A program made the translations under genes and the position numbers. This document shows positions 1 to 64,000 of a stretch of 64,000 bases of DNA, in pieces. How positions within the stretch are numbered: the first letter of the stretch is position 1; the number at the start of each line of letters is the position of its first letter. The DNA comes from Chiloscyllium plagiosum (lineage: Eukaryota): contig NC_057759.1 in NCBI RefSeq assembly GCF_004010195.1, forward strand, positions 2,845,269-2,909,268. Direction: 5' to 3'. The notes under the pieces were generated by a model, which had not been told where the DNA came from, searched no databases, and saw only the letters and a program-made list of their open reading frames with translations.

Positions 1-192
1 TGATTTAAGTATTTTTATGCTACTTCTATATTGTCATGTTTTGTATATTTGTTTTGAGAATTGTTGCTGTTAGGATTTCTCTCAGGACTTTGCAATTGTT
101 TTCTTCTGCACCTTTCTCCTTTCAAGTATTTTGCTTTAAAAGGGATATGTAAAAATTTTTGTAAAAGTCTTTATTTTAAAACCATGTGACAG

Positions 193-531
193 ATCAATTC
201 TCGAAACCAACAATCAAAATGCTGTCAGATTCCGGTGTCAATTCAAATAGAAAGGATGTCGTGATTTCCTGCAAAGGTGACATTCGGCCCAGAGGAGGAA
301 TATTCTTCTTGTACAACAGTTGGAGGGAAGGTTCTCGACAGGATCGTCAGGATCGTCAGGTGACTGGTCTTAAAGATACCGCAGTCTTTACTATAAATGT
401 CCATGAGCAATATTCTGCTGGAGACTAAAGTTATTGGTATCATACAAAGGTTAATGGACGTGGCGTGCTTTCCCCGTCCAGCCAATCTGTTCAAGTCACA
501 GAGAAAAGAAAGGAGGATCACGCATCAAAAG
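193..531 (+). pseudogene. Decayed Ig-domain exon of an LRC-type (LILR/OSCAR/IGSF1-like) receptor
   Basis: Acceptor cag|AT at 193 and phase-1 donor AAAG|gtaatt at 531. Translation: DQFSKPTIKMLSDSGV..KDVVISCKG..IFFLYNS..TAVFTINV..SAGD*SYWY..SPSSQSVQVTE. TAA at 426-428 replaces the Y of G-x-Y-x-C, the second Cys reads Tyr (TAT), and there is a 9-bp duplication (caggatcgt)x2. Confidence 0.75.
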
Positions 532-1139
532 GTAATTACATGTTCATATATCTCAAATCGTCCTTCTTTTCATAGATGCATGCAGGCAGTGGAAACTGCT
601 AGTTTATTTTTTTATCCAATATGACATTTACAAAAAAAAAACTGCTTAGCGATTCTTGGTGCTTTTAGGTTTAAGCCAGTCACATGCTCTCGTTTTTACT
701 TATTGAAATTGGATCAAAGATCTGAGTTTGGGTTATATGCCCCTTCTCCTAACAGTCGTCTACGTGTATGAACTGGCGGACTTCATTTTGATGCACAAAC
801 AATGCCAAATAATGCTGCCATTGTTAACTAGGATATAAAGCCTGGGTTTTGATAGAGAACTGCGTAAGTATTTTCAAAAATGATGATTCGATCATTGGTG
901 TCACAATATGAAATAAAGGTTCATCAGTTTCTTTTGAGTTGGATAGAAAAATGGAAATTTGTGAATTTATCAGAGCAGGTGGAACCTCTACATGATTATC
1001 CAACAGAGGGGAAGAAATAATTTTTAAAAATAACAATTAGTGAATTAATCATGAAATGCCTTCATCATGTGTGTAGAGATTGTGAAATTGAATGATCCCC
1101 CTCGACACCTCCCCCCCCCCCCCCCCCCCCCTTACCTTC

Positions 1140-1450
1140 CCTTACTCATTGATCCCTCCAACAAGATGGGAAGGTTTCCTCCTGCCTACCCAAATAATCA
1201 TCCTCATCATTTTATACATCTCTGTCATATAACCCCCTCCCCGTCCCCTCAATGTCCTCCCCTCTAAGGAAAACAACCCCAGCATGTCCAAACTCTCTCC
1301 ATCACTGAAACTCTCCAGTCCCCAGGGCAACATTCTGGTAAATCTCCCTCTGCACCCTCTCCCAGTACTATCATATACCTCATTGAATGTGGATTCGAAA
1401 ACTGGACGCAACCATCCCGCTGTGTGACTCAACTAACGTTTGATACAGTT
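1140..1450 (-). mobile_element. CR1-type LINE 3' fragment
   Basis: Minus-strand translation RFTRMLP..GLESFS..LGLFSLE resembles the CR1 ORF2 C-terminus. Confidence 0.8.
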
Positions 1451-2835
1451 CCAAAATAACGGACTATGATCATGGTATTAATTGATAATGTTATGTAAAA
1501 CATTTATTTGGCGATCCAAGTATCAAATTACGATTTAACTCTGTATGTAAGAATCTTTTTACTCGGAGAAGTAGTGTATCATTTGAGGTCTGCACTCCTG
1601 GCCTCAATGTAGTTTCAACATTCCTGTTGTGAGAAGCTCTTTAAGCACCATGGGAAATAGCTAATGAGCCTTCCTATGGAGCTTGTTGATTATGAGCTCC
1701 CTTGGTATCAAGCGATGTCCTACCTCTCGGTACTCATCATCTGGAACCGTTATAAAGCAGATTCAGGGGTCAGTGTACAGAGCTGTCTGTCTTGCTTTGC
1801 GACTAACCAGAGATGGTCAGGGCTCCCTTTTGATGTCCTCCAATAACAATGTCCATTCCAGTCTGTTTCCTGAAACACATGTCTATCTGTAATGATGCAT
1901 TACACGCTCGTCAATCAAAAAAAAATCATCCGACATTGACTGTCTCAAAGAAGACCAAATTACACAAATCCTGGCGGAACTTAGATAAATATCAGCACTT
2001 TCTTCACCTCAGTACCGTGGTCTTTAAGCTGGATGTCGTAGTCTAAATCTCTCACACAAGTCATGCTATCTTTTCCATTTCTACGCTGTCAAATCCTGTA
2101 AAGTCTTTGGTGCTTTGTCAGTTAATGTGACATTTGTCCCAGCTACAAAGGACATACAATGAATCCTCATGAGAAATGATGAAACCCCAAACAGCCCCAA
2201 CCACCGACTACCATACACACACTTCTTCATCCCTTGCCACCCACGTACCTACCCATGCCCACCCACCCATGCCTGCCCCCTATCAACCCCAAACAACATG
2301 CATCCACCGGCCAGCACCCCTCCCCCAATACAGGTGAACTACACCCAACCCCATCCCACCCCCATCAACTTCCCGAACCCTCTCAGACACCTCCTGTCCT
2401 CACCCCAAACACCCCCCTCCCCACCAATCCAACTCCACATGCTCCAAGTCACACTTTCTCACCACACACCCAGCTCTCTCTCCCCCAATACAGGTGCAAG
2501 AAACTCAGAGAAACATAGGTATTGATTTTCTTTGCATGATAGACTCCATTGGCTCAAGGGCCTCTACTATATTATATGTATTCTGTTCTCTATGAATCCC
2601 TTCTATTGAACAGTTGTGTCCAATCCTAAGCCTCCTTCCCTCGATGTTATGGAGAACATGATTACATTCCAACACTTTCATCTATCCCTACTTCCATAAT
2701 TCGTTGACACTCATTGTAACTGATCCAATGTAGTTCGAATCGAATTGGGTATTCCTCTGCTCCCCGATCATTTCTCTGAGCCTCTCGAGCTCACAAGCAG
2801 ACAGCGATCTAAACTGAGTTATTCTCCTTGCACAG

Positions 2836-3165
2836 AACACGATAACACTACAATGGACTTTGATTCATCTCTGTCTCAGTCTCTTCGTGCCCATTGTGAT
2901 GGTGCTGAAAATGTGTTGCTGGAAAAGCGCAGCAGGTCAGGCAGCATCCAAGGAGCAGGAGAATCGATGTTTCGGGCATGAGCCCTTCTTCAGGAATCAT
3001 GCCCGAAACGTCGATTCTCCTGCTCCTTGGATGCTGCCTGACCTGCTGCGCTTTTCCAGCAACACATTTTCAGCTCTGACCTCTAGCATCTGCAGTCCTC
3101 ACTTTCTCCCATTGTGATGGTGGTCATCATTGTCGAACATTTTACAAACGGCTTGCCACTGACAG
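2836..3165 (+). pseudogene. Decayed transmembrane exon of an activating-type receptor, interrupted by a TE
   Basis: Acceptor ttctccttgcacag| and donor ACAG|gtaaaa. Removing the 2905-3122 insert and one frameshift base gives EHDNTT-WTLIHLCLSLFVPIVMVVIIVEHFTNGLPLT, resembling the DYT..NLIR..L.....E TM of LILRA/OSCAR-type receptors. Confidence 0.65.
2905..3107. mobile_element. Short hairpin (inverted-repeat) Penelope terminal fragment with 15-bp target duplication
   Basis: Arms ctgaaaatgtgttgctggaaaagcgcagcagg.../...cctgctgcgcttttccagcaacacattttcag. TSD cccattgtgatggtg at 2890-2904 and 3108-3122. The same sequence ends the Penelope element at 60490-60584. Confidence 0.85.
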
Positions 3166-3559
3166 GTAAAATGAGCATTATTGCTTGGTTTTGAAACTTT
3201 GATGTTCCCTTACGCTTGCTTCTTTTTTCTTCCTTCGCGTGTTACCCATTACATCAGAAGGCAGTTAGCTGGGTGGCTGCTTTGCTAACGTAGAGTGATG
3301 CCAACAACATGGTTGAATCCCAACATTGACCGAGGTTACCATGAAAGATTCTCCTTCCCAACCTTATCCCTCACCTGAGGCAAAATAATCCACAGATGAA
3401 AGTGCAATCCATGCTTCCCCTTCTCCCTCTCTCACTCTCCCTCTCCCTTCCTTTCTCTCCCCTCCCCCTCAGCACTTTTCTCTCTCTCTCTCTCTGTCCC
3501 TGCCTCCCTTTCCCTCACTCTCTCTCCTTTCCTCTCTGTGTCTCCCTCTCTCTGTCCAA

Positions 3560-3965
3560 ATATCGTTTAAATATTGTACCTGCATTTACAACTTCCTTGG
3601 CAGTTCATTTCAAATATGAGCCACACTCTGTATGAAAAGGTTGCTCTCATGTCCCTTTTAAATATTTCAGCTTTTCCCTTTTACCTATGCCCTCTCATTT
3701 TGAACTCTGCTACCCTAGGAAAAGGATCTTTGCTATTCATCTGATCTATGCCTCTCATAATTTTGTAAACCTCTATAAGGCCACCCCTCAACCTCCTACG
3801 CTACAGGGAAAAAAGTCCTAGTCTATCAAGCCTCTCCTTATAACTCACACCCTCCAGTTCCAGTAACATCTTTCCAATTGTTTTCTGCACCCTTTCCAAT
3901 TTAAAAGTATTCTTCCTATAGCAGGGCAGCCAGAATTACATACAGTTCGCTAAAAGTGACATTAT
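3560..3965 (-). mobile_element. CR1-type LINE 3' fragment
   Basis: Similar to the other CR1 3' ends in the window (tctatgcctctcataattttgtaaacctctataagg). Confidence 0.7.
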
Positions 3966-4419
3966 CAACTATATAACATCAAATAAGAAGCATTTGTTTC
4001 CTCTTGGAATTTTCGAGTGTCAGATCTGCAATTGGTGTCTGTGGAAATTTTCGGAGACTGGTGTTTTCTCCTTCAACCCGTTTTCTGACCAATGTTGTTT
4101 TTTGTGAGATAACTCCATCCGAATCTTTGATTTCTCATTCCTTCGTCCCTGAATTCAGTGTTTGTACGCAATTGTTTCAGTGATTAACTCATCAGAATAT
4201 CACCACACATTTGAATATTGTTACACAATGGATTGTTGTACCCAAATGTTTTATCACGACAAATGCAATATACCCTCAAAGCAGAGGAAAACATGTTACA
4301 CAATTCAGCAACTGAACAATGAGAAGGTGTAACAGAAGGAAACGGAACCCTATAGTGCCTCTCTCTGAGAGAATTATGCAGCCAAGTTAATACCAAATTG
4401 TTAAGTAATGTGCACCAGG

Positions 4420-4775
4420 AGGTGCTGGCCTCGCGGTAATATCGCTACGGATATTAATCAATAAACTCAGCTAATGTTCTGGGCAACCTGGGTTTAACTA
4501 CCACCACATCAACTGGTGGAATTTGATTTCAATAAAATAAGAAAATCTGGAATTAAGAATTGGAATCATTACCAGTTGGCACTGGGAAGAGCTATCTGAT
4601 TCATTCCATTCAGGGAAGAAAATCTGTCATGCTTATCTGGTCTGGCTAACACGTGGCTCCAGATCCACAGCAAGGCTGATTCTCAATTCTCCTGTAAAAT
4701 GGCTTGGCAAACTAATCAGTTCAAAGGCAACCGGGGATGGGCAATAAATGCTGGACAGTCAGCGACATCCCATAT
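4420..4775 (+). mobile_element. Shark SINE-like repeat (family not named); related copies near 8980-9220, 52350-52510 and on the minus strand near 8220-8580, 24470-24790
   Basis: Recurrent motifs ggtggaatttgatttcaataaa..aatctggaatt and gggatgggcaataaatgctgg tail. Confidence 0.65.
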
Positions 4776-6309
4776 GATCATTCTCTGCAGTTAAATGCAT
4801 AACGACACCCAGATCCTTCTGTACTGAAGCACTCTGAAGATTCTTTCTGTTTAGAGAATGTCACCGTTTCAATCTTCCAACCTCACATTTAACCACATCA
4901 AACTCTGCCTGCCAAATGTTGGCCAATTCACCATTCACACCCCTCCTCAAGTAAGGGAATCAAACTTGTATACCAGAGGAGCTCTAGTGTTTGTATGTCT
5001 GGTCAAGTTCAGGTTAAAGCTGAGGAAATCCCTGTGCTTTGGTTAATGGAATAAAATCGGCACTGGTAATGTCAAGGGGTAATGGTTACATTGTCACTAA
5101 TCAGAAATGGCCTTTTTATTTGTTTATTAAATAAGTAACTGATCCCATGCATGCTGAAGTTTGGAAGTAAATAAGGAGTACCCTTTAGTTGGCAACACAT
5201 GTCCTCACCTTCCAGCTGTTATGGGTGGCTCCAGTGGTCAATTATTTTCGACCAGGCTGCTCTCTTCATTAAACGTCCTACTTCCTATTTTACTCCTGAC
5301 TGTCCATTCACCCTTTCCCTCGCAGGCATATTCTTTTCTCTACAGGCCTCAAGGTAAAGGTAGGGATGACACTTTAGAACTGAGATGACGTGACATCGCG
5401 TCAGCCTGAAGGGGTGAGGATGAATCTGGGGAACTCATTGCTGCAGAGAACTGTGGAGACCAAGTCAATGAGCGTCTTGAAGACAGAGATGGGAACATTC
5501 CCGATTGATCAGGGGATTGAGATGAATGAGGAATAGGCAAGAGAAAGGTATCTCGACCTCAATCAGCTGTGATTGAATGGTAGAGCATAATCGATGCGCT
5601 GAATGTGTTAATTCCACTACGTCCTCATGTTTCCTTCCCCAAAATAAATGGCTGTATACTGAATTTGCATATTTCAGGCATGCTTATTTGTCTTTCATTT
5701 CAAGATCATCCCGTTCTTTGAACTAACTACTCTGTGTGCACAATTAGATGGGCGCATAACCTATGGTTAATTCAGAAGATACTTTCACAATATTTGCAGG
5801 ATGTCTACAAGCTAACATCTTAACATGCATTCCATGTTATTCTGGCAATACATAACTCCTTTGTTAACCCTCCACAGGGGAGAAAAAGGATCTGACAAAA
5901 CACACTGTTCGCCTCTCCACAACAGGGCTATGATGTTCGATGTGGGAATCCACTCGCTTGTTGTTTCCAATGTGCCTTCCGAAGGTGGGTTACAACGTGT
6001 GCTTCCTGTGCTCCCTGCCAATTATTCCACAACTTTGCTTTATCCAAAGCTGGTCCCCCTCTCTCCCCCGTACACATTCATGAGCCTGTGAAGCTTCTCG
6101 TCCAATCCTGGGGTGTCACGAGGCCCATCGGCCCATTGAATCTGTACTGCCGAATGCTATTATAAAGCTACAACAGTCCCACTGCTCATCACATTAGGAA
6201 TGGACAATCAGGAATGGATAAATGTTTTCTTTGCAAGAAAAAAGCAGTTCAACGATAACATTGGTTTTAGTTACACAGGATTCTAGTACCAGCTCGAGCG
6301 AAGAATTAC

Positions 6310-8170
6310 AAGAGAGAAAGTGAGGACTGACGATGCTCGACACAGGGTCGAAAAGCGTGGTGCTTGCAAAGCACAGAAGGTCAGGCAGCATCCCAGAGTC
6401 TACGTATCGAGCATAGGTCCGTCATCAGGAATGTGTGGGTGTGTCGTTACAGGAGAGAAGGGGACTGCAAAGTATAAAGAGGGATGGAGGCATGTGTAAG
6501 TTTTTGGGAAGGTAGATGCAGGTTGGAGATGATAGTAAAAGGTTGGATTGAAGAGTGGAGCAGATAACTGGGAAGGAAGAAAGATGGACATGAAGCACAC
6601 TTCAACGTGCAGAGTTAGAGGGTTGGATCTGCAATGAGGTGCAGGGAATGGAGATTAGGAAACTAGTGAAGTCAATTTTGATGCTGTGTGGTAGAAGGTT
6701 CCGAAGGCAGAAGCTGAAGTGTTTTTCCTCCAGTCGCTGGGTGGTTTGGATTTGTTGGTGGAGGAGGACCAGGACTTGAATGTCCTTGGTAGCGTGGGAA
6801 AGGGAGTTGAAGTGTTCGGCCACAGGGCGATGGGGTTGTTTGGTACATGAGTTCCAGAGATGTCCCCTGAAATATTACACGAGTTGGCATCAAGTGCAAT
6901 GGACGCAGTAGATGAGGTGCTTGGATGTGCAGGGAACCCTCTACCATATGTGATAAGATCCTTTGGAATCCTGGAAAAAGTTGAAGGAGGAGTTGGGATG
7001 TAGTTTATACACATCTTGCAGTCGCAGAGGAAGATGTCAAATGTTAAGAGTGCATTGGTGGGGACCGTGGACCTAACAAGGGAGTCATGGAGGAAATGGT
7101 GTCTGTGGATCAGAGGATGATATGGAAGGGGAGGTTGCTGTCCTTGAAATAGGAAGCTGTCTGGGATGTCCTGGAGTGGAATTGTTCCTCCTAGGAGCAG
7201 GTACGGCAGAGGCAGAGGAATTGGGAGTGAGGGATTGTGTTTTGACAGGGGTAGGGGATAGGAAGAGGAGTAGTCCAGGTAGCGGTGGGAGTCAGTGAGT
7301 TTGAAGTAGATGTCCATGTTGAGTCTGCTGCCGGAAATATAGACGCAGAGGTCTAGCAACGGAGAGCGATGTGCCTGGGATTGAGCAGAGGGTGGAAAGC
7401 ATTCGCAAAGTTGAAGAACTGTTCAATCTGCTCGTGGGAGCCCGAGGTGGCACCAAAACAGTCATCAATGTAGCAGAGGAAAAGGTGAAATGGTGCTAAT
7501 GTAACTGCGGAAGATGGACTGTTCGATGTATCCAACGAAGAGGCTGTCAGACCTGGTTTCCACGCGGGTGCCCACGGCTGCACCTTTAGTCTGAAGGAAA
7601 TGGGAGGACTCAAAGGAGAATTTGTTGAGAGTGAGGACCAGTTCCACCAATGAAATGAGAGTGTCAGTGGAAGGGCACTGGTTGGGTCGGTGTGAGAGGA
7701 TGGAAGGGAGAGCTTGGAGTTCTTCACCACCACGAATGGACAGATATTGGGACTGGAATCCCATGATGAAGATGAGTCATTGGATGACGGGGAAACGATA
7801 GCTTGGGTGCAGGGTGTGGGTGGTGTACCGAATGCAGGTGGAAGTTCCTGAACAAAGAGGTACAGGACGATATCAAGGTATGAGGACATACGTTCGGCGG
7901 GGTAGGAGCAGGTGGAGATGATGGATCGACCATTTCAATCATGTTTGTGAATTTTGGGTAAGAGATAAAACCTGGCGGTGCTGGGTTCCCGAACTATGCA
8001 GCTGGAGGCTGTGGATGTGAGATCCCCTGAGACTATGGATGGTCTGGGAGATGATGGTTTGGTAATGGGGCGGGGGGGGGGAGGTCATGGTGAAAGGCGC
8101 ATTAGGAGGAGGCATTCGTGAGTTGGCACACTAGGCATCAGCAGTGCAGAGGTCAGTGTGCCAAACTACC
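6310..8170 (-). mobile_element. Degraded Penelope-like retroelement (RT + GIY-YIG region)
   Basis: Frameshifted ORFs TDTLISLVELVLTLNKFSF..QTKGAAVGT, FLCYIDDCFG, DIYFKLTDSHRYLDYSS, VAEHFNS..RLEEKH. Terminal repeat at 6310-6430. Confidence 0.9.
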
Positions 8171-9220
8171 ACTAAATTACAAGAGCCAACCAATCACTTG
8201 CATTCAGCAAAACAAGCAAATTTTAAAAATTTACTTGTGGGACATGAAAATCACAGGCTGGCCAGCATTTAGTATCTATTCCTAGTTGCCTTTGAGGAGG
8301 GGTGAGAATGGATTCAATTCCATTTCAGAGAACAGTTGAGAGTCAGAAACATTATATGTGACTCCTGAGCCACATATAGACTGAAAACAGGTAAGGACAT
8401 TAGTGAATCAGATGGGTTCTTATAACAATTGTGCATGATCATGCAATCATCTTAAATGTTCTTTATTACTCCAGATTTATACTGAGTTCAAATTTTACTA
8501 TATACTATAGTGAGATTTCCATCCACATCCTCAGACCATTAACCTGGATGTTCTAGCCGAGCAACATTAACTCAATACCACTGTGTCAATAAATGACTAC
8601 AGCCAAGTTCAATCCATTCAACATAAAAGTTAAGTGCATTCTCAAAAACAGTTTTGATTTCTGGGTATGAGCATCATTTCTCGATGAGGAGTCGGATCGA
8701 AGTATCATGCTTCAACTGATTGTGACTAAAACCACGAGAGATCACAGAATGATTGGATGGGCAGATTCACCCAGCGCCGCATTTCTCCTGTTGAATTCTG
8801 TTTCTTCATAGTCATCTCATTCATGATCAGTTCATTCTTTTCTGGTGGTTTTCAGGATTTTTCTTCAGGAAGAGGAGTGAATGGTTTGATGACTAAAACG
8901 TTGTGTGCAATGGCTACGTCATTGAGCATGCTTGATGTGCAGCCAAAGTTGAATATTGACTCCTGGCTTATTCCCAACAGAGGTGACGTCTCACTTGGCT
9001 ATTAATCCAGATAATGACCCGGATTCAAATCCTGCCATGGCAGACAGCAGGATCTGATTTCAAATAAAATAAAGCCTGAAATTAAGAGTTTAATGACGAT
9101 CATTGTAGAAAAACCTCATCTGGTTCACTAATGTCCTTCAGGGAAAGACATTTCCCATCCTTACCTGGCGTGGTCTCTACGTGACTCCAGACCCACAGCA
9201 ATGTGGCTGACCCTTAACTG

Positions 9221-9645
9221 NNNNNNNNNNNNNNNNNNNNNNNNNNNNNNNNNNNNNNNNNNNNNNNNNNNNNNNNNNNNNNNNNNNNNNNNNNNNNNNN
9301 NNNNNNNNNNNNNNNNNNNNNNNNNNNNNNNNNNNNNNNNNNNNNNNNNNNNNNNNNNNNNNNNNNNNNNNNNNNNNNNNNNNNNNNNNNNNNNNNNNNN
9401 NNNNNNNNNNNNNNNNNNNNNNNNNNNNNNNNNNNNNNNNNNNNNNNNNNNNNNNNNNNNNNNNNNNNNNNNNNNNNNNNNNNNNNNNNNNNNNNNNNNN
9501 NNNNNNNNNNNNNNNNNNNNNNNNNNNNNNNNNNNNNNNNNNNNNNNNNNNNNNNNNNNNNNNNNNNNNNNNNNNNNNNNNNNNNNNNNNNNNNNNNNNN
9601 NNNNNNNNNNNNNNNNNNNNNNNNNNNNNNNNNNNNNNNNNNNNN
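9221..9645. other. Assembly gap (425 N)
   Basis: Run of N. Confidence 1.
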
Positions 9646-9649
9646 GTTT

Positions 9650-9680
9650 ACGTTTCGGGTCCAGTGACACTTCGTCAGAA
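9650..9680 (-). ncRNA. Minimal hammerhead ribozyme core in a Penelope terminal repeat
   Basis: Reverse complement reads CTGACGA agtgtcactggaccc GAAACGTA. Confidence 0.5.
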
Positions 9681-9962
9681 CTGACGATAGTGAGGTAAAG
9701 GTGTGGCATATATGCTGGAGAAAGTATTGGGGGCGGTGGGTAGGGTGGGAAGGAGTGAATGAGAGGTAGAGTGGGGGCCCAGCAAGAGAGAAAAGCATTC
9801 GGGCAGACAAAGGAGTGGGAGAGTGAATGGCTGCTCATGGGGACTGCCAGTAGTTGCCAACAGGTTGTTTGTAGTAACAGCCCATGTGATAAAAAGGGGT
9901 GGTGTGTGGGGTTATGTTAAGGACATTGGTGTAAGGAATACTTACACTGTGTCTGCAAAAAT

Positions 9963-10270
9963 CACCAGGCTTCCAGTTGCCTGCCTTTTCAGCACCCCAC
10001 TGTTCCAAGACAGCCAAAAGTTCCATCTCGGGATCGTGCTGCTGGCTCAGCACAAGGTGGAAGCTCAGCACAAGCTGAAAAAACAGCGTCTCACTTTCTG
10101 CTTGCGGACCCTGCAGCACCAGGCTTCCAGTTGCCTGCCTTTTCAGCACCCCACTGTTCCAAGACAGCCAAAAGTTCCATCTCGGGATCGTGCTGCTGGC
10201 TCAGCACAAGGTGGAAGCTCAGCACAAGCTGAAAAAACAGCGTCTCACTTTCTGCTTGCAGACCCTGCAG
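9963..10270 (+). repeat. Tandem duplication, 2 x 154 bp, of a Penelope-derived segment
   Basis: Units start caccaggcttccag at 9963 and 10117; one mismatch noticed. Confidence 0.9.
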
Positions 10271-10497
10271 CTGTCCAGACTCAATGTCAAGTTCAAAAAT
10301 GTTAAGTCCTGAGCACTTCCTCCATGTGTCCTTATTCCAGTCCCCACACCTCATGGTCAGAAGAATTGTCACTGGACCCAAATCATTAACTCTGCTTTCT
10401 GTCCAAAAATGTAGCCTGACCTGTTGTGTTTCTCCACCAATTTTTGATTTTGTTGCGGATTCAGAGCATCTTTGTCTTTTTTTCTAATTTTAAAACT

Positions 10498-11658
10498 AAA
10501 ATCAATCCATCTGTCTGGCTGTCCAAGGCAGTGACTGAGCAAAAAACAAACATGAGATTCCAAATGAGATGAGAAGCAGAGAGAAAGACCGATAATTGGA
10601 GATAGAGACAGGGAGAGACAGAAAGGAGCAGATCCAGTTTAAACGAAATGCACATGAGGAATAAAGAAATCATACCCACTCTTCCACAACTCTTGATGAA
10701 CTTTCACAATCCCGCTACCCACTGGGGGCACGGCCCTGTGCTGGCTGCTTCCCCGTGACGGATTGTGTGTGAATACCTGTGGCTCTGTGTGTGTTTCTGT
10801 GTGCGTGTGCGTGCGCGCGAGCCTGACGGGAATGCAAAAGTATTGGAACTGAGATTGATCATGTTCACACACACACAGCAGGCACAATATTTCTTACTGA
10901 AAACAACCAATGATGGAAATCACAGCAGGTCAGACACTATCCACGGAGACTTGGCAAGCTAAAGCTTTGACTGCAGATGACACCTCATCAGAGCTGGAGA
11001 TGTGTGGAGGCACTGGGTATAGAGTGCTGGTGCAGAAAAGATGTTTGTAGTTCAGATTAAGTGATTCAAAAATCAATCCATCTGTCTGGCTGTCCAAGGC
11101 AGTGACTGAGCAAAAAACAAACATGAGATTCCAAATGAGATGAGAAGCAGAGAGAAAGACCGATCATTGGAGATAGAGACAGGGAGAGACAGAAAGGAGC
11201 AGATCCAGTTTAAGCGAAATGTTCATGAGGAATAAAGAAATCATACCCACTCTTCCACAACTCTTGATGAACTCTCACAATCCCGCTACCCACTGGGGGC
11301 ACGGCCCTGTGCTGGCTGCTTCCCCGTGACTGATTGTGTGTGAATGCCTGTGGCTCTGTGTGTGTGTTTCTGCGTGCATGTGTCTGTGTGTGTATGTGTG
11401 CGTGAGCCTGACGGGAATGCAAAAGTATTGGAACTGAGATTGATCATGTTCACAGACACACAGTAGGCACAATATTTCTTACTGAAAAAAACCAATGATG
11501 GAAATCACAGCAGGTCAGACACTACCCACGGAGACTTGGCAAGCTAATGCTTTGACTGTAGATGACACCTCATCAGAGCTGGAGATGTGGAGGGCTGTGG
11601 AGGCACTGGGTATAGAGTGCTGGTGGAGAAAAGATGTTTGTAGTTCAGATTAAGTGAT
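10498..11658 (+). repeat. Tandem duplication with ~571-bp period
   Basis: atcaatccatctgtctggctgtcc at 10501 and 11072. The copies differ by substitutions and in (TG)n tract length. Confidence 0.9.
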
Positions 11659-11859
11659 TGAAATGTGAGAATGGCATAACAATGGTATGTCAAAGAGTGT
11701 GTTGCTGGAAAAGCACAGCAAGTCAGGCAGCATCGGAGGAGCGGGAAAGCCGATATTTTGAACATAAGCTCTTCATCAAGAATGGTATGTCTCATGTGAC
11801 GGTATGTCCTTGGCATTTTTCTTTTCACAGAAATTATAAAAGCAGCAGTTCCGGAAAAG

Positions 11860-12394
11860 TCTAGATTTAAAGGGCACTGCGGCCAATTTGATTACAACCA
11901 GCAGATACTGCCTCAGGCAAATCGATTTCAATTTTTAAAATAAAAGCACTTGTACAATGGAAAGGGAGTGACTAGTTCTCCCAGCTAATCTTATCTCTGG
12001 CTTGGTTTGGTTTTAGCAAGCAGTGTGGACGCAAAGAAGCAGGTCTATGCCGATCCATATCACCCACCCCACCACCAACCACCACCGCCCCCACTCCCGC
12101 CCCCTCCCCACCTCAACATCTCTCCTGTGAGAACCGGTGTTTGAATATATCTTTCGTGCCAAGGGATATATGTGACAATTGTTGCAAGTATTTGGAACAT
12201 CATTAAGTTGGGGCAACCTTGTGTTTCATTTGATAATCTTGTAAATAAAGTCTGTTTTGTTTAAAACTAAGTGTTTTTATCAGCTGTATCACCCCTGGAA
12301 TATCCGCTACACACCTGCTTAAAACACGTAGCAAAGTTAGGGTCTGGGCTACTTTCTTGAAATGTTTCGATGGGGTCTAGCCTGGCTTGTAACA
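11860..12394 (+). mobile_element. Solo-LTR-like repeat
   Basis: Ends ...cctggcttgtaaca (CA terminus) and contains AATAAA. A homologous inverted copy is at 39237-39660. Confidence 0.55.
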
Positions 12395-12479
12395 CTCCTG
12401 CCAGACTTGAAAGGACAGTGTCCTCACTGGACTGGCGGGGTTGGGGTGGGTGGTGAAAGGGGAGAGAGGAAGTGATAAC

Positions 12480-12800
12480 ATAATGTAACAAGCCAAAGGG
12501 AAGGAATCGTTGACAGTTTGAAGGTGTTGAGCTCAATATTAAGTCCAGAAGGCTGTAAAGTGCCTAGTCTGAAGATGAGATGCTGTTGCTTCAGTTTACA
12601 CTGTGATTCACTGGAACACTGCAGCATGCTGGGGGCAGACACATCGACATGCGAGCAGGACGCTGTGTTAAAATGACTGGATGCAGAAAGAGTGGGAACC
12701 TGCTTGCGCACACAATGGAGGTGTTCTGTAAAGCGGCCACTCTGTCTGTGTTTGGCTTCGCCAATCTACAGTGGGTCACACTGGGTGCAGCAAATTCAAT
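12480..12800 (-). mobile_element. Penelope GIY-YIG end fragment
   Basis: Minus-strand SHFN..CKLKQQHLIFRLGTLQPSGLNIELN. Confidence 0.8.
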
Positions 12801-13266
12801 GCATAATATTGGAGAAGATACAGATGTAAGGATTAAGATTTAATGTTTATTCTTTAAATTTGTTTCTACGTTTTAAACATCACTGGGGATAATTCCATTC
12901 TCAGCACGATGTTCGACAACAAATTCTTTCATTGAATTGATTTTTGTTCAACAATAGGTAAGAGAGGAAATCATGCACGTTAAACCAGGAGTCAGCAGTT
13001 ACAGTGTGAAGGAAATGGTGGAGTTTTGATAGATTTGCATTCTACTGTGACCTACCTACCTAACGTCACATGCACTCTTTCTGCAGTTAGACTCCATCTT
13101 ACCGTAATGTACGAGAAATAACCAAAGTTGCTAATGCTGTTTTTCCATGCCAGGAGTTAAATTAAAATGTGGGGAAGCTGTCATTTACAAAAAAACACAT
13201 ATTTGTCAGATTTATTTACTGGAAATACCTGTTTTGATGAGGCTTGATTCAATTGTTGATCATCTT

Positions 13267-13766
13267 NNNNNNNNNNNNNNNNNNNNNNNNNNNNNNNNNN
13301 NNNNNNNNNNNNNNNNNNNNNNNNNNNNNNNNNNNNNNNNNNNNNNNNNNNNNNNNNNNNNNNNNNNNNNNNNNNNNNNNNNNNNNNNNNNNNNNNNNNN
13401 NNNNNNNNNNNNNNNNNNNNNNNNNNNNNNNNNNNNNNNNNNNNNNNNNNNNNNNNNNNNNNNNNNNNNNNNNNNNNNNNNNNNNNNNNNNNNNNNNNNN
13501 NNNNNNNNNNNNNNNNNNNNNNNNNNNNNNNNNNNNNNNNNNNNNNNNNNNNNNNNNNNNNNNNNNNNNNNNNNNNNNNNNNNNNNNNNNNNNNNNNNNN
13601 NNNNNNNNNNNNNNNNNNNNNNNNNNNNNNNNNNNNNNNNNNNNNNNNNNNNNNNNNNNNNNNNNNNNNNNNNNNNNNNNNNNNNNNNNNNNNNNNNNNN
13701 NNNNNNNNNNNNNNNNNNNNNNNNNNNNNNNNNNNNNNNNNNNNNNNNNNNNNNNNNNNNNNNNNN
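13267..13766. other. Assembly gap (500 N)
   Basis: Run of N. Confidence 1.
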
Positions 13767-13767
13767 G

Positions 13768-14520
13768 TAGATAATGATGACATAAGGATCAATGTCAAAG
13801 ACTCTGCAATACCCTCCCTGACTTGCCAGAGAATCCTAGGATAAATACCCTCCAGTCCAGGGTCTTATCCATTTTTACACTTTCCAGAATTGCTAACACT
13901 GTTTCCTTATGGACCGCAATCCCTTCTAGTCCAGCAGTCTGCATCTCAGTCTTCTCCTCAACCGTATTGTATTTTTCTAGTGTGAATAGTGACGAAAAGT
14001 ACTCATTTAGCACTTCCCCATTGCCTCTGACTCCACGCACAACTTTGCACTACAGTCCTTGATTGACGCTAATCTTACACTTGTCATTAATTTGTATCAT
14101 ATATTGAGAGAAAGTTTTAGGCTTTTCTCAGATCGTATCCAACAACAAATTCTCATATACCCTCCTCGGTTGTCATAGCTCTCTCTTTGGATCTTTTCTG
14201 GCTACCTTGTGACTCTCAATCGCCATAATTCAGCCTTCACGTCTCATCGCAACCTAAGTCTTCTTCTGCTTGACAAGAGATTCAACTTCCTTAGTAAACC
14301 ACGGCTCCTGCACTCGACAACTTCCTGCCTGTCTGACAGATACATACTTACCAAGGAGACATTAGCTGTTCCTTGAATAAGCTCCACATTTGTATTGTGA
14401 CCATCTCATGCAGTTTCCTTCCCTATCCTTTGCATCCTAAATCTTGTCTAATCGCATTGTAAGTGCTTTTCCTCAGCTGTAGCACTTGCCATCTGGTGTA
14501 TACGTATCCATTTCCACGCG
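13768..14520 (-). mobile_element. CR1-type LINE ORF2 fragment
   Basis: GEVLNEYFSSLFT..VLAILESVKMDK. Confidence 0.85.
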
Positions 14521-15879
14521 AATAGTATTAGCAAACTCCAACCCCCCTCCCCCCTCCTCCCGCCCCACTCGCCCTTTCACTTACAATGTTTCCCTCGGTG
14601 GTTAGAATCGCTCTGTATTACAAACAAGCCACTCTGCCAACTGAGCTACTCAATGCAAACATTTACCCAACAGCAGTAATATGAAGATAGAAAGTTGAAA
14701 GAGTGTTTGTAGATGGTGATACATAGGAGCAGTGCAAGTTAGAGCCAGGGAAACTGTTGCGATACAGAAAAGAAGACATTGTCGGAAATAAGGAAGGTGA
14801 GAAGGGGATTGAGAGAGAAATTGAAATTTAGAGAGAGAGAGAGAGAGAGTAATCAAGTAGAGGCGACCAGGTAGGGTAGGCAGTTCGAGAGAAAAAGGAA
14901 GAGAGGGAGGAAAGATCAGAGTGAGTGGCTGGGAAGGGGTCAAAGCAGGAAAAGTACAGAATTAAATGAAATAACTGACACCTTCCAGGATGCCAGGATC
15001 TCTCAGAGTATTGGAAAGACATGCAATGACTGACGAATGATGTCTCTGTTTTAATTGGAGATGCAAGTTATCTAATTTTTTTGCAGTCGATTTTCAAAAT
15101 TAACAACGGTTTTTGGCTGATCTGGTCAATATTAGGCCTCACCAGCTCAGTGCCCAAATCTCAGTTGTTCCACGCTTTCGAAATGTTATCCTGTAGAAAG
15201 GATACTTTGCACACTACTGAGTGTTCATATATTTGTTATTTCACACTGTCGATATAATATTACTTCAATATTGTTTTACCATAGGCAACACACATTTTGT
15301 ACACTGCCGAGTATCCAAATATCAGCCATCCCATTGTAGTGTTACAGACAATCCAGCAGCTGAATACCGCTGAAAACACAAATATAAGTTACTCCACACT
15401 GTCTCCATTGCATCAGAATGTCTCTTTGTGTGTGAGTTTGGATGTGGTTCAGCATGTGGTTTACTCTATGTGGTTGTGTATGGTGCCTGTGTGAGACTGT
15501 GTGAGTGTGTGTGAGAGACTGCGTAAGTGTGTGTGTCTGTGTGTGTTTGAGTGCATGTGTATGGGTGGCAGTGTGAGTGCGCATGTGTTACTGCACCTGT
15601 GAGACTTCATGTATGTTAATGTAAGAAGGTCATGTCTTCACAACTTAATAGAATTCTTCGAGGAAGTGGCAAAGTTGATTTATGAGGGAAGGGCTCTAGA
15701 TGTCATAAATATGGACTTCAGTTAGGCGTTTGATAAGTGTCCCCTTGGTACCCACATGGAGAATGGGAATTTGCATGGGGCCTAGAGTGCACTCGCTCAA
15801 CGGATAAAGAACTGGCTGGGCAACAGGAGAGAGAGAGAGTAATAGTGGGAGAGATCTTCTCAAAATGGTGGCCAGTGAC

Positions 15880-18270
15880 TTGCCTCCACAACTGCTGTTT
15901 GCAACACATTCCATGCTCTCACAACTCTCTGTGTAAAGAACCCGCCTCTGACATCCCCTCTATACTTTCCTCCAACCAGCTTAAAACTATGACCCCTCAT
16001 GTTAGTCATTTCTGCCCTGGGAAATAGTCTCTGGTTATCAACTCTATCTATGCCTCTCATTATCTTGTCTACCTCAATTAGGTCCTCTCTTCTCCTTTTC
16101 TCCAATGAAAAAGTCCGAGCTCAGTCAACCTCTCCTCATAAGATAAGCCCTCCAGTCCAGGCAGCATCCTGGTAAACCTCCTCTGAACCCTCTCCAAATC
16201 AACCACATCTTTCTTATAATAGGGCGACCAGAACTGGACGCAGTATTCCAAGTGCGATCTAACCAAAGTTTTATAGAGCTGCAACAAGATCTCATGACTC
16301 TTAAACTCAATAACCGTGTTAATGAAAGCCAAAACACCATATGCTTTCTTAACAACCCTATCAACTTGGGTGGCCATTTTAAGGGATCTATGTACCTGCA
16401 CACCAAGATCCCTCTGTTCCTCCACACTGCCAAGAATCCTATCCTTAATCCTGTACTCACCTTTCAAATTCGACCTTCCAAAATGCATCACCTCGCATTT
16501 ATCCAGGTTGAACACCATCTGCCACCTCTCAGCCCATCTCTGCATCCTGTCAATGTCCCGCTGCAGCCTACAACAGCCCTCTATACTGTCAACGACACCT
16601 CCAACCTTTGTGTCATCTGCAAACATGCTGACCCATCCTTCAATCCCCTCATCCAAGTCATTAATAAAAATTACAAACTATAGAGGGCCAAGGACAGAGC
16701 CTGTGGAACACCACTCACCACAGACTTCCAGGCAGAATATTTTCCTTCTACTACCACTCGCTGTCTTCTGTTGGCCAGTCAATTCTGAATCCAGACAGCT
16801 ATGTTCCCCTGAATCCCATTCCTCCTGACCTTCTGAATGAACCTACCATGGGTTACCTTATCAAATGCCTTGCTGAAGTCCATATACACCACATCCAGAG
16901 CTCGACCTTCATCAATCTTTCTAGTCGCATCCTCAAAGAACTCGATAAGGTTTGTGAAGCATGACCTGCCCCTCCCAAAGCCATGTTGACTGCATTTAAT
17001 CAAGCCATGCTCTTCCAGATGGTCATAAATCCTATCCCTCAGAAACCTTTCTAACACATTGCAGACGACAGACGTGAGACTTACTGGTCTGTAATTGTCG
17101 GGAATTTCCCTATTTCCTTTCTTGAAGAGAGGAATTACATTTGCCTCTCTCCAGTCCTCAGGTACGACTCCAGTGGAGAACGAGGATGAAAAGATCTTCG
17201 CAAGTGGCGAAGCAATTGCATTTCTCGTTTCCCAAAGCAGCCGAGGACAAATCTGGTCTGGGCCTGGCGACTTGTCAATCTTAATGTTTGACAAAATTTT
17301 CAGCACATCAGCTTCCTCTATCTCTATCCATTTCAGCATGCACACCTGCTCCTCAAACGTTTCATTCACTACAAAGTTCGTTTCTTTCGTAAAGACAAAA
17401 GCAAAAAACTCATTTAGGGCCTACCTCCTCAGACTCCACACACAAATTCCCTATGCTATCCCTGATCGGCCCTACTCTTTCTTTGACCATTCTCTTATTC
17501 CTCACATAAGTGTAAAATGCCTTTGTGTTCTCCCTAATCCGTTCTGCCAAGCCTTTCTCGTGTCCTATCCTGGCTCTCCTCAGACCATTTTTAAGCTCCC
17601 TCCTCGCCTGCCTGTAATCCTGTAGAGATGGAAATGTGTTGCTGGAAAAGCGCAGCAACACATTTCCATCTCTGATCTCCAGCATCTGCAGACCTCACTT
17701 TCTCCTCAAAGATGTAATCCTCTAAAGCTGAGCTTGACCCGAGCTTCCTCCACCTTATGTAAGCTACCTTCTTCCTTTTGTCGAGAAGCTCCACCGCTCT
17801 CGTCATCCAAGGTTCCTTTATCTTACCCCTTCTTGCCTGTCTCAGAGGGACATATTTATTCATCACTTGCAACAACTGTTCCTTAAACAGTCTCCACATA
17901 TCTATAGTGCCTTTACCATGGAACAATTGCTCCCAATTCATGCTTCCTAACTCATGTCTAATCGCATCATAGTTTCCTCTTCCCCAATTAAATATCCTCC
18001 CATTTTGCCTAATCCTCTCCTTCTCCAAAGCTGTGTAGAATGTGAGGCAGTTGTGGTCACTATCACCAAAATGCTCTCCCACCACAAGATCTGATACCTG
18101 TCCCGGCTCGTTTCCGAGCACTAAGTCTCGAATGCCCTCTCCCCTCGTCGGCCTGTCAACGTATTGAGTTAGGAAACCCTCCTGAACACACCTTACAAAA
18201 ACAGCTCCATTCAAATCTTCTGCTCAAAGGAGGTTCCAATCAATATTGGCAAAGTTAAAGTCACCCATTA
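15880..18270 (-). mobile_element. CR1/HER1-type LINE, long ORF2 (RT) segment with few frameshifts
   Basis: ORFs FLTQYVDRPTRG..GDSDH, KSPGPD..NYRPVSLTS..SQHGF..DVVYMDFSKAFDKV, SMFADDTK..RSHLEYCVQFWSP. Confidence 0.95.
17622..17712. mobile_element. 91-bp Penelope hairpin nested in CR1, 9-bp TSD
   Basis: Inverted repeat agagatggaaatgtgttgctg/cagcaacacatttccatctct. TSD tgtaatcct at 17613-17621 and 17713-17721. Confidence 0.85.
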
Positions 18271-20134
18271 CAACAACCCATTACAACTCCCATTACAACA
18301 ACCCTACAACAACCATAATGATGGAGGAAGTCTGTGTTTAGGAATGGTGTTAACACCAGGCAAAAGGGAGATAGATAAACAACAGATTGTAACAATAAAT
18401 AAGACTACCCTTCCCCACTGATGTGAAGGCATTAAGATTATTTTCGAGCTTGATTGAATATTCGCCAGAACAAATTATCGCGACAAAGCCAGCACCAATA
18501 ATGACACTATTAAAGAAAAGTCTCCCACAGGAATGGCTGCCAGGTACACATGCAATGATACTTTTGAAATAGGGCTTGGTGAATGCTCCTGCTCTTAAAC
18601 ACTCAAACTCAGCGGAACCATCTTCTTTGGTGGTGGCTGCAACAGACCCCACAGTGTTAGCAAGAGGTACATAGTCATTTGAGATGTTTAGTCTATGCTT
18701 CGTGCATATTCACGCCAATAGAGAAAGGGGACACAACATGTGAAAGGCTTTTATTGTCAGTGTTCTGGGCATTACAATGTTTTATTTACATTGTAGGGTT
18801 TAACACATTGACAATTCTTAAAGAACATGCATTCACTTAGATTCTTTTGGATGAGCATATTAATGATGGCACAATGAGTCAAAATAGGATTGCCAGAATA
18901 ATGATGCTGTTACAAGAAAGGAACATAAAGGGACAAAGAGTTGAAAATGCCATCATGTTAGCAGACAGCTCAATTTACCAGGGGACAAATCATGAATGTC
19001 ATGTGCTGGTAGCAAACGATCCCAAAGGGCCGTTTGCATTCAAGCAAAACGGAGGCACTTAACATTTTTGTTGACAGCTCTTCATCTCTGCAGAATGGGC
19101 AACAGAAGACAAGATGTGGAATGTATATAGAGAAGCTTAATAGAGTGGAATGTAGATCTTGGGTTATCACAGAGTTTAGAGAGTGCAGAAAATTTAGGTA
19201 TGTGTCCAGCAACAAGATCAGCTTTCATGCTTTATAAGGACAACTATCCCACAACTACAGTTCGACCCACGACTACCATGAAACCCAGTACTGCTCAAAG
19301 TCACAATGTAGCAAATCAGAAATACAGTGGGTATTTTAATGTGGGAAGAAAATGTATCGTTGTTGCCTGCATACAGACACACACGGGTAGTGTTTAATCT
19401 GTCAGATGTACAGATATCATCTTGGTGTCATAGTACAACAGCTCTTTACTTGTTTACGTCGGAGACTACTTAGTTATGGTAGACTTAACCTAGTGCAATA
19501 AAGATGGAATGAATGGACATTCCTAAAGGAATGATCAAAGAAAGAGAATTTGCTTTTGTACAAACTGTTCATTATCTATTTTCCCAGTGAACAGCCAAAC
19601 ATTTTTCTCAGCATTGTCCCATTGGAGATGTGTATTATATTTCCATCGCAGCCTCAGGATACCACACAGACAGAAATGAGTGTTTGAAAGTATATAATTT
19701 GCCGATTGGTAATGTTTCTTCTTATTTAGCCATTGGCAACCAATTTTCATTAAACCTAATGGGAAATTGTAGGTAACATTATCTAGCTACCAAAACAACG
19801 CAGATGAGAATTATGACAATTCGGTAGTTACAAAAGTTCCACCTATTCCACACTTCATTGCAGACTGAATGGAGATGAACGAAAGCCAAGGAGTTATTCA
19901 TAAATAGTCCATACGGGCGAAACAGATCCAAAGCTCATGCAGAAAAAGCAAGCAAGATATGGCAGGCTCCAAGTGTCTGGAATAAACACTTGGACGGGGA
20001 ACTGAATATTCAGGTCCATCTGTGGATCAGGGTTGTCTTCCGCATAATTGTTATTTTCCAATTTGTTATAATTATTGTAGACGTACCCTAGACTCTCCCA
20101 CAAGGGAAAACGACCTCTCCATATCTATCCTCTT

Positions 20135-20466
20135 AGAATCTTAGAACCCCAACATTGTGCAAACAGGCCCTTCAGCCCAACAAGTCCACACTGACTGTAC
20201 GAACACTATCGAACCCAAACCCATTCCCCTACATTTACCCCTGACTAATGCATCTAACCTACACATCCCTGAACACTATGGGCAATTTACCACGACCAAA
20301 TCAGCTAACCAGCATATTCTTGAATTGTGGTTGGAAACTGGACCGCCCAGAAGAAACCCACATTGACATGGGGAGAATTTGCAAATGACATGCAGGCAGT
20401 CACCCAAGCTGGAATCCAACCCAGGTCACTGGGTCTGTGGAGCTGCAGTGCTAACCACTGTGCCGC
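20135..20466 (-). mobile_element. HE1-type V-SINE
   Basis: Reverse complement of the SINE at 34928, with tRNA-like head cggcacagtggttagcactgc. Confidence 0.85.
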
Positions 20467-20529
20467 TCTAAGAAGCATCATCCTGTCAAGTCCCCTAAGA
20501 ATGCAATATTACAGTAAGGTGACGTGTCC

Positions 20530-22450
20530 TCTAAAAACTAGGGATAGAAATGGCATGATCAGGGAATCATGGATTACAGGTGAAATTGTGACACTAGCCA
20601 AGAGGAAAAATAAGTATACATAAGGTCTAGGCGAATGAAACAGATGAAGCTTTGGAACAACATCGGGAATGTCAGATCAATCTGAAAGGGGTCATGAAAT
20701 ATCTTTAGCAAACAGGGTCACGGTAAAACCCAAAGCCTTTTATTTGCGGCAAGAGAGTAACTAGAGAACTGATTGGCCCATTCAAGGACAAAGAAAAAGG
20801 GCGAGATTTAATGAGTACTTTGCATCTGTATTCAACGAGGAGAGGGACATGAAGAATGTTGATGTTAGGGATAGATATTTGATTACTCTAGGTCAGGTCG
20901 ACATAATAAGGGAGGAAGTGTTGCTATTCTAAAAAGCATTAAGGTCGACAAGTCCCCAGATCTGGATGTTATCTATCAGAGTTTACTGAGGGGGGAGTAG
21001 CTGGAGCCTTAACAGACACCTTTGTAGCATCATTGAATACGGGTGAAATGGAGAATTGCCAATGTTGTTCCCTTGCTTCAGAAGGGCAGCAGAGAATCCA
21101 GGAAATTATAGACTGGTGATTCCGATGTCAGTGTTAGTGAAGCTGCTGGCGAAGACACTGAGGGATAGGATCTATTTATGTTTGGAAGAAAATGGGTTTA
21201 TCAGTGATAGCCAACATGATTTTGCGCAGGAACGTAATGATTTACCAATTTATTAGAATTCTTTGAGGAAGTGACAAAGTTGATTGATGAGGGAAAGGTT
21301 TTGGATGTCATATACATGGACTTCAGTAAGTCCTTTGATAAGGTTCTCCATGATAGGCTGGTAGGGAAAGTGAAGTTGCATGGGGTCCAGCGTGTACCAG
21401 CTCAATGGATAGACAACTGGCTGGGCAACATGAGACAGAGAGTAATAGTGGAAGGGAGTTTCTCAAAATGTAGAACTGTGACCAAAGGTATTCAACAGGG
21501 ATTCGTGTTGGGACCACTGTTGTTTGTGATGTACAAAAATGATTTGGATGAAGGTATAGATGGTCAAAATAGCACATATACAGTTGGCAATAAGATTGGT
21601 GGAGTAGCAGATAGGGAAGGTTATGTCAGAGAATGCAGCAGAACACAGGTAGATTGGAGAGTTGGGCAGAGAATTGGCAGATGGATTTCAACCCAAGCAA
21701 ATGTGAGGTGATGCATTTTGGAAGATCCAATTCAAGAGCAAACTATACAGTAAATGAAAAAGCGCTGGGTAATTTTGATGTGCAGAGAGATCTGGGTGTT
21801 CCAGTCCACTGTACCCTGAAGGTGGCAACACAGGTCGGTGGAGTGTTCAAAAGGTATACAGCATGCTTCCCTTCATCGGACGAGGTATTGAGTACAACAT
21901 TTGGCAGTCACGTTGCAGTTGTATAGGACTTTGGTTCAGCCACATTTGGAATACTTCGTGCAGATCTGGTCGGCACATTACCAAAATGATGTGGATGCTT
22001 TGGAGAGGGTGCAGAAGAGGTTCACCAGGATGTTACCTGGTATGGAGGGCGCTAGCTATGAAGAGAGGTTGAGTGGATTAAGTTGTTTTTATTAGCAAGA
22101 TAGTGGTTGAGGTGGGACCAAAATCATGAGAGGCACACACGTGCTGGGTAGAAAAATGCTTTTTTCAAAAATTGTGGGACTCAAATACTGGGGGTCACCA
22201 GTTTAAGGTAAAAGGGGAAAGGTTTAAGGTAGGTATGCGTGGAAACATCTTAACACATAGGATGCTGGGTGCCAGGAATGTGTTGGAGGTGATACACGTG
22301 GGCATTTTAACGTCATTTATGATGTATCTAAACATATGCATGATTCGGCTAGAAGTAGATTGATATAGATCTTTAGAAGGTAGGTGACAGCTTGAGATAT
22401 AGGATCAGGATCAGCGCAGGCTTGGAGGGACAAAGGGCCAGTTCCTGTGC
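20530..22450 (+). mobile_element. Degraded CR1-type LINE
   Basis: DVIYMDFSKSFDKV..QGFVLGPLLF, LYRTLVQPHLEYFVQIW..RFTRMLPG. Confidence 0.9.
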
Positions 22451-22559
22451 TCAATTTTATTTGTTTTTGTTCATTTAATTCTTCTAAACTTCTCATCCTC
22501 TCCTCATACGGCAGTGCCTAAATTCCTGAGATCAGCCTGGTGTCCAACATTATGTCAGA

Positions 22560-23405
22560 AGTAGATGTGATCATCAATGATTGTACAATGGCTCCTCAAG
22601 TCCTAAGGCAGTCCATGTTCAGGTGCAGCAAGATCTGTGCTGTGTAGTACCCAGGCTTGAGCTGACGAGTGGCAAATAACATTCATGACATACAAATGAC
22701 AGGCATGGACCATTACCAATAAGATACATTCCAATCACTGTCCCTTGACATTCAATGATACCATAACGAATCCGCCACTATCAATATTCTTGAGCTTGCC
22801 ATTGACCAGAAACTCACCACCTAAACACAATTGCTGTAAGAGCAGTCACAAGCAAGGAATACTGAGGTGAGTAACTCATCTGATTACCTAAGGCCTGTCA
22901 ATAATTAATGAAGCTTAAGTCAGGAGTGTGATGGATACTCCCTACTTGCCTGGATGAGTACAGCTCCAACAACACTTTATGTTCCATCCAGGAACAAACA
23001 CGATTAATTGCGCATCTACAAACATCCACACTCTCCAACCCCAAAACGAAGTTAAAACAGTATGCTATCTAAAAATACACTGCAAAAATTCACCAATGAT
23101 CCTCAGACAGCAACTTCCAAATCTATGGACACTTCTATCTTAAAGGACAAATGTAGCAGATACCTGGAAACATCGGTTCTTGCAAGTTCCACTCCAAGCC
23201 ACTCACCATTTAACTTGGAAGTATATCATCGTTTCTTCTCTGATGCTGGGTAAATACAGTGAAATTCTTTACAATGATGTTGTGGGTCAACCTGCAGCAC
23301 ATGGACTTCAGAGATCCAAGAAAGCATCTCACCACCTCCTTCTCAAGGGCATTTAGGGATGGGCAATAAGTGGTGGCCATCCAGTCGACACCCACATCCC
23401 AGGCA
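22560..23405 (+). mobile_element. Degraded LINE 3' portion sharing the SINE-like tail; related minus copies near 26715-27345 and 43025-43570
   Basis: RT C-terminal remnants (caagtcaggagtgtgatgga-like) ending ttagggatgggcaataa. Confidence 0.65.
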
Positions 23406-23419
23406 ATGCATTCCAATCG

Positions 23420-23985
23420 TCCCTGGCCATCACATCCTATCCTATGGCTCAAATTCACTCTAAAGCTTCCCTCTACCATTTTAAAATTGTGTCGTTGTTA
23501 TTGATCCTTCACTTAACGGTAACATATGCTTCCATCACCCCTGTATTACATGCTCCCCTCAATATTTTCTGCTCCAAATTTAGCAATCAGAGCTTATCCA
23601 GCCTCTGTACATAAATGAAATACTCCATCCCAGACAACATCCTGATGAATCTTTTCTGCAATCCGTCCAATGTAATCACATCCTTCATACAATGTGGAGA
23701 CTGGAACTGTACACAGTACTCCAGCTGTAGCCTCACCACAGTCCTGTACAGCTCCATCATCACCTCCCTGCTCTTTTAATCTATATACCATGACTGATGA
23801 AGTTAAGTGTTCAATTTGCCACCTTAACTAATTAATGTTTCCTGCTGCCTTCACGGACTGTGGACAAACACCTCAACATGCTTCTGTTAGTCTGGGATTT
23901 CTCAGCTCCTGCCATTGATTGAGCACGCTCTTGTCGTTTCTCTTCTTCCAAACTGTATTTGCTCGTATTTAAATTCGATCTGCCA
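23420..23985 (-). mobile_element. CR1-type LINE 3' fragment
   Basis: Minus-strand gctgtacaggactgtggtgaggctacagctggagtactgtgtacag matches the LY..VR..LEYCVQ block. Confidence 0.75.
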
Positions 23986-25364
23986 CTAATTCTTCTTTGA
24001 CTTGGTGAGTTGGCTTACTAACAGGGAGAGAGGGATGCCAGAAAATGGCAGGACTACAGCTGATGTGTTGAAGATCCAACACAGTTATTGTGGGACGGTC
24101 ATGGAACGTATGGCCTAAGTTTATCTGTCACCTTTCCTGGGGATGATCCTGTCGCACTGTTGGAACAGACTCACGAGAGGGCGACAGCACACTTTTAACT
24201 GCTGAGCATGACCACCTTCTGACGTTGATTCCAGCCTCTACTTCAATGTTTTAGCTTCAGCATAGAAAAGGGGAACATTTGGCAGAGATTCTAGTCTACT
24301 CTAATCTGTCTCTGCTACATGTCAGTGTGAACAGGTGCACTGACATGTCAAATGAACGTGCATCAACAACACAGAAATATTGTTCCACGGCACAGAAAAA
24401 TTGGACCTTCGGTCCCTCAAATGTGTGACACTCGAAAACAAGAGCATTTCTATTGTTTTATTCAGCCACAGGATTTGACATCATTGGATGGGCCAGCATT
24501 TATCATCTTCCCTAATTGCCAAGATAACAGCTGTAGGTCAACCACATCACTGAAGGTTTGGAGTCACCTGAATTGAAGGTTTCAGTAAAGGGGAGCAGTG
24601 AACCAGATGGATACCTACACGAAGCAATAACAGTGCCTAGGTCACCATTAGACTCTTCATTTCAAACTTTTAAAATGAATTCCAATTCTTCCAGTAGCTC
24701 AGCTCCACATTAAACATAGTTCCTCAGAATGCTCCATATCTCTCGATGAACAATCTATGAATAGTACCAATGGGCAACCACCTCCCCAGTAATTGAGTCA
24801 CGTTCTAATAGGAATTTCCAGCACTTGCCCCGTTGCCTTGCATACCTCGGCATGGTAAGTGCATATCAAGTTGAGCATGATCAAATCAGCCATGACCTCA
24901 TTGAATTATTGAGCTATCTCGATGAGCACTCCCTCTTTAGCAACAATGTTTGAAGTAGGGAGACCAAACCAACACAAAATTCTCCTGCGGGAGTCTCACC
25001 AAGGCCCCATGCAATTTCAATGAGGTTTCACGACTTTTGAACTCTTGTCTTCTTGCAATGAAGGCCAACGTACTATTTGCCTTCCTCATGGTATGCTGCA
25101 GGTCAGGCTGTGAATAAATGGCTGGCTCACAATAAGTACAGAAATTCACAACAGCTTGAGAAAGATGATTAGTCAGGATGGCGACTGGTTCCGCTTCAGA
25201 AGTAAATATTGAAGAACATATTTGAGCTCTTAAAAAAAGTGAAACTATTGGAAGACAACTGCTTGTGGTTTAACCTGATGGTCGCCACACCTTACATGAG
25301 GGGAGAGCTTAGGAAGGTGGAACCTGCATGGTATTAATGGCTTGGAGGAAGGAACTGACTGTTC

Positions 25365-26215
25365 TGTCGCCAAAACTGACATAACAATAGGTGGAAAAGC
25401 AGATTGTGAAAGGGGTGCAAACACTTTATAGAGAAATGTTGATAGTTTAAGTCAGTGGAGAAATAAAAGTTGGCAAATGGTGTATGATGTGCGAAGACAT
25501 GAGGTTGTTAATCTCGGAATGGAGAACAGAAGAACAGAATATTATTTAAACGGAGAAAGCTGCAACACAAGGGATTTGTACGAATTTCTGCATAGAGGGA
25601 AGCAGTCAATCAGGAAGGACTAATAGAATGTTGATCGTTATTTAAAAGGCGTTGGAGTATAAGAGTAGTGAAGTGGGTCTGCAACTGTACAAGGTGCTGG
25701 TAAGACCACATCTGTGAGCACTCCTCATCCTGTTATTAAAGGAAGGATATTGTTTCATTGGAGGCAGTTCAGAGAAGGTTCACAGGGATGATGCTGTTAT
25801 GGACGGATTCTCTTCTAAGAAAAGGATAAAGCAGTTGGAACTCTTCTCACTGGAGTTTAGAAGAATGAGAGATGATATCACATGAAACACATGGGATTCT
25901 TAATGGGCTTAACAGCGTAAATGCTGACAGGGTATTCCCCTCATAGGAGAGACCATGACCAGTATCACAGAATAATGAAGCACCAATTTAAGACGAAGAT
26001 AAGAAAGAAATTATTTTTTTCAGATGTTTGTGAATATTTGGAACTCCTTGTCACAGAGAGCTGTTGGAGAGGGGAGTAGGGATGAGAAATCCTTATGTAT
26101 ATTTAAGGTTGAAATAGATTAATTCTTGATCGGTACAGGAATCGGCGGTGACAGGCAAAGGGCAATAATGTGGAGCTGAAAATTGTCAGACCAACTTTGA
26201 TCCTACTGAATAACA
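25365..26215 (+). mobile_element. CR1-type LINE 3' fragment
   Basis: ctgtacaaggtgctggtaagaccacatctg..ggaggcagttcagagaaggttcac. Confidence 0.8.
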
Positions 26216-28246
26216 CGGATCTCATCGCCTATGATGCTCCATTTAGTCTCCCAGAGTTCAATAAAGGCTGCTTTTTCCCACAATAAAGACAAAAAGGATC
26301 TATCATCTCGTTGTGCTTTTAAGTGTTCAATACAGAGGTTGCACAAGGCTGTGTGCCCAAGCCTGAGTTGCCCACACTGTAGATGGTGTATTACTGCAGA
26401 CAGGGCTCTGCAAAATGTTCAGATATATATATATGCCTTTGATTGTGTGAATGGGTGTGCATAGGGCTGTGTGACTCTGTGTGTGTGCCTGTGTCCGTGT
26501 GTGTGGTTGTCGAGGTGCATACTTGTGTATCTGTGTGACCCGTGTGCTACTTTGCGTGAAAGAGGGAGTGTGTATGCCTGTGTTTGGGAACTGGATGTGT
26601 GTGTGTGTGTGGGTCTGTGTCTCTGTGTATGTGTATGTGCATGACTGGCTGTATTATTCTACATGTGTTACTGTGCATGTGTGACTTCACGTGTGATGGT
26701 GTGTGCCATGCCCTTGCCCTTCTAGATAGAAGTCGTTGTGAAATTGAAAGGTCCTGTCTGATGATCGTTGGTGAATTTCTGCAGTGCATCCCGTAGATAG
26801 TACTTACTGCTATGAGAATCAGTGCAGAAGGGAGTGTATGCTTGTCGATGTTGTGCTAATCTAAATGTCCTGAAAGGTGTCAAGCTGCTTGAGTGTTGTT
26901 TCAGCTGCTCCAATCCAATCAGGCTTTGGGGATCAAGATGTGCATTTCTCACTGCAGTATTCTTAGCCTCTGGCCTGCTTTTGATGTCATTGTTATTATG
27001 TCATGAATCCAGTTCAGTTTCAAGTTAATGACAACCCCTAGAATGTTGATGGTGGGGATTCAGTGAAGTTAACATCGTTGAATGTCGTGTAGGACCGGGG
27101 AGGTTGGCCTGGTGCTGGCAGTTCGATTATCTCTTATTGGTCATTGTCATAGTCTAGTATTTGTCAGTTGCGAATGGTACTTGGTACTTGTCTGCCCAAG
27201 TCTGGATATTGTGCAGATCCTGTTGCATTTGCACATGAACTGCTTCAGTATCTGAGAAGGTATAAATACTGCTGAACATTGTGCAAACACCAGCGAACAT
27301 CCCCACTTCTGACCCTACAATTGATGCAAGGTCATTGATCATGCACTGGAGATGATTTGGCTGAGGACACTATTAAAGATATGGGAGAAATATTCCAGGT
27401 GGAGTATGCTATTAAACTGACAAGGGCGCCAGAGGTTGAAGAGGATGGGGGGGTTTGTGAGACTGAAGCTGTGACAGTCGTTGTGATTCGTGCAGAAGAA
27501 ATTCACAGAGACAGATTCCTACACATTCTGCAGTGCCGAGTTCTCAGTATGGAGGTCAAACTATGCGTGTATGTATTCACTGTGTTCAACAAATACAGAT
27601 AAAAGTGATAAAAGTTTTTATCCATGTGTAATTGTGATTTTTCTTTTGTTTTTTATCATTATGAAAGTGCCCAGTAGAGTGAGATAAAAGAGGAACTAGT
27701 GGGGGTCTTCAACTTTCCAAATATTGATTGGGATAACTATAGATAAAGCACTTTACATCAGTCAGTTTTTGTCCAATATATGCATGACGGTTTCCTAACC
27801 GGGTATGTTGACAGGTCAACAAGGTCACATTAGGGAAAGTATTGTGGAATGAACATGGCCAAGGTTAGATTTTTAAGTAGGTGATCACTTGGTTATAGTG
27901 ACAACAGTTCGGTTCTGTTTACATCAGCGATGGAAAGGGATAGGTATATACCAGAGGCAAGAGTTATAGATGAGGGAAAGGCAAGTACGATGCAATTAGC
28001 CAAGATTTTAGATGCATATGATGGGGACGAAAACTGCAAGCGATGGGTCCAATTGAAATGTGGAGCTTATTTCAGGAACAGCTACTGCAGGTCCTTAATA
28101 ATTATGTACCGGACAGGCAGGGAGGAAGCTTTTGAGCGCAGGAGCCATGATTTACAAAGGATGTTGAATCTCTTGTCAAGAGGAGGAAGGCAGTTTACGT
28201 TAGGATAAGATGTGAAGGCTCGATTAGGGAAATTCAGAGTTACATG

Positions 28247-28840
28247 GAATGTTGTAGACGACGTTGGTTTTGTCCATGGGATGTATTGTGTCTTTTAAGT
28301 TTGTTAGGTTTTGTTTGAGAGTGTTGGTGGGTTTGTGTGCTACTAGGATTCCGGGGGTCTTAGTAGTCTGGCTGTCATGCAAATTTCCATGCAAGGACTG
28401 CCAGAAACACTATGTAGGACAAACAGGAAGAAAGTTAGCTACCAGAGTGCGCGAACACCAGCTAGCCACAAAAAGGCACGACCATCTCTTCCTCGTAGCC
28501 CAACACACGGAGGAAAAAAAACACCGTTTCGACTGGGACAACACATCTATCCTGGGACAGGCTAAGCATGGCAGAGAATTCCTAGAGGCCTGGCACTCCA
28601 ACCACAACGCCATAAACAAACACATAGATCTAGATACCATCTATCAATCCCTCAGAAAACGATCAGGAAATGACATCACCACAAACCCGAGGAATCCCAT
28701 CCAGGACAAACATATAAATAGAAAGCAGGAGACAACAGTTTCGCTTCACTTGGAGGTTGCGACTGATGATGTTACCTAGCCAGGTAATGAAACGTCTGGA
28801 TATCAAACCTACAGCTCAGTGAGCAAACCTACACCCTAAG
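28247..28840 (+). mobile_element. Penelope 3' fragment (GIY-YIG endonuclease), apparently with an inverted 5' segment
   Basis: KFPCKDCQKHYVGQTGRKLATRVREH..REFLEAWHS; hammerhead core at the 3' end. Confidence 0.9.
28760..28800 (+). ncRNA. Minimal hammerhead ribozyme core
   Basis: CTGATGA (28763-28769), tgttacc-tagcca-ggtaat stem II, GAAACGTC. Confidence 0.65.
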
Positions 28841-30254
28841 TTGTTAGGATTGTTAAGAAGGCATATGGTATGTTAACTCTTATTAGCAGAGGGACTGTGC
28901 TTCAGAACCATGAGGTCATGCTGCAACTGTACAAAACTCTAGTCTGGCCGCACTTAGAGTATTGTGTACAGTTCTGGTCACCGCAATATAGGAAGGATGT
29001 GGAAGATTTGGAAAGGTTTCAGAGGAGATTTATTAGGATGTTGCCTGGTATGGAAGGAAAGCCATACAAGAAAAAACTGAGGGACTTGAGGCTGCTTCTG
29101 AGGAGAGACGAAGGTTGAAAGGTGATTTAATAGAGACATATAAGATAATCAGAGGATTAGATAGGGTGGAAATTGAAACCCTGTTTCCTCAGTTGTTCAT
29201 GGCTAGCATGAGGGGACATAGATTTCACTTAAGGGGTGATAGATACAGGACAGTTGTCAGCGGTAGTTCCTTTACTGTGACCGTAGTAGGGGCGTGAATG
29301 CACTGCCTGCAACAATAGTAGACTCGCCGACTTTAAGGGTATTTACATGGTCATTGGATAGACATATGGACGGAAATGGAATAAAGTACGATAGATGCTC
29401 TTCAGAGGTCGGTGCAACATCGAAGGCCCTATACTGTAATGTTCTATGCACTGTATGTGCAGGTCAGGTGAATTGGCCATGCTAAATTGCCCGTAGTGTT
29501 AGGTAAGGGGTAAATGTAGGAGAATGGGTGGGTTGCGCTTCGGCGGGGCTGTGTGGACTTGTTGGGCCGATGTGGACTTGTTGGGCCGAAGGGCCTGTTT
29601 CCACACTGTAAGTAATCTAATTGTATGTGTGAGATATACGGAAAACCCAGCAGACTACTGGAAGTGACCGTCCCACTGTGTATGCAGTAGGTCATACTGC
29701 ACTGAGTTTGAAAAATTGTAAGTAAAACTGTGTCACTGAATGTCTTCTAATAATGATAGTGCTGTAGATGTTAAAGTTGAACAACCATTTAATGCACTTC
29801 TATATATTTCACAGGTGATGTGTATTTTTTTTAAAGTTAATGTCTCTCTCCTAAATGCCTGTAATCATTTTTAGCTGTGACTGCAGGGTTCTGCAGCAGG
29901 TACTGACATGACGACCATTACTCCTACAATTCCCGGTGGCTGTGCACGTCCTCGATCACTGACGCAAAGCGCAATGCTCGCTGGGAAAGGGTCTGGCGTT
30001 TTCCCGGCCATTCCGCAGCTTCTCTTTTAGTTTAGATGTTTGTTCCTGGTTTTCTCGTACTCTCCGTCCCCTTTTCTGTGTAGAAGGGCCCCTTCAGCGA
30101 TCCTCAGTTTTGATAAAAATGTAAAATAATAGTGATGTCACTCCCACATGCTCTAGCAGGAACCGAGATCAGCTCACATTGGCACCCAGCGGCCAGGAAG
30201 GGAAACAGTCGCCACAGTCGCGCTCTCTGAATAAAGATCAGCTGTGTTAGACAA

Positions 30255-30432
30255 AGTTTAAAATCGCACAAACACCAGGTTATAATCCAACAGGTTTAAT
30301 TAGAAGCACTAGCTTTCGGAGCGCTGTTCCTTCATCAGTGGTTGTTCCAATTAAACCTGTTGGACTATAACCTGGTGTTGTGTTATTTTTAACTTTGGAC
30401 ACCCCTGTCCAATACTTGCATCTCCAAATCAT
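30255..30432. mobile_element. Hairpin terminal fragment of a second Penelope family, with a minus-strand hammerhead core (30308-30341)
   Basis: Inverted arms caccaggttataatccaacaggtttaatt/aattaaacctgttggactataacctggtg. Reverse complement reads CTGATGA aggaacagcgctcc GAAAGCTA. Confidence 0.75.
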
Positions 30433-32990
30433 GTGTTCAACAAAGACTGCTTGATGCAAAATTTGATCTTTCCGTACCTGTATCATAAGTTCTTCACACC
30501 AACATCATTGCCTAATTTTTGACCTTGTTTTGGACCCTTTCACTTTGAGTTCCTACTCAATTTATTCCGCAGAAATAATTAGCTCTTCTACACCACTCAG
30601 ACACAACTGAATACTCTAAACAACAGGCTCTGGGCAGCATAACCTAAGTTCGTGAACGCCATAAGGCACGTGAGCAAAAGGAGGAGCATCAATCCAACAA
30701 GTCTGCTCCATCATTGAATGCAATCATGGCTTATCTAATAATCCTCAATTCCACTTTACTATGGGTTCTTCTTGAAGCTTGAATTCCTGATTGATCAAAA
30801 GAAATCTGTACGTTTCTTGAAAACACTTAATGAACAAGCTTTATCAGCCCCTAACGCGAAGAATTCCACAGATTAACAGCTCATTGAGATAATACAATCG
30901 TCACATCTCTGTTTTAATGTATGACCACAGATTCTGAGACTTTAATCTTTCGTCCTAATGAATCTGACAAAGGGAATCATCTTTCCGCATCTACCCTTGC
31001 AAGTTCTCTAATAATTATGCATGTTTCAATGAGGTAAGTTTCCACTCTACCATATTTCAATGAGTACAGGTCCTGTGCTCAACTGCTCATTATAAGGTAA
31101 CTCCTCCGTACCAGCTACAAGCCCATTGAAACTTCACTAGGCTACGTCCAATGCCAAATTATCTTTTCTGAGATAAAGTGTGCAAAGCCACTCACACACT
31201 CACAGTATACCATCTGAAGTCTGACTAGAGAGGCGAGGGTAAAGTGGCTTTATTCCAGGGAGGTCATAGCAAGTTTAAAAGGAGCGCGGACTGTGGTGAA
31301 TGACTTCAATCTGAACAGCACACCAACAAAGGAGGCATTAATTATAAAGAGAGAATCGACAGCAGGTAGTTGGGCCAATTTGAACACTGCACCCAGAAAG
31401 GTGCAGCAAGTTGAAAAATAGCAGGAGGAGAGGGAATTTAATTCAATCAGAGCACCATACTCAGATTAAGCTCTAAAAGCAATCACAGCAGGAAACAAAG
31501 CTGCAATCGTCTGTAAGGCAATGTGTTTTATCTATGAGGCAATCACTGGAAATGTACTGATGACAATTACATACAAACCTCCTCTGGCATAGTATCCAAG
31601 GTTCCATTGACATGAGGAACATTTGAGAGAACATAAATGTCACGGATAAGTCAATGTATATATAAATATCAAGCATCATACATATGTCAATGGTAAGTCG
31701 TGCCTTATTTGATCCTCTTCCATACCTTAAAGAGAGTCCATCAATCATGAGCCAGCTCATCATCAATGACACCACTGTCTTTCCTCTAATGGGTCATCAC
31801 ATACGCAATGACAAATGGAACAAGCTCAACCTTTACATCTGTAATGAGCAGATTGACTTCTGAAGAAAGGCTGAACAGACTAGGGTTGTGTCTTTGAAGT
31901 TTAGAAGAGTCAAATATGTCTTAACTAACCAACCTTAAGGGGACTCGACTGGGTGGATGTAGAAAAGATATTTTCTCTGCCCTCAAGATGGCGATTGAGG
32001 CTAAGGTTTTCTTTCCTTCCCTCTCTTGCTTTTTTTCCTTCTCTTCTTTTTCTTACCTCTTGTCCTGATCTTGTATGGCACTAGCGAGGGATCTTTGACT
32101 TGATTGAGCCATGGCCGGATCTAGTGATATTGGCGAGTGAGCCCTTACTTATTTGTATGGGAGAGCATCTGAATCAATGGCTGCTACATCGGCAGAGACC
32201 ACTTCAGTGAGGCCCAGTTGCGAAACATCACATCTGAGGAATGGTGACTTCATTGTTGGTTGGGTCCAGTATTGACAGTGGCGCAGCTGTGGCAGAATGG
32301 GCACTGTAGCAACATTGATGGTGTGGGTGTAGTGGTGAGAGACGCCTCTCCATTGTAGGTGGGTCTAGTGCAGATGGCAGAGAGGTGATGATGGAAGACA
32401 GTTGACGTAGTTGCGAAAGATGGTGCCCCAAGAGTGACAACTTCCATAATGATTGGTTCTGGTATAGATAATGGCGTGAAATGGAAGAGGGGCAGCAGTA
32501 CAGGTATCATTGATTATGGGTTGGCTCAGTAGTGATGGATTATATTCAAGATTTCGAAGAATATCGCACAAATAAAATGTGATTTTGCAATGACTTATCC
32601 AGGATGGTTATATTCTTTCTAATGTTCATCATCATTGATGTTAGGTGGCTCATCTCTGCAGAGTTAAATCTGGACTTCATTTCTGTTACACAGACAAAAT
32701 GTGCAACTCTTTAATCCTATGCAAGTACGTTTGTATAATTATGCAAAGAAGCTTCACACTTTATTGAATTATTTCCTCCATGCTTGTTCGCTGGAAGGCT
32801 CTCAGTGAAACATGTCAACATTCTGATCTATTGTGGCGTAAAACTTATTTGATTTAAAGAGGTTAACTGCAATTGTTTGTTCATTAACTGGAATTAATGT
32901 ATGACGAATTGAAATTAATTGTGCCTTTTGGGGAGATGTGGGCAGCTTTAACTATTTATTAAGGGATTCCATTCAATTGCTTGTCACATA

Positions 32991-33264
32991 ATGACAGGTG
33001 CAATGTCATTTCAGAAATCTGTGATCAGCACAGCCACAGATATGGAGAGATTATCGAGAGCAATGGACCAGAATATCATTGCAGTTAGTGACAATCAGAA
33101 GGAAAATGATTTGAATAATACAGGGATGGGAAGGGGTTTCTCTGGCTGGCTTTACTTTCTTAACAGCGGTAATGATTGGATCAAGTCAACAGATCGAATT
33201 GAGGCCGCACTTCGGATTTTTGCTTATATTTACTATCCCATGCTTGGCATTGTTGGTGTCCCTG
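32991..33264 (+). CDS. First coding exon of a GPR139/GPR142-like class A GPCR; downstream exon not found; start codon uncertain
   Basis: Open frame ending RIFAYIYYPMLGIVGVP followed by phase-1 donor CCTG|gtaagt, the TM1-splitting exon end I associate with this family. N-glycosylation site NNT in the N-terminus. Confidence 0.7.
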
Positions 33265-33699
33265 GTAAGTCGGTGCCTCATAATGAGTTTTGTAAGTAAT
33301 GCTCAACATATTAACTCATCTTCCCATTTATGGTGTCATCCTTATTGATGCCCCTGTTCTTGGAGCAATTTTTACACTGTGTACACGTGAATGCAGTTAA
33401 TTTAACATTTTTCTTGTAACTTCATCATAGATCTGTTAAACATGATTCACTGTTGTGAAAGCTTGCCTTCTTGACCACCACTTATACCTGTTGTCCCTCA
33501 TTTGTATTTCCCTGTCCACCCTGCCAACTTCCTCTGTTGCTGCCCTTTAACTAAAAGCATTTTACTTGCTCTAGCACTGGCTGCCAATCTCTAATCACTT
33601 CTATGCTCTTTTTACCCCGGGGCAGACCAAAAGAGTTGTGACTGCAGTATGAGTTCACTTACTTCGTCTGCCAGTGCCCCGCTGCTCATAAACACATTC

Positions 33700-35490
33700 A
33701 AGGAATATGAAAACATCTCTGTCTGTTGCGCAACGTTTTGTACTGAGCAAATAACTCCGTTTCATTCCCGTCTATGTCCCCCACCACGTTCTTGCATAAT
33801 AAGATTTTGAACTCTTCTTCTCTCGTATTTACCCCTGTGCCCATATCTTTAGACTAAAACCCTTTTCCCAGCCTTCAAACACCTTAATGCCCTTCAATTG
33901 CACTCACTCTACCTGTTTCCCTCCATCTGGCCTTTTCGTGACAAGTCAACTGTGATTTTTTTTTTGCCTTTTGACAATTCTCAAAGTTCTATTGTCACCT
34001 GATTACTGTGCGCCCAGCTGTGCTTATCTGAAGACATGTCCCCCTGAACTGACTCCACTCCGTGCTTTCAAATCCAATCCTGACTGTGCAGTCAAACCTG
34101 CTGACAAGGGAGGTGCGGTTGTTGTCTGACATACTGACCTTCACTTTGTGGAGGCAGAATACCAGCATCTCTGATAATTTTCCATCTCCACCAGAACGTG
34201 GCCCCTCCGTCTATCATCTGGTTATTGTGACCACAGCGTATACTAATCTCATCTAATCTGGAAATCGTCCCAGCACCCTGCGCAGCCTGCAATCCCTCAG
34301 TCCGCCCAACCTCCACAGCGCGCTTCTATCTTCTTCCCAAAATACACAACCATCGGCTCTGCCTCTTCCTGCCCCACAGAACTTATTTTACTGGATTCAC
34401 ACACATTTCTCTCTCCTTGTCCAACTCTCTACCCATTCAAATGCGCAATTCCTCTGAAGTTTTATGCCGGTTACAACACTTTCCGTGTGTGGACACCATA
34501 GACTTCCTCTTTGCCATGGATGCTCAACATCTCTGCATGCCCATCCTGCATCAGAATATCTCAGGGAAATCTGTTTTTTTTACCCTGTAATGAAGGCCTG
34601 AACCATTTACATCCACCACCCCCCACTTTTGCCTTGCGAAGCTTGTCTTCACTTTGAACAACTTCTCCTTTAACTTGTCTCCCTTTCACCAGTTCAAAGG
34701 TATGACCTTGCACGGACCCTAAAGGTGCCTGTTCCTTTGTGGGGTTTTTGGAGCCTTCCTTATCCAGTCCTACTCTGGCCACTCCTTCCATCTCTTTCAC
34801 CAGTACACTGACGACTCCATCAATGCTGCTCCCATCTCTCGACAGTGACTGAAAAATGATCTCAATTTCCACCTTGCATCCACCATCAACGAGTCCATCT
34901 CTAACTCCTACCCCATGTTATTAACATGACATGGTCGCTCAGTGGTTAGCGCTGCTACCTCAGAGCCAGGGTACCAGGTTCGACTCCAGTCTCGGGCATG
35001 TGGAGTTTGCACATTCTCCCCGTGTCTGCGTGGGTTTCCTTCGGGTACTCCAGTTTCCTCCCACAGTCCAAAGATGTGCAGGTCAGATGAATTTGCCATG
35101 CTAAATTGCCCATAGTGTTAGGTGCATTAGTCAGAGGGAAATGGGTTGGGGTGGGTTACTGTTCAGAAGGTCGGTGTGGACTTGTTGGGCCGAAGGGCCT
35201 ATTTCCACACTGTAGGGAATCTAATCTCTGTTTCTATTAGTGGAGATGGGCTGGGTACTTATATCCACCATAAACACACATCTTCCACTGTTACCTGGAT
35301 GATGCATCCTCTCATCTGGATTCCGTTAAGGACAATTGCACTCTCCAATTTCTCCATCTCCACCACAACTATTCCGAGGATGGCACCTTCGGGGGAAGTG
35401 GGTGAGGGCTCAGATGTTCACTTCTGTTCCTTAACCAAAGACTCCCTGCAACCATGTTTTGAGAGAGCCCTTAGCCATATCTGACCAATT
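33700..35490 (+). mobile_element. Highly degraded Penelope-like element
   Basis: VKPADKGGAVVV at ~34091, FYLLPKIH at ~34324, LTLNNFSF at ~34650; interrupted by an HE1 SINE. Confidence 0.8.
34928..35227 (+). mobile_element. HE1-type V-SINE, near full length
   Basis: tRNA-like head (gctcagtggttagc..ggttcgactcc), core tggagtttgcacattctccccgtgtctgcgtgggtttcc, tail ttgggccgaagggcct..aatctaatct. Confidence 0.9.
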
Positions 35491-35586
35491 TCCTGCACTT
35501 CTGATGTTCCTGGTGGTCTCTCACTGTATACTCACTTCCACTGATGTTCATTTGATCTCCCTTTGCAGTCGTTTTCTATGCTGACG

Positions 35587-36086
35587 NNNNNNNNNNNNNN
35601 NNNNNNNNNNNNNNNNNNNNNNNNNNNNNNNNNNNNNNNNNNNNNNNNNNNNNNNNNNNNNNNNNNNNNNNNNNNNNNNNNNNNNNNNNNNNNNNNNNNN
35701 NNNNNNNNNNNNNNNNNNNNNNNNNNNNNNNNNNNNNNNNNNNNNNNNNNNNNNNNNNNNNNNNNNNNNNNNNNNNNNNNNNNNNNNNNNNNNNNNNNNN
35801 NNNNNNNNNNNNNNNNNNNNNNNNNNNNNNNNNNNNNNNNNNNNNNNNNNNNNNNNNNNNNNNNNNNNNNNNNNNNNNNNNNNNNNNNNNNNNNNNNNNN
35901 NNNNNNNNNNNNNNNNNNNNNNNNNNNNNNNNNNNNNNNNNNNNNNNNNNNNNNNNNNNNNNNNNNNNNNNNNNNNNNNNNNNNNNNNNNNNNNNNNNNN
36001 NNNNNNNNNNNNNNNNNNNNNNNNNNNNNNNNNNNNNNNNNNNNNNNNNNNNNNNNNNNNNNNNNNNNNNNNNNNNNNNNNNNNNN
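35587..36086. other. Assembly gap (500 N)
   Basis: Run of N. Confidence 1.
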
Positions 36087-36129
36087 AACGCAGAAAGTGT
36101 TGGGGAAACTCAGCAGGTCTCAGTGTAAA

Positions 36130-37890
36130 CAGAGGATAACGAGGGAGAAGGTAAGACCAGTCATTGAAAAAGGAGGGAACTTATGTTTAGAGGTAGAAGG
36201 TTTGGGTGAGATTCTAAATGAGCATTGGTATTTACCCAGGAAAAGGATGTGGAGGATAGTGAGATTTGTGTGGAGCATACTAATATGCTACAGCATGTTG
36301 AGATCAAGAGGGAAGTGATGCTGGGTCTCTTAAAAAGCATTAAGGTGGATAATTCCGCAGTGCCCGAAGGTATCTACCCCAAGTCCCTAGGTTATTGAGA
36401 GAGGCAAGAGAGGGAATTTTCTGGAGCCTTGGCTAAGGTCTATGTAGCCTCACTAGCCAATGGAGACGTACCAGAAGACTGTAAAGTACTGAATGCTGTT
36501 CCTTTGTTCAAGGAGGAAAATAGGGATAATGGATAAAACCATAGACTAGTGACTCTCAGCTCAGTCGTCGGGAAGCTATTGGAGAGAATTCCTTGGGATA
36601 GGATTTGTGCACATTTGGAAAATCATGGCCGAATCAGTACATGCCTTACCAATTTGATTGGAGTTTACAAGCAGATGATAAAGGTGATCGATGAGGGTAG
36701 AGCTGTGTGTATTATTTTCTTAGATTTTAGTAAAGCTTCCGACAAGGCCCCTCTTGGTTGGCTCGTCCAGAAGATTAAGATGCATGGGATCCACAGTGAC
36801 TCGGTTGTGTGGATTCAGAATTGGCTTGCACAAAAAAGACAGAGTTAATGGTGGAAGAATGGTATTCAAGTTGTAGGTTTGTGACTGGTGGTGTTCCACA
36901 TGGATCCGTATTTGGATCTCTGCATTTTGTGATTACATAACTTACTCGGATGAAAGTGCAGATAAGTGGGTTAGTAAGTTTTCAAATGATAAAGAGAAGA
37001 CAGTGGTGTTAAACAGAGTGTAGAGGGTTGTCATAAGATAAAGCAGGACACACATCAGATGTAGATATGGGCAGAGAAATGGCAGATGGAAATTAATCCA
37101 TGTAAATGTGAAGTGCTACACTTCACGTGAACAAATGTTAAGGAAAACTATCCAGTTAATCATCCAGCATTGATGTACAGAGGGATATTAGGGAACAAGT
37201 GTATAGCTCCCTGAAAGTAGCTACGCAATAGATAAGGTGGTAAAGAAGGCGTACGGCATACTTGCCTTTAGAGAATGGGGAATTAATACAAGAGTCAGGG
37301 TGTAATATTGTAGCTTCATAAGACGTTGATTAGACTATGCTTAGAGTGTTGTGTTCAATTCTGGTCGCCACATTACAGGAAGAATGTGGAGAATTTGCAA
37401 GCACACCCAATAGGTTTACCAGGATGCTGCCTGGATTAGAGGATATGAATACAATGAGAGACTGGGAAAAAAAAAACTTGGATTATTTTCCCTTGAGCAG
37501 TGGAGGCTGAGGGGGAATTTGATAGAAGTCTATAAAATTATGCTTTGCATAGATTGGGTTGACGGTCAGAATCTTTTTCTGGTAGTTAAAATTTGAGCTA
37601 ATAAGGTTCAGTCATTTAATGTGAGGAGGGAATTTCAAAGGAGATATGAGGTGCAAGTTGTTTTTACACAGAGAGTGGGAGGAGTCCTGAAGGCACTGTC
37701 AGGGATGCTGATTAAAGCCGGCACAGTAAGGGCATTTCAGGGAATTTTAGGGAAGCATTTGAGACTTCAAGGAATCGAGAGAAACAGACCAAGAACAAGC
37801 CGAAAGGGTCAGTTTCATTTGATGTTCCGTTTGACACAACATCGGGGGCAGTAGGTCCTGTACCTGTGCTAGACTGTTCTATGTTCTATG
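36130..37890 (+). mobile_element. Degraded CR1-type LINE
   Basis: VVGKLLERI..IFLDFSKASDK..WIQNWL; 3' tail ctgttctatgttctatg. Confidence 0.9.
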
Positions 37891-39236
37891 TTGCTCGTTA
37901 TAAACAAAGAAAGTGCTGGAGAACCACAGAGAGAAACAAAGTTAACATTTCGAGTCCAGTGACTCTTCGTTAGAACTGAAAGGGATGGGGAAAATGGAGT
38001 TTGCAATACTCTCGATCAAGAAGGGGTGAATTTAAAGGACAAATGGGCTATTAATTGTGGTGAAAGCAGAGTAGAGATATAAAATGGGTGGGTATAAAGA
38101 TGGGGAAATGGTTAGTCACTCTGTCTTGGTGGGCTGCACGATTTGTTTGCTTTCACTTTCTCCAGTGATTTCTATTTTAGTCACAGATGCTGCTGGTTTA
38201 ACGGCAGAAAGAGCCCTGACATTATATCATTGTCATGACAGCTGCTGAGGTGTATTCAACCTCAGTGCTGGCTGTTAAACTCTGATAAAACTCATTCCAA
38301 TGTTTGACGTGGTGTTCCCTCTTATGGAGGGGTGGATCAGGATGGGGGTGCAAATGAGCAACATGAATCACGGGAAGTTTCCTGTATCTCTCTCTCTCTC
38401 TCGGAGATGGCAGTCAGACTGAAGTTGGCTGTGGTTTCTCTCTGGTCCTGTCAGCAGCAAAGACTCTGGGAAAAGAAACGTTTTCAGGAAACCTTAACGT
38501 TGTACCCCAATCTGCTTCAAATTTCCCAGTGACCAGGTCAGAGTCTAATCCTGGACAGCTACATGGACTGGAGTTATAGAGTCCTACAGTGCGGAAACAG
38601 GTCCTTCATCCCAACTCATCCATCCCTCACAGATTTCCCAAACTGAACTAGCCTGTGTTTGGCCCATAGCTGTTTCTTACTCTCTACACAGGTGCTGTCA
38701 GACCTGTTGAGTTTTCTGCAGTAGTCCCTGTGCTTGTAAGCTGGAATATTAACTCTGCTTTTCTCTCTCTCTCCCTCCCAACAGATGCTGTCAGATCTGC
38801 TGAGTTCCTCCAGCGATTTTTGCTTTTCTTTTCCATCGGGTGCAGTGCTGTTCCAAACTCAGTGGTAGGAAGGACAGTTTGGTCTAGGTGGCAGTACAAC
38901 GGAGGTTGGCAAGAATGGGAGCTGGACTTTAGGGGTTAAATTATGAGGACACACTGGTTGGGTATTCCAGAAATGGAGACGGCATTGTCTGAGGCTTGGG
39001 ACCGGACTGTTCAGGAAACATGTGAGGAAGACAAAGCGTGTGAATGTTTGGAACTCTCTTCCACAAACTGCAGTGGATGCTGGATAAGTTGTTAGTTTTC
39101 TATCCGAGATCATAACGTTTATTCAGCAACGTTATGAAGGGAACAGGGGCCAAAGTCAGGTATGTGGAGTTAGGCTGCAGATCAACTATTAACTGGTAGG
39201 ACATGTTCGAGGGGCTAAATGGCCTATTGCTGTTCC

Positions 39237-39660
39237 TGTTATTATGAACCAGGCCAGACCCCTCAAAACATTTCAAGACAGTAGTCAAGACCCTAACGTT
39301 ACTAGTTGTTTTAAGCAGGTGTTAGGTGGAATTCCCACAAGTGTTGCAAATGGCCAACCCACCTTGTTATAAACAAAACAATTTTGACTTACAAGATGAC
39401 TGAATGAAACACAACCAAAAGAGAGCAGAGTACAGAATAACCTAACTTATCCAGAAGCCCAACAGATTATTCCAACTTAATTGTGCTGTGCCAATACTCG
39501 CAACAATCCCCATAAACACCCATTGGTACAAAAGGTAAAATCAAACACAGGGTCTTACAGGAGAGAACCAGAGAGAGAGAGAGAGAGAGTCCCAGTCCGG
39601 ACTTGCTTCTTTGCTCCTGCAGCTTTTTTTCCCACACTACTGCTAAAATCGAAACAACAC
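39237..39660 (-). mobile_element. Solo-LTR-like repeat just upstream of the FCRL-like start codon
   Basis: Reverse-complement similarity to about 12000-12394; begins tgtta. Confidence 0.6.
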
Positions 39661-39807
39661 TAGGGTATGGAGAGAGCATACTTATTTTGCTGTTTCTAAA
39701 CTTATCATCTTTGGTTACAGGTAAATGTAAGAGAGAGAAGGCATAGATGTAACAGCCACCAGGTCACACTGAGTTGGAAACTGCTGTGTGACAAAACTGC
39801 GTGGGAA

Positions 39808-39838
39808 ATGTTGCAGATCTCCGTGCTTCTGATCCTCT
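39808..39838 (+). CDS. FCRL-like exon 1 (leader S1, MLQISVLLIL)
   Basis: ATG plus hydrophobic codons, 31 nt, donor T|gtaagt. Confidence 0.8.
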
Positions 39839-42800
39839 GTAAGTGTGTGTTATAAAGGAACCTTATCCCTGACAAACCTGAACTGCTACCCACTAACGCG
39901 AAGTTACATTCTGCAGTAGATAACCCCACGCTTCCTTCTCAGATCCAAAAAGCAGGATCTAATGACTGTGGCCAACATTAAAAAAAACAAACTTGGCAAA
40001 AATATGGAATGAAACAAGTTGACAACATGGACGATCATATTTTGAGAGGGAGAGAAAGGAATAATCGTTTCAAGTTAATGTCCTTTGTTCCCGCTTTGTG
40101 CAATATAATTTGATCTTCTCAGGAAAGGATGCAAGTTACACAGACATGTGCACTAACATCTAAAAATGTTAAGTCTTGGACCAATCAATAGAATTTCAGA
40201 ATCCCACAAAGGGAAGCACAATCGGTAACAATATATAGGCGAAATATGTCACTGAGCAGTGACTGTATATAACATCATTTTTCACCAACATTAGGAGATT
40301 TACCAAGATGTTACCTTGGGGGCTGGAGAATTTCAGTGATGGAGAGAACTTAAAGAGACGGAGGTTGTTTTCCTCGGAACAGACGAGATTGGGAATGTGG
40401 ATGGGGGTGAGACATGATTGAGGTGTATAAAATGACAAAGGGGCATGGCTAGAGTAGACAGGGGACATATTTGCTCCTTGATGTGGAGGGATTAATAACG
40501 GGGATGGGCAGACGGAATGCATAGATGGGAAGCAAAGGTCAGGGGTTTTAGACAGGGATGTCAGGCAAAATATTTTCAGCAGAGGGTAGTGGGGAATCTG
40601 GAACTCACTTCCTGTTGGAGAAGCAGAAACTCTCATTTCATTGAAGGATTTAGATGTGAATTTGCAATAGTAAGACGAGGGGCCAAGTGCTGGGAAAATA
40701 GAATTCGAGAATAGTGAGGTGTTTGTTTTAGACTGGCACAGACTCGATCAGCTGATGGGCCTTTTCTGTGCTGTAGACCTCTCTGGCTCTGAATTTAGAT
40801 TGGAGATAGTCCTTGCTCTCTTGTAAAGTAATTTTAGATGCAGAGGGAGATGAGTAAGCATCTCAAAACTGTTCAGAGATATTTCATTGTAAAGTAGTCT
40901 CTCATCACTGAGCTAGAAGCTATAGTGTGGTCGTTGGTGAGACTTGACTGACTTTGGGGGTTTCTAAGAATCTCGCTGAGGCAAAAAATACAACATCATC
41001 TGATCGCATTCCTTTTGCAATCATCTTCCCAAACGTACTTTATTTTACAAGAAATCTAGCTTTCCAGAGACCTTTACTTGTTGAAGAATAACAATGGAAA
41101 TGGGCGCCAAAGCAGAGAGAAAACAGGAAGGGAAAACGAGGGCATAAATAAAAGAAAGAAAGATACAAAGCAAAATTTGCCTTTGGCATGAGAAAATGAC
41201 GAAAATATCAATGGGTTCTCATACAGTTCATACCAATTCATATTTCTGTATCCACTTCAATGGGACTGAACAGTTAACAGTTCCTGTTGAGTTGCAGGCA
41301 GGACAAGTGTTGTTTCACTGCTGCTTCTCCACTTAAATTGCTTTGTCATTGTCTTTGCCGTTTCCAGGACACTTACAGAAATAATGCCATTTTTATTTCA
41401 ATTCCCTTCTTTATTCCAGTGAATCTTGCGCTCTGTTGGCTCACCCAAGGTAAGGGAACTGCAAATTTTTTTAGATAATCATTTGGAAATCTGAAGTCTT
41501 GCTGTGCACATCCTTTCAGTGACCTTTTCCAAACATGCATCAAATAGAATTTTATCCCAGTCGTTCTGTCAAGAGTTAGGGATAGCTTCTGAAAGGAGAG
41601 GCACTGGAATAATTTTCAACTCTTATCATGTGTGGGTACCCCCACAGTTCTGATGAGGGCCAATGAATTAGTCACATTGGACAGCGTCCTTTCCGTAAAT
41701 CTGCATCGAAGTTTAACTCCACCGCAATTCTTCAAATGAGCACGAGATTTAAAACAAGTTGTTTGGGAAAACACAAGTTTACGTTCATTTTGGAAGGGAG
41801 AACATAACGGAGTATGACTCACATGGAGAAAAATTGCAGAGAGCTCAGCATAAAGGGATTTGGGGGTGGTGTAGTTCTGTATGAAACACAGTAAACTAAC
41901 ACATATGTGGGGGCAGCAGGTCATCAGGAAGAGCAGATGGAACTTTGGCCATTATTGCCAAAAAGTGCGGAAGTCTTTCTGCAAATGGGCACGATGCTGG
42001 AGAGGCCCCATCTGGAGCATATTGAGAAACGTTACTCCCGCTATTTAAGGAAGAGTACCAATTTGTTGGAGGCAGTTCGGAGAGGGTTTGCGAGGATGGT
42101 CTCTGGGAAGGATGGATTGTCTTATTGAGCAAAAGATAAACAGGTTTGGGCTCTACTCACTGAGTAGAGTTTAAAGAATGAGAGGTGATCACATTGAAAT
42201 ATATAGGGGCTTGACAGGGACTAAGCTGAGAGGCTGTTACCCCCTCCTGTGAGAATCTAGGACCAGATGGCAAAGTCTCAGAATAAATGGGCAGTATTTG
42301 AAGATTGAGATAAGGAGGGACTTGTAACTTCTCACAAGTATGGAAGTCTTTGGAAATTCTTGACACAGACAGCTGCGTTGGGTTGTTGCGTCCTCGTGTA
42401 TATTTAAAGCTGATATAGATTCTTGATCAGTGAATCAATGTTTATGGGGATCGGGCAGGAAAGCGGATGTGAGCAATGCCACGATCCAATTGGATTGCAG
42501 AGCAGGATCAAGGGGGCGAATGGCCTACTCCTATTCTCGTGCTCTTCTGGTCTTAAATATGAATAGGAAGGCAGTGTGAATGATGGACGAACTGATGGAT
42601 AAGATTGATCAGGCAGTAAAGTGGAAGTTTTAATGGAATTGCCGCGTTCATTTACTTAAAAAGGTTTGGGAAGCTAAAGATTAAATGCACATTACAAATC
42701 TGCCGGTAAAATTCAAGGTAGGGTCACTGGCAGTTAATGGCATTAAGCATTGACACAATATATTTTTGAACAACAGTGGGGAAAATTGACAATTCTGTCT

Positions 42801-45800
42801 CTTTTTGACAGGGCAAAACCATTAAATGGTGCCTTGTACAGATCATAACTAGTTGTGATAACCGTTATGATAAATATAAATGGATATTAACTTCAGTTCT
42901 ACTCTCCAGTTCCATAATAGGTGATCAGACGTGCGGAAGCGTAGCAAAAAAGGAGGAGAGTGAGGGAGGACGACAGAGGGAAATACGGACAGACTATAAT
43001 GGGCAGGTGCATGTAACATGAAATGTAATTCACTCGTGGAACATGGGCATCACTGGTTGGGCCTAGCATTTGTTGACCCAATCCCTAGTTGCTCTCTCTC
43101 AGAGGGTGGGAAGTGAGCTGCCTTCTTGAACTATTACGTCCAAGTGCTGTAGGAATACTCACAGTGCCCTTGGGGAGAGGATTCCAGGATTCTGAACCAG
43201 CGACACTGAAGTTGAGATCCAAGTTGGGATGCTGAGGAGATCGTGAAGGTGGCGGTGTTCCCATGTATTTGCTGCGCTTATCCTCCTAGATGGAAGTAGT
43301 AGTGAGTTTTGAAGGTGCTAGCTGAGGATCTCTGGTGAATTTCTGCTGTGCATCTTGTAGATGGTACACACTACTGCTACTGAACATCGATATTTGAGGA
43401 AGTGAATGTTTGGGGATGTGGTGCCAATCAAGTTGGGGCTACATTGTGGCTGGATGGTTTTGTGTTGTTTTTGGAGCTGCACTCATTCGGCCAAGTGGAG
43501 ACCATTCAATCACACTCCTGACTTGGGCCTAATCGATAGTGGGCAGGCCTTGGTGAAGTCAGGAGGTAAGTTAGTTTCTGCTTCTCGCTCCCTCTTCAGC
43601 TTTTAGAAGGCCCTTACTTAACGTATAAACCCACAAGTGGATTTGTAAAAGGAGACATTTTAAAATTGCAATGTAGGACAGAGAAAAAAGACAAGATGTT
43701 TATTGGTACAAAAATGAACAGTTTTTCACTTATAGATAGGCAAATATTTATGAAGTACTCACGAACAATAAAACTGGTGGATCTTATCACTGGGTGATAT
43801 ACAACTCATGACAAAAGAGTGAAACTGCTGAAGTTGTCGTCACGGATGAGTGACGTTTAACTTTCTTTTATATCGAAACTTTGCATGGAAGTGCAATGCA
43901 CAGCGTTCAAAGAATAGTAGTGTACAGGGACAGACCTTTCAGCCCAGCAAGGTTCTGCTAAAACATGATGCCTATCTAAACTGAAACCGTTTTGCCTCTA
44001 GGCTGTTGATGTCGCTCTACTTCTTGCCTGGTCATTTATCTGTCAAATGCCTCTTAAAAATTGTTATTGTATTTGCTTCCACCACACCACATCTGGCAGT
44101 GAATTCCAGATACTTACCACCTTCTCTGGAAAAAAGATGCCTTGCTCCTTGTATCTTCTTAAAATCTCTTTTTTTCTTAAACTTCTGTCCCTGAATTAGA
44201 ATTACAATTAGAATCCTTAGAGTGTGGAAGCAGGCCCTTCAGCCCAACAAGTCCACACCAATCCTCCGAAGAGTAGCCCACTCAGACTCATTCCCCTATA
44301 TTTATCCAGACTAATGCACCCAACTTAAACATCCCTGAACACTATGGGCAATTTAGCATGGCCAATTCACATGAGCTGCACAGTTTTGGATTGTGGGAGG
44401 AAATCGGAGCACCCAGAGGAAACCCAGACAGACACGGGGAGAGTGTGCAAATTCTACATAACAGTCACCCGACTAGCTCTGCGAGGCAGCAGTGCTAACC
44501 ACTGAGCTGCCATACCACCCAAAATATCTTTTTAAATTGACATTCATACTCGGGAAGAAAATGGTTCTAACTATCCTTTCTATCCACACAGCTCATAATT
44601 TTATACACTTCAATCAGATCATTTTTTTTTCCTGACATACAAGCAAAAACAAACTGAATTTGCACAATGCCTCCTGTTAGTTAATACCGTCCGAACAAGG
44701 CACTATCTTGGTAACCCAGTTCAATACCCTCTCCAAATCCTTCACATCATTCTGATAGTGTGGCGACCAAAACTGTACCGTTTTCTTGACCTCCAAACTA
44801 ATTGTCAACAAAATACGCATGTGTCAACATGATTTAATGCTGAACATTAATTTTATTCAGTCAGTCATTTATGTAAGGTTTGGAACCTCATCTTGGAGTT
44901 AGTAATTTCTGACGAGGCGAGGTTAAATAGGTTGGGCTTGTACTCATTGGGGTTTAGTAGAATGAGAGGCCATCTTTTTGAAGATTATTAGAACTACTTG
45001 ACAGTGGAGATTTGGTGAGAGGTTGTTTACTCTTGTGTGGGTGAGTCATGGACCAGAGGGCCATCATCTCGGAATAAAGCCTGGGGATGGGCGGGAGTTT
45101 GGAGGGGGTGGGGGGTGGGGGGGCGGTGGGGGAGGAGGTGTTTGGAATCGCCCATTGAATATAGAGGTGAGGAGGGATTTCCTCTCTCCAGGGGGAGTGA
45201 GTCTTTAGCATTCTTTATTTCCGAGGGCTGTCAAGGCTGGGTCATTTTGTATATTTGAAGCGAAAATAGAGAGATTTTTAATCAGGGAGGGGAATCGAGT
45301 TTTATGGGACAAAAAGGCAGGAAACTGGAGTTGACAATGATCAGATCAGCCGTTATCTCATTGAGTAGAGGAGCTGATTCAATGGGTGAATTTTGTTCAT
45401 ACATCTTATGATCTTCATGTCTAATCATATTGAAGATGGAGGGGAATTTATAGTCAAACGGCATACTCCTGTTTCTGTTTATCGTGGTCTTATGATCTCT
45501 CCTCTAGTCAGGGATCAAAACTGTATTTAACACTCCAGGGAAATTGAAAACAAACTGATAGTAGTTGTCCTGAGTGAATTGTATAAAATATTGGGGATTG
45601 GCTTGCTGATACTTGAAAATATACTCAGGCAACAAATTATTAGTGATCGTGAATGCTTGAGGAGCACTTTCGAATGTAAGAAATGCTCATGATGAGCTTT
45701 ATGATGCACTTTTACTTTTGATTTAGATAGAAATGTGGAGCTCCATGTTGACCCAGTTTCACTTTTGGAAGGAGAGAGACTAAAATTGAATTGTCGGTAC

Positions 45801-48800
45801 AAATACTATATTTGGAGGAGCAAGGATTCTGTCTTTTATAAAAATGGCAAGAAGATCCATGCAGTGTGGTTCCCAGGACGTGAATCATCGTATAGCACTA
45901 AAGTAAACAGCACCAATGACAGTGGATGGTACAGTTGTAAAATTGGTGGGTCGGAATCGCGAAATGTTAGTGTTCAGGTTCGAGGTACGTCCTTGATGTT
46001 ACAATCTGTGGTAGACAATGTGCATATTTCTCTCAATTGCTAATTTAAAGACAGGAGACATTCTGAATTAGCCAGTATAGAAGCGGCCCTTTGGTTCATC
46101 ATGTCTGTGCTGCCAATGGTACACCAAACCTACTTTCCCGCAATGTCTTGAAAATTATGACCGTTCAAGTGCTGGTCGATTTACTTTTTAAAGGTTGCAT
46201 GTTTTCCTGTCTCAATTGCCTTTCGAGGCAGTGCATTCCAGATCCTCAATACCCTCTGGGTGAAACATTCCTCAAATCCCCCTTAAACCTCCTGCCTTTC
46301 ACTTGAAACTGATGCCTTTCTTGTTGCTGATGCTTCAACTAATGGGAACAGCTGCTTCGTACCCACCTTGTCCATAATCCTGCACAACTCTGTCAGGTCC
46401 CCCCTCAGCTTTGTCTGTTCCAGAGAAAATAACCCAAGCTCATTGGTTCTTCATGCAACATTACCCACCACGCCCACCCGCCTTTGAGAGAAGCCATTCC
46501 ACCTCATCTCTGCTTTGAATATATCCCCAGACCCTTCTCCTGAAGCAGCGACGTCTTGTTCCAGATTGTCCCATACGACGAAACATGCTGTGCCCATCTC
46601 TTTTGTTAATCCTCCCTTTAACATCGTAAGAGTAAAGTCACCACAGTCCCACTCTTCCATCCGTGAGAGAGGGGACTGGGTGGTGGTCTAATCTGAGGGG
46701 TACAACGCCGCAGTTGAGGGAAGAGATGGAGATGTAGAATCCTCCGTGGTCACCTCAGCTGGTGTTGGAATTGAATCCATACCATGGACACCATCTGCAA
46801 CTCAGACCAGCCATCCAGCCGACTGAGCTCGACACCAAGCAAATATCATACTCTGAGCTCTGAACTTGCTCAATCTCTCCTCATAAGGCAACATCGTATC
46901 TCTGGTATAATCTGGGAAAGTTTTAATATGTTGACATAATTCATGTCAATGGTCTGAATATATCGTTGCCAAATAGAGTCATGGAATCATGCAACACGGA
47001 AACAGGCCTTTCTGCCGAACTCATCCCTGCCAATCAGGTTTCCTAAGCTGAATGAGTCCCAATTGCATTGGACCAAATTCCTCTAAAGATTTTCCGCCAT
47101 ATGCCTGTCCAATTCATTTTGTTAAATATTGTAATTGTATCCTAGTCTACCACTTTCTGTGGCAGCTCTTTCCATACACACCGCACCCTCTGTATCAAAA
47201 CATTGCCGTTCATTTCCCTTTTAAATCATTCCCCTCGCACATTAAATCCTAACCCCTCCATGTTTCAGACTCACCGATGCTATGGAAAAGACAATGGCTA
47301 TTCATCATATCTATGCATTTCATGATTTTATAAACTTGGATAAGGTCATCCCGAATCTCTGACACTTCAGTGAAAGAAGTCCCAGCCTCACCTTTGGGTC
47401 TCAGTTTCATTCTTGTATATTTTGTTTCTGATACCTTTCCAGTTTAATAACATCTTCCTAATAATAAGGCGACCAGAATTGCACACACAACTTCAAAGGT
47501 GACCTCAAATACATCCTGTACATTCGGAACATGATGTCCCAACTCATGTACTCAATGGCCTGAGCAATGCAGGCAAGCTTGCCTAAAGCGGTCTTTGCCA
47601 CTGTCTATCAAGGAATTATGCACCGCCAACACTCAGTCTCTCTGCTCAACAAGAATACCCAGGGTCCTACCATTCACTGTATATGTCCTGCTCTTGTTTG
47701 TTTCATGAACAGGCATTTTAACCTGGCAGTTAACCAAATTACACTCCATATGGCTGTTGGGCCAATTGATCAAGATTACGTTATTGTCTAAGTTTATGTT
47801 CCTCACGGTCTACAGCCATTCCATCCTTTTTTTTTCAAAAGGCAACCCACTCTTCCTGGGTCTGAACCAGTCAATGGATTGGACTTCCACCATGTTTGTG
47901 GAAGACATGGAAATAGTTCAGAAGGCAATTGATGAGTATGACACAAAGTGGCTGCAATGGGATACAGATGAGTTATAAGGAAATGAGCATAAACCTGGCA
48001 GATGCATGATAATGGGGGGAAATGTGTGATTTTGCGATTTGGCAGGAAGAACAGAGGAGCTCATGGAACATGAACCGGGGTGGTGGGAGGGGGGATGTTT
48101 GCTAAGACTTTACAATACGCAAATCAGACAAGAGGGGAATACTGTGAATATTCTGGAGCCCTGCATCTGAAGGAATGTAGACTGGGCATTGGAGACTGTA
48201 CAGAGGAAGTTCATACAGCTAATCCCTCTTATGGAGGGACTATTTGTTAATGGAAAGGCGGAGTGGTTTGGGCCTGTCCTCAGTGGAGTCTGGAAGAATG
48301 AGAGATTTATTGAAGATTCTTAGAGTGAGTTGACAGGAGTTGACAGAGAGACATGGTTTCCCGCTGAGTGGGAGAGTCTGGGAACTGAGGGGCATTGTCT
48401 CAGATTAATAGGAGGCGGGGTTGGTGACCTCCCATTGAAGTCGGAGATGAGATGGAACTTCTTCTCTCTGAAGGGAGTAAATCTGTGGAATTCTTTTGAG
48501 CAGAGGGCTTTCCTGGATGGGTTGTTGAGTATATTCAAGACTGAGAGGCAGAGATTTTAAATCAGGGCGATGACGTGGAACAAAAAGCAAGAAAGTGGAC
48601 TTGAGGATGATCGCATCAGGCATGATCTCATTGAATGATGGAGCAGACTCAATGAGTTGAATGCTCTTCTTTTGTTCCAACATCTTATCCTTTCGCTTTG
48701 TGATCAGAACAGTAGATTAACGAGTCCCAATTGTGTGTTACATTCCAGAACGCTTTGCCAAGCCCTTGCTGAGGGTGGAACCGGCGCCTGAAGTATTCGA

Positions 48801-51800
48801 GGGCCTCCCGGTCACGCTGACGTGCACTGTCCGGGAGGCAAGGACCTCCGTCCACTTTCACTACTCATTTTACAGAGACAGCGCCGGCCTAGAGGCCGTG
48901 CCTGGTCATGACTTCATGTACACTATCAACGCAGCGACTGTAAACGTTTCTGGGAATTATGCCTGTGAAGCAATCGAGACGGTTCACAGTCTGAGGAAGA
49001 GGAGTGACAGCATTTACATTTCCATTAAACGTAACTATGTGTCATTATCCCCAGCGCAAATTAAAGGCCCTTCGACCCATCGAGTCAGAAACAGCCACCT
49101 CACTATTATCTAATCCCTATTTTCCCAGCACGTGGTACCAGAGCCTTGGCCTCATGAGTGCACATCCAAACACTCTTCAATGTGTTGGGGGTTTCTGCCT
49201 CTCCTACCCTAACAGGCAGTAAGTTCCAGATACTCTGAGTGAACATGCGTTCCCTCTCATTCCTTCTAAACCATCTGTCCCTGACCTTCAATCGATGTCC
49301 CCTCCCTCCACCAATTGGGAAAAGTTTCCTCCTATATACCCTATCTACACCCCTCATCATTTTATACATCTCCATCACGACCTCCACCCGGACTCAATTT
49401 CCTCTGCGCTAAGGAAAACAATCCCAGTCTATCCAGTCTCTCTCCATCCTGAAGCTCTACAGCTCCAAGGCAACATCCTGGTAAATCACCTTCTGCACTC
49501 TCTCCCAGTGCTATCCTGTCCCTCCTAGAATGTGGATTCCAGAACCGGGTAAAATACTCTCGCCGCGGTTGTATTTATTTATTCCAAATGCGATCACGAT
49601 CATCCCCAAATCTGACCTCGAGTTAGCACGATGCTGACATTCTTGATTGACATTGAAGGATTGTTAGGAATCCCCCGCACAGGTCCCGCCTCGCGATTTT
49701 CTTGCTCTTGTGCTGACCACAGAGCTTACTCAAGTCCAAACATTCTACAGGCTCAAACAGAAACATGTCCTTCTGCTTTTCAGAGGCGTTCGCTGTCCCT
49801 ATATTGATCATGCATCCTGAGGAACAGCTGTTTGATGGCCAAAGGGTTAAACTGGTGTGCTGGGTTGAAGCGAACCCCTCCCAAGCTTCCTTGCGGTTCA
49901 GCTTTTACAGAAATGGGCTCCTTCTCCAGTCTCCATCTGACCTCAGTGATTACATCTCTGAGTCAGCTCGTCCGGCAGACTCGGGGACTTACCATTGTGA
50001 AGTCACAGACGGGAAGCTGTGGAAACGCAGTAATCAGCTTTATTTATCCATCAGGCGTAAGTATCATTTATCATTGTCCGTTTCTTAACTGTTACAGAAC
50101 TCAGAAAAAAGACAATTTATCATCACTCCCCACATCTCACAGACATATATTGGAGATCTAGAGACAAAGAGCACAGGGTGTTGGGTGGACCGTTTAGGAC
50201 TGCGATGGGGAGAAATGTTTCAAACAGAGAGTGAGGAGGCTGTGGAATTCACTGCCCGGAAAATTATGGAAACATGTAGATGGCACTAGGCCATCCGATC
50301 CTTCCAGTTTGTTGTGTCCATTCACTAGAATTGTGGCTGACCTTCCAACTCAGTCCCCTGTCCACTTGCTCTCTTCCTTTATGCCCTAAGAATTCTATTA
50401 ACCTCCTTGAATAACATTCACTGTCTCCGTTCCGACTATTTTCTGTGTCACAGAATTTCACAGGCTCCTAACTATCTTGGTGAAGGCATTCGTCCCCATC
50501 TCAGTCCTATTCCATCTCCTTTAGACTGTAACCCCTCGATGTCTCTCAACATTCTTCTTGTGCTGGCCGTGTCTAATTAGTAAATTTGCAGATATCATGA
50601 AATTCGGTGGTGCTGTGGACAGTAAGGAGGATTGTCAAAGAATATCGATCAGCCTGAAAGTTGGGCACAGAAATCGTGGATGGATTTTAATCCAGGCTAA
50701 TGTGAGCTGATGCATTTTTGGGAGGTGAAATGCGAGAGTAAAATATACAATAAATGACAGGACCCTTGGGAGCATTGCTATACAGAGGGATCTTGGGGTG
50801 CAAGTCCATAGTTCCCTGAAAGTGGCAACACAAATGGATAACATGGTAAAGAAGCCATATGGCATGCTTCCTGTCACCAGTCGGTGAAATATGTATAAAC
50901 GTTGGTAAGTGATATTGCAGCCGTGTAAGACTTCATTTCTACCACATTTGGAGGATATGTGCAGCTTTGTTGCCCACACTATAGCAAAGATGTGGAGGCA
51001 TTCGAGAGGATGCAAAACAGTTTTCCCTGGATGTTGCCTGCATTGGAGTTTGTAAGCCATGAGGAGAGGTTGGCCAAACTTGGATTGTTTTCACGAAGGC
51101 ATTGGAGGCTGGAGGCGGACCTGATTGGGGTATACAGAATTATGAGAGGCATGGACAGGAAGGATAGCCAGTGTCTTGCTTCCAGGTTGGAAATGTCAAA
51201 TACTAGGGTGGGGAGCACAGGTGTAAGGTGAGAGGAGGAGAGTTAAAATGAGATATGAGAGGAAAGGTTAACTTAGAGTACAACAGGATCTTGATTAGAT
51301 GGGACAACGGGCTGAGGAGTGGCAGATGGAGTGTAACTTAGATTAATGTGAGGTGCTGCACTTTAGAAAAGCAAATCAAGGCAGAATCTGTGCACCTAAT
51401 GTCCTGGGGAGTGTTGCTGAACAAAGTGACCTTGGAGTGCTGATTCACATTTCCTTTAAAGTGAAGTTGCAGGTAGATAAGATAGTGAAGAAGGTGGTTA
51501 GATTGCTTTCTGTTATTGTTTGGAGAATTGAGTACCTGCGTTGGGAGGTCATGTCATGGCTGTTCAGCACATAAGTTAGGCAACTTCTGGAATAATGTGT
51601 GCAAATCTGGTTTCCCTTCAAAAGCAAGGATATTCGGAAACTTGAAAGGGTTTAGGAAAAAGATATTGCAAGTGTTGGAGGATTTGAGCTTTCGGGAAAG
51701 ACTGATTAGGCTGGGATTGTTTTCCATGGAGCATTGGAGGCTGAGAGGTGACCTTATAGAGGTTTATAAAATAATGAGGCTCATAGATAGGGTAAATCGG

Positions 51801-54800
51801 CAAAGTCTTTGGGTGGGTGGGTCCAAAACTGGAGGGCATTGGTTTAGGTGAGAGTGGACTAATTTAAAAGGGACCTAAGGAGTAACGGTTTTCAACAAAG
51901 GATGGTGCGTCAATGGAATGAGCTTCCAAAGGAAGTGATGGAGGCTGGTAAGATTACAACATTTAAAACGCATCTGTTTGGGTGTATGAATTGGAAGGGT
52001 TTAGAGATATAAGGGTCAACTGCTGGCAAATGGGACTAGATTAATTTATGATGTCTTGTCAGCACAGACGAGTTGGACTGAAGGTGCACTACATCTCTGT
52101 GGTTCTATGATTCTAAACAGTGAGTGTTAGGTGCCTGGCACGCACTGCCAGAACAGTTGGTAGAAACAAATACGATAGCAATGTTTACGAAGCATAAAGA
52201 CAGACACTTGAATATGTAGGGTGTAGACGGATACGGAGAGCATGCAGACAGATGGAATTCGGATAGAATGACATCACAGTCAGTGGTCTGAAGGGCCGGT
52301 CCCTGTGCTGTACTGTTCTATGTCCTAAGAATTCAGAGAATCGGCTCATATTCTGGGCTCAAATCCCACCATAGCAGATGGGAGAATCTGAGTTCAATTC
52401 CAAATGTTGATTGCAGCCCGACAACTGTCAACTGCCCTCTGTGTAATTAGGGATGAGTAATAAATACTGGACTACCCAGGGACACCCACATCCAACCAAT
52501 GAACAAAATAAATGTGTATGATTGTGATGATCTTCATAGTTGAGTTTGCAATTAACTCCGCCAAATACAATGATCTATCTTTTGTCTATGATTCCAGGAA
52601 TTCCAGTGTCAAAACCGGAACTAACAATTCATCCTGGAAAGTATCTAATCGAAGGAGACACAGGATCCTTAATCTGTTCGGTCTCCAATGGTTCTCTGCC
52701 GATTTATTACCAATTCTACAACAGCTCAAACGTGGAACTGTACAGGGAGCTTTCCAACAGCACTGAGCTTGTTTACAACATTGGAGCTATCAATAGAAGG
52801 GACGAAGGGCTTTACCATTGCTCAGTGAGAAATGAGGTGACAGGCCCTCAGCACAGTGAAGACATAGAGATCACAGTGATAGGTGAGTTCACAAGGACTC
52901 TCTCCCAAAGAGTAACTGAACCATCAGTTCAGGGAATACTGCTGCTGAGACCAACTCAAAGCTGGTGCTTCGTCGTTGAACATCGCACCTTAGGCTAAAG
53001 CAACTGAGAGAGAGAGGGAGCTGCAGATCAGAGTCAAAAGGTATGGTGCAGGAAAAGCACAGCTGGTTATGCAGCATTAGTGCAAGAGGGAAGTCGACGT
53101 TTCGGGCATAAGCTTTTCCTCAGGAATGTGATGAAGCGCTAATGCTCGAAACATCAACAATGCTTTTCCAACATCACAGTTTTCGAAACAAAAGCGGCAC
53201 AGCCCAATGTCCCTGTAGTTGGTCCAATATCCTTCTTAACCACTCCTATCCATGCACTTGGCCAAGCGACTTTTAAATGATGTTGATGTCCCCTCTCCAA
53301 CCATTTCCACGGCAGCTCATTCCATATGCGTTACATCCAATGTGTAAAAGAGTTGTCCTTCAGGTTTCCCTTTTAATCTTTTCCATCGAACCTTAAACTA
53401 TTGTCCTCTAGTCCTCGACTCCACAACGCTGGGAAACAGACTGAGTGCATTCACCCTAATTTTGCCTCTCATAATCTGATACACTTCAAAGTTTGTGAGA
53501 AGATTTGTAGCTCGGGTGCTCGTTGTTGTGGTTCTGTTCGCCGAGCTGGAAGTTTTTGTTGCAAACGTTTCGTCCCCTGGCTAGGCGACATCATCAGTGC
53601 TTGGGAGCCTCCTGCGAAGCGCTTCATTGATGTTTCCTCCGGAGAATGCACACTCAGGAACAATGGACTGACAGAAGAGACACAACAAACAGTGAGACAA
53701 ACTGTCGTACCTATGATAATAAGGAAAAGACAAACACATAACCTCAACACCAAGGAGAGGGAAGCACTGAAATCACTAAGAAACGATAAGGATGGTGGGG
53801 AGCTGGTTATTCATTCATTCCAGAGAGATGATGTCGGGAGGTATCACTGTGCAGCAATCAACAATGGAACCAACACTATTTTTAATGTGACCAGCGACTA
53901 CATCGAATTCACACTGCGAGGTAACAGTGGCACTCAGATTGAACATAGACAGACCATAGAGAAAGACCATTCACTCCATCCGGTCTGTGCCAATCAGAAA
54001 CTCTTAACCATCTCAGGGGAGGTGATAACTGGGTGGTATTGATCCAATAGGCTATTGGTCCAAATTGGTGGTGTCTGGTGTTCCTGATATCCCGCCCATA
54101 CCAGATGGTGGAATTTGAATGCGATAGAAAATCTGGAATTGGAAGCCCCATGGAGAGGGCAGCATACAGAGGAGATTTACCAGTATGTTCCTTGGATTTT
54201 AGCGATGAAGAGAGGGAGGCTGGATAATCTTGTAATATTTTCTATGGAAGAGTAAATGCTGAGAGGGGAACCCAATAGAGATGTGTAAGATTGTGAGGGT
54301 AAGGGACTAGGCAAAGAGGAAACAGGTGTTCTCCATATTCAAAGGGTCAGTAACTAGGGCTGGGGTGGAGAGGTCATTTTAAAGTGAAGGATGGGAGGAT
54401 TAAAGGGAGATTTGAGGATTATTTCACCGAAAGGTTGGTGGGAGTTGGAATATACTGCCTGGCAAGGAAACTTCCAACATTTACAAATTACTTGGATCGG
54501 CACTTGAAATGTCATAATATTGAAGGCTGTGTGTGTGTGTGTGTGTGTGTGTGTGGGGTGGGGGTGGGGTTAGTGTGGGAAAGTGGGATGGGTGTAGGCT
54601 GTTCAATGGGGCAATTTCTGCCACACTGCGAGACTCTCGATACCTCCATGGAGGCATGGAGTTACATATCTGTGGGTATTGATCAGTTTGATGTTAACTG
54701 TGTACATCACACAGAGATGATGTGAGAAAACTTCCTGGTGAATTTGTTAACGTGAGCTGAATATTCTTGTTGGATTCCAGCTCGGAGTTATTCCAAGGAA

Positions 54801-57800
54801 ATCGTGATGTCATTCCTCCCAGTTCTGCTGTTGGCTGGCCTGATTGTGTTGGGGTGCTACATCCACCGGAGGACCACAGGTCTGTAACATCCCATGGGAA
54901 TGAGATTTGTTCCACATCCCCACACTATGATACTGCCATCCCTGCCACAATGTAACCTTACAGCTGGACGGGGGGAGCCGGGGGAAGGAGGTGGTGGGTC
55001 GGGAACTGGGGTAGGCCGTGTTCCAGACAGTCGGGAGGGAGAGTACTCACAAAGTTAGCCTGCTAGATCGGGTAACTGTGACCCACCAACCCCCGCCACA
55101 CTGTGTCAGAGCACCTGAGAGAGGAGGAGAGACGTAAGACCATGACAGTCGGGAACAGGAGGAGCACATTCAGCCCCTAAGGATCTTGCTCTGTTTTTTA
55201 ATGAAATACACCTGTATTAACTTCACTTTCCTGCCTCACCCTCTTTAAACTATGACTTGTTAAAACATTGTCTATCTCTTCCGTAAATTAATTCAGTGTT
55301 CACTGGCAGGCTGACCTAACCCTACACGTAAATTGACCCATAGCCCGAAGCTTAAACATCAACCTAGCTAAACCTAACCATAAACTCAAACACGTCTCTA
55401 ACACAAACTCTGACCTTAAACGTAAACGTGACTCAATCATAAAATTAACCCAAACTCTAACTTTGGCCCTCATGAAACAGCTAACGCTAATCCTAACTCT
55501 AACTCTAGCCCTCGCCCTAACCCTGAACCTAACCCTGACTCTAACACTATTCTTAGTCCAAACCATAAACCTAACCATAACTCTAACCTTAAACTTAACT
55601 CTTAACATAACTCTAACCGTGACCCTCAACCAAACACCCTACACTGACCTTAATGCATTAAGACAGGCTTGACAATTATCATCTTTGATGTGTACGTTCC
55701 CTGTTTCTGACTGAGATAACACTTTGGCAGCTCCTGTCTGTGACCCTCAACCAAACGCCCTACACTAACCTTAACCGTTGTCAGAATCCTAGCCCTCACC
55801 CTAGCCCTACCCATCACCCTAAACCTATGCAGCTGTTTAATGTTAAGCTGTTTAATGCATTAAGACAGATTTGACAATTATCATCTTTGATGTGTACGTT
55901 CCCTGTTTCTGACTGAGATAACACTTTGGCAGCTCCTGTCTGTGACAGTGCAGAGCTACTGTAAATGATGCTGAGAATATTCTCTCTTTCCCTGCAGGCA
56001 ATTCGTCAACTGTGTCACAGCCCAGGAAGTAAGTGACTGAAACTACAGTTTTTATATTTGCCATTGTTTATCCCGATTCCTCTCAATCAGGGAAAGACAA
56101 CATAAATGAAGAAGCCATAGAGGAGCTTCGATATGACTGCATCTTTTTGACATGCATCTTATCGACAATCAAGGAAACCATACTCCAGGAAGGTCCCAGA
56201 CAGTTTACACGGGGATAATGCTATCACTGGCTAGGACTGCATTTGTTGTCCATCCATAAATACCCCAGAGGGCAGTTACATTTAACCAGGGTATGCAGTC
56301 GCATGTAGGCCCAGTCCAGATATGGACGGGGGATTACCTTCCCCAAAGGACATTAGTGAAAACAAGATGGAGAACTGGGCAGCGTCTTGAGGGTGAGAAA
56401 ACTCCATGTTCGGATGGAAGCCAGAGACATGGGGCCAGGCAATACCAGCTCTCGCTGGGTTTTGTATTTTGTTTGATAGCTTTGCCGTTTTGTTGAAGTT
56501 GAACATGGTTTTGAAAGCATTGTATTCGAAATGATGACTTCCTTTTGTTTCCCCTTACTACTAGAACTGGATCGCAGCCTTCTGGTGAAGGGCCAGCAGC
56601 CAGCAATCTGGAGTATGCGGTAGTTGGAGCAGCACACACTGCTGGTGAGTGCCATTAACTCGGTGTGATTAAAGAGCCCCACACTGTGACAGTGCACTGT
56701 AACCTGTTAGAAATTCTGGATAAACATCCGAGCCATCAGATGGCCGATTTCCATGGGGCTGCGGTGGCTGAAGGGGTGCAGAAAGTAATGAACAGGAGGA
56801 GGCTATTCAGCCCTTCTAGCTTGCCCGCCTTTCATTATAATCATGGCTGACCATTCAACTCAACCTCCGGTTCCCACAGAAACTAGGAATAGGCCATTTA
56901 GTCTTTCTAGCCTGCCCTGCCAGTTTGAAGGGAACGCGGCTGAACATCCAACTCAGTCCCTGGTTCCCCGCTTTCTCTGCCATACCCTTCAATCCCTTTA
57001 ACCCCCAACGTTGCCAAATGCTTCTTGTTTGGGATGTGCAAAATGATGACGAGCTTAGAAAGGGTAAACAGGAAGAAATATTTCCTTCTCGATGGAAGGA
57101 CCAATGGGGGCCAAGAAAAAGAAATGAACAAAAGGAAAGTACAGGAAAGGAACAGGCCCTTTGATCCTCCAAGCCTGTGCTGATCATCATGTCCTAACCA
57201 AACTCAAAACATAAACACAGTTCATGGCTTTAGTTGGTCTTTATCCCACTATGCCCTCTCTGTTCATGTGACCTCCCAGATACCTGTTAAACGTGCCTGC
57301 TTCCACCATCACTTCTGATAATGCTTTTCAGGTTCCAACCACACACTGCATGAAAAGCTTCCCTCGCACATCTCCCTTAACTTACACACCCCCACACCCC
57401 CCGACCTTGAATCTGTGCCCCATTGTAAATTAAAACATCAACCCTGGGAAAAAGCCTCTGACAATCTACCCTATGTGCCTCTCATAATTTTGGAGGCTTC
57501 CATCAGGTCTCCCCTCAGCTGCTGTCTTTCCAATGAACACAATCATAGTGTTTTAACCTTTTCTCCTGGCCAATGTCTTTGAGAGCTGGCAACATCCTAG
57601 TGAACCTTCTCTACACTCTCTCTAAAGCTTTCATGTCCTCTGGTAGTGTGGCGAACAAAGCAGTACACAATGCTCCAGTTGTGACCTAACAAGGGTTTTA
57701 TGTAGCTGCAAGATAACTTGCCAACTCTTGTACTCCTTGCCCTGTCTAATGAATTCACGCATGCCATATGCCTTCTTCATCACCTTGGCCACCATAGATT

Positions 57801-58574
57801 GAAGTAAGGAGCAAGAGATTCAGAGGGGGATGCGAGGAAATACCAGAGGATGGTGGGAAGTCTGGAAACTACTGCCTCTAAGGGTGGGAGAGGCAGCAAT
57901 CCTCATTGAAGAAGAATTTAAATGTGCACTCGCGATGCTAAACCTACAGGTCAAGTGCAGAGGAATGGGATCAGAAAATAGTGAGGTGCTTGTTTTTGAC
58001 TGGCACACACTCAATTAGCTTTTTTTCTGTGTTGTAGACCTTTATCTTTAACCAATCTCTTTTCCAAACGGCTACTGTTGTTAACATTCTGTAATTGGAT
58101 CTCAATTAGGGTGTTTTTCTCAACTTAATAACGCTTATTTTATCTCAAGTAACACTGGAAACGAAGGGCGGAGTTCTCCGGTGTTGAGAAATTCAACAGA
58201 GGTTGTTTACAACGAGCGATTATGTGCAAAAAACGGGTTCCTCAGACACACGAGCGCCCGAGCAATTGATAATGAAGAGGGGCACGTTTCCCTTACAGTA
58301 GTCTTTAGAGAGGTCTTGGCTAACTTAATGATTCCTAATGAAATGTCTCTATATGCATGTTTATCTGTCTACCTATCAAGATAAGATCACGAGACCATAA
58401 GACACAGGAGCAAAATTAGGCAATTCAGCCTATTGAGTCACCTCTTTCCCTCAATTGGAGCAAATGTGTGCCTCAACCTCACTCTCCTCCTTTCTCCCCT
58501 TTAACCTTCATCCCCCTTTCTAATCAAGCTCCTATCTATCTCAGTCGAAATATATTTGTCTATCAATCTCTCTC

Positions 58575-58638
<64 letters not shown>

Positions 58639-61600
58639 TCATTTAATCTATCCATTCATTTAATCTATCCATCCATTTAATCTATGAATCATTTAACCCT
58701 TTATAGTGAGGCTGTCCGTTTGATGTGTGTTTCTTGTGGCACTTCATTTCTTTGTAGAAAACACCACTGCGGATCTGGTTTATTCAGAGGTCACCATCAA
58801 GAAGAGAAAAGAGCCCGGTAAAGATCTCTTAGCTTCAGTACTACGATCGTGTGAGATGGGATGGGAGGGGTGGGTGTCGGTGGTGGGGGAGGGTGGAATC
58901 ATTGAAGCTCCAACAATAGCACGATCCCAGTTACTGGGGACGTGTGTGTGTGTGTGAGAGAGAGAGAAAGGGAATGAGTGAAAGAGAGAGAGACCAGTTC
59001 CAAACAGGGAAATGTAGTAGCGTGGTGCTTGCAGTGACGGGAGTGTGAGGGATCGGAGCATGAGCCAAAAAAAATCTCCAGCACTTACGAAGTTTGGTCA
59101 GTAAACCAGCCAATCAGAAGCACGTTCTAATCTGATCTGCGCTGTCCCTTTCTTCTCCGACAAATGGTGCAGAGACAAAGAATTTGGAGATGATTTGTAT
59201 GTTGTCAGTGATCCAGAACAAACTGACAGAGCAATTAGAGAGGGATTCTGTGGGTGAGAATGGCAGTGCGACACGTACATTATTCTTCTCTCGGGCAGAT
59301 ACAGACCAGAAAACTAAGAATTGCAGATGCTGCAGATCTGAAACAAATTCGGACATTTCTGGAGAAACTCAGCAGGTCGGGCAGCATCTGCGGAGAGAGA
59401 GAAAGCAAGTCCTGTTTTTGTTACATAATACTCAAGGCCAATTTGCCAAATAATGCCACTCAATGTTTTGAGATCACCTTTTGCCCCCACCTTTTCCTCC
59501 GCTACATCGATGACTGTATCGGCGCTGCTTCGAGCTCCCACGAGGAGGTTGAACAGTTCATCCACTTTACCAACACCTTCCACCCCGACCTCAAATTCAC
59601 CTGGACCGTCTCAGACTCCTCCCTCCCCTTCCTAGACCTATCCATTTCTATCTCGGGTGACCGAATCGACACGGACATTTACTATAAACCGACCGACTCC
59701 CACAGCTACCTAGACTACACCTCCTCTAACCCTGCCCCCTGTAAAAACGCCATCCCATATTCCCAATTCCTTCGTCTCCGCCGCATCTGCTCCCAGGAGG
59801 ACCAGTTCCAAAACCGTACAACCCAGATGACCTCCTTCTTCAAGGACCGTTTCCCCCCAGACATGGTCGACGATGTCTTCCACCGCATCTCTTCCACTTC
59901 CCGCTCCTCCGCCCTTGAGCCCCGCCCCTCCAAACCCCACCAGGACAGAACCCCACTGGTCCACACCTACCACCCCACCAATCTCCATGTACAGCGCATC
60001 ACCCGCCGTCACTTCCGCCACCTCCAAACAGAAATCTCCATGTACAGCGCATCATCCGCCGTCACTTCCGCCACCCCCAAACAGACCCCAGCACCAAGGA
60101 TATATTTCCCTCCCCTCCCCTACCAGCTTTCCGTAGAGACCACTCCCTCCGCGACTCCCCTGTCAGCTCCACACCCCCCACCGACCCAACCACCACTCCC
60201 GGCACCTTCCCTTGCAACCGCAGGAGGTGCAACACTTGCGCCCACACCTCCCCCCTCACTTCTCTCCAAGGCCCCAAGGGAAACTTCCATATCCGCCACA
60301 GATTCACCTGCACCTCCACCCACATCATCTACTGCATCCGCTGCAGCCGGTGTGGCCTCCTCTATATTGGGGAGACAGGCCGCCTACTTGCAGAGCGATT
60401 CAGAGAGCACCTCTGGGCCAACCGGACGAACCAACCCAACCACCCTGTAGCACAGCATTTCAACTCCCCCTCCCACTCCACCGAGGAACACATTCCTGAA
60501 GAAGGGCTTATGCCCGAAACGTCGATTCTCCTGTTCCTTGGATGCTGCCTGACCTGCTGCGCTTTTCCAGCAACACATTTTCAGCAATGTTTTAAGATAG
60601 CCGAGAAAATAAAAGCATCATCAATCTTATTGTTGTTCAGAAAGTTGAGCTTACAATTATCATGCTGATGCTTCTCAACACCTATAAGGTGTTGAAACAA
60701 AATTGGCCTTATGCACAATGAAATCTGTCTCTCAGAACACTGTCAGGGCATGAGCAGTAAAAGTCATGTTCTTCCAGGCCATTATCCTGTCCTCTCATTC
60801 GACAGCAAGAGAGAGAGAGAGAGAGAGAAGTGGGAGGATCATCAAAAGTAATTTGCCGGTCATTGTGCGTCCTGAGAGAGGAGCGGTTCAGAAGGAGAGT
60901 CCCTCAGGGTAACTTCAGCTGGTGTGGGAATTGTACCCATGTTGGTGGCAAAGGTTGGCATATAATGCTTTGCAAAAACTAGCCATGCAGCCAGCTGAAT
61001 CACACTGAACTAGCAGCATACAGCAGTTAAAACCCAAATGTATGGAACCTGAATAGTTCACTCCTGTCTTTTATGAACAAGTACAGAGCAAGTGATGCAA
61101 AGGCTGACGAGATTAAGACGGCCTGTCGAAGATGTTGCACTGACAAGCATCGTTAAAACTGATACACCGTCTTAATGGTCAGAAAACCAATTGCTGGATT
61201 TCAACAGAGCCGATTTTTCCAAATGCGAAATTCTGAAATGTCTGGATTGATTGAGAGGGGCACAATTCAGAAAGTGTTGTACTGATTTTTTTTTAAATGA
61301 CAAAAGCACCGCTACACTCTCACAAGATGCAGCTCCGTCTTTAGTGTTGATCAGCCCTCAATGGGTCCAGATCGAATCACTAATGCATGCAAAGAGTTCC
61401 TTCTCATTGTTTTATGTTTTATTTTCAGGCAAAAGAATTGCTTTCTCCTCCGATTTGGAAAAGGTTTGTAACATTTTATGTCTAAATAGACCACGGCTAT
61501 TGCCACAGAGCGTGCAGATAGATTTATACCTTGCATCCACAGTGTAAAACATGAACTGTGGATTATTATCTGACTAATTGAAGAATACGCCATAAAATGT

Positions 61601-63590
61601 AGGGGCAGGAGTAGGTCATTCAGCCCTTCCAACCTAATCTCCCCGTTCAATAGCATTATCCAACTCAGTCTCCTGATCTCCATTTTCTCCCTTTAGCCCT
61701 TCAGAACTCTATCCAATTCCTTCCTGAACAACATTCCGTGTTCTGGCCCTGACTGCTTTCTGTGGCAGAGGATTCCACAGGCTCCCACTCTCTCTTCGTG
61801 AAAGCATTATGCCCCATCTCAGTCCTACTCCATCTCCTTCAGACTGTGACGTCCTGGTTCTGTACACCCTCCTGTTCATCAGGAACCTCCTTCCTGTGTT
61901 TACCCTGTTTAGTCCTCTTACAATTCTAATAGATTCCCCGTCATTCTTTGAAACTGCTGTGAATATTATCATAATTAATACAGTCTCTCCCCATCCGTCT
62001 GTTCTACCATCCTAGGAATCACATGGGGAAATCTTCCCTGCAGTCCCTCCATAGTCAGAACATTCTTCCTCAGATAAGGAGACCCCAAACTGCGCACACA
62101 GTACTCCAGAATGTGGTCTCACCCTGTGCAAGTGCAGCAAGACAGCGCTGCTCCTGGTCTCGAATCCTCTCACTATGAAGGCCAACATTCCATTTACCTC
62201 ATTTACCGCCTGTTGCTTCTGCAATGTTCACTTGCAGTGACTGGTGTATGAGGGGCACCTCACCTCACCCTTTCCCAAGCCATCACTATTCGGATTATAT
62301 TTCACCACCCTGTTTTTGCTCTCAGTTGGGGAATCTCACGCTGATCCACAATAACCTGAATCTGTCGTGCATTGGTCCACTCATTCAACTTGTCCAAATC
62401 ACACTGATGCATCTCTGCATTCTCCTTCTCAGCTCCCCATCCCTCCCAGCTTTGTGTCTGCCTTTAAACACAATGGAAAATAACCGGCAACACTTTCTCA
62501 ATGGAATAGATTACTCACTGTTTCGCATTCTACTTCCAATGCCCAGAGACAAGTGAGTTTCAAAATTGGGGCAATATTAGTGTTGATGTTCCAGTTCCTT
62601 TTCGTACTTTATTACAACATCAGTGACATTGACGTTAAATACTTGCCAGTCCGTTGTCATTTGCACCCAATTGGTAGCAGCAGTGTGTACCATCCACAAG
62701 ATGCACTGTAGAAAGTCAGCAAACATCCTCAGACATCACCTTCCAAATTTACAGACAATTCCACCTAGAAGGACAAGGACAGCAGATGGGAAGACCAACC
62801 CTTGTGAGCTCCTCTCTGAGCCACTCAACATCCTTTGGAAATACATCAGCCGTTCTTTCAGTGTCACTGCGTGAAAATGCTGGAATTCCCTCCCTAAGTG
62901 AATTGTGAGTTAACCTTCAGAAGTTGGGCGTACAGTGGCTCAGGAGAGCAACTGGAGACAGGGCAACAAACACTGGGCCCAACCACGATGCTGCCGTCCC
63001 ATAAGTAAATGGAAACAAAATCAAAACTGCCTCCGTCTATTCTGTTCCAAAGAAAGCAAGCCGTGCTTATCCAGCCTCACTTCATCACTGAAATGCTCCA
63101 TCCCAGACAACATCCTGGTGAATCTCCTCTGCACCCCCCCAGTGTATCACTTCTGAGAGTGCAGAGGTTGGAATAGCACACAATGGGCTCACCAAAGTCC
63201 TGTCACACTCCAACATCACCTTCCTGCTTATATATCCATATGGCACACCACAGGAGCAGGCGGGACTTGAACCCTGCCCTTCTGGCTCAGAGGTAGGGAC
63301 AGTATCACTTTGCCGCCAGATTTCTAGCTTGCAGGCCTTGAACTGCTTGATGGTGATTCCCATTTTCCTCTGAGACTCACTGCTACTTGTACTCCAACTG
63401 ATCTCTCCTTCCCCTTCAGCTTCTTGCTCCCACTCGATTCCAATTTCATTCCAATATCATTCCATGGCAGGATTCGAAGACTGACCCCGATGATTATGGT
63501 ATCACATACGCCACACTGAACCTCAGTGAGCCCTCGCAGGATGAAGACGGAGGGGACAGAAATGTTTACATGAATATTCCGCGGAAGTAA
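39808..63590 (+). CDS. Fc receptor-like inhibitory Ig-superfamily receptor gene (12 intact coding exons, 527 aa, plus one broken Ig exon)
   Basis: All junctions are GT-AG and phase-compatible. Exon lengths 31+30+258+282+273+285+99+31+80+60+35+120 = 1584 nt. Architecture: leader, Ig x4, TM, ITIM tail. Confidence 0.9.
41420..41449 (+). CDS. FCRL-like exon 2 (leader mini-exon S2, LNLALCWLTQ)
   Basis: cccttctttattccag| 30 nt |gtaagg, phase 1-1. Confidence 0.8.
44200..44520 (-). mobile_element. HE1-type V-SINE (intronic)
   Basis: Reverse complement of the 34928 copy. Confidence 0.85.
45727..45984 (+). CDS. FCRL-like Ig domain exon 1
   Basis: DRNVELHVDP..LEGERLKLNC..FYKNGK..DSGWYSC..SRNVSVQVR; tttag| and |gtacgt. 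Confidence 0.92.
48749..49030 (+). CDS. FCRL-like Ig domain exon 2
   Basis: ERFAKPLLRV..EGLPVTLTC..YSFYRD..SGNYACEA..KRS..ISIK; ccag| and |gtaact. Confidence 0.95.
49784..50056 (+). CDS. FCRL-like Ig domain exon 3
   Basis: QAFAVPIL..DGQRVKLVC..LRFSFYRNG..DSGTYHCEV..KRSNQLYLSIR; ttttcag| and |gtaagt. Confidence 0.95.
50575..52110 (+). mobile_element. Two adjacent CR1 3' fragments (intronic)
   Basis: Repeated RLGLFS.E.WRL.GDLI.VY.IMR blocks at ~51070 and ~51710. Confidence 0.85.
52598..52882 (+). CDS. FCRL-like Ig domain exon 4
   Basis: RIPVSKPELTI..EGDTGSLICSVSNGSLPIYYQFY..DEGLYHCSVRN..SEDIEITVI; ccag| and |gtgagt. Confidence 0.95.
53488..53790. mobile_element. Penelope fragment (inverted terminal repeat plus ORF piece) abutting the broken Ig exon
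   Basis: Minus-strand hammerhead core at 53561-53600 (gca CTGATGA..GAAACGTT tgc); plus-strand HNLNTKEREALKSLRNDK. Confidence 0.85.
53791..53920 (+). pseudogene. 3' half of FCRL-like Ig domain exon 5 (5' half and acceptor missing)
   Basis: DGGELVIHSFQRDDVGRYHCAAINN..SDYIEFTLR with intact phase-1 donor G|gtaaca; no first Cys upstream. Confidence 0.85.
54781..54879 (+). CDS. FCRL-like transmembrane exon
   Basis: ARSYSKEIVMSFLPVLLLAGLIVLGCYIHRRTT; ttccag| and |gtctgt; no charged residue in the TM. Confidence 0.9.
55310..55830 (+). repeat. Degenerate (CCCTAA)n-like hexamer tract
   Basis: ccctaa/ctctaa/acctaa variants in tandem. Confidence 0.8.
55998..56028 (+). CDS. FCRL-like cytoplasmic exon 1 (GNSSTVSQPR)
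   Basis: tctctttccctgcag| 31 nt |gtaagt, phase 1-2. Confidence 0.85.
56565..56644 (+). CDS. FCRL-like cytoplasmic exon 2, ITIM LEYAVV
   Basis: KTGSQPSGEGPAASNLEYAVVGAAHTA; ctag| and |gtgagt, phase 2-1. Confidence 0.87.
58575..58637 (+). repeat. (ATCT)n microsatellite
   Basis: About 15 tandem copies. Confidence 0.95.
58758..58817 (+). CDS. FCRL-like cytoplasmic exon 3, ITIM LVYSEV
   Basis: ENTTADLVYSEVTIKKRKEP; tttgtag| and |gtaaag, phase 1-1. Confidence 0.9.
59475..60584 (+). mobile_element. 5'-truncated, relatively young Penelope element (RT end + GIY-YIG), intronic
   Basis: FLRYIDDCIG..DIYYKPTDSHSYLDY..IPYSQFLRLRRIC. TSD caatgtttt(g/a)agat at 59461-59474 and 60585-60598. Internal ~53-bp duplication near 59980-60085. 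Confidence 0.93.
60491..60527 (+). ncRNA. Minimal hammerhead ribozyme core, sense to the host gene
   Basis: CTGAAGA (60496-60502), GGGC-TTAT-GCCC stem II, GAAACGTC. Confidence 0.65.
61429..61463 (+). CDS. FCRL-like cytoplasmic exon 4 (GKRIAFSSDLEK)
   Basis: ttttattttcag| 35 nt |gtttgt, phase 1-0; needed to put the last exon in frame. Confidence 0.8.
63471..63590 (+). CDS. FCRL-like last coding exon, ITIM ITYATL and terminal YMNI
   Basis: DSKTDPDDYGITYATLNLSEPSQDEDGGDRNVYMNIPRK*, phase 0, TAA at 63588-63590. Confidence 0.88.
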   Translation, partial: DSKTDPDDYGITYATLNLSEPSQDEDGGDRNVYMNIPRK

Positions 63591-64000
63591 GAAGCAAGAA
63601 GACAGGTTTGTTGGGGGGTTTTCGGTCGATCAGATACACCGTCTGGTGAAGTGATACAATGTACCTCCTGTGTACAGATAACTAACTTCTTAACTTTATG
63701 TTGGAAACCGTGTATCACAAGGCATTTTGACTCAACTCGTTTTCTTCCGGGGAAGCTACTTTCACGTCAGTGTGACCACCAATCTGTTCTGGACCTCGCT
63801 GGGATTTGAATTTACCAAATTATTTTGGCTGTTGGTTTTCTTTGGATATTTAATACCTACCTCTCCTTCGCTCTCATGTACATATCTGGGAATTAAGCTT
63901 TTCATTTGGTCCACGTTTAAAGGGAGAAATGGACAATCACATGTATGTCCCATTCTGAATAATTTAGAACAGAAATCATCAGACGGTTCTGACAGGTGAG

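Follow-up and report, generated by a model that had tools for sequence, protein, structure and literature searches.

An LRC-type pseudogene and a damaged FCRL-like gene on a small shark chromosome shared by both receptor families

Introduction

In humans, the FCRL-type and LRC-type receptor families are located on separate chromosomes. A stretch of 64,000 nucleotides from the shark Chiloscyllium plagiosum (the window), in which an LRC-like gene lies upstream of an FCRL-like gene, raises the question of whether the two families were linked in the ancestor of jawed vertebrates. Cartilaginous fish have been stated to possess neither FCRL nor LRC-type genes, both being dated to bony fish (PMC4016189; PMC5742104), and according to a 2019 paper it is unclear when the LRC arose (PMC6557307). 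No description of a shark LRC/FCRL cluster was found in the literature searched, whose coverage leaves out most subscription journals, and the elephant shark genome paper (main text and one supplement) gave no match for the relevant terms. Database models already bear names such as FCRL5-like, LILRB3 or OSCAR. That sharks carry intact genes of both types places the origin of the two families as early as the ancestor of jawed vertebrates. As for the window, we consider it probable that it is a slice of a small chromosome carrying interleaved LRC-type two-Ig and FCRL-type families whose turnover proceeds through segmental duplication and decay, and that its two genes are a dead LRC-like copy of the activating type and an FCRL-like gene that has suffered damage, with pairing confined to the LRC-like family.

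Results

A dead LRC-type copy upstream of a damaged FCRL-like gene

The upstream gene is a pseudogene of a two-Ig shark receptor family (first and second Ig domains, D1 and D2), bearing a stop, a lost Cys, a frameshift and a 218-bp insert (Table 1). In its second Ig exon, a TAA is present at 426-428 and the second Cys is changed to Tyr. The hairpin insert in the transmembrane (TM) exon, whose flanking duplication lies at 2891-2904 and 3109-3122, is not present in the closest paralog. The TM has a His rather than an Arg as its polar residue; in relatives from sawshark and horn shark, this position is occupied by Arg. Outside the window, some 8.5 kb further upstream, is the first Ig exon, which is frameshifted too; all three main exons carry lesions, and the gene has no intact reading frame. 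Exon bounds, lesions and family placement confirm the original prediction of a decayed gene with an LRC-style Ig exon and an activating-style TM, although its span of 193-3165 was too short at both ends. A duplicate of about 20 kb of this dead gene is located at 1.74-1.76 Mb on the same chromosome, with about 89% identity. The window's own LRC-type gene is dead and contributes little next to its intact neighbours.

Table 1 Features of the window (positions counted from its first nucleotide).
Feature	Position	Strand	Remark
LRC-type pseudogene, second Ig exon (C2 domain)	193..531	+	AG/GT bounds, 339 nt
LRC-type pseudogene, activating-type TM exon	2836..3165	+	one extra base and insertion
Hairpin repeat within TM exon	2905..3122	.	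218 bp; 14-bp target-site duplication
LRC-type pseudogene, last exon	5878..5933	+	short cytoplasmic tail without tyrosine
N run 1	9221..9645	.	425
N run 2	13267..13766	.	500
N run 3	35587..36086	.	500
FCRL-like gene, leader exon 1	39808..39838	+	31 nt
FCRL-like gene, leader mini-exon 2	41420..41449	+	30 nt
FCRL-like gene, first Ig exon	43600..43850	+	dead (frameshift, stops); end approximate
FCRL-like gene, Ig exon 2	45727..45984	+	open
FCRL-like gene, Ig exon 3	48749..49030	+	open
FCRL-like gene, Ig exon 4	49784..50056	+	open
FCRL-like gene, Ig exon 5	52598..52882	+	open
FCRL-like gene, Ig exon 6 remnant	53785..53920	+	last 45 codons; 5' part is unrelated sequence
FCRL-like gene, TM exon	54781..54879	+	uncharged
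FCRL-like gene, cytoplasmic exon 1	55998..56028	+	
FCRL-like gene, cytoplasmic exon 2	56565..56644	+	ITIM LEYAVV
FCRL-like gene, cytoplasmic exon 3	58758..58817	+	ITIM LVYSEV
FCRL-like gene, cytoplasmic exon 4	61429..61463	+	
FCRL-like gene, last exon	63471..63590	+	ITIM-like ITYATL, terminal VYMNI, stop

The downstream gene extends from 39808 to 63590 on the same strand. Its start is 36.6 kb away from base 3165, with the three N runs in between, which agrees with the predicted distance of about 37 kb. Among sequence matches, FCRL5 scored E=2.5e-62, against 1.6e-7 for the best KIR and 2.7e-4 for PECAM1, and its paralog P0012 is collinear with FCRL5 across residues 65-460. A leader split over two exons, including a mini-exon, is an FCRL feature, and the leader of this gene is split in the same way. 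A further stretch, 39670-39720, was considered as a frameshifted leader and rejected; the database model uses another, intact one. This model (P0010) leaves out the first Ig exon and ends ahead of the TM. Two of the six Ig exons, the first and the sixth, are dead. Predicted splicing around them would give an open 527-aa receptor with all three motifs (LEYAVV, LVYSEV and ITYATL), and the damaged gene is probably still able to give rise to a product, either inhibitory or secreted. Hence, the FCRL identity and the ITIMs of the original prediction stand, whereas the damage to the gene had not been stated in it.

Profile and predicted fold place the upstream family with LRC-type receptors

In profile and fold searches of the upstream family, PIR-B, OSCAR, LILR, NKp46, LAIR1 and CHIR came first. 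The D2 profile (54 PDB matches) matched PIR-B at 4.5e-5 and OSCAR at 0.011, ahead of the sole FcR match at 9.7. With the whole-family profile, PIR-B reached 2.9e-20 and LILRB2 and KIR3DL1 about 2e-8; FCRL5 was second-best (6.1e-17), a small margin for LRC over FCRL5. For fold comparison, a predicted model of the intact sawshark member P0034 was used. Its first 14 Foldseek rows were all LRC-type, as were the first 46 of 50 VIA rows (LAIR1: Z 14.6, rmsd 1.8, 93 aligned), with FcgammaRIIa not appearing before rank 47 (Z 12.9). The predicted model of D2 alone, taken from an intact paralog without its first 9 residues, had CHIR-AB1 on top (Z 9.9, rmsd 2.9, 86 aligned), PECAM-1 second (Z 8.4) and LRC-type proteins in six of the first seven rows; Foldseek with this truncated model gave no E under 0.001, and a PDB search with the single exon was uninformative. 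The atlas neighbours of the family are HIDE1, FcalphaR, KIR, TARM1 and OSCAR. The D1 profile also weakly matches FcgammaRIII/FcepsilonRI, and the predicted D1 fold is nearest LAIR1/LILRB4. LRC-type domains were present across sharks, one ray and one chimaera.

These matches have to be weighed against another reading, in which the upstream family is a branch, peculiar to sharks, of a broader FCRL/PECAM/HIDE1-type C2 group; a single radiating superfamily, and not two linked families, would then occupy the locus. Besides the rank of FCRL5, this reading could draw on the unusual Cys-rich first domain (CxCxCP) of every member, on a Pfam search that returned only a weak HIDE1-type match (0.013), and on the NxxR-type TM, which Xenopus FCRL also has (PMC2413239). 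The domain phylogeny does not settle its deep nodes. Shark D2 fell with tetrapod LRC domains at 94/83 (unstarred) in a tree without tetrapod FCRL rows, and no outright grouping with FCRL appeared; an AU test does not reject a grouping of D2 with FCRL domains (p 0.116 and 0.293) and deep support is weak, in a tree whose tetrapod LRC rows were fetched with the D2 profile itself, which held no tetrapod FCRL or PECAM1 rows and from which two long-branch rows were omitted. Against the single-superfamily reading, LRC-type proteins came first in every ranked search, the D2 profile's seven named tetrapod matches resemble IGSF1, A1BG or TARM1, and the domains of 143 new profile matches score almost wholly better with upstream-family than with shark FCRL profiles, a comparison biased by the way they were retrieved. 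We therefore hold that reading to be improbable, and the profile and modelled-fold evidence supports an LRC-type identity for the upstream family, as had been predicted.

Both families are interleaved along one small chromosome

The window's chromosome (C50, 8.08 Mb) was read over 1.14 Mb and in further samples. LRC-type and FCRL-type families are interleaved across about 7 Mb of it, which bears out a real linkage. Of 14 genome matches to the Ig domain of the upstream gene, 9 lie on the window contig, as do 21 of 29 matches to an FCRL exon, an enrichment of both families beyond chance. A second, multi-Ig LRC-type gene lies at C50:7.71 Mb; two distinct LRC-type subfamilies thus share C50 with FCRL. 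Among nine D2 exons on C50, two belong to intact inhibitory genes and seven to dead copies or remnants, and together with the 20-kb duplicate this supports the predicted birth-and-death turnover. Further LRC-type exons are on C12, C47, C99971 and C98545, the last being unplaced. In three of four other carpet sharks, the longest contigs of the two families are equal in size (Hemiscyllium, 16,212,550; C. punctatum, 50,004,209; Stegostoma, 15,641,076); in Rhincodon, they differ.

Because three N runs separate the two window genes, two of them of exactly 500, the genes might have been joined only through scaffolding. However, the segment between the second and third runs is most similar to paralogs elsewhere on C50 (87% at 2.73 Mb and 93% at 1.77 Mb), and the latter adjoins the duplicate of the upstream gene. 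Since the families meet at many other places over about 7 Mb of C50 and appear to share a contig in three further species, a misjoin is very unlikely to explain their linkage, although the local order and distance across the gaps may be wrong.

A possible chimeric gene at C50:2.971-2.990 Mb, in which tail exons of the upstream family come after decayed Ig exons of FCRL type, was set aside: it is indistinguishable from two adjacent remnants, and a linking TM exon was not found.

Activating and inhibitory forms pair within the LRC-like family

The original prediction took the window genes as an activating/inhibitory pair. This did not hold, as they have no common ectodomain type and the upstream gene is dead. 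The LRC-type shark family has ITIM-bearing and activating-type members of its own: P0034 and P0038 have near-identical ectodomains and end in an ITIM and an Arg-TM, respectively, and further shared-ectodomain cases are P0001 versus P0039/P0033 and the P0029 model with both TM exons. As judged from these sequences, the pairing lies within the LRC-like family and not between the two window genes. On the FCRL side, a charged TM was found in none of the 12 TM-bearing models (18 models retrieved).

The activating NxxR TM is described as having Arg, a DYT-like start and an acidic C-end (PMC6557307), and it is not LRC-specific, being used by Xenopus FCRL and SLAM receptors (PMC6557307; PMC2413239). 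Compared with two reptile NxxR TMs, six shark TMs gave shuffle p under 0.05 in 11 of 12 comparisons, against only 2 of 12 with two other tetrapod TMs. The Asn at -3 is mostly missing from upstream-family TMs. The charged position is Arg in sawshark and horn shark members; carpet sharks carry His, Gln or Asn instead, which makes adaptor binding uncertain there. No intact activating-type gene was found within the 1.14 Mb of C50 read; the one intact copy sits on C98545, which is unplaced, and P0039, which matches it in C. punctatum, lies on a contig of 82 Mb and not on the cluster contig. The genome has one zeta/gamma-family TM exon with its Asp, on C12.

If the shark receptors work as those of mammals, birds and frogs do, intact genes of either family that encode an uncharged TM would brake leukocytes via ITIM-bound phosphatases, and intact activating-type LRC-like members would signal through an FcR-gamma/CD3-zeta-type adaptor bound by the TM Arg or His.

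How old is the linkage?

The co-location on this microchromosome may be ancestral or may reflect later gathering. Under an ancestral origin, the two families would have been neighbours by the time of the jawed-vertebrate ancestor, or even ahead of genome duplication, with one later retained at human 1q23 and the other at 19q13. The interleaving over most of C50, the multi-Ig gene at 7.71 Mb, the contig sharing in carpet sharks and the spread of LRC-type domains to a ray and a chimaera are all in keeping with this. In addition, the inhibitory tails of the two families end in similar exons (score 38, shuffle p 0.0035), which common Tyr motifs may explain. A common origin of FcR and LRC loci through genome duplication has been proposed (PMC4016189), and 1q23/19q13 have been termed paralogous (PMC4536121). 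On the other side, linkage is seen in carpet sharks only, the sole group examined for it; no protein clearly mixing FCRL-type and LRC-type domains occurred among 182 classified; and in chicken, FCRL is on chromosome 25 and CHIR on 31 (PMC4016189).

Framing genes lend no clear support to an ancestral origin either. Prp31_C (PF09785) had no match in the genome, Tweety (PF04906) matched two loci only, on C21 and C24 and none on C50, S4 (PF00163) gave one weak match, on C9, and the PF08285 marker placed DPM3 on a small unplaced contig. A C42 match to the L28e family (PF01778) was rejected as a 19q13 marker, its translation reading as what is presumably MAK16. Thus, no gene framing the LRC (TTYH1, RPS9, CNOT3, PRPF31 and others; PMC6557307) or 1q was placed on C50 in the portions read.

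Alternatively, a transfer of LRC-type genes to the chromosome of the FCRL family, or of FCRL genes to that of the LRC family, may have occurred within sharks or carpet sharks, with expansion following there, as happens with mobile immune families on microchromosomes. Such a move would suit the scatter of LRC-type exons over C12, C47, C99971 and C98545, which also counts against an ancestral origin, and the mixed content of C50 (histone, zinc-finger and RCC1-repeat genes). Comparable displacements are an opossum OSCAR-like gene on another chromosome (PMC6557307), chicken ggFcR on chromosome 20 (PMC4016189) and turkey TILR on chromosome 3 (PMC3601082). Two distinct LRC-type subfamilies on C50, however, would need two moves or one old one. 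We give this secondary gathering close to an even chance, and regard ancestral linkage as possible but doubtful. A bolder version, in which C50 survives as the ancestral jawed-vertebrate leukocyte-receptor locus and its FCRL and LRC neighbours exchanged exons for tail and TM until 1q23 and 19q13 were each left with a single family, seems rather unlikely; if it were true, sharks would have had both families and their paired signalling since the base of jawed vertebrates.

Comparison with known receptor systems

Like OSCAR, TARM1, FcalphaR, NKp46, LILRA-LILRB and PIR-A-PIR-B, the upstream family has two C2-type Ig domains and a split leader (database models). As in mammalian LRC receptors, its best fold and profile matches, a basic-residue activating TM with an acidic C-end alternates with an uncharged TM and an ITIM tail. 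The shark family differs in its Cys-rich first domain, in an inhibitory tail with one clear ITIM, in the His, Gln or Asn that replaces Arg in carpet sharks, in the missing Asn at -3 of most members, and in that no LRC-framing gene was found on the same contig. The chicken CHIR cluster on microchromosome 31 likewise consists of paired Ig receptors under birth-and-death (PMC3601082), and CHIR-AB1 is the top match of the modelled shark D2; CHIR, however, is a single family, with chicken FCRL on another chromosome (PMC4016189), whereas both families share one in the shark. The shark FCRL-type genes resemble human FCRL5 and FCRL3 and Xenopus XFL in a collinear multi-Ig ectodomain, split leader, uncharged TM, multiple ITIMs and domain shuffling among paralogs, but XFL includes activating NxxR-TM forms (PMC2413239), which the shark models with a TM lack. 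Teleost LITR, compared by description and not by sequence, likewise bring FcR-like and KIR-like domain types into one fish receptor system (PMC2413239); they mix both types inside one protein, whereas the shark keeps them in separate genes.

Linkage of LRC-type and FCRL-type receptor genes on a shark chromosome

The window (G000:C50:2845269-2909268) belongs to a contig, C50, of 8,079,144 bases, and its exons match named Chiloscyllium plagiosum protein records at 100%. Both receptor genes seen in the original prediction were recovered here, separated by three N runs of 425, 500 and 500. The DNA from the second to the third of these gaps has its nearest paralogs on C50, so a foreign insert is unlikely, though order and distance across the gaps may be wrong. 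The upstream gene is a pseudogene, whose exons are listed in the table together with other features of the contig. The ~20 kb surrounding it has a second copy at C50:1.74-1.76 Mb (~89% identity), in which the gene is also dead. A 1.3-kb contig, C29317 (L002), shows 96% identity to its dead Ig exon and shares the stop; it may represent the second allele or a recent duplicate.

Exons of the upstream gene and other features of the window and contig C50
Feature	Position	Observation
Upstream gene, first Ig exon	C50:2836701-2837060, outside window	Frameshifted
Upstream gene, Ig exon	window 193-531	Canonical splice sites; in-frame TAA; second Cys changed to Tyr
Upstream gene, TM exon	window 2836-3165	One extra base relative to closest paralog; 218-bp hairpin insert with 14-bp target-site duplication
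Upstream gene, last exon	window 5878-5933	Short tail, no tyrosine
Tandem repeat	window 9963-10271	154 bp, two exact copies, close to first gap
Intronic tract	window 55481-55631	Degenerate telomere-like hexamers
Intronic frame	window 59239-60447	Reverse-transcriptase-like
Histone H3 and linker histone (H1) genes	C50:70351-70800 and 102992-103738	Near contig start
Open frame	C50:163950-164387	Presumably resembles a retroviral envelope gene fragment
C2H2 zinc-finger arrays	C50:2769595-2789127 and 2953130-2954521	Among receptor genes near window
RCC1-repeat gene	C50, 7.887-8.071 Mb, distal end	Large, many exons; presumably HERC1-like; could be a genuine neighbour or a scaffold join

For the downstream gene, a structure-database search returned FCRL5 as the best match by a wide margin (2.5e-62), and an intact paralog is collinear with FCRL5 across several domains. 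Its first Ig exon carries a frameshift and stops, and the sixth retains its last 45 codons alone. Spliced in silico at AG/GT, the remaining 12 exons form an open frame of 527 aa that encodes four Ig domains and a TM lacking charge, along with the motifs LEYAVV, LVYSEV, ITYATL and VYMNI; the Ig5-to-TM junction of this predicted product is also present in the paralog model P0013. The database model P0010, which maps to the same gene, omits the first Ig exon, stops in the intron past the fifth and has no TM; either form may be the product. About 20 kb downstream lies an inverted, headless copy of the 3' half of this gene (G000:C50:2928879-2937518, minus strand; L050-L051), with 84-88% identity and an intact sixth Ig exon.

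Members and receptor forms of the two families

A genome search with an FCRL exon gave 29 matches, of which 21 are spread over C50 between 1.0 and 7.1 Mb; more divergent FCRL-type exons were found at 0.17-0.23 Mb and 2.97 Mb. None of the 12 FCRL-type models with a TM (18 retrieved) has a charged one. The protein search with the upstream Ig domain gave 14 matches, including nine on C50 between 0.52 and 3.72 Mb. Sorted by exon content, these nine come from two inhibitory genes that are intact (at 0.87 and 3.72 Mb) and two that are dead, three dead activating-type genes (the window copy included) and two remnants. C50 has one more activating-type TM exon at 3.945 Mb, and an intact activating-type gene is carried by the unplaced contig C98545.

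Database relatives of the upstream family come from carpet, mackerel, horn, saw, cat, hound and sevengill sharks. Their ectodomain combines a Cys-rich first domain (D1) with the domain type of the window exon (D2), followed by either an uncharged TM and a VTYAVL-type tail or a polar-residue TM and a short tail. At the polar position, Arg is found in two sawshark proteins (P0038 and P0124) and one from horn shark (P0087), while carpet sharks carry His, Gln or Asn. The ectodomains of sawshark P0034 and P0038 are near-identical but lead into opposite ends, which is the paired-receptor pattern. The two window genes, proposed earlier as an activating/inhibitory pair, are not one, and the upstream pseudogene neither brakes nor activates. 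In the Stegostoma model P0029, an uncharged and an activating-type TM exon stand in tandem; this may reflect both receptor forms from one gene or a fused model. SRCR and LRC-type Ig domains also occur together in many cartilaginous-fish proteins (P0045, P0084, P0040 and other D2-profile matches), named DMBT1-like or M130-like.

Affinity of the upstream family

A D2 profile of six sequences ranked PIR-B first (4.5e-5), titin second and OSCAR third, the sole Fc receptor being last of 54 matches (9.7). The whole-protein profile (18 sequences) ranked PIR-B (2.9e-20), FCRL5 (6.1e-17), LILRB2 and KIR3DL1. With a fold model of P0034 (mean pLDDT 69), Foldseek rows 1-14 were all LRC proteins (OSCAR 9.9e-13); in VIA, LRC proteins filled the first 46 of 50 rows, FcgammaRIIa appeared earliest at rank 47, and D1 aligned with LAIR1 at Z 14.6 (rmsd 1.8, 93 aligned). 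A model of D2 alone, without its first 9 residues, had CHIR-AB1 on top in both Foldseek, weakly (5e-3), and VIA against 48,161 chains (Z 9.9, rmsd 2.9, 86 aligned), where PECAM-1 (8.4), LILRB4, KIR3DL1, PirB and LAIR1 followed. Against 1.84 billion proteins the D2 profile gave 560 matches; among 30 named from the best 150, 23 were chondrichthyan, ray and chimaera included, and seven were reptile or primate IGSF1-, A1BG- or TARM1-like.

In a 57-row domain tree, the window exon fell inside the family D2 clade (99/93), which sat close to the LRC-type domains of tetrapods (94/83, unstarred), apart from shark FCRL domains (62/87). However, an AU test did not reject union of the window exon with FCRL domains. 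Every ranked profile and fold search upholds the predicted LRC-style identity, which phylogeny does not prove.

Ancestral linkage or later co-location

The two families alternate along C50, which also carries a multi-Ig gene of a second LRC-type subfamily (C50:7711233-7716116, minus strand) with at least four tandem open Ig exons in an IGSF1/A1BG-like layout. In Hemiscyllium, C. punctatum and Stegostoma, proteins of both families lie on a same-sized longest contig, whereas the sizes differ in Rhincodon; taking all four as carpet sharks, we infer from the matching sizes that the families are linked in three. That this linkage is ancestral, as originally proposed, is possible if rather doubtful. 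Later co-location we hold to be close to an even chance. Marker searches placed no framing genes of either tetrapod locus on C50, and LRC-type exons also occur on C12 (2816655-2816966; L021), C47 (8935126-8939990) and unplaced contigs. Relocated LRC genes are described for opossum (PMC6557307), chicken (PMC4016189) and turkey (PMC3601082). An NxxR TM is common to Xenopus FCRL and SLAM receptors (PMC2413239, PMC6557307, PMC4536121), so its presence alone is no sign of LRC ancestry.

The last exons of the two families are similar. At C50:2971209-2989968, decayed divergent FCRL-type Ig exons precede a pair of LRC-type-family tail exons with the same orientation, an ambiguous arrangement that may be a chimera or two remnants. 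Both observations hint faintly at exchange between the families.

Proposed function and comparison with known receptors

No account of this cluster was found in the literature searched, although subscription papers or supplements could contain one; a term search of the main text and one supplement of PMC3964593 gave no match. PMC4016189 describes sharks as without FCRL and LRC-type genes and PMC5742104 as without FCRL; the intact shark members of both families contrast with these statements.

Both families duplicate and decay on one small chromosome. A candidate adaptor is represented by one zeta/gamma-family TM exon with a conserved Asp (C12:49769721-49769807; L079), which may belong to CD3-zeta or FcR-gamma. 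By analogy with FCRL, LILR and CHIR biology, the ITIM-bearing members would restrain leukocytes via SH2 phosphatases, and the activating members would signal through an ITAM adaptor.

Follow-up and report, generated by a model that had tools for sequence, protein, structure and literature searches.

A hydrophobic exon of the shark Chiloscyllium plagiosum, split by the end of a retroelement, raises the question of what kind of receptor it once anchored in the membrane, and of whether the histidine that it carries, where activating receptors of the LRC have arginine, was inherited or arose by decay. The exon lies in a stretch of 64,000 nucleotides of contig NC_057759.1 (the window), and all coordinates below are positions in that stretch. 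A preliminary description, made from the letters of the window, had proposed that a Penelope hairpin with a perfect target-site duplication (TSD) interrupts the transmembrane (TM) exon of a dead activating receptor coupled to FcR-gamma. Published work is cited by PMC number.

Structure of the pseudogene

The interrupted TM exon extends from 2836 to 3165, with an AG acceptor before 2836 and a GT donor after 3165, and follows a 339-nt Ig exon that ends in phase 1 (Table 1). Excision of the insert leaves an exon of 112 nt, and because this follows a phase-1 exon end, one of these bases is extra, at about 2855-2856. A phase-0 reading of the excised exon, with no frameshift, was rejected, since the Ig exon ends in phase 1 and the homologues align free of gaps only in that phase. 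The tryptophan in the peptide that was originally read from the exon is an artefact of the frame switch; in the ungapped register of the homologues this residue is methionine, and the extra base comes after it.

Predicted proteins of whale shark, zebra shark, epaulette and bamboo shark, and one close protein, match the Ig exon with 55-63% identity. The exon contains a stop codon (426-428), a change of the second cysteine to tyrosine (432-434) and a 9-nt tandem duplication (near 341-358). The gene is therefore dead, as had been supposed, and for reasons beyond the insert; the extra base in the TM exon is a further lesion. The locus is an unprocessed pseudogene, and the family to which it belongs consists of paired shark receptors with two Ig domains. 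In the intron between the two exons (2600-2800), two further samples with the same organism label differ by about 5% together with an 8-bp deletion, reflecting either high allelic diversity or a close paralogue.

Two short tail exons had been suggested at 5346-5359 and 5800-5823, and neither resembles the tails of the homologues (scores of -8.7 to -23.3). The real tail exon lies at 5878-5933, where the sequence is identical at 10 of 18 residues to each of three homologues (P0004, P0052 and P0158); among 5934 positions scanned this is the best, with a score of 52.7 against 13.3 for the next. A search of positions 500-45000 for a remnant of an uncharged TM exon or an ITIM-bearing tail gave no match, the best independent hit having an E value of 2.8 and the bit scores being negative. 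Nor is there an intact paralogue within the window at E 0.01, apart from weak matches to an FCRL-like gene described below.

Table 1. Features of the pseudogene and of its insert, in window coordinates
Feature	Position	Strand	Basis
Membrane-proximal C2-type Ig exon, phase 1 to phase 1	193..531	+	55-63% identity to relatives
TM exon, 5' part	2836..2904	+	Homologue alignment in ungapped register
Left TSD copy, 15 bp	2890..2904	+	Exact repeat
Inverted 5'-truncated Penelope-like 3' end	2905..2997	-	92/95 identical to end of GIY-YIG element, 60492-60586
Forward 5'-truncated copy of the same Penelope-like 3' end	2999..3074	+	75/76 identical to 60510-60585
Element tail, ~35 bp	3075..3109	+	Matches copy at 17653-17705; element end 3109
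Right TSD copy	3108..3122	+	Exact repeat
TM exon, 3' part, with Glu 17 residues past the His column; GT donor at 3166	3123..3165	+	Homologue alignment
Exon of the cytoplasmic tail (18 residues, then TGA; no Tyr)	5878..5933	+	Homologue match (tblastn)

The Penelope-like insertion

The two copies of the target-site repeat (2890-2904 and 3108-3122) are identical over 15 bp and spaced by 218 bp, and of the seven exact 15-mer repeats within 400 bp found in the whole window this is the one that lies on both ends of the element. At each junction one or two bases could equally be element sequence; the right-hand element end falls at 3109 in thousands of copies (loose ends, in sample contigs). With an exact repeat, AG and GT borders and an exon that is rejoined on excision, the splitting of a hydrophobic exon by an insert with a perfect 15-bp duplication stands as first described. 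A proline at 2890-2892, where four carpet-shark homologues have leucine, lies within the helix and inside the duplicated target site; it may predate the insertion, a point that microhomology at the junction blurs.

The 218-bp insert consists of an inverted and a forward copy of the 3' end of a Penelope-type element followed by a tail of about 35 bp, so arranged that they form hairpin arms (2904-2986 and 2992-3074) with 3 mismatches in 83 positions. A parent-like element in the same window encodes a GIY-YIG domain (PF01541, 23.4 bits against a cut-off of 22.6), which lies immediately upstream of its insert-matching end. In Penelope-like elements with a GIY-YIG endonuclease the same layout is described, an inverted 5'-truncated copy beside a forward copy with a tail of 30-40 bp (PMC8557442); compared with complete elements of this kind, the insert has non-coding 3' ends only. 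Contig depth in sequencing samples is of the order of 10^6 over the insert and about 15 in its flank, and across 2843-2869, which includes the histidine codon, it is 0-11. The Penelope label given earlier thus holds, on the end matches (Table 1), the GIY-YIG domain, the layout and this depth. The retroelement is a very common one, and both the insert and the pseudogene are ordinary.

The parent-like element is fairly long (59239-60586, plus strand); it contains an RT-like frame and a GIY-YIG frame, and its 3' end holds, by eye, a motif like a hammerhead core. Its frame at 59239-60447 is RT-like by eye and matched no Pfam family in a Pfam search. Judged by eye against the hammerhead consensus, a core-like motif lies in the insert at about 2963-2991 on the minus strand; the hammerhead family is absent among the 15 Rfam matches obtained up to E 10, all of them under the gathering score. 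The hairpin was also considered as a microRNA or a member of another RNA family and rejected, its Rfam matches being far under their gathering scores. Further Penelope-like copies occur in the window at about 6300-8100 (minus strand), 11700, 17650, 28000-28800 and 53040.

In a second organism, two contigs begin in the element, with 23 and 19 bases of it, and continue into the exon; overall they show 11 and 13 differences. An empty site in that organism would cost 19 and 17 mismatches in those element bases alone; since the contigs differ too little for this, they suggest that the insertion is common to both organisms, with overlaps (23 and 19 bases) that fall below the 31-base bridging rule. 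A 592-nt contig found in two samples aligns at about 83% from inside the right TSD copy onward (3110-3273), its upstream 344 nt being unaligned, and at position 3156 three to six contigs per run differ from the window. These observations suggest that there are several paralogous TM exons, some of them lacking the insert.

A paired-receptor family in sharks

The predicted proteins related to the pseudogene end in one of two ways, with an uncharged TM segment and a long tail with V-x-Y-x-x-L motifs (as in P0003, P0005-P0007 and others) or with a second type of TM segment and a short tail. Three pairs of proteins with opposite TM and tail types have ectodomains that are 86, 81 and 79% identical, and the family accordingly shows the alike ectodomains, with short or ITIM-bearing tails, by which paired receptors are recognised; the window tail has 18 residues and no tyrosine. 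In a tree of Ig domains the window falls in a group of nine rows with support of 86/97, which is under the starred threshold, and the short-tailed members of that group, P0001 and P0004, both have histidine at the column discussed below.

Among proteins of solved structure, the family profile comes closest to PIR-B (1e-28), FCRL5 (3e-23), KIR3DL1 (1e-15) and LILRB, with OSCAR also matched; P0004 alone as query gave no match. Three of the 12 family proteins scanned pass the HIDE1 Ig cut-off, and the language-model look-alikes of P0052 fall in HIDE1, LILRA6 and allergin-1 clusters; the names of family proteins in public databases are automatic (OSCAR-like or IGSF1-like, for example). The receptor of the pseudogene would have worked like a paired receptor of the LRC/FCRL type. 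We do not file it as LRC proper, a placement that would call for a domain tree and for synteny with LRC flanking genes such as TTYH1, LENG8 and RPS9, nor do we file it as an NxxR receptor, because two of the defining residues differ (see below). No description of this shark family was found in the literature searched; subscription papers and some supplements may cover it.

Two of the gene models have peculiar ends. P0004 (Stegostoma LOC132207175, isoform X2) has an uncharged TM segment and a histidine-type TM segment in tandem; either the gene offers a choice of two TM exons or the model is an artefact of annotation. P0001 (Rhincodon LOC109923294) has no tail and ends in a frame that matches the shifted frame of the window at 3130-3162, probably through an indel of its own at the end of the TM segment.

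Families with a comparable design are known in other lineages. The Xenopus XFL (FCRL-like), XILR and SLAM-like receptors are paired, with a TM1 of the NxxR type and an uncharged TM2 (PMC2413239), and share the two-type pairing with the shark family, which differs in having no NxxR and in having members that pass the HIDE1 Ig cut-off. As the NxxR TM occurs alike in the LRC, FCRL and SLAM families of Xenopus (PMC2413239 and PMC4536121), it cannot decide family membership. The chicken CHIR-A/AB and catfish LITR families are also expanded and paired, with a TM residue that may be histidine or lysine, or may be dispensable, according to the papers cited below; they belong to other lineages and have other domain sets.

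The transmembrane helix and its predicted signalling

An NxxR TM is defined by the arginine with which the segment starts, an asparagine three residues before it, the consensus DYT ahead of the helix and an acidic residue that closes the segment (PMC6557307). In the window the arginine column has histidine (CAT, 2866-2868) and the asparagine column threonine (2857-2859), and D-N-T stands where the consensus has DYT, with aspartate at 2841-2843 and asparagine in the tyrosine column at 2844-2846; the acidic residue is present as glutamate. The NxxR-TM receptors of the LRC (LILRA, NCR1/NKp46, GPVI, FcalphaR, OSCAR and TARM1) share with the window gene an aspartate ahead of the helix, an acidic end, a short tail and C2-type Ig domains; the window gene differs from them at the three positions just named, in its shark lineage and in being a pseudogene.

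Eleven family TM segments of the NxxR type were chosen by eye from 159 proteins (all automatic gene models; isoform P0115 was left out), and in these the arginine column holds histidine in five (Rhincodon P0001, Stegostoma P0004 and P0158, Chiloscyllium punctatum P0052 and Scyliorhinus P0042), arginine in four (Pristiophorus P0035, Carcharodon P0080, P0018 and P0064) and glutamine in two (Heterodontus P0009 and P0016). Asparagine at -3 occurs in one of the eleven (P0004) and the full NxxR in none; the tyrosine column has tyrosine in four, with D-H-T in P0001, P0004 and P0158, and nine end in glutamate or aspartate. The window exon is identical to P0004, P0052 and P0158 at 22-25 of 37 positions, ungapped, and shares its threonine with P0001, P0052 and P0018 and the asparagine in its tyrosine column with P0052.

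The preliminary description had read the asparagine, threonine and histidine as decayed tyrosine, asparagine and arginine, and had looked to homologues for the arginine. That residue is absent from the closest homologues, the outcome by which that description was to be refuted, and present in four of the eleven segments, which are more distant or come from other sources. Because all four homologues from named carpet sharks (P0001, P0004, P0158 and P0052) have histidine, this residue was inherited and did not arise after the death of the gene, and the decay reading of the three residues falls with it. Arginine is probably the older state of the column and, judging from the alignment, probably changed to histidine once or more, long before the window copy died. 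Histidine and glutamine are each one G-to-A change from CGN codons, and the ancient change may have taken a CpG route.

We consider it reasonably probable, from sequence comparison, that the history of the gene ran as follows. The gene was of the short-tailed type, with its Ig exon joined to a TM exon homologous to the tetrapod NxxR type and to a tail exon of 18 residues with no tyrosine. In the carpet-shark branch the homologues show histidine for the signature arginine and a varying asparagine column, a state that would predate the death of the gene. In the live protein the helix would most likely have packed against an ITAM adaptor like FcR-gamma or CD3-zeta, making use of the polar histidine and of the conserved aspartate and glutamate at its two ends. 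Death came later by several lesions, one of them a Penelope-like retrotransposon end with its 15-bp duplication.

Signalling as an activating receptor, by way of an adaptor of the FcR-gamma/zeta type, is predicted as likely, with much the same confidence. An activating member of a paired family fits because the tail is short and free of tyrosine and the sister genes bear ITIMs, and with the NxxR-class TM these features keep the earlier proposal of an activating receptor alive; the canonical arginine on which that proposal also drew is missing. Receptors with other residues at this position have been described, for in chicken CHIRs histidine is among the TM residues taken as activating (PMC10764270), and catfish IpLITR 2.6b keeps its adaptor binding after a lysine-to-alanine change (PMC4810170).

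The main alternative, which we think unlikely though deserving of attention, is that the histidine-type TM descends from an activating one but had become uncoupled, so that the gene belonged to a non-signalling, decoy or decaying branch and was not activating when it died. In mammals, association with FcR-gamma is said to require the arginine (PMC6557307), and sharks are stated to have no common gamma chain (PMC4016189 and PMC5742104); the repeated loss of arginine to histidine or glutamine would fit relaxed constraint, and P0001 also looks broken at its TM end. However, all five carpet-shark and catshark homologues retain the histidine even though they agree with the window at no more than 12-25 of 37 exon positions, the acidic residue that closes the helix persists, as does a conserved short tail, and the catfish example is a precedent in fish for coupling independent of charge. 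On the adaptor itself, receptor terms are absent from the main text and one supplement of the elephant-shark genome paper, whose other supplements may bear on FcR-gamma; FcR-gamma-like genes have reportedly been found in a study of the catshark T-cell-receptor complex.

Homology of the TM to the NxxR class was examined with an NxxR profile built from the 10 of 127 TM segments that have a literal NxxR (one of them, P0130, a false hit); its N and R columns were hidden, and the other 117 segments and the window were scored. The window TM ranks 14th of 118, with a score of 19.1 (median 7.3, SD 8.0), and has aspartate at -8 and glutamate at +17 relative to the arginine column. Of the eleven family TMs of the same type, eight rank 3-15 and two of the arginine type rank 20 and 32, while that of P0042 is not among the best 40 of 118; ten listed uncharged TMs of the family rank 16-112. 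Given this rank and the exact register, the window TM is likely to be homologous to the NxxR-type class, by a modest margin in score, and the exon is a real TM exon of that class, as had been claimed.

That the shark TM is instead a generic hydrophobic helix that arrived at the same features by convergence seems very improbable: short hydrophobic segments do align readily, the masked-profile margin is modest and none of the eleven family TMs has the full motif, but the aspartate at -8, the arginine or histidine at 0 and the acidic residue at +17 stand in exact register, uncharged TMs of the same family score lower and the ectodomains are LRC/FCRL-like. Least credible of all is a canonical DYT..NxxR with arginine that turned into N, T and H by point decay (CGT to CAT) after death, which could point to the single base that separates each residue from its canonical counterpart (joint chance about 2%, 12/59 x 14/59 x 27/55), to the arginine in four of eleven family TMs and to a CpG-type arginine-to-tryptophan change in the Ig exon (435-437), but which is opposed by the histidine of four out of four carpet-shark homologues in three genera, by the threonine shared with three homologues, by the lack of a full NxxR in any family TM and by shared ancestry, which explains the one-base distances.

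Implications for the origin of activating receptors

Taken alone, the locus is one dead copy in an immune family that evolves by birth and death; its point of interest is a shark variant, with histidine or glutamine, of an ancient activating TM. PMC6557307 and PMC4536121 assign the NxxR-type TM to mammals, birds and amphibians, and PMC4016189 and PMC5742104 state that sharks lack FcRL, one of the two adding LRC-type receptors. The comparisons made here suggest that sharks and mammals would share one kind of 'activating' membrane anchor, with histidine for arginine in carpet sharks. Both TM types occur in a single shark family, some sharks have members of it with the arginine, and the window that contains the pseudogene also contains an FCRL-like gene.

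A wider reading, which we offer tentatively and regard as somewhat doubtful in its entirety, is that a hitherto undescribed family of paired Ig receptors exists in cartilaginous fishes and that its activating members have an NxxR-type TM, with histidine in carpet sharks and catsharks and glutamine in horn sharks. This would date the TM, and by implication its partnership with ITAM adaptors, to the ancestor of jawed vertebrates, and the Stegostoma gene LOC132207175 (P0004) might switch between inhibitory and activating forms by splicing. Natural variants of one helix with arginine, histidine or glutamine offer a direct test of what the arginine contributes, a matter that PMC6557307 leaves open.

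Other features of the window

Besides the pseudogene, a single gene was recognised in the window, a multi-Ig FCRL-like gene (43600-54885, plus strand) about 40 kb downstream, with exons near 45731, 48750, 49785 and 52599. Two of its domains were tested and match FCRL5 and FcgammaRI best, and the Ig domain of the pseudogene has no match to it at E 10. Its presence conflicts with the statement in PMC4016189 that sharks have no FcRL. It has an uncharged TM-like exon at about 54783-54881, and its first and last Ig-like exons look, by eye, broken or interrupted.

Near an assembly gap at 9221-9645 there are two tandem duplications, at 9963-10271 (two copies of 154 bp, 99%) and 10498-11663 (two copies of about 570 bp, 93%), which could be assembly artefacts. 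At 55481-55830 there is a degenerate array of a six-base, CTAACC-like repeat that contains a 95-bp duplication.
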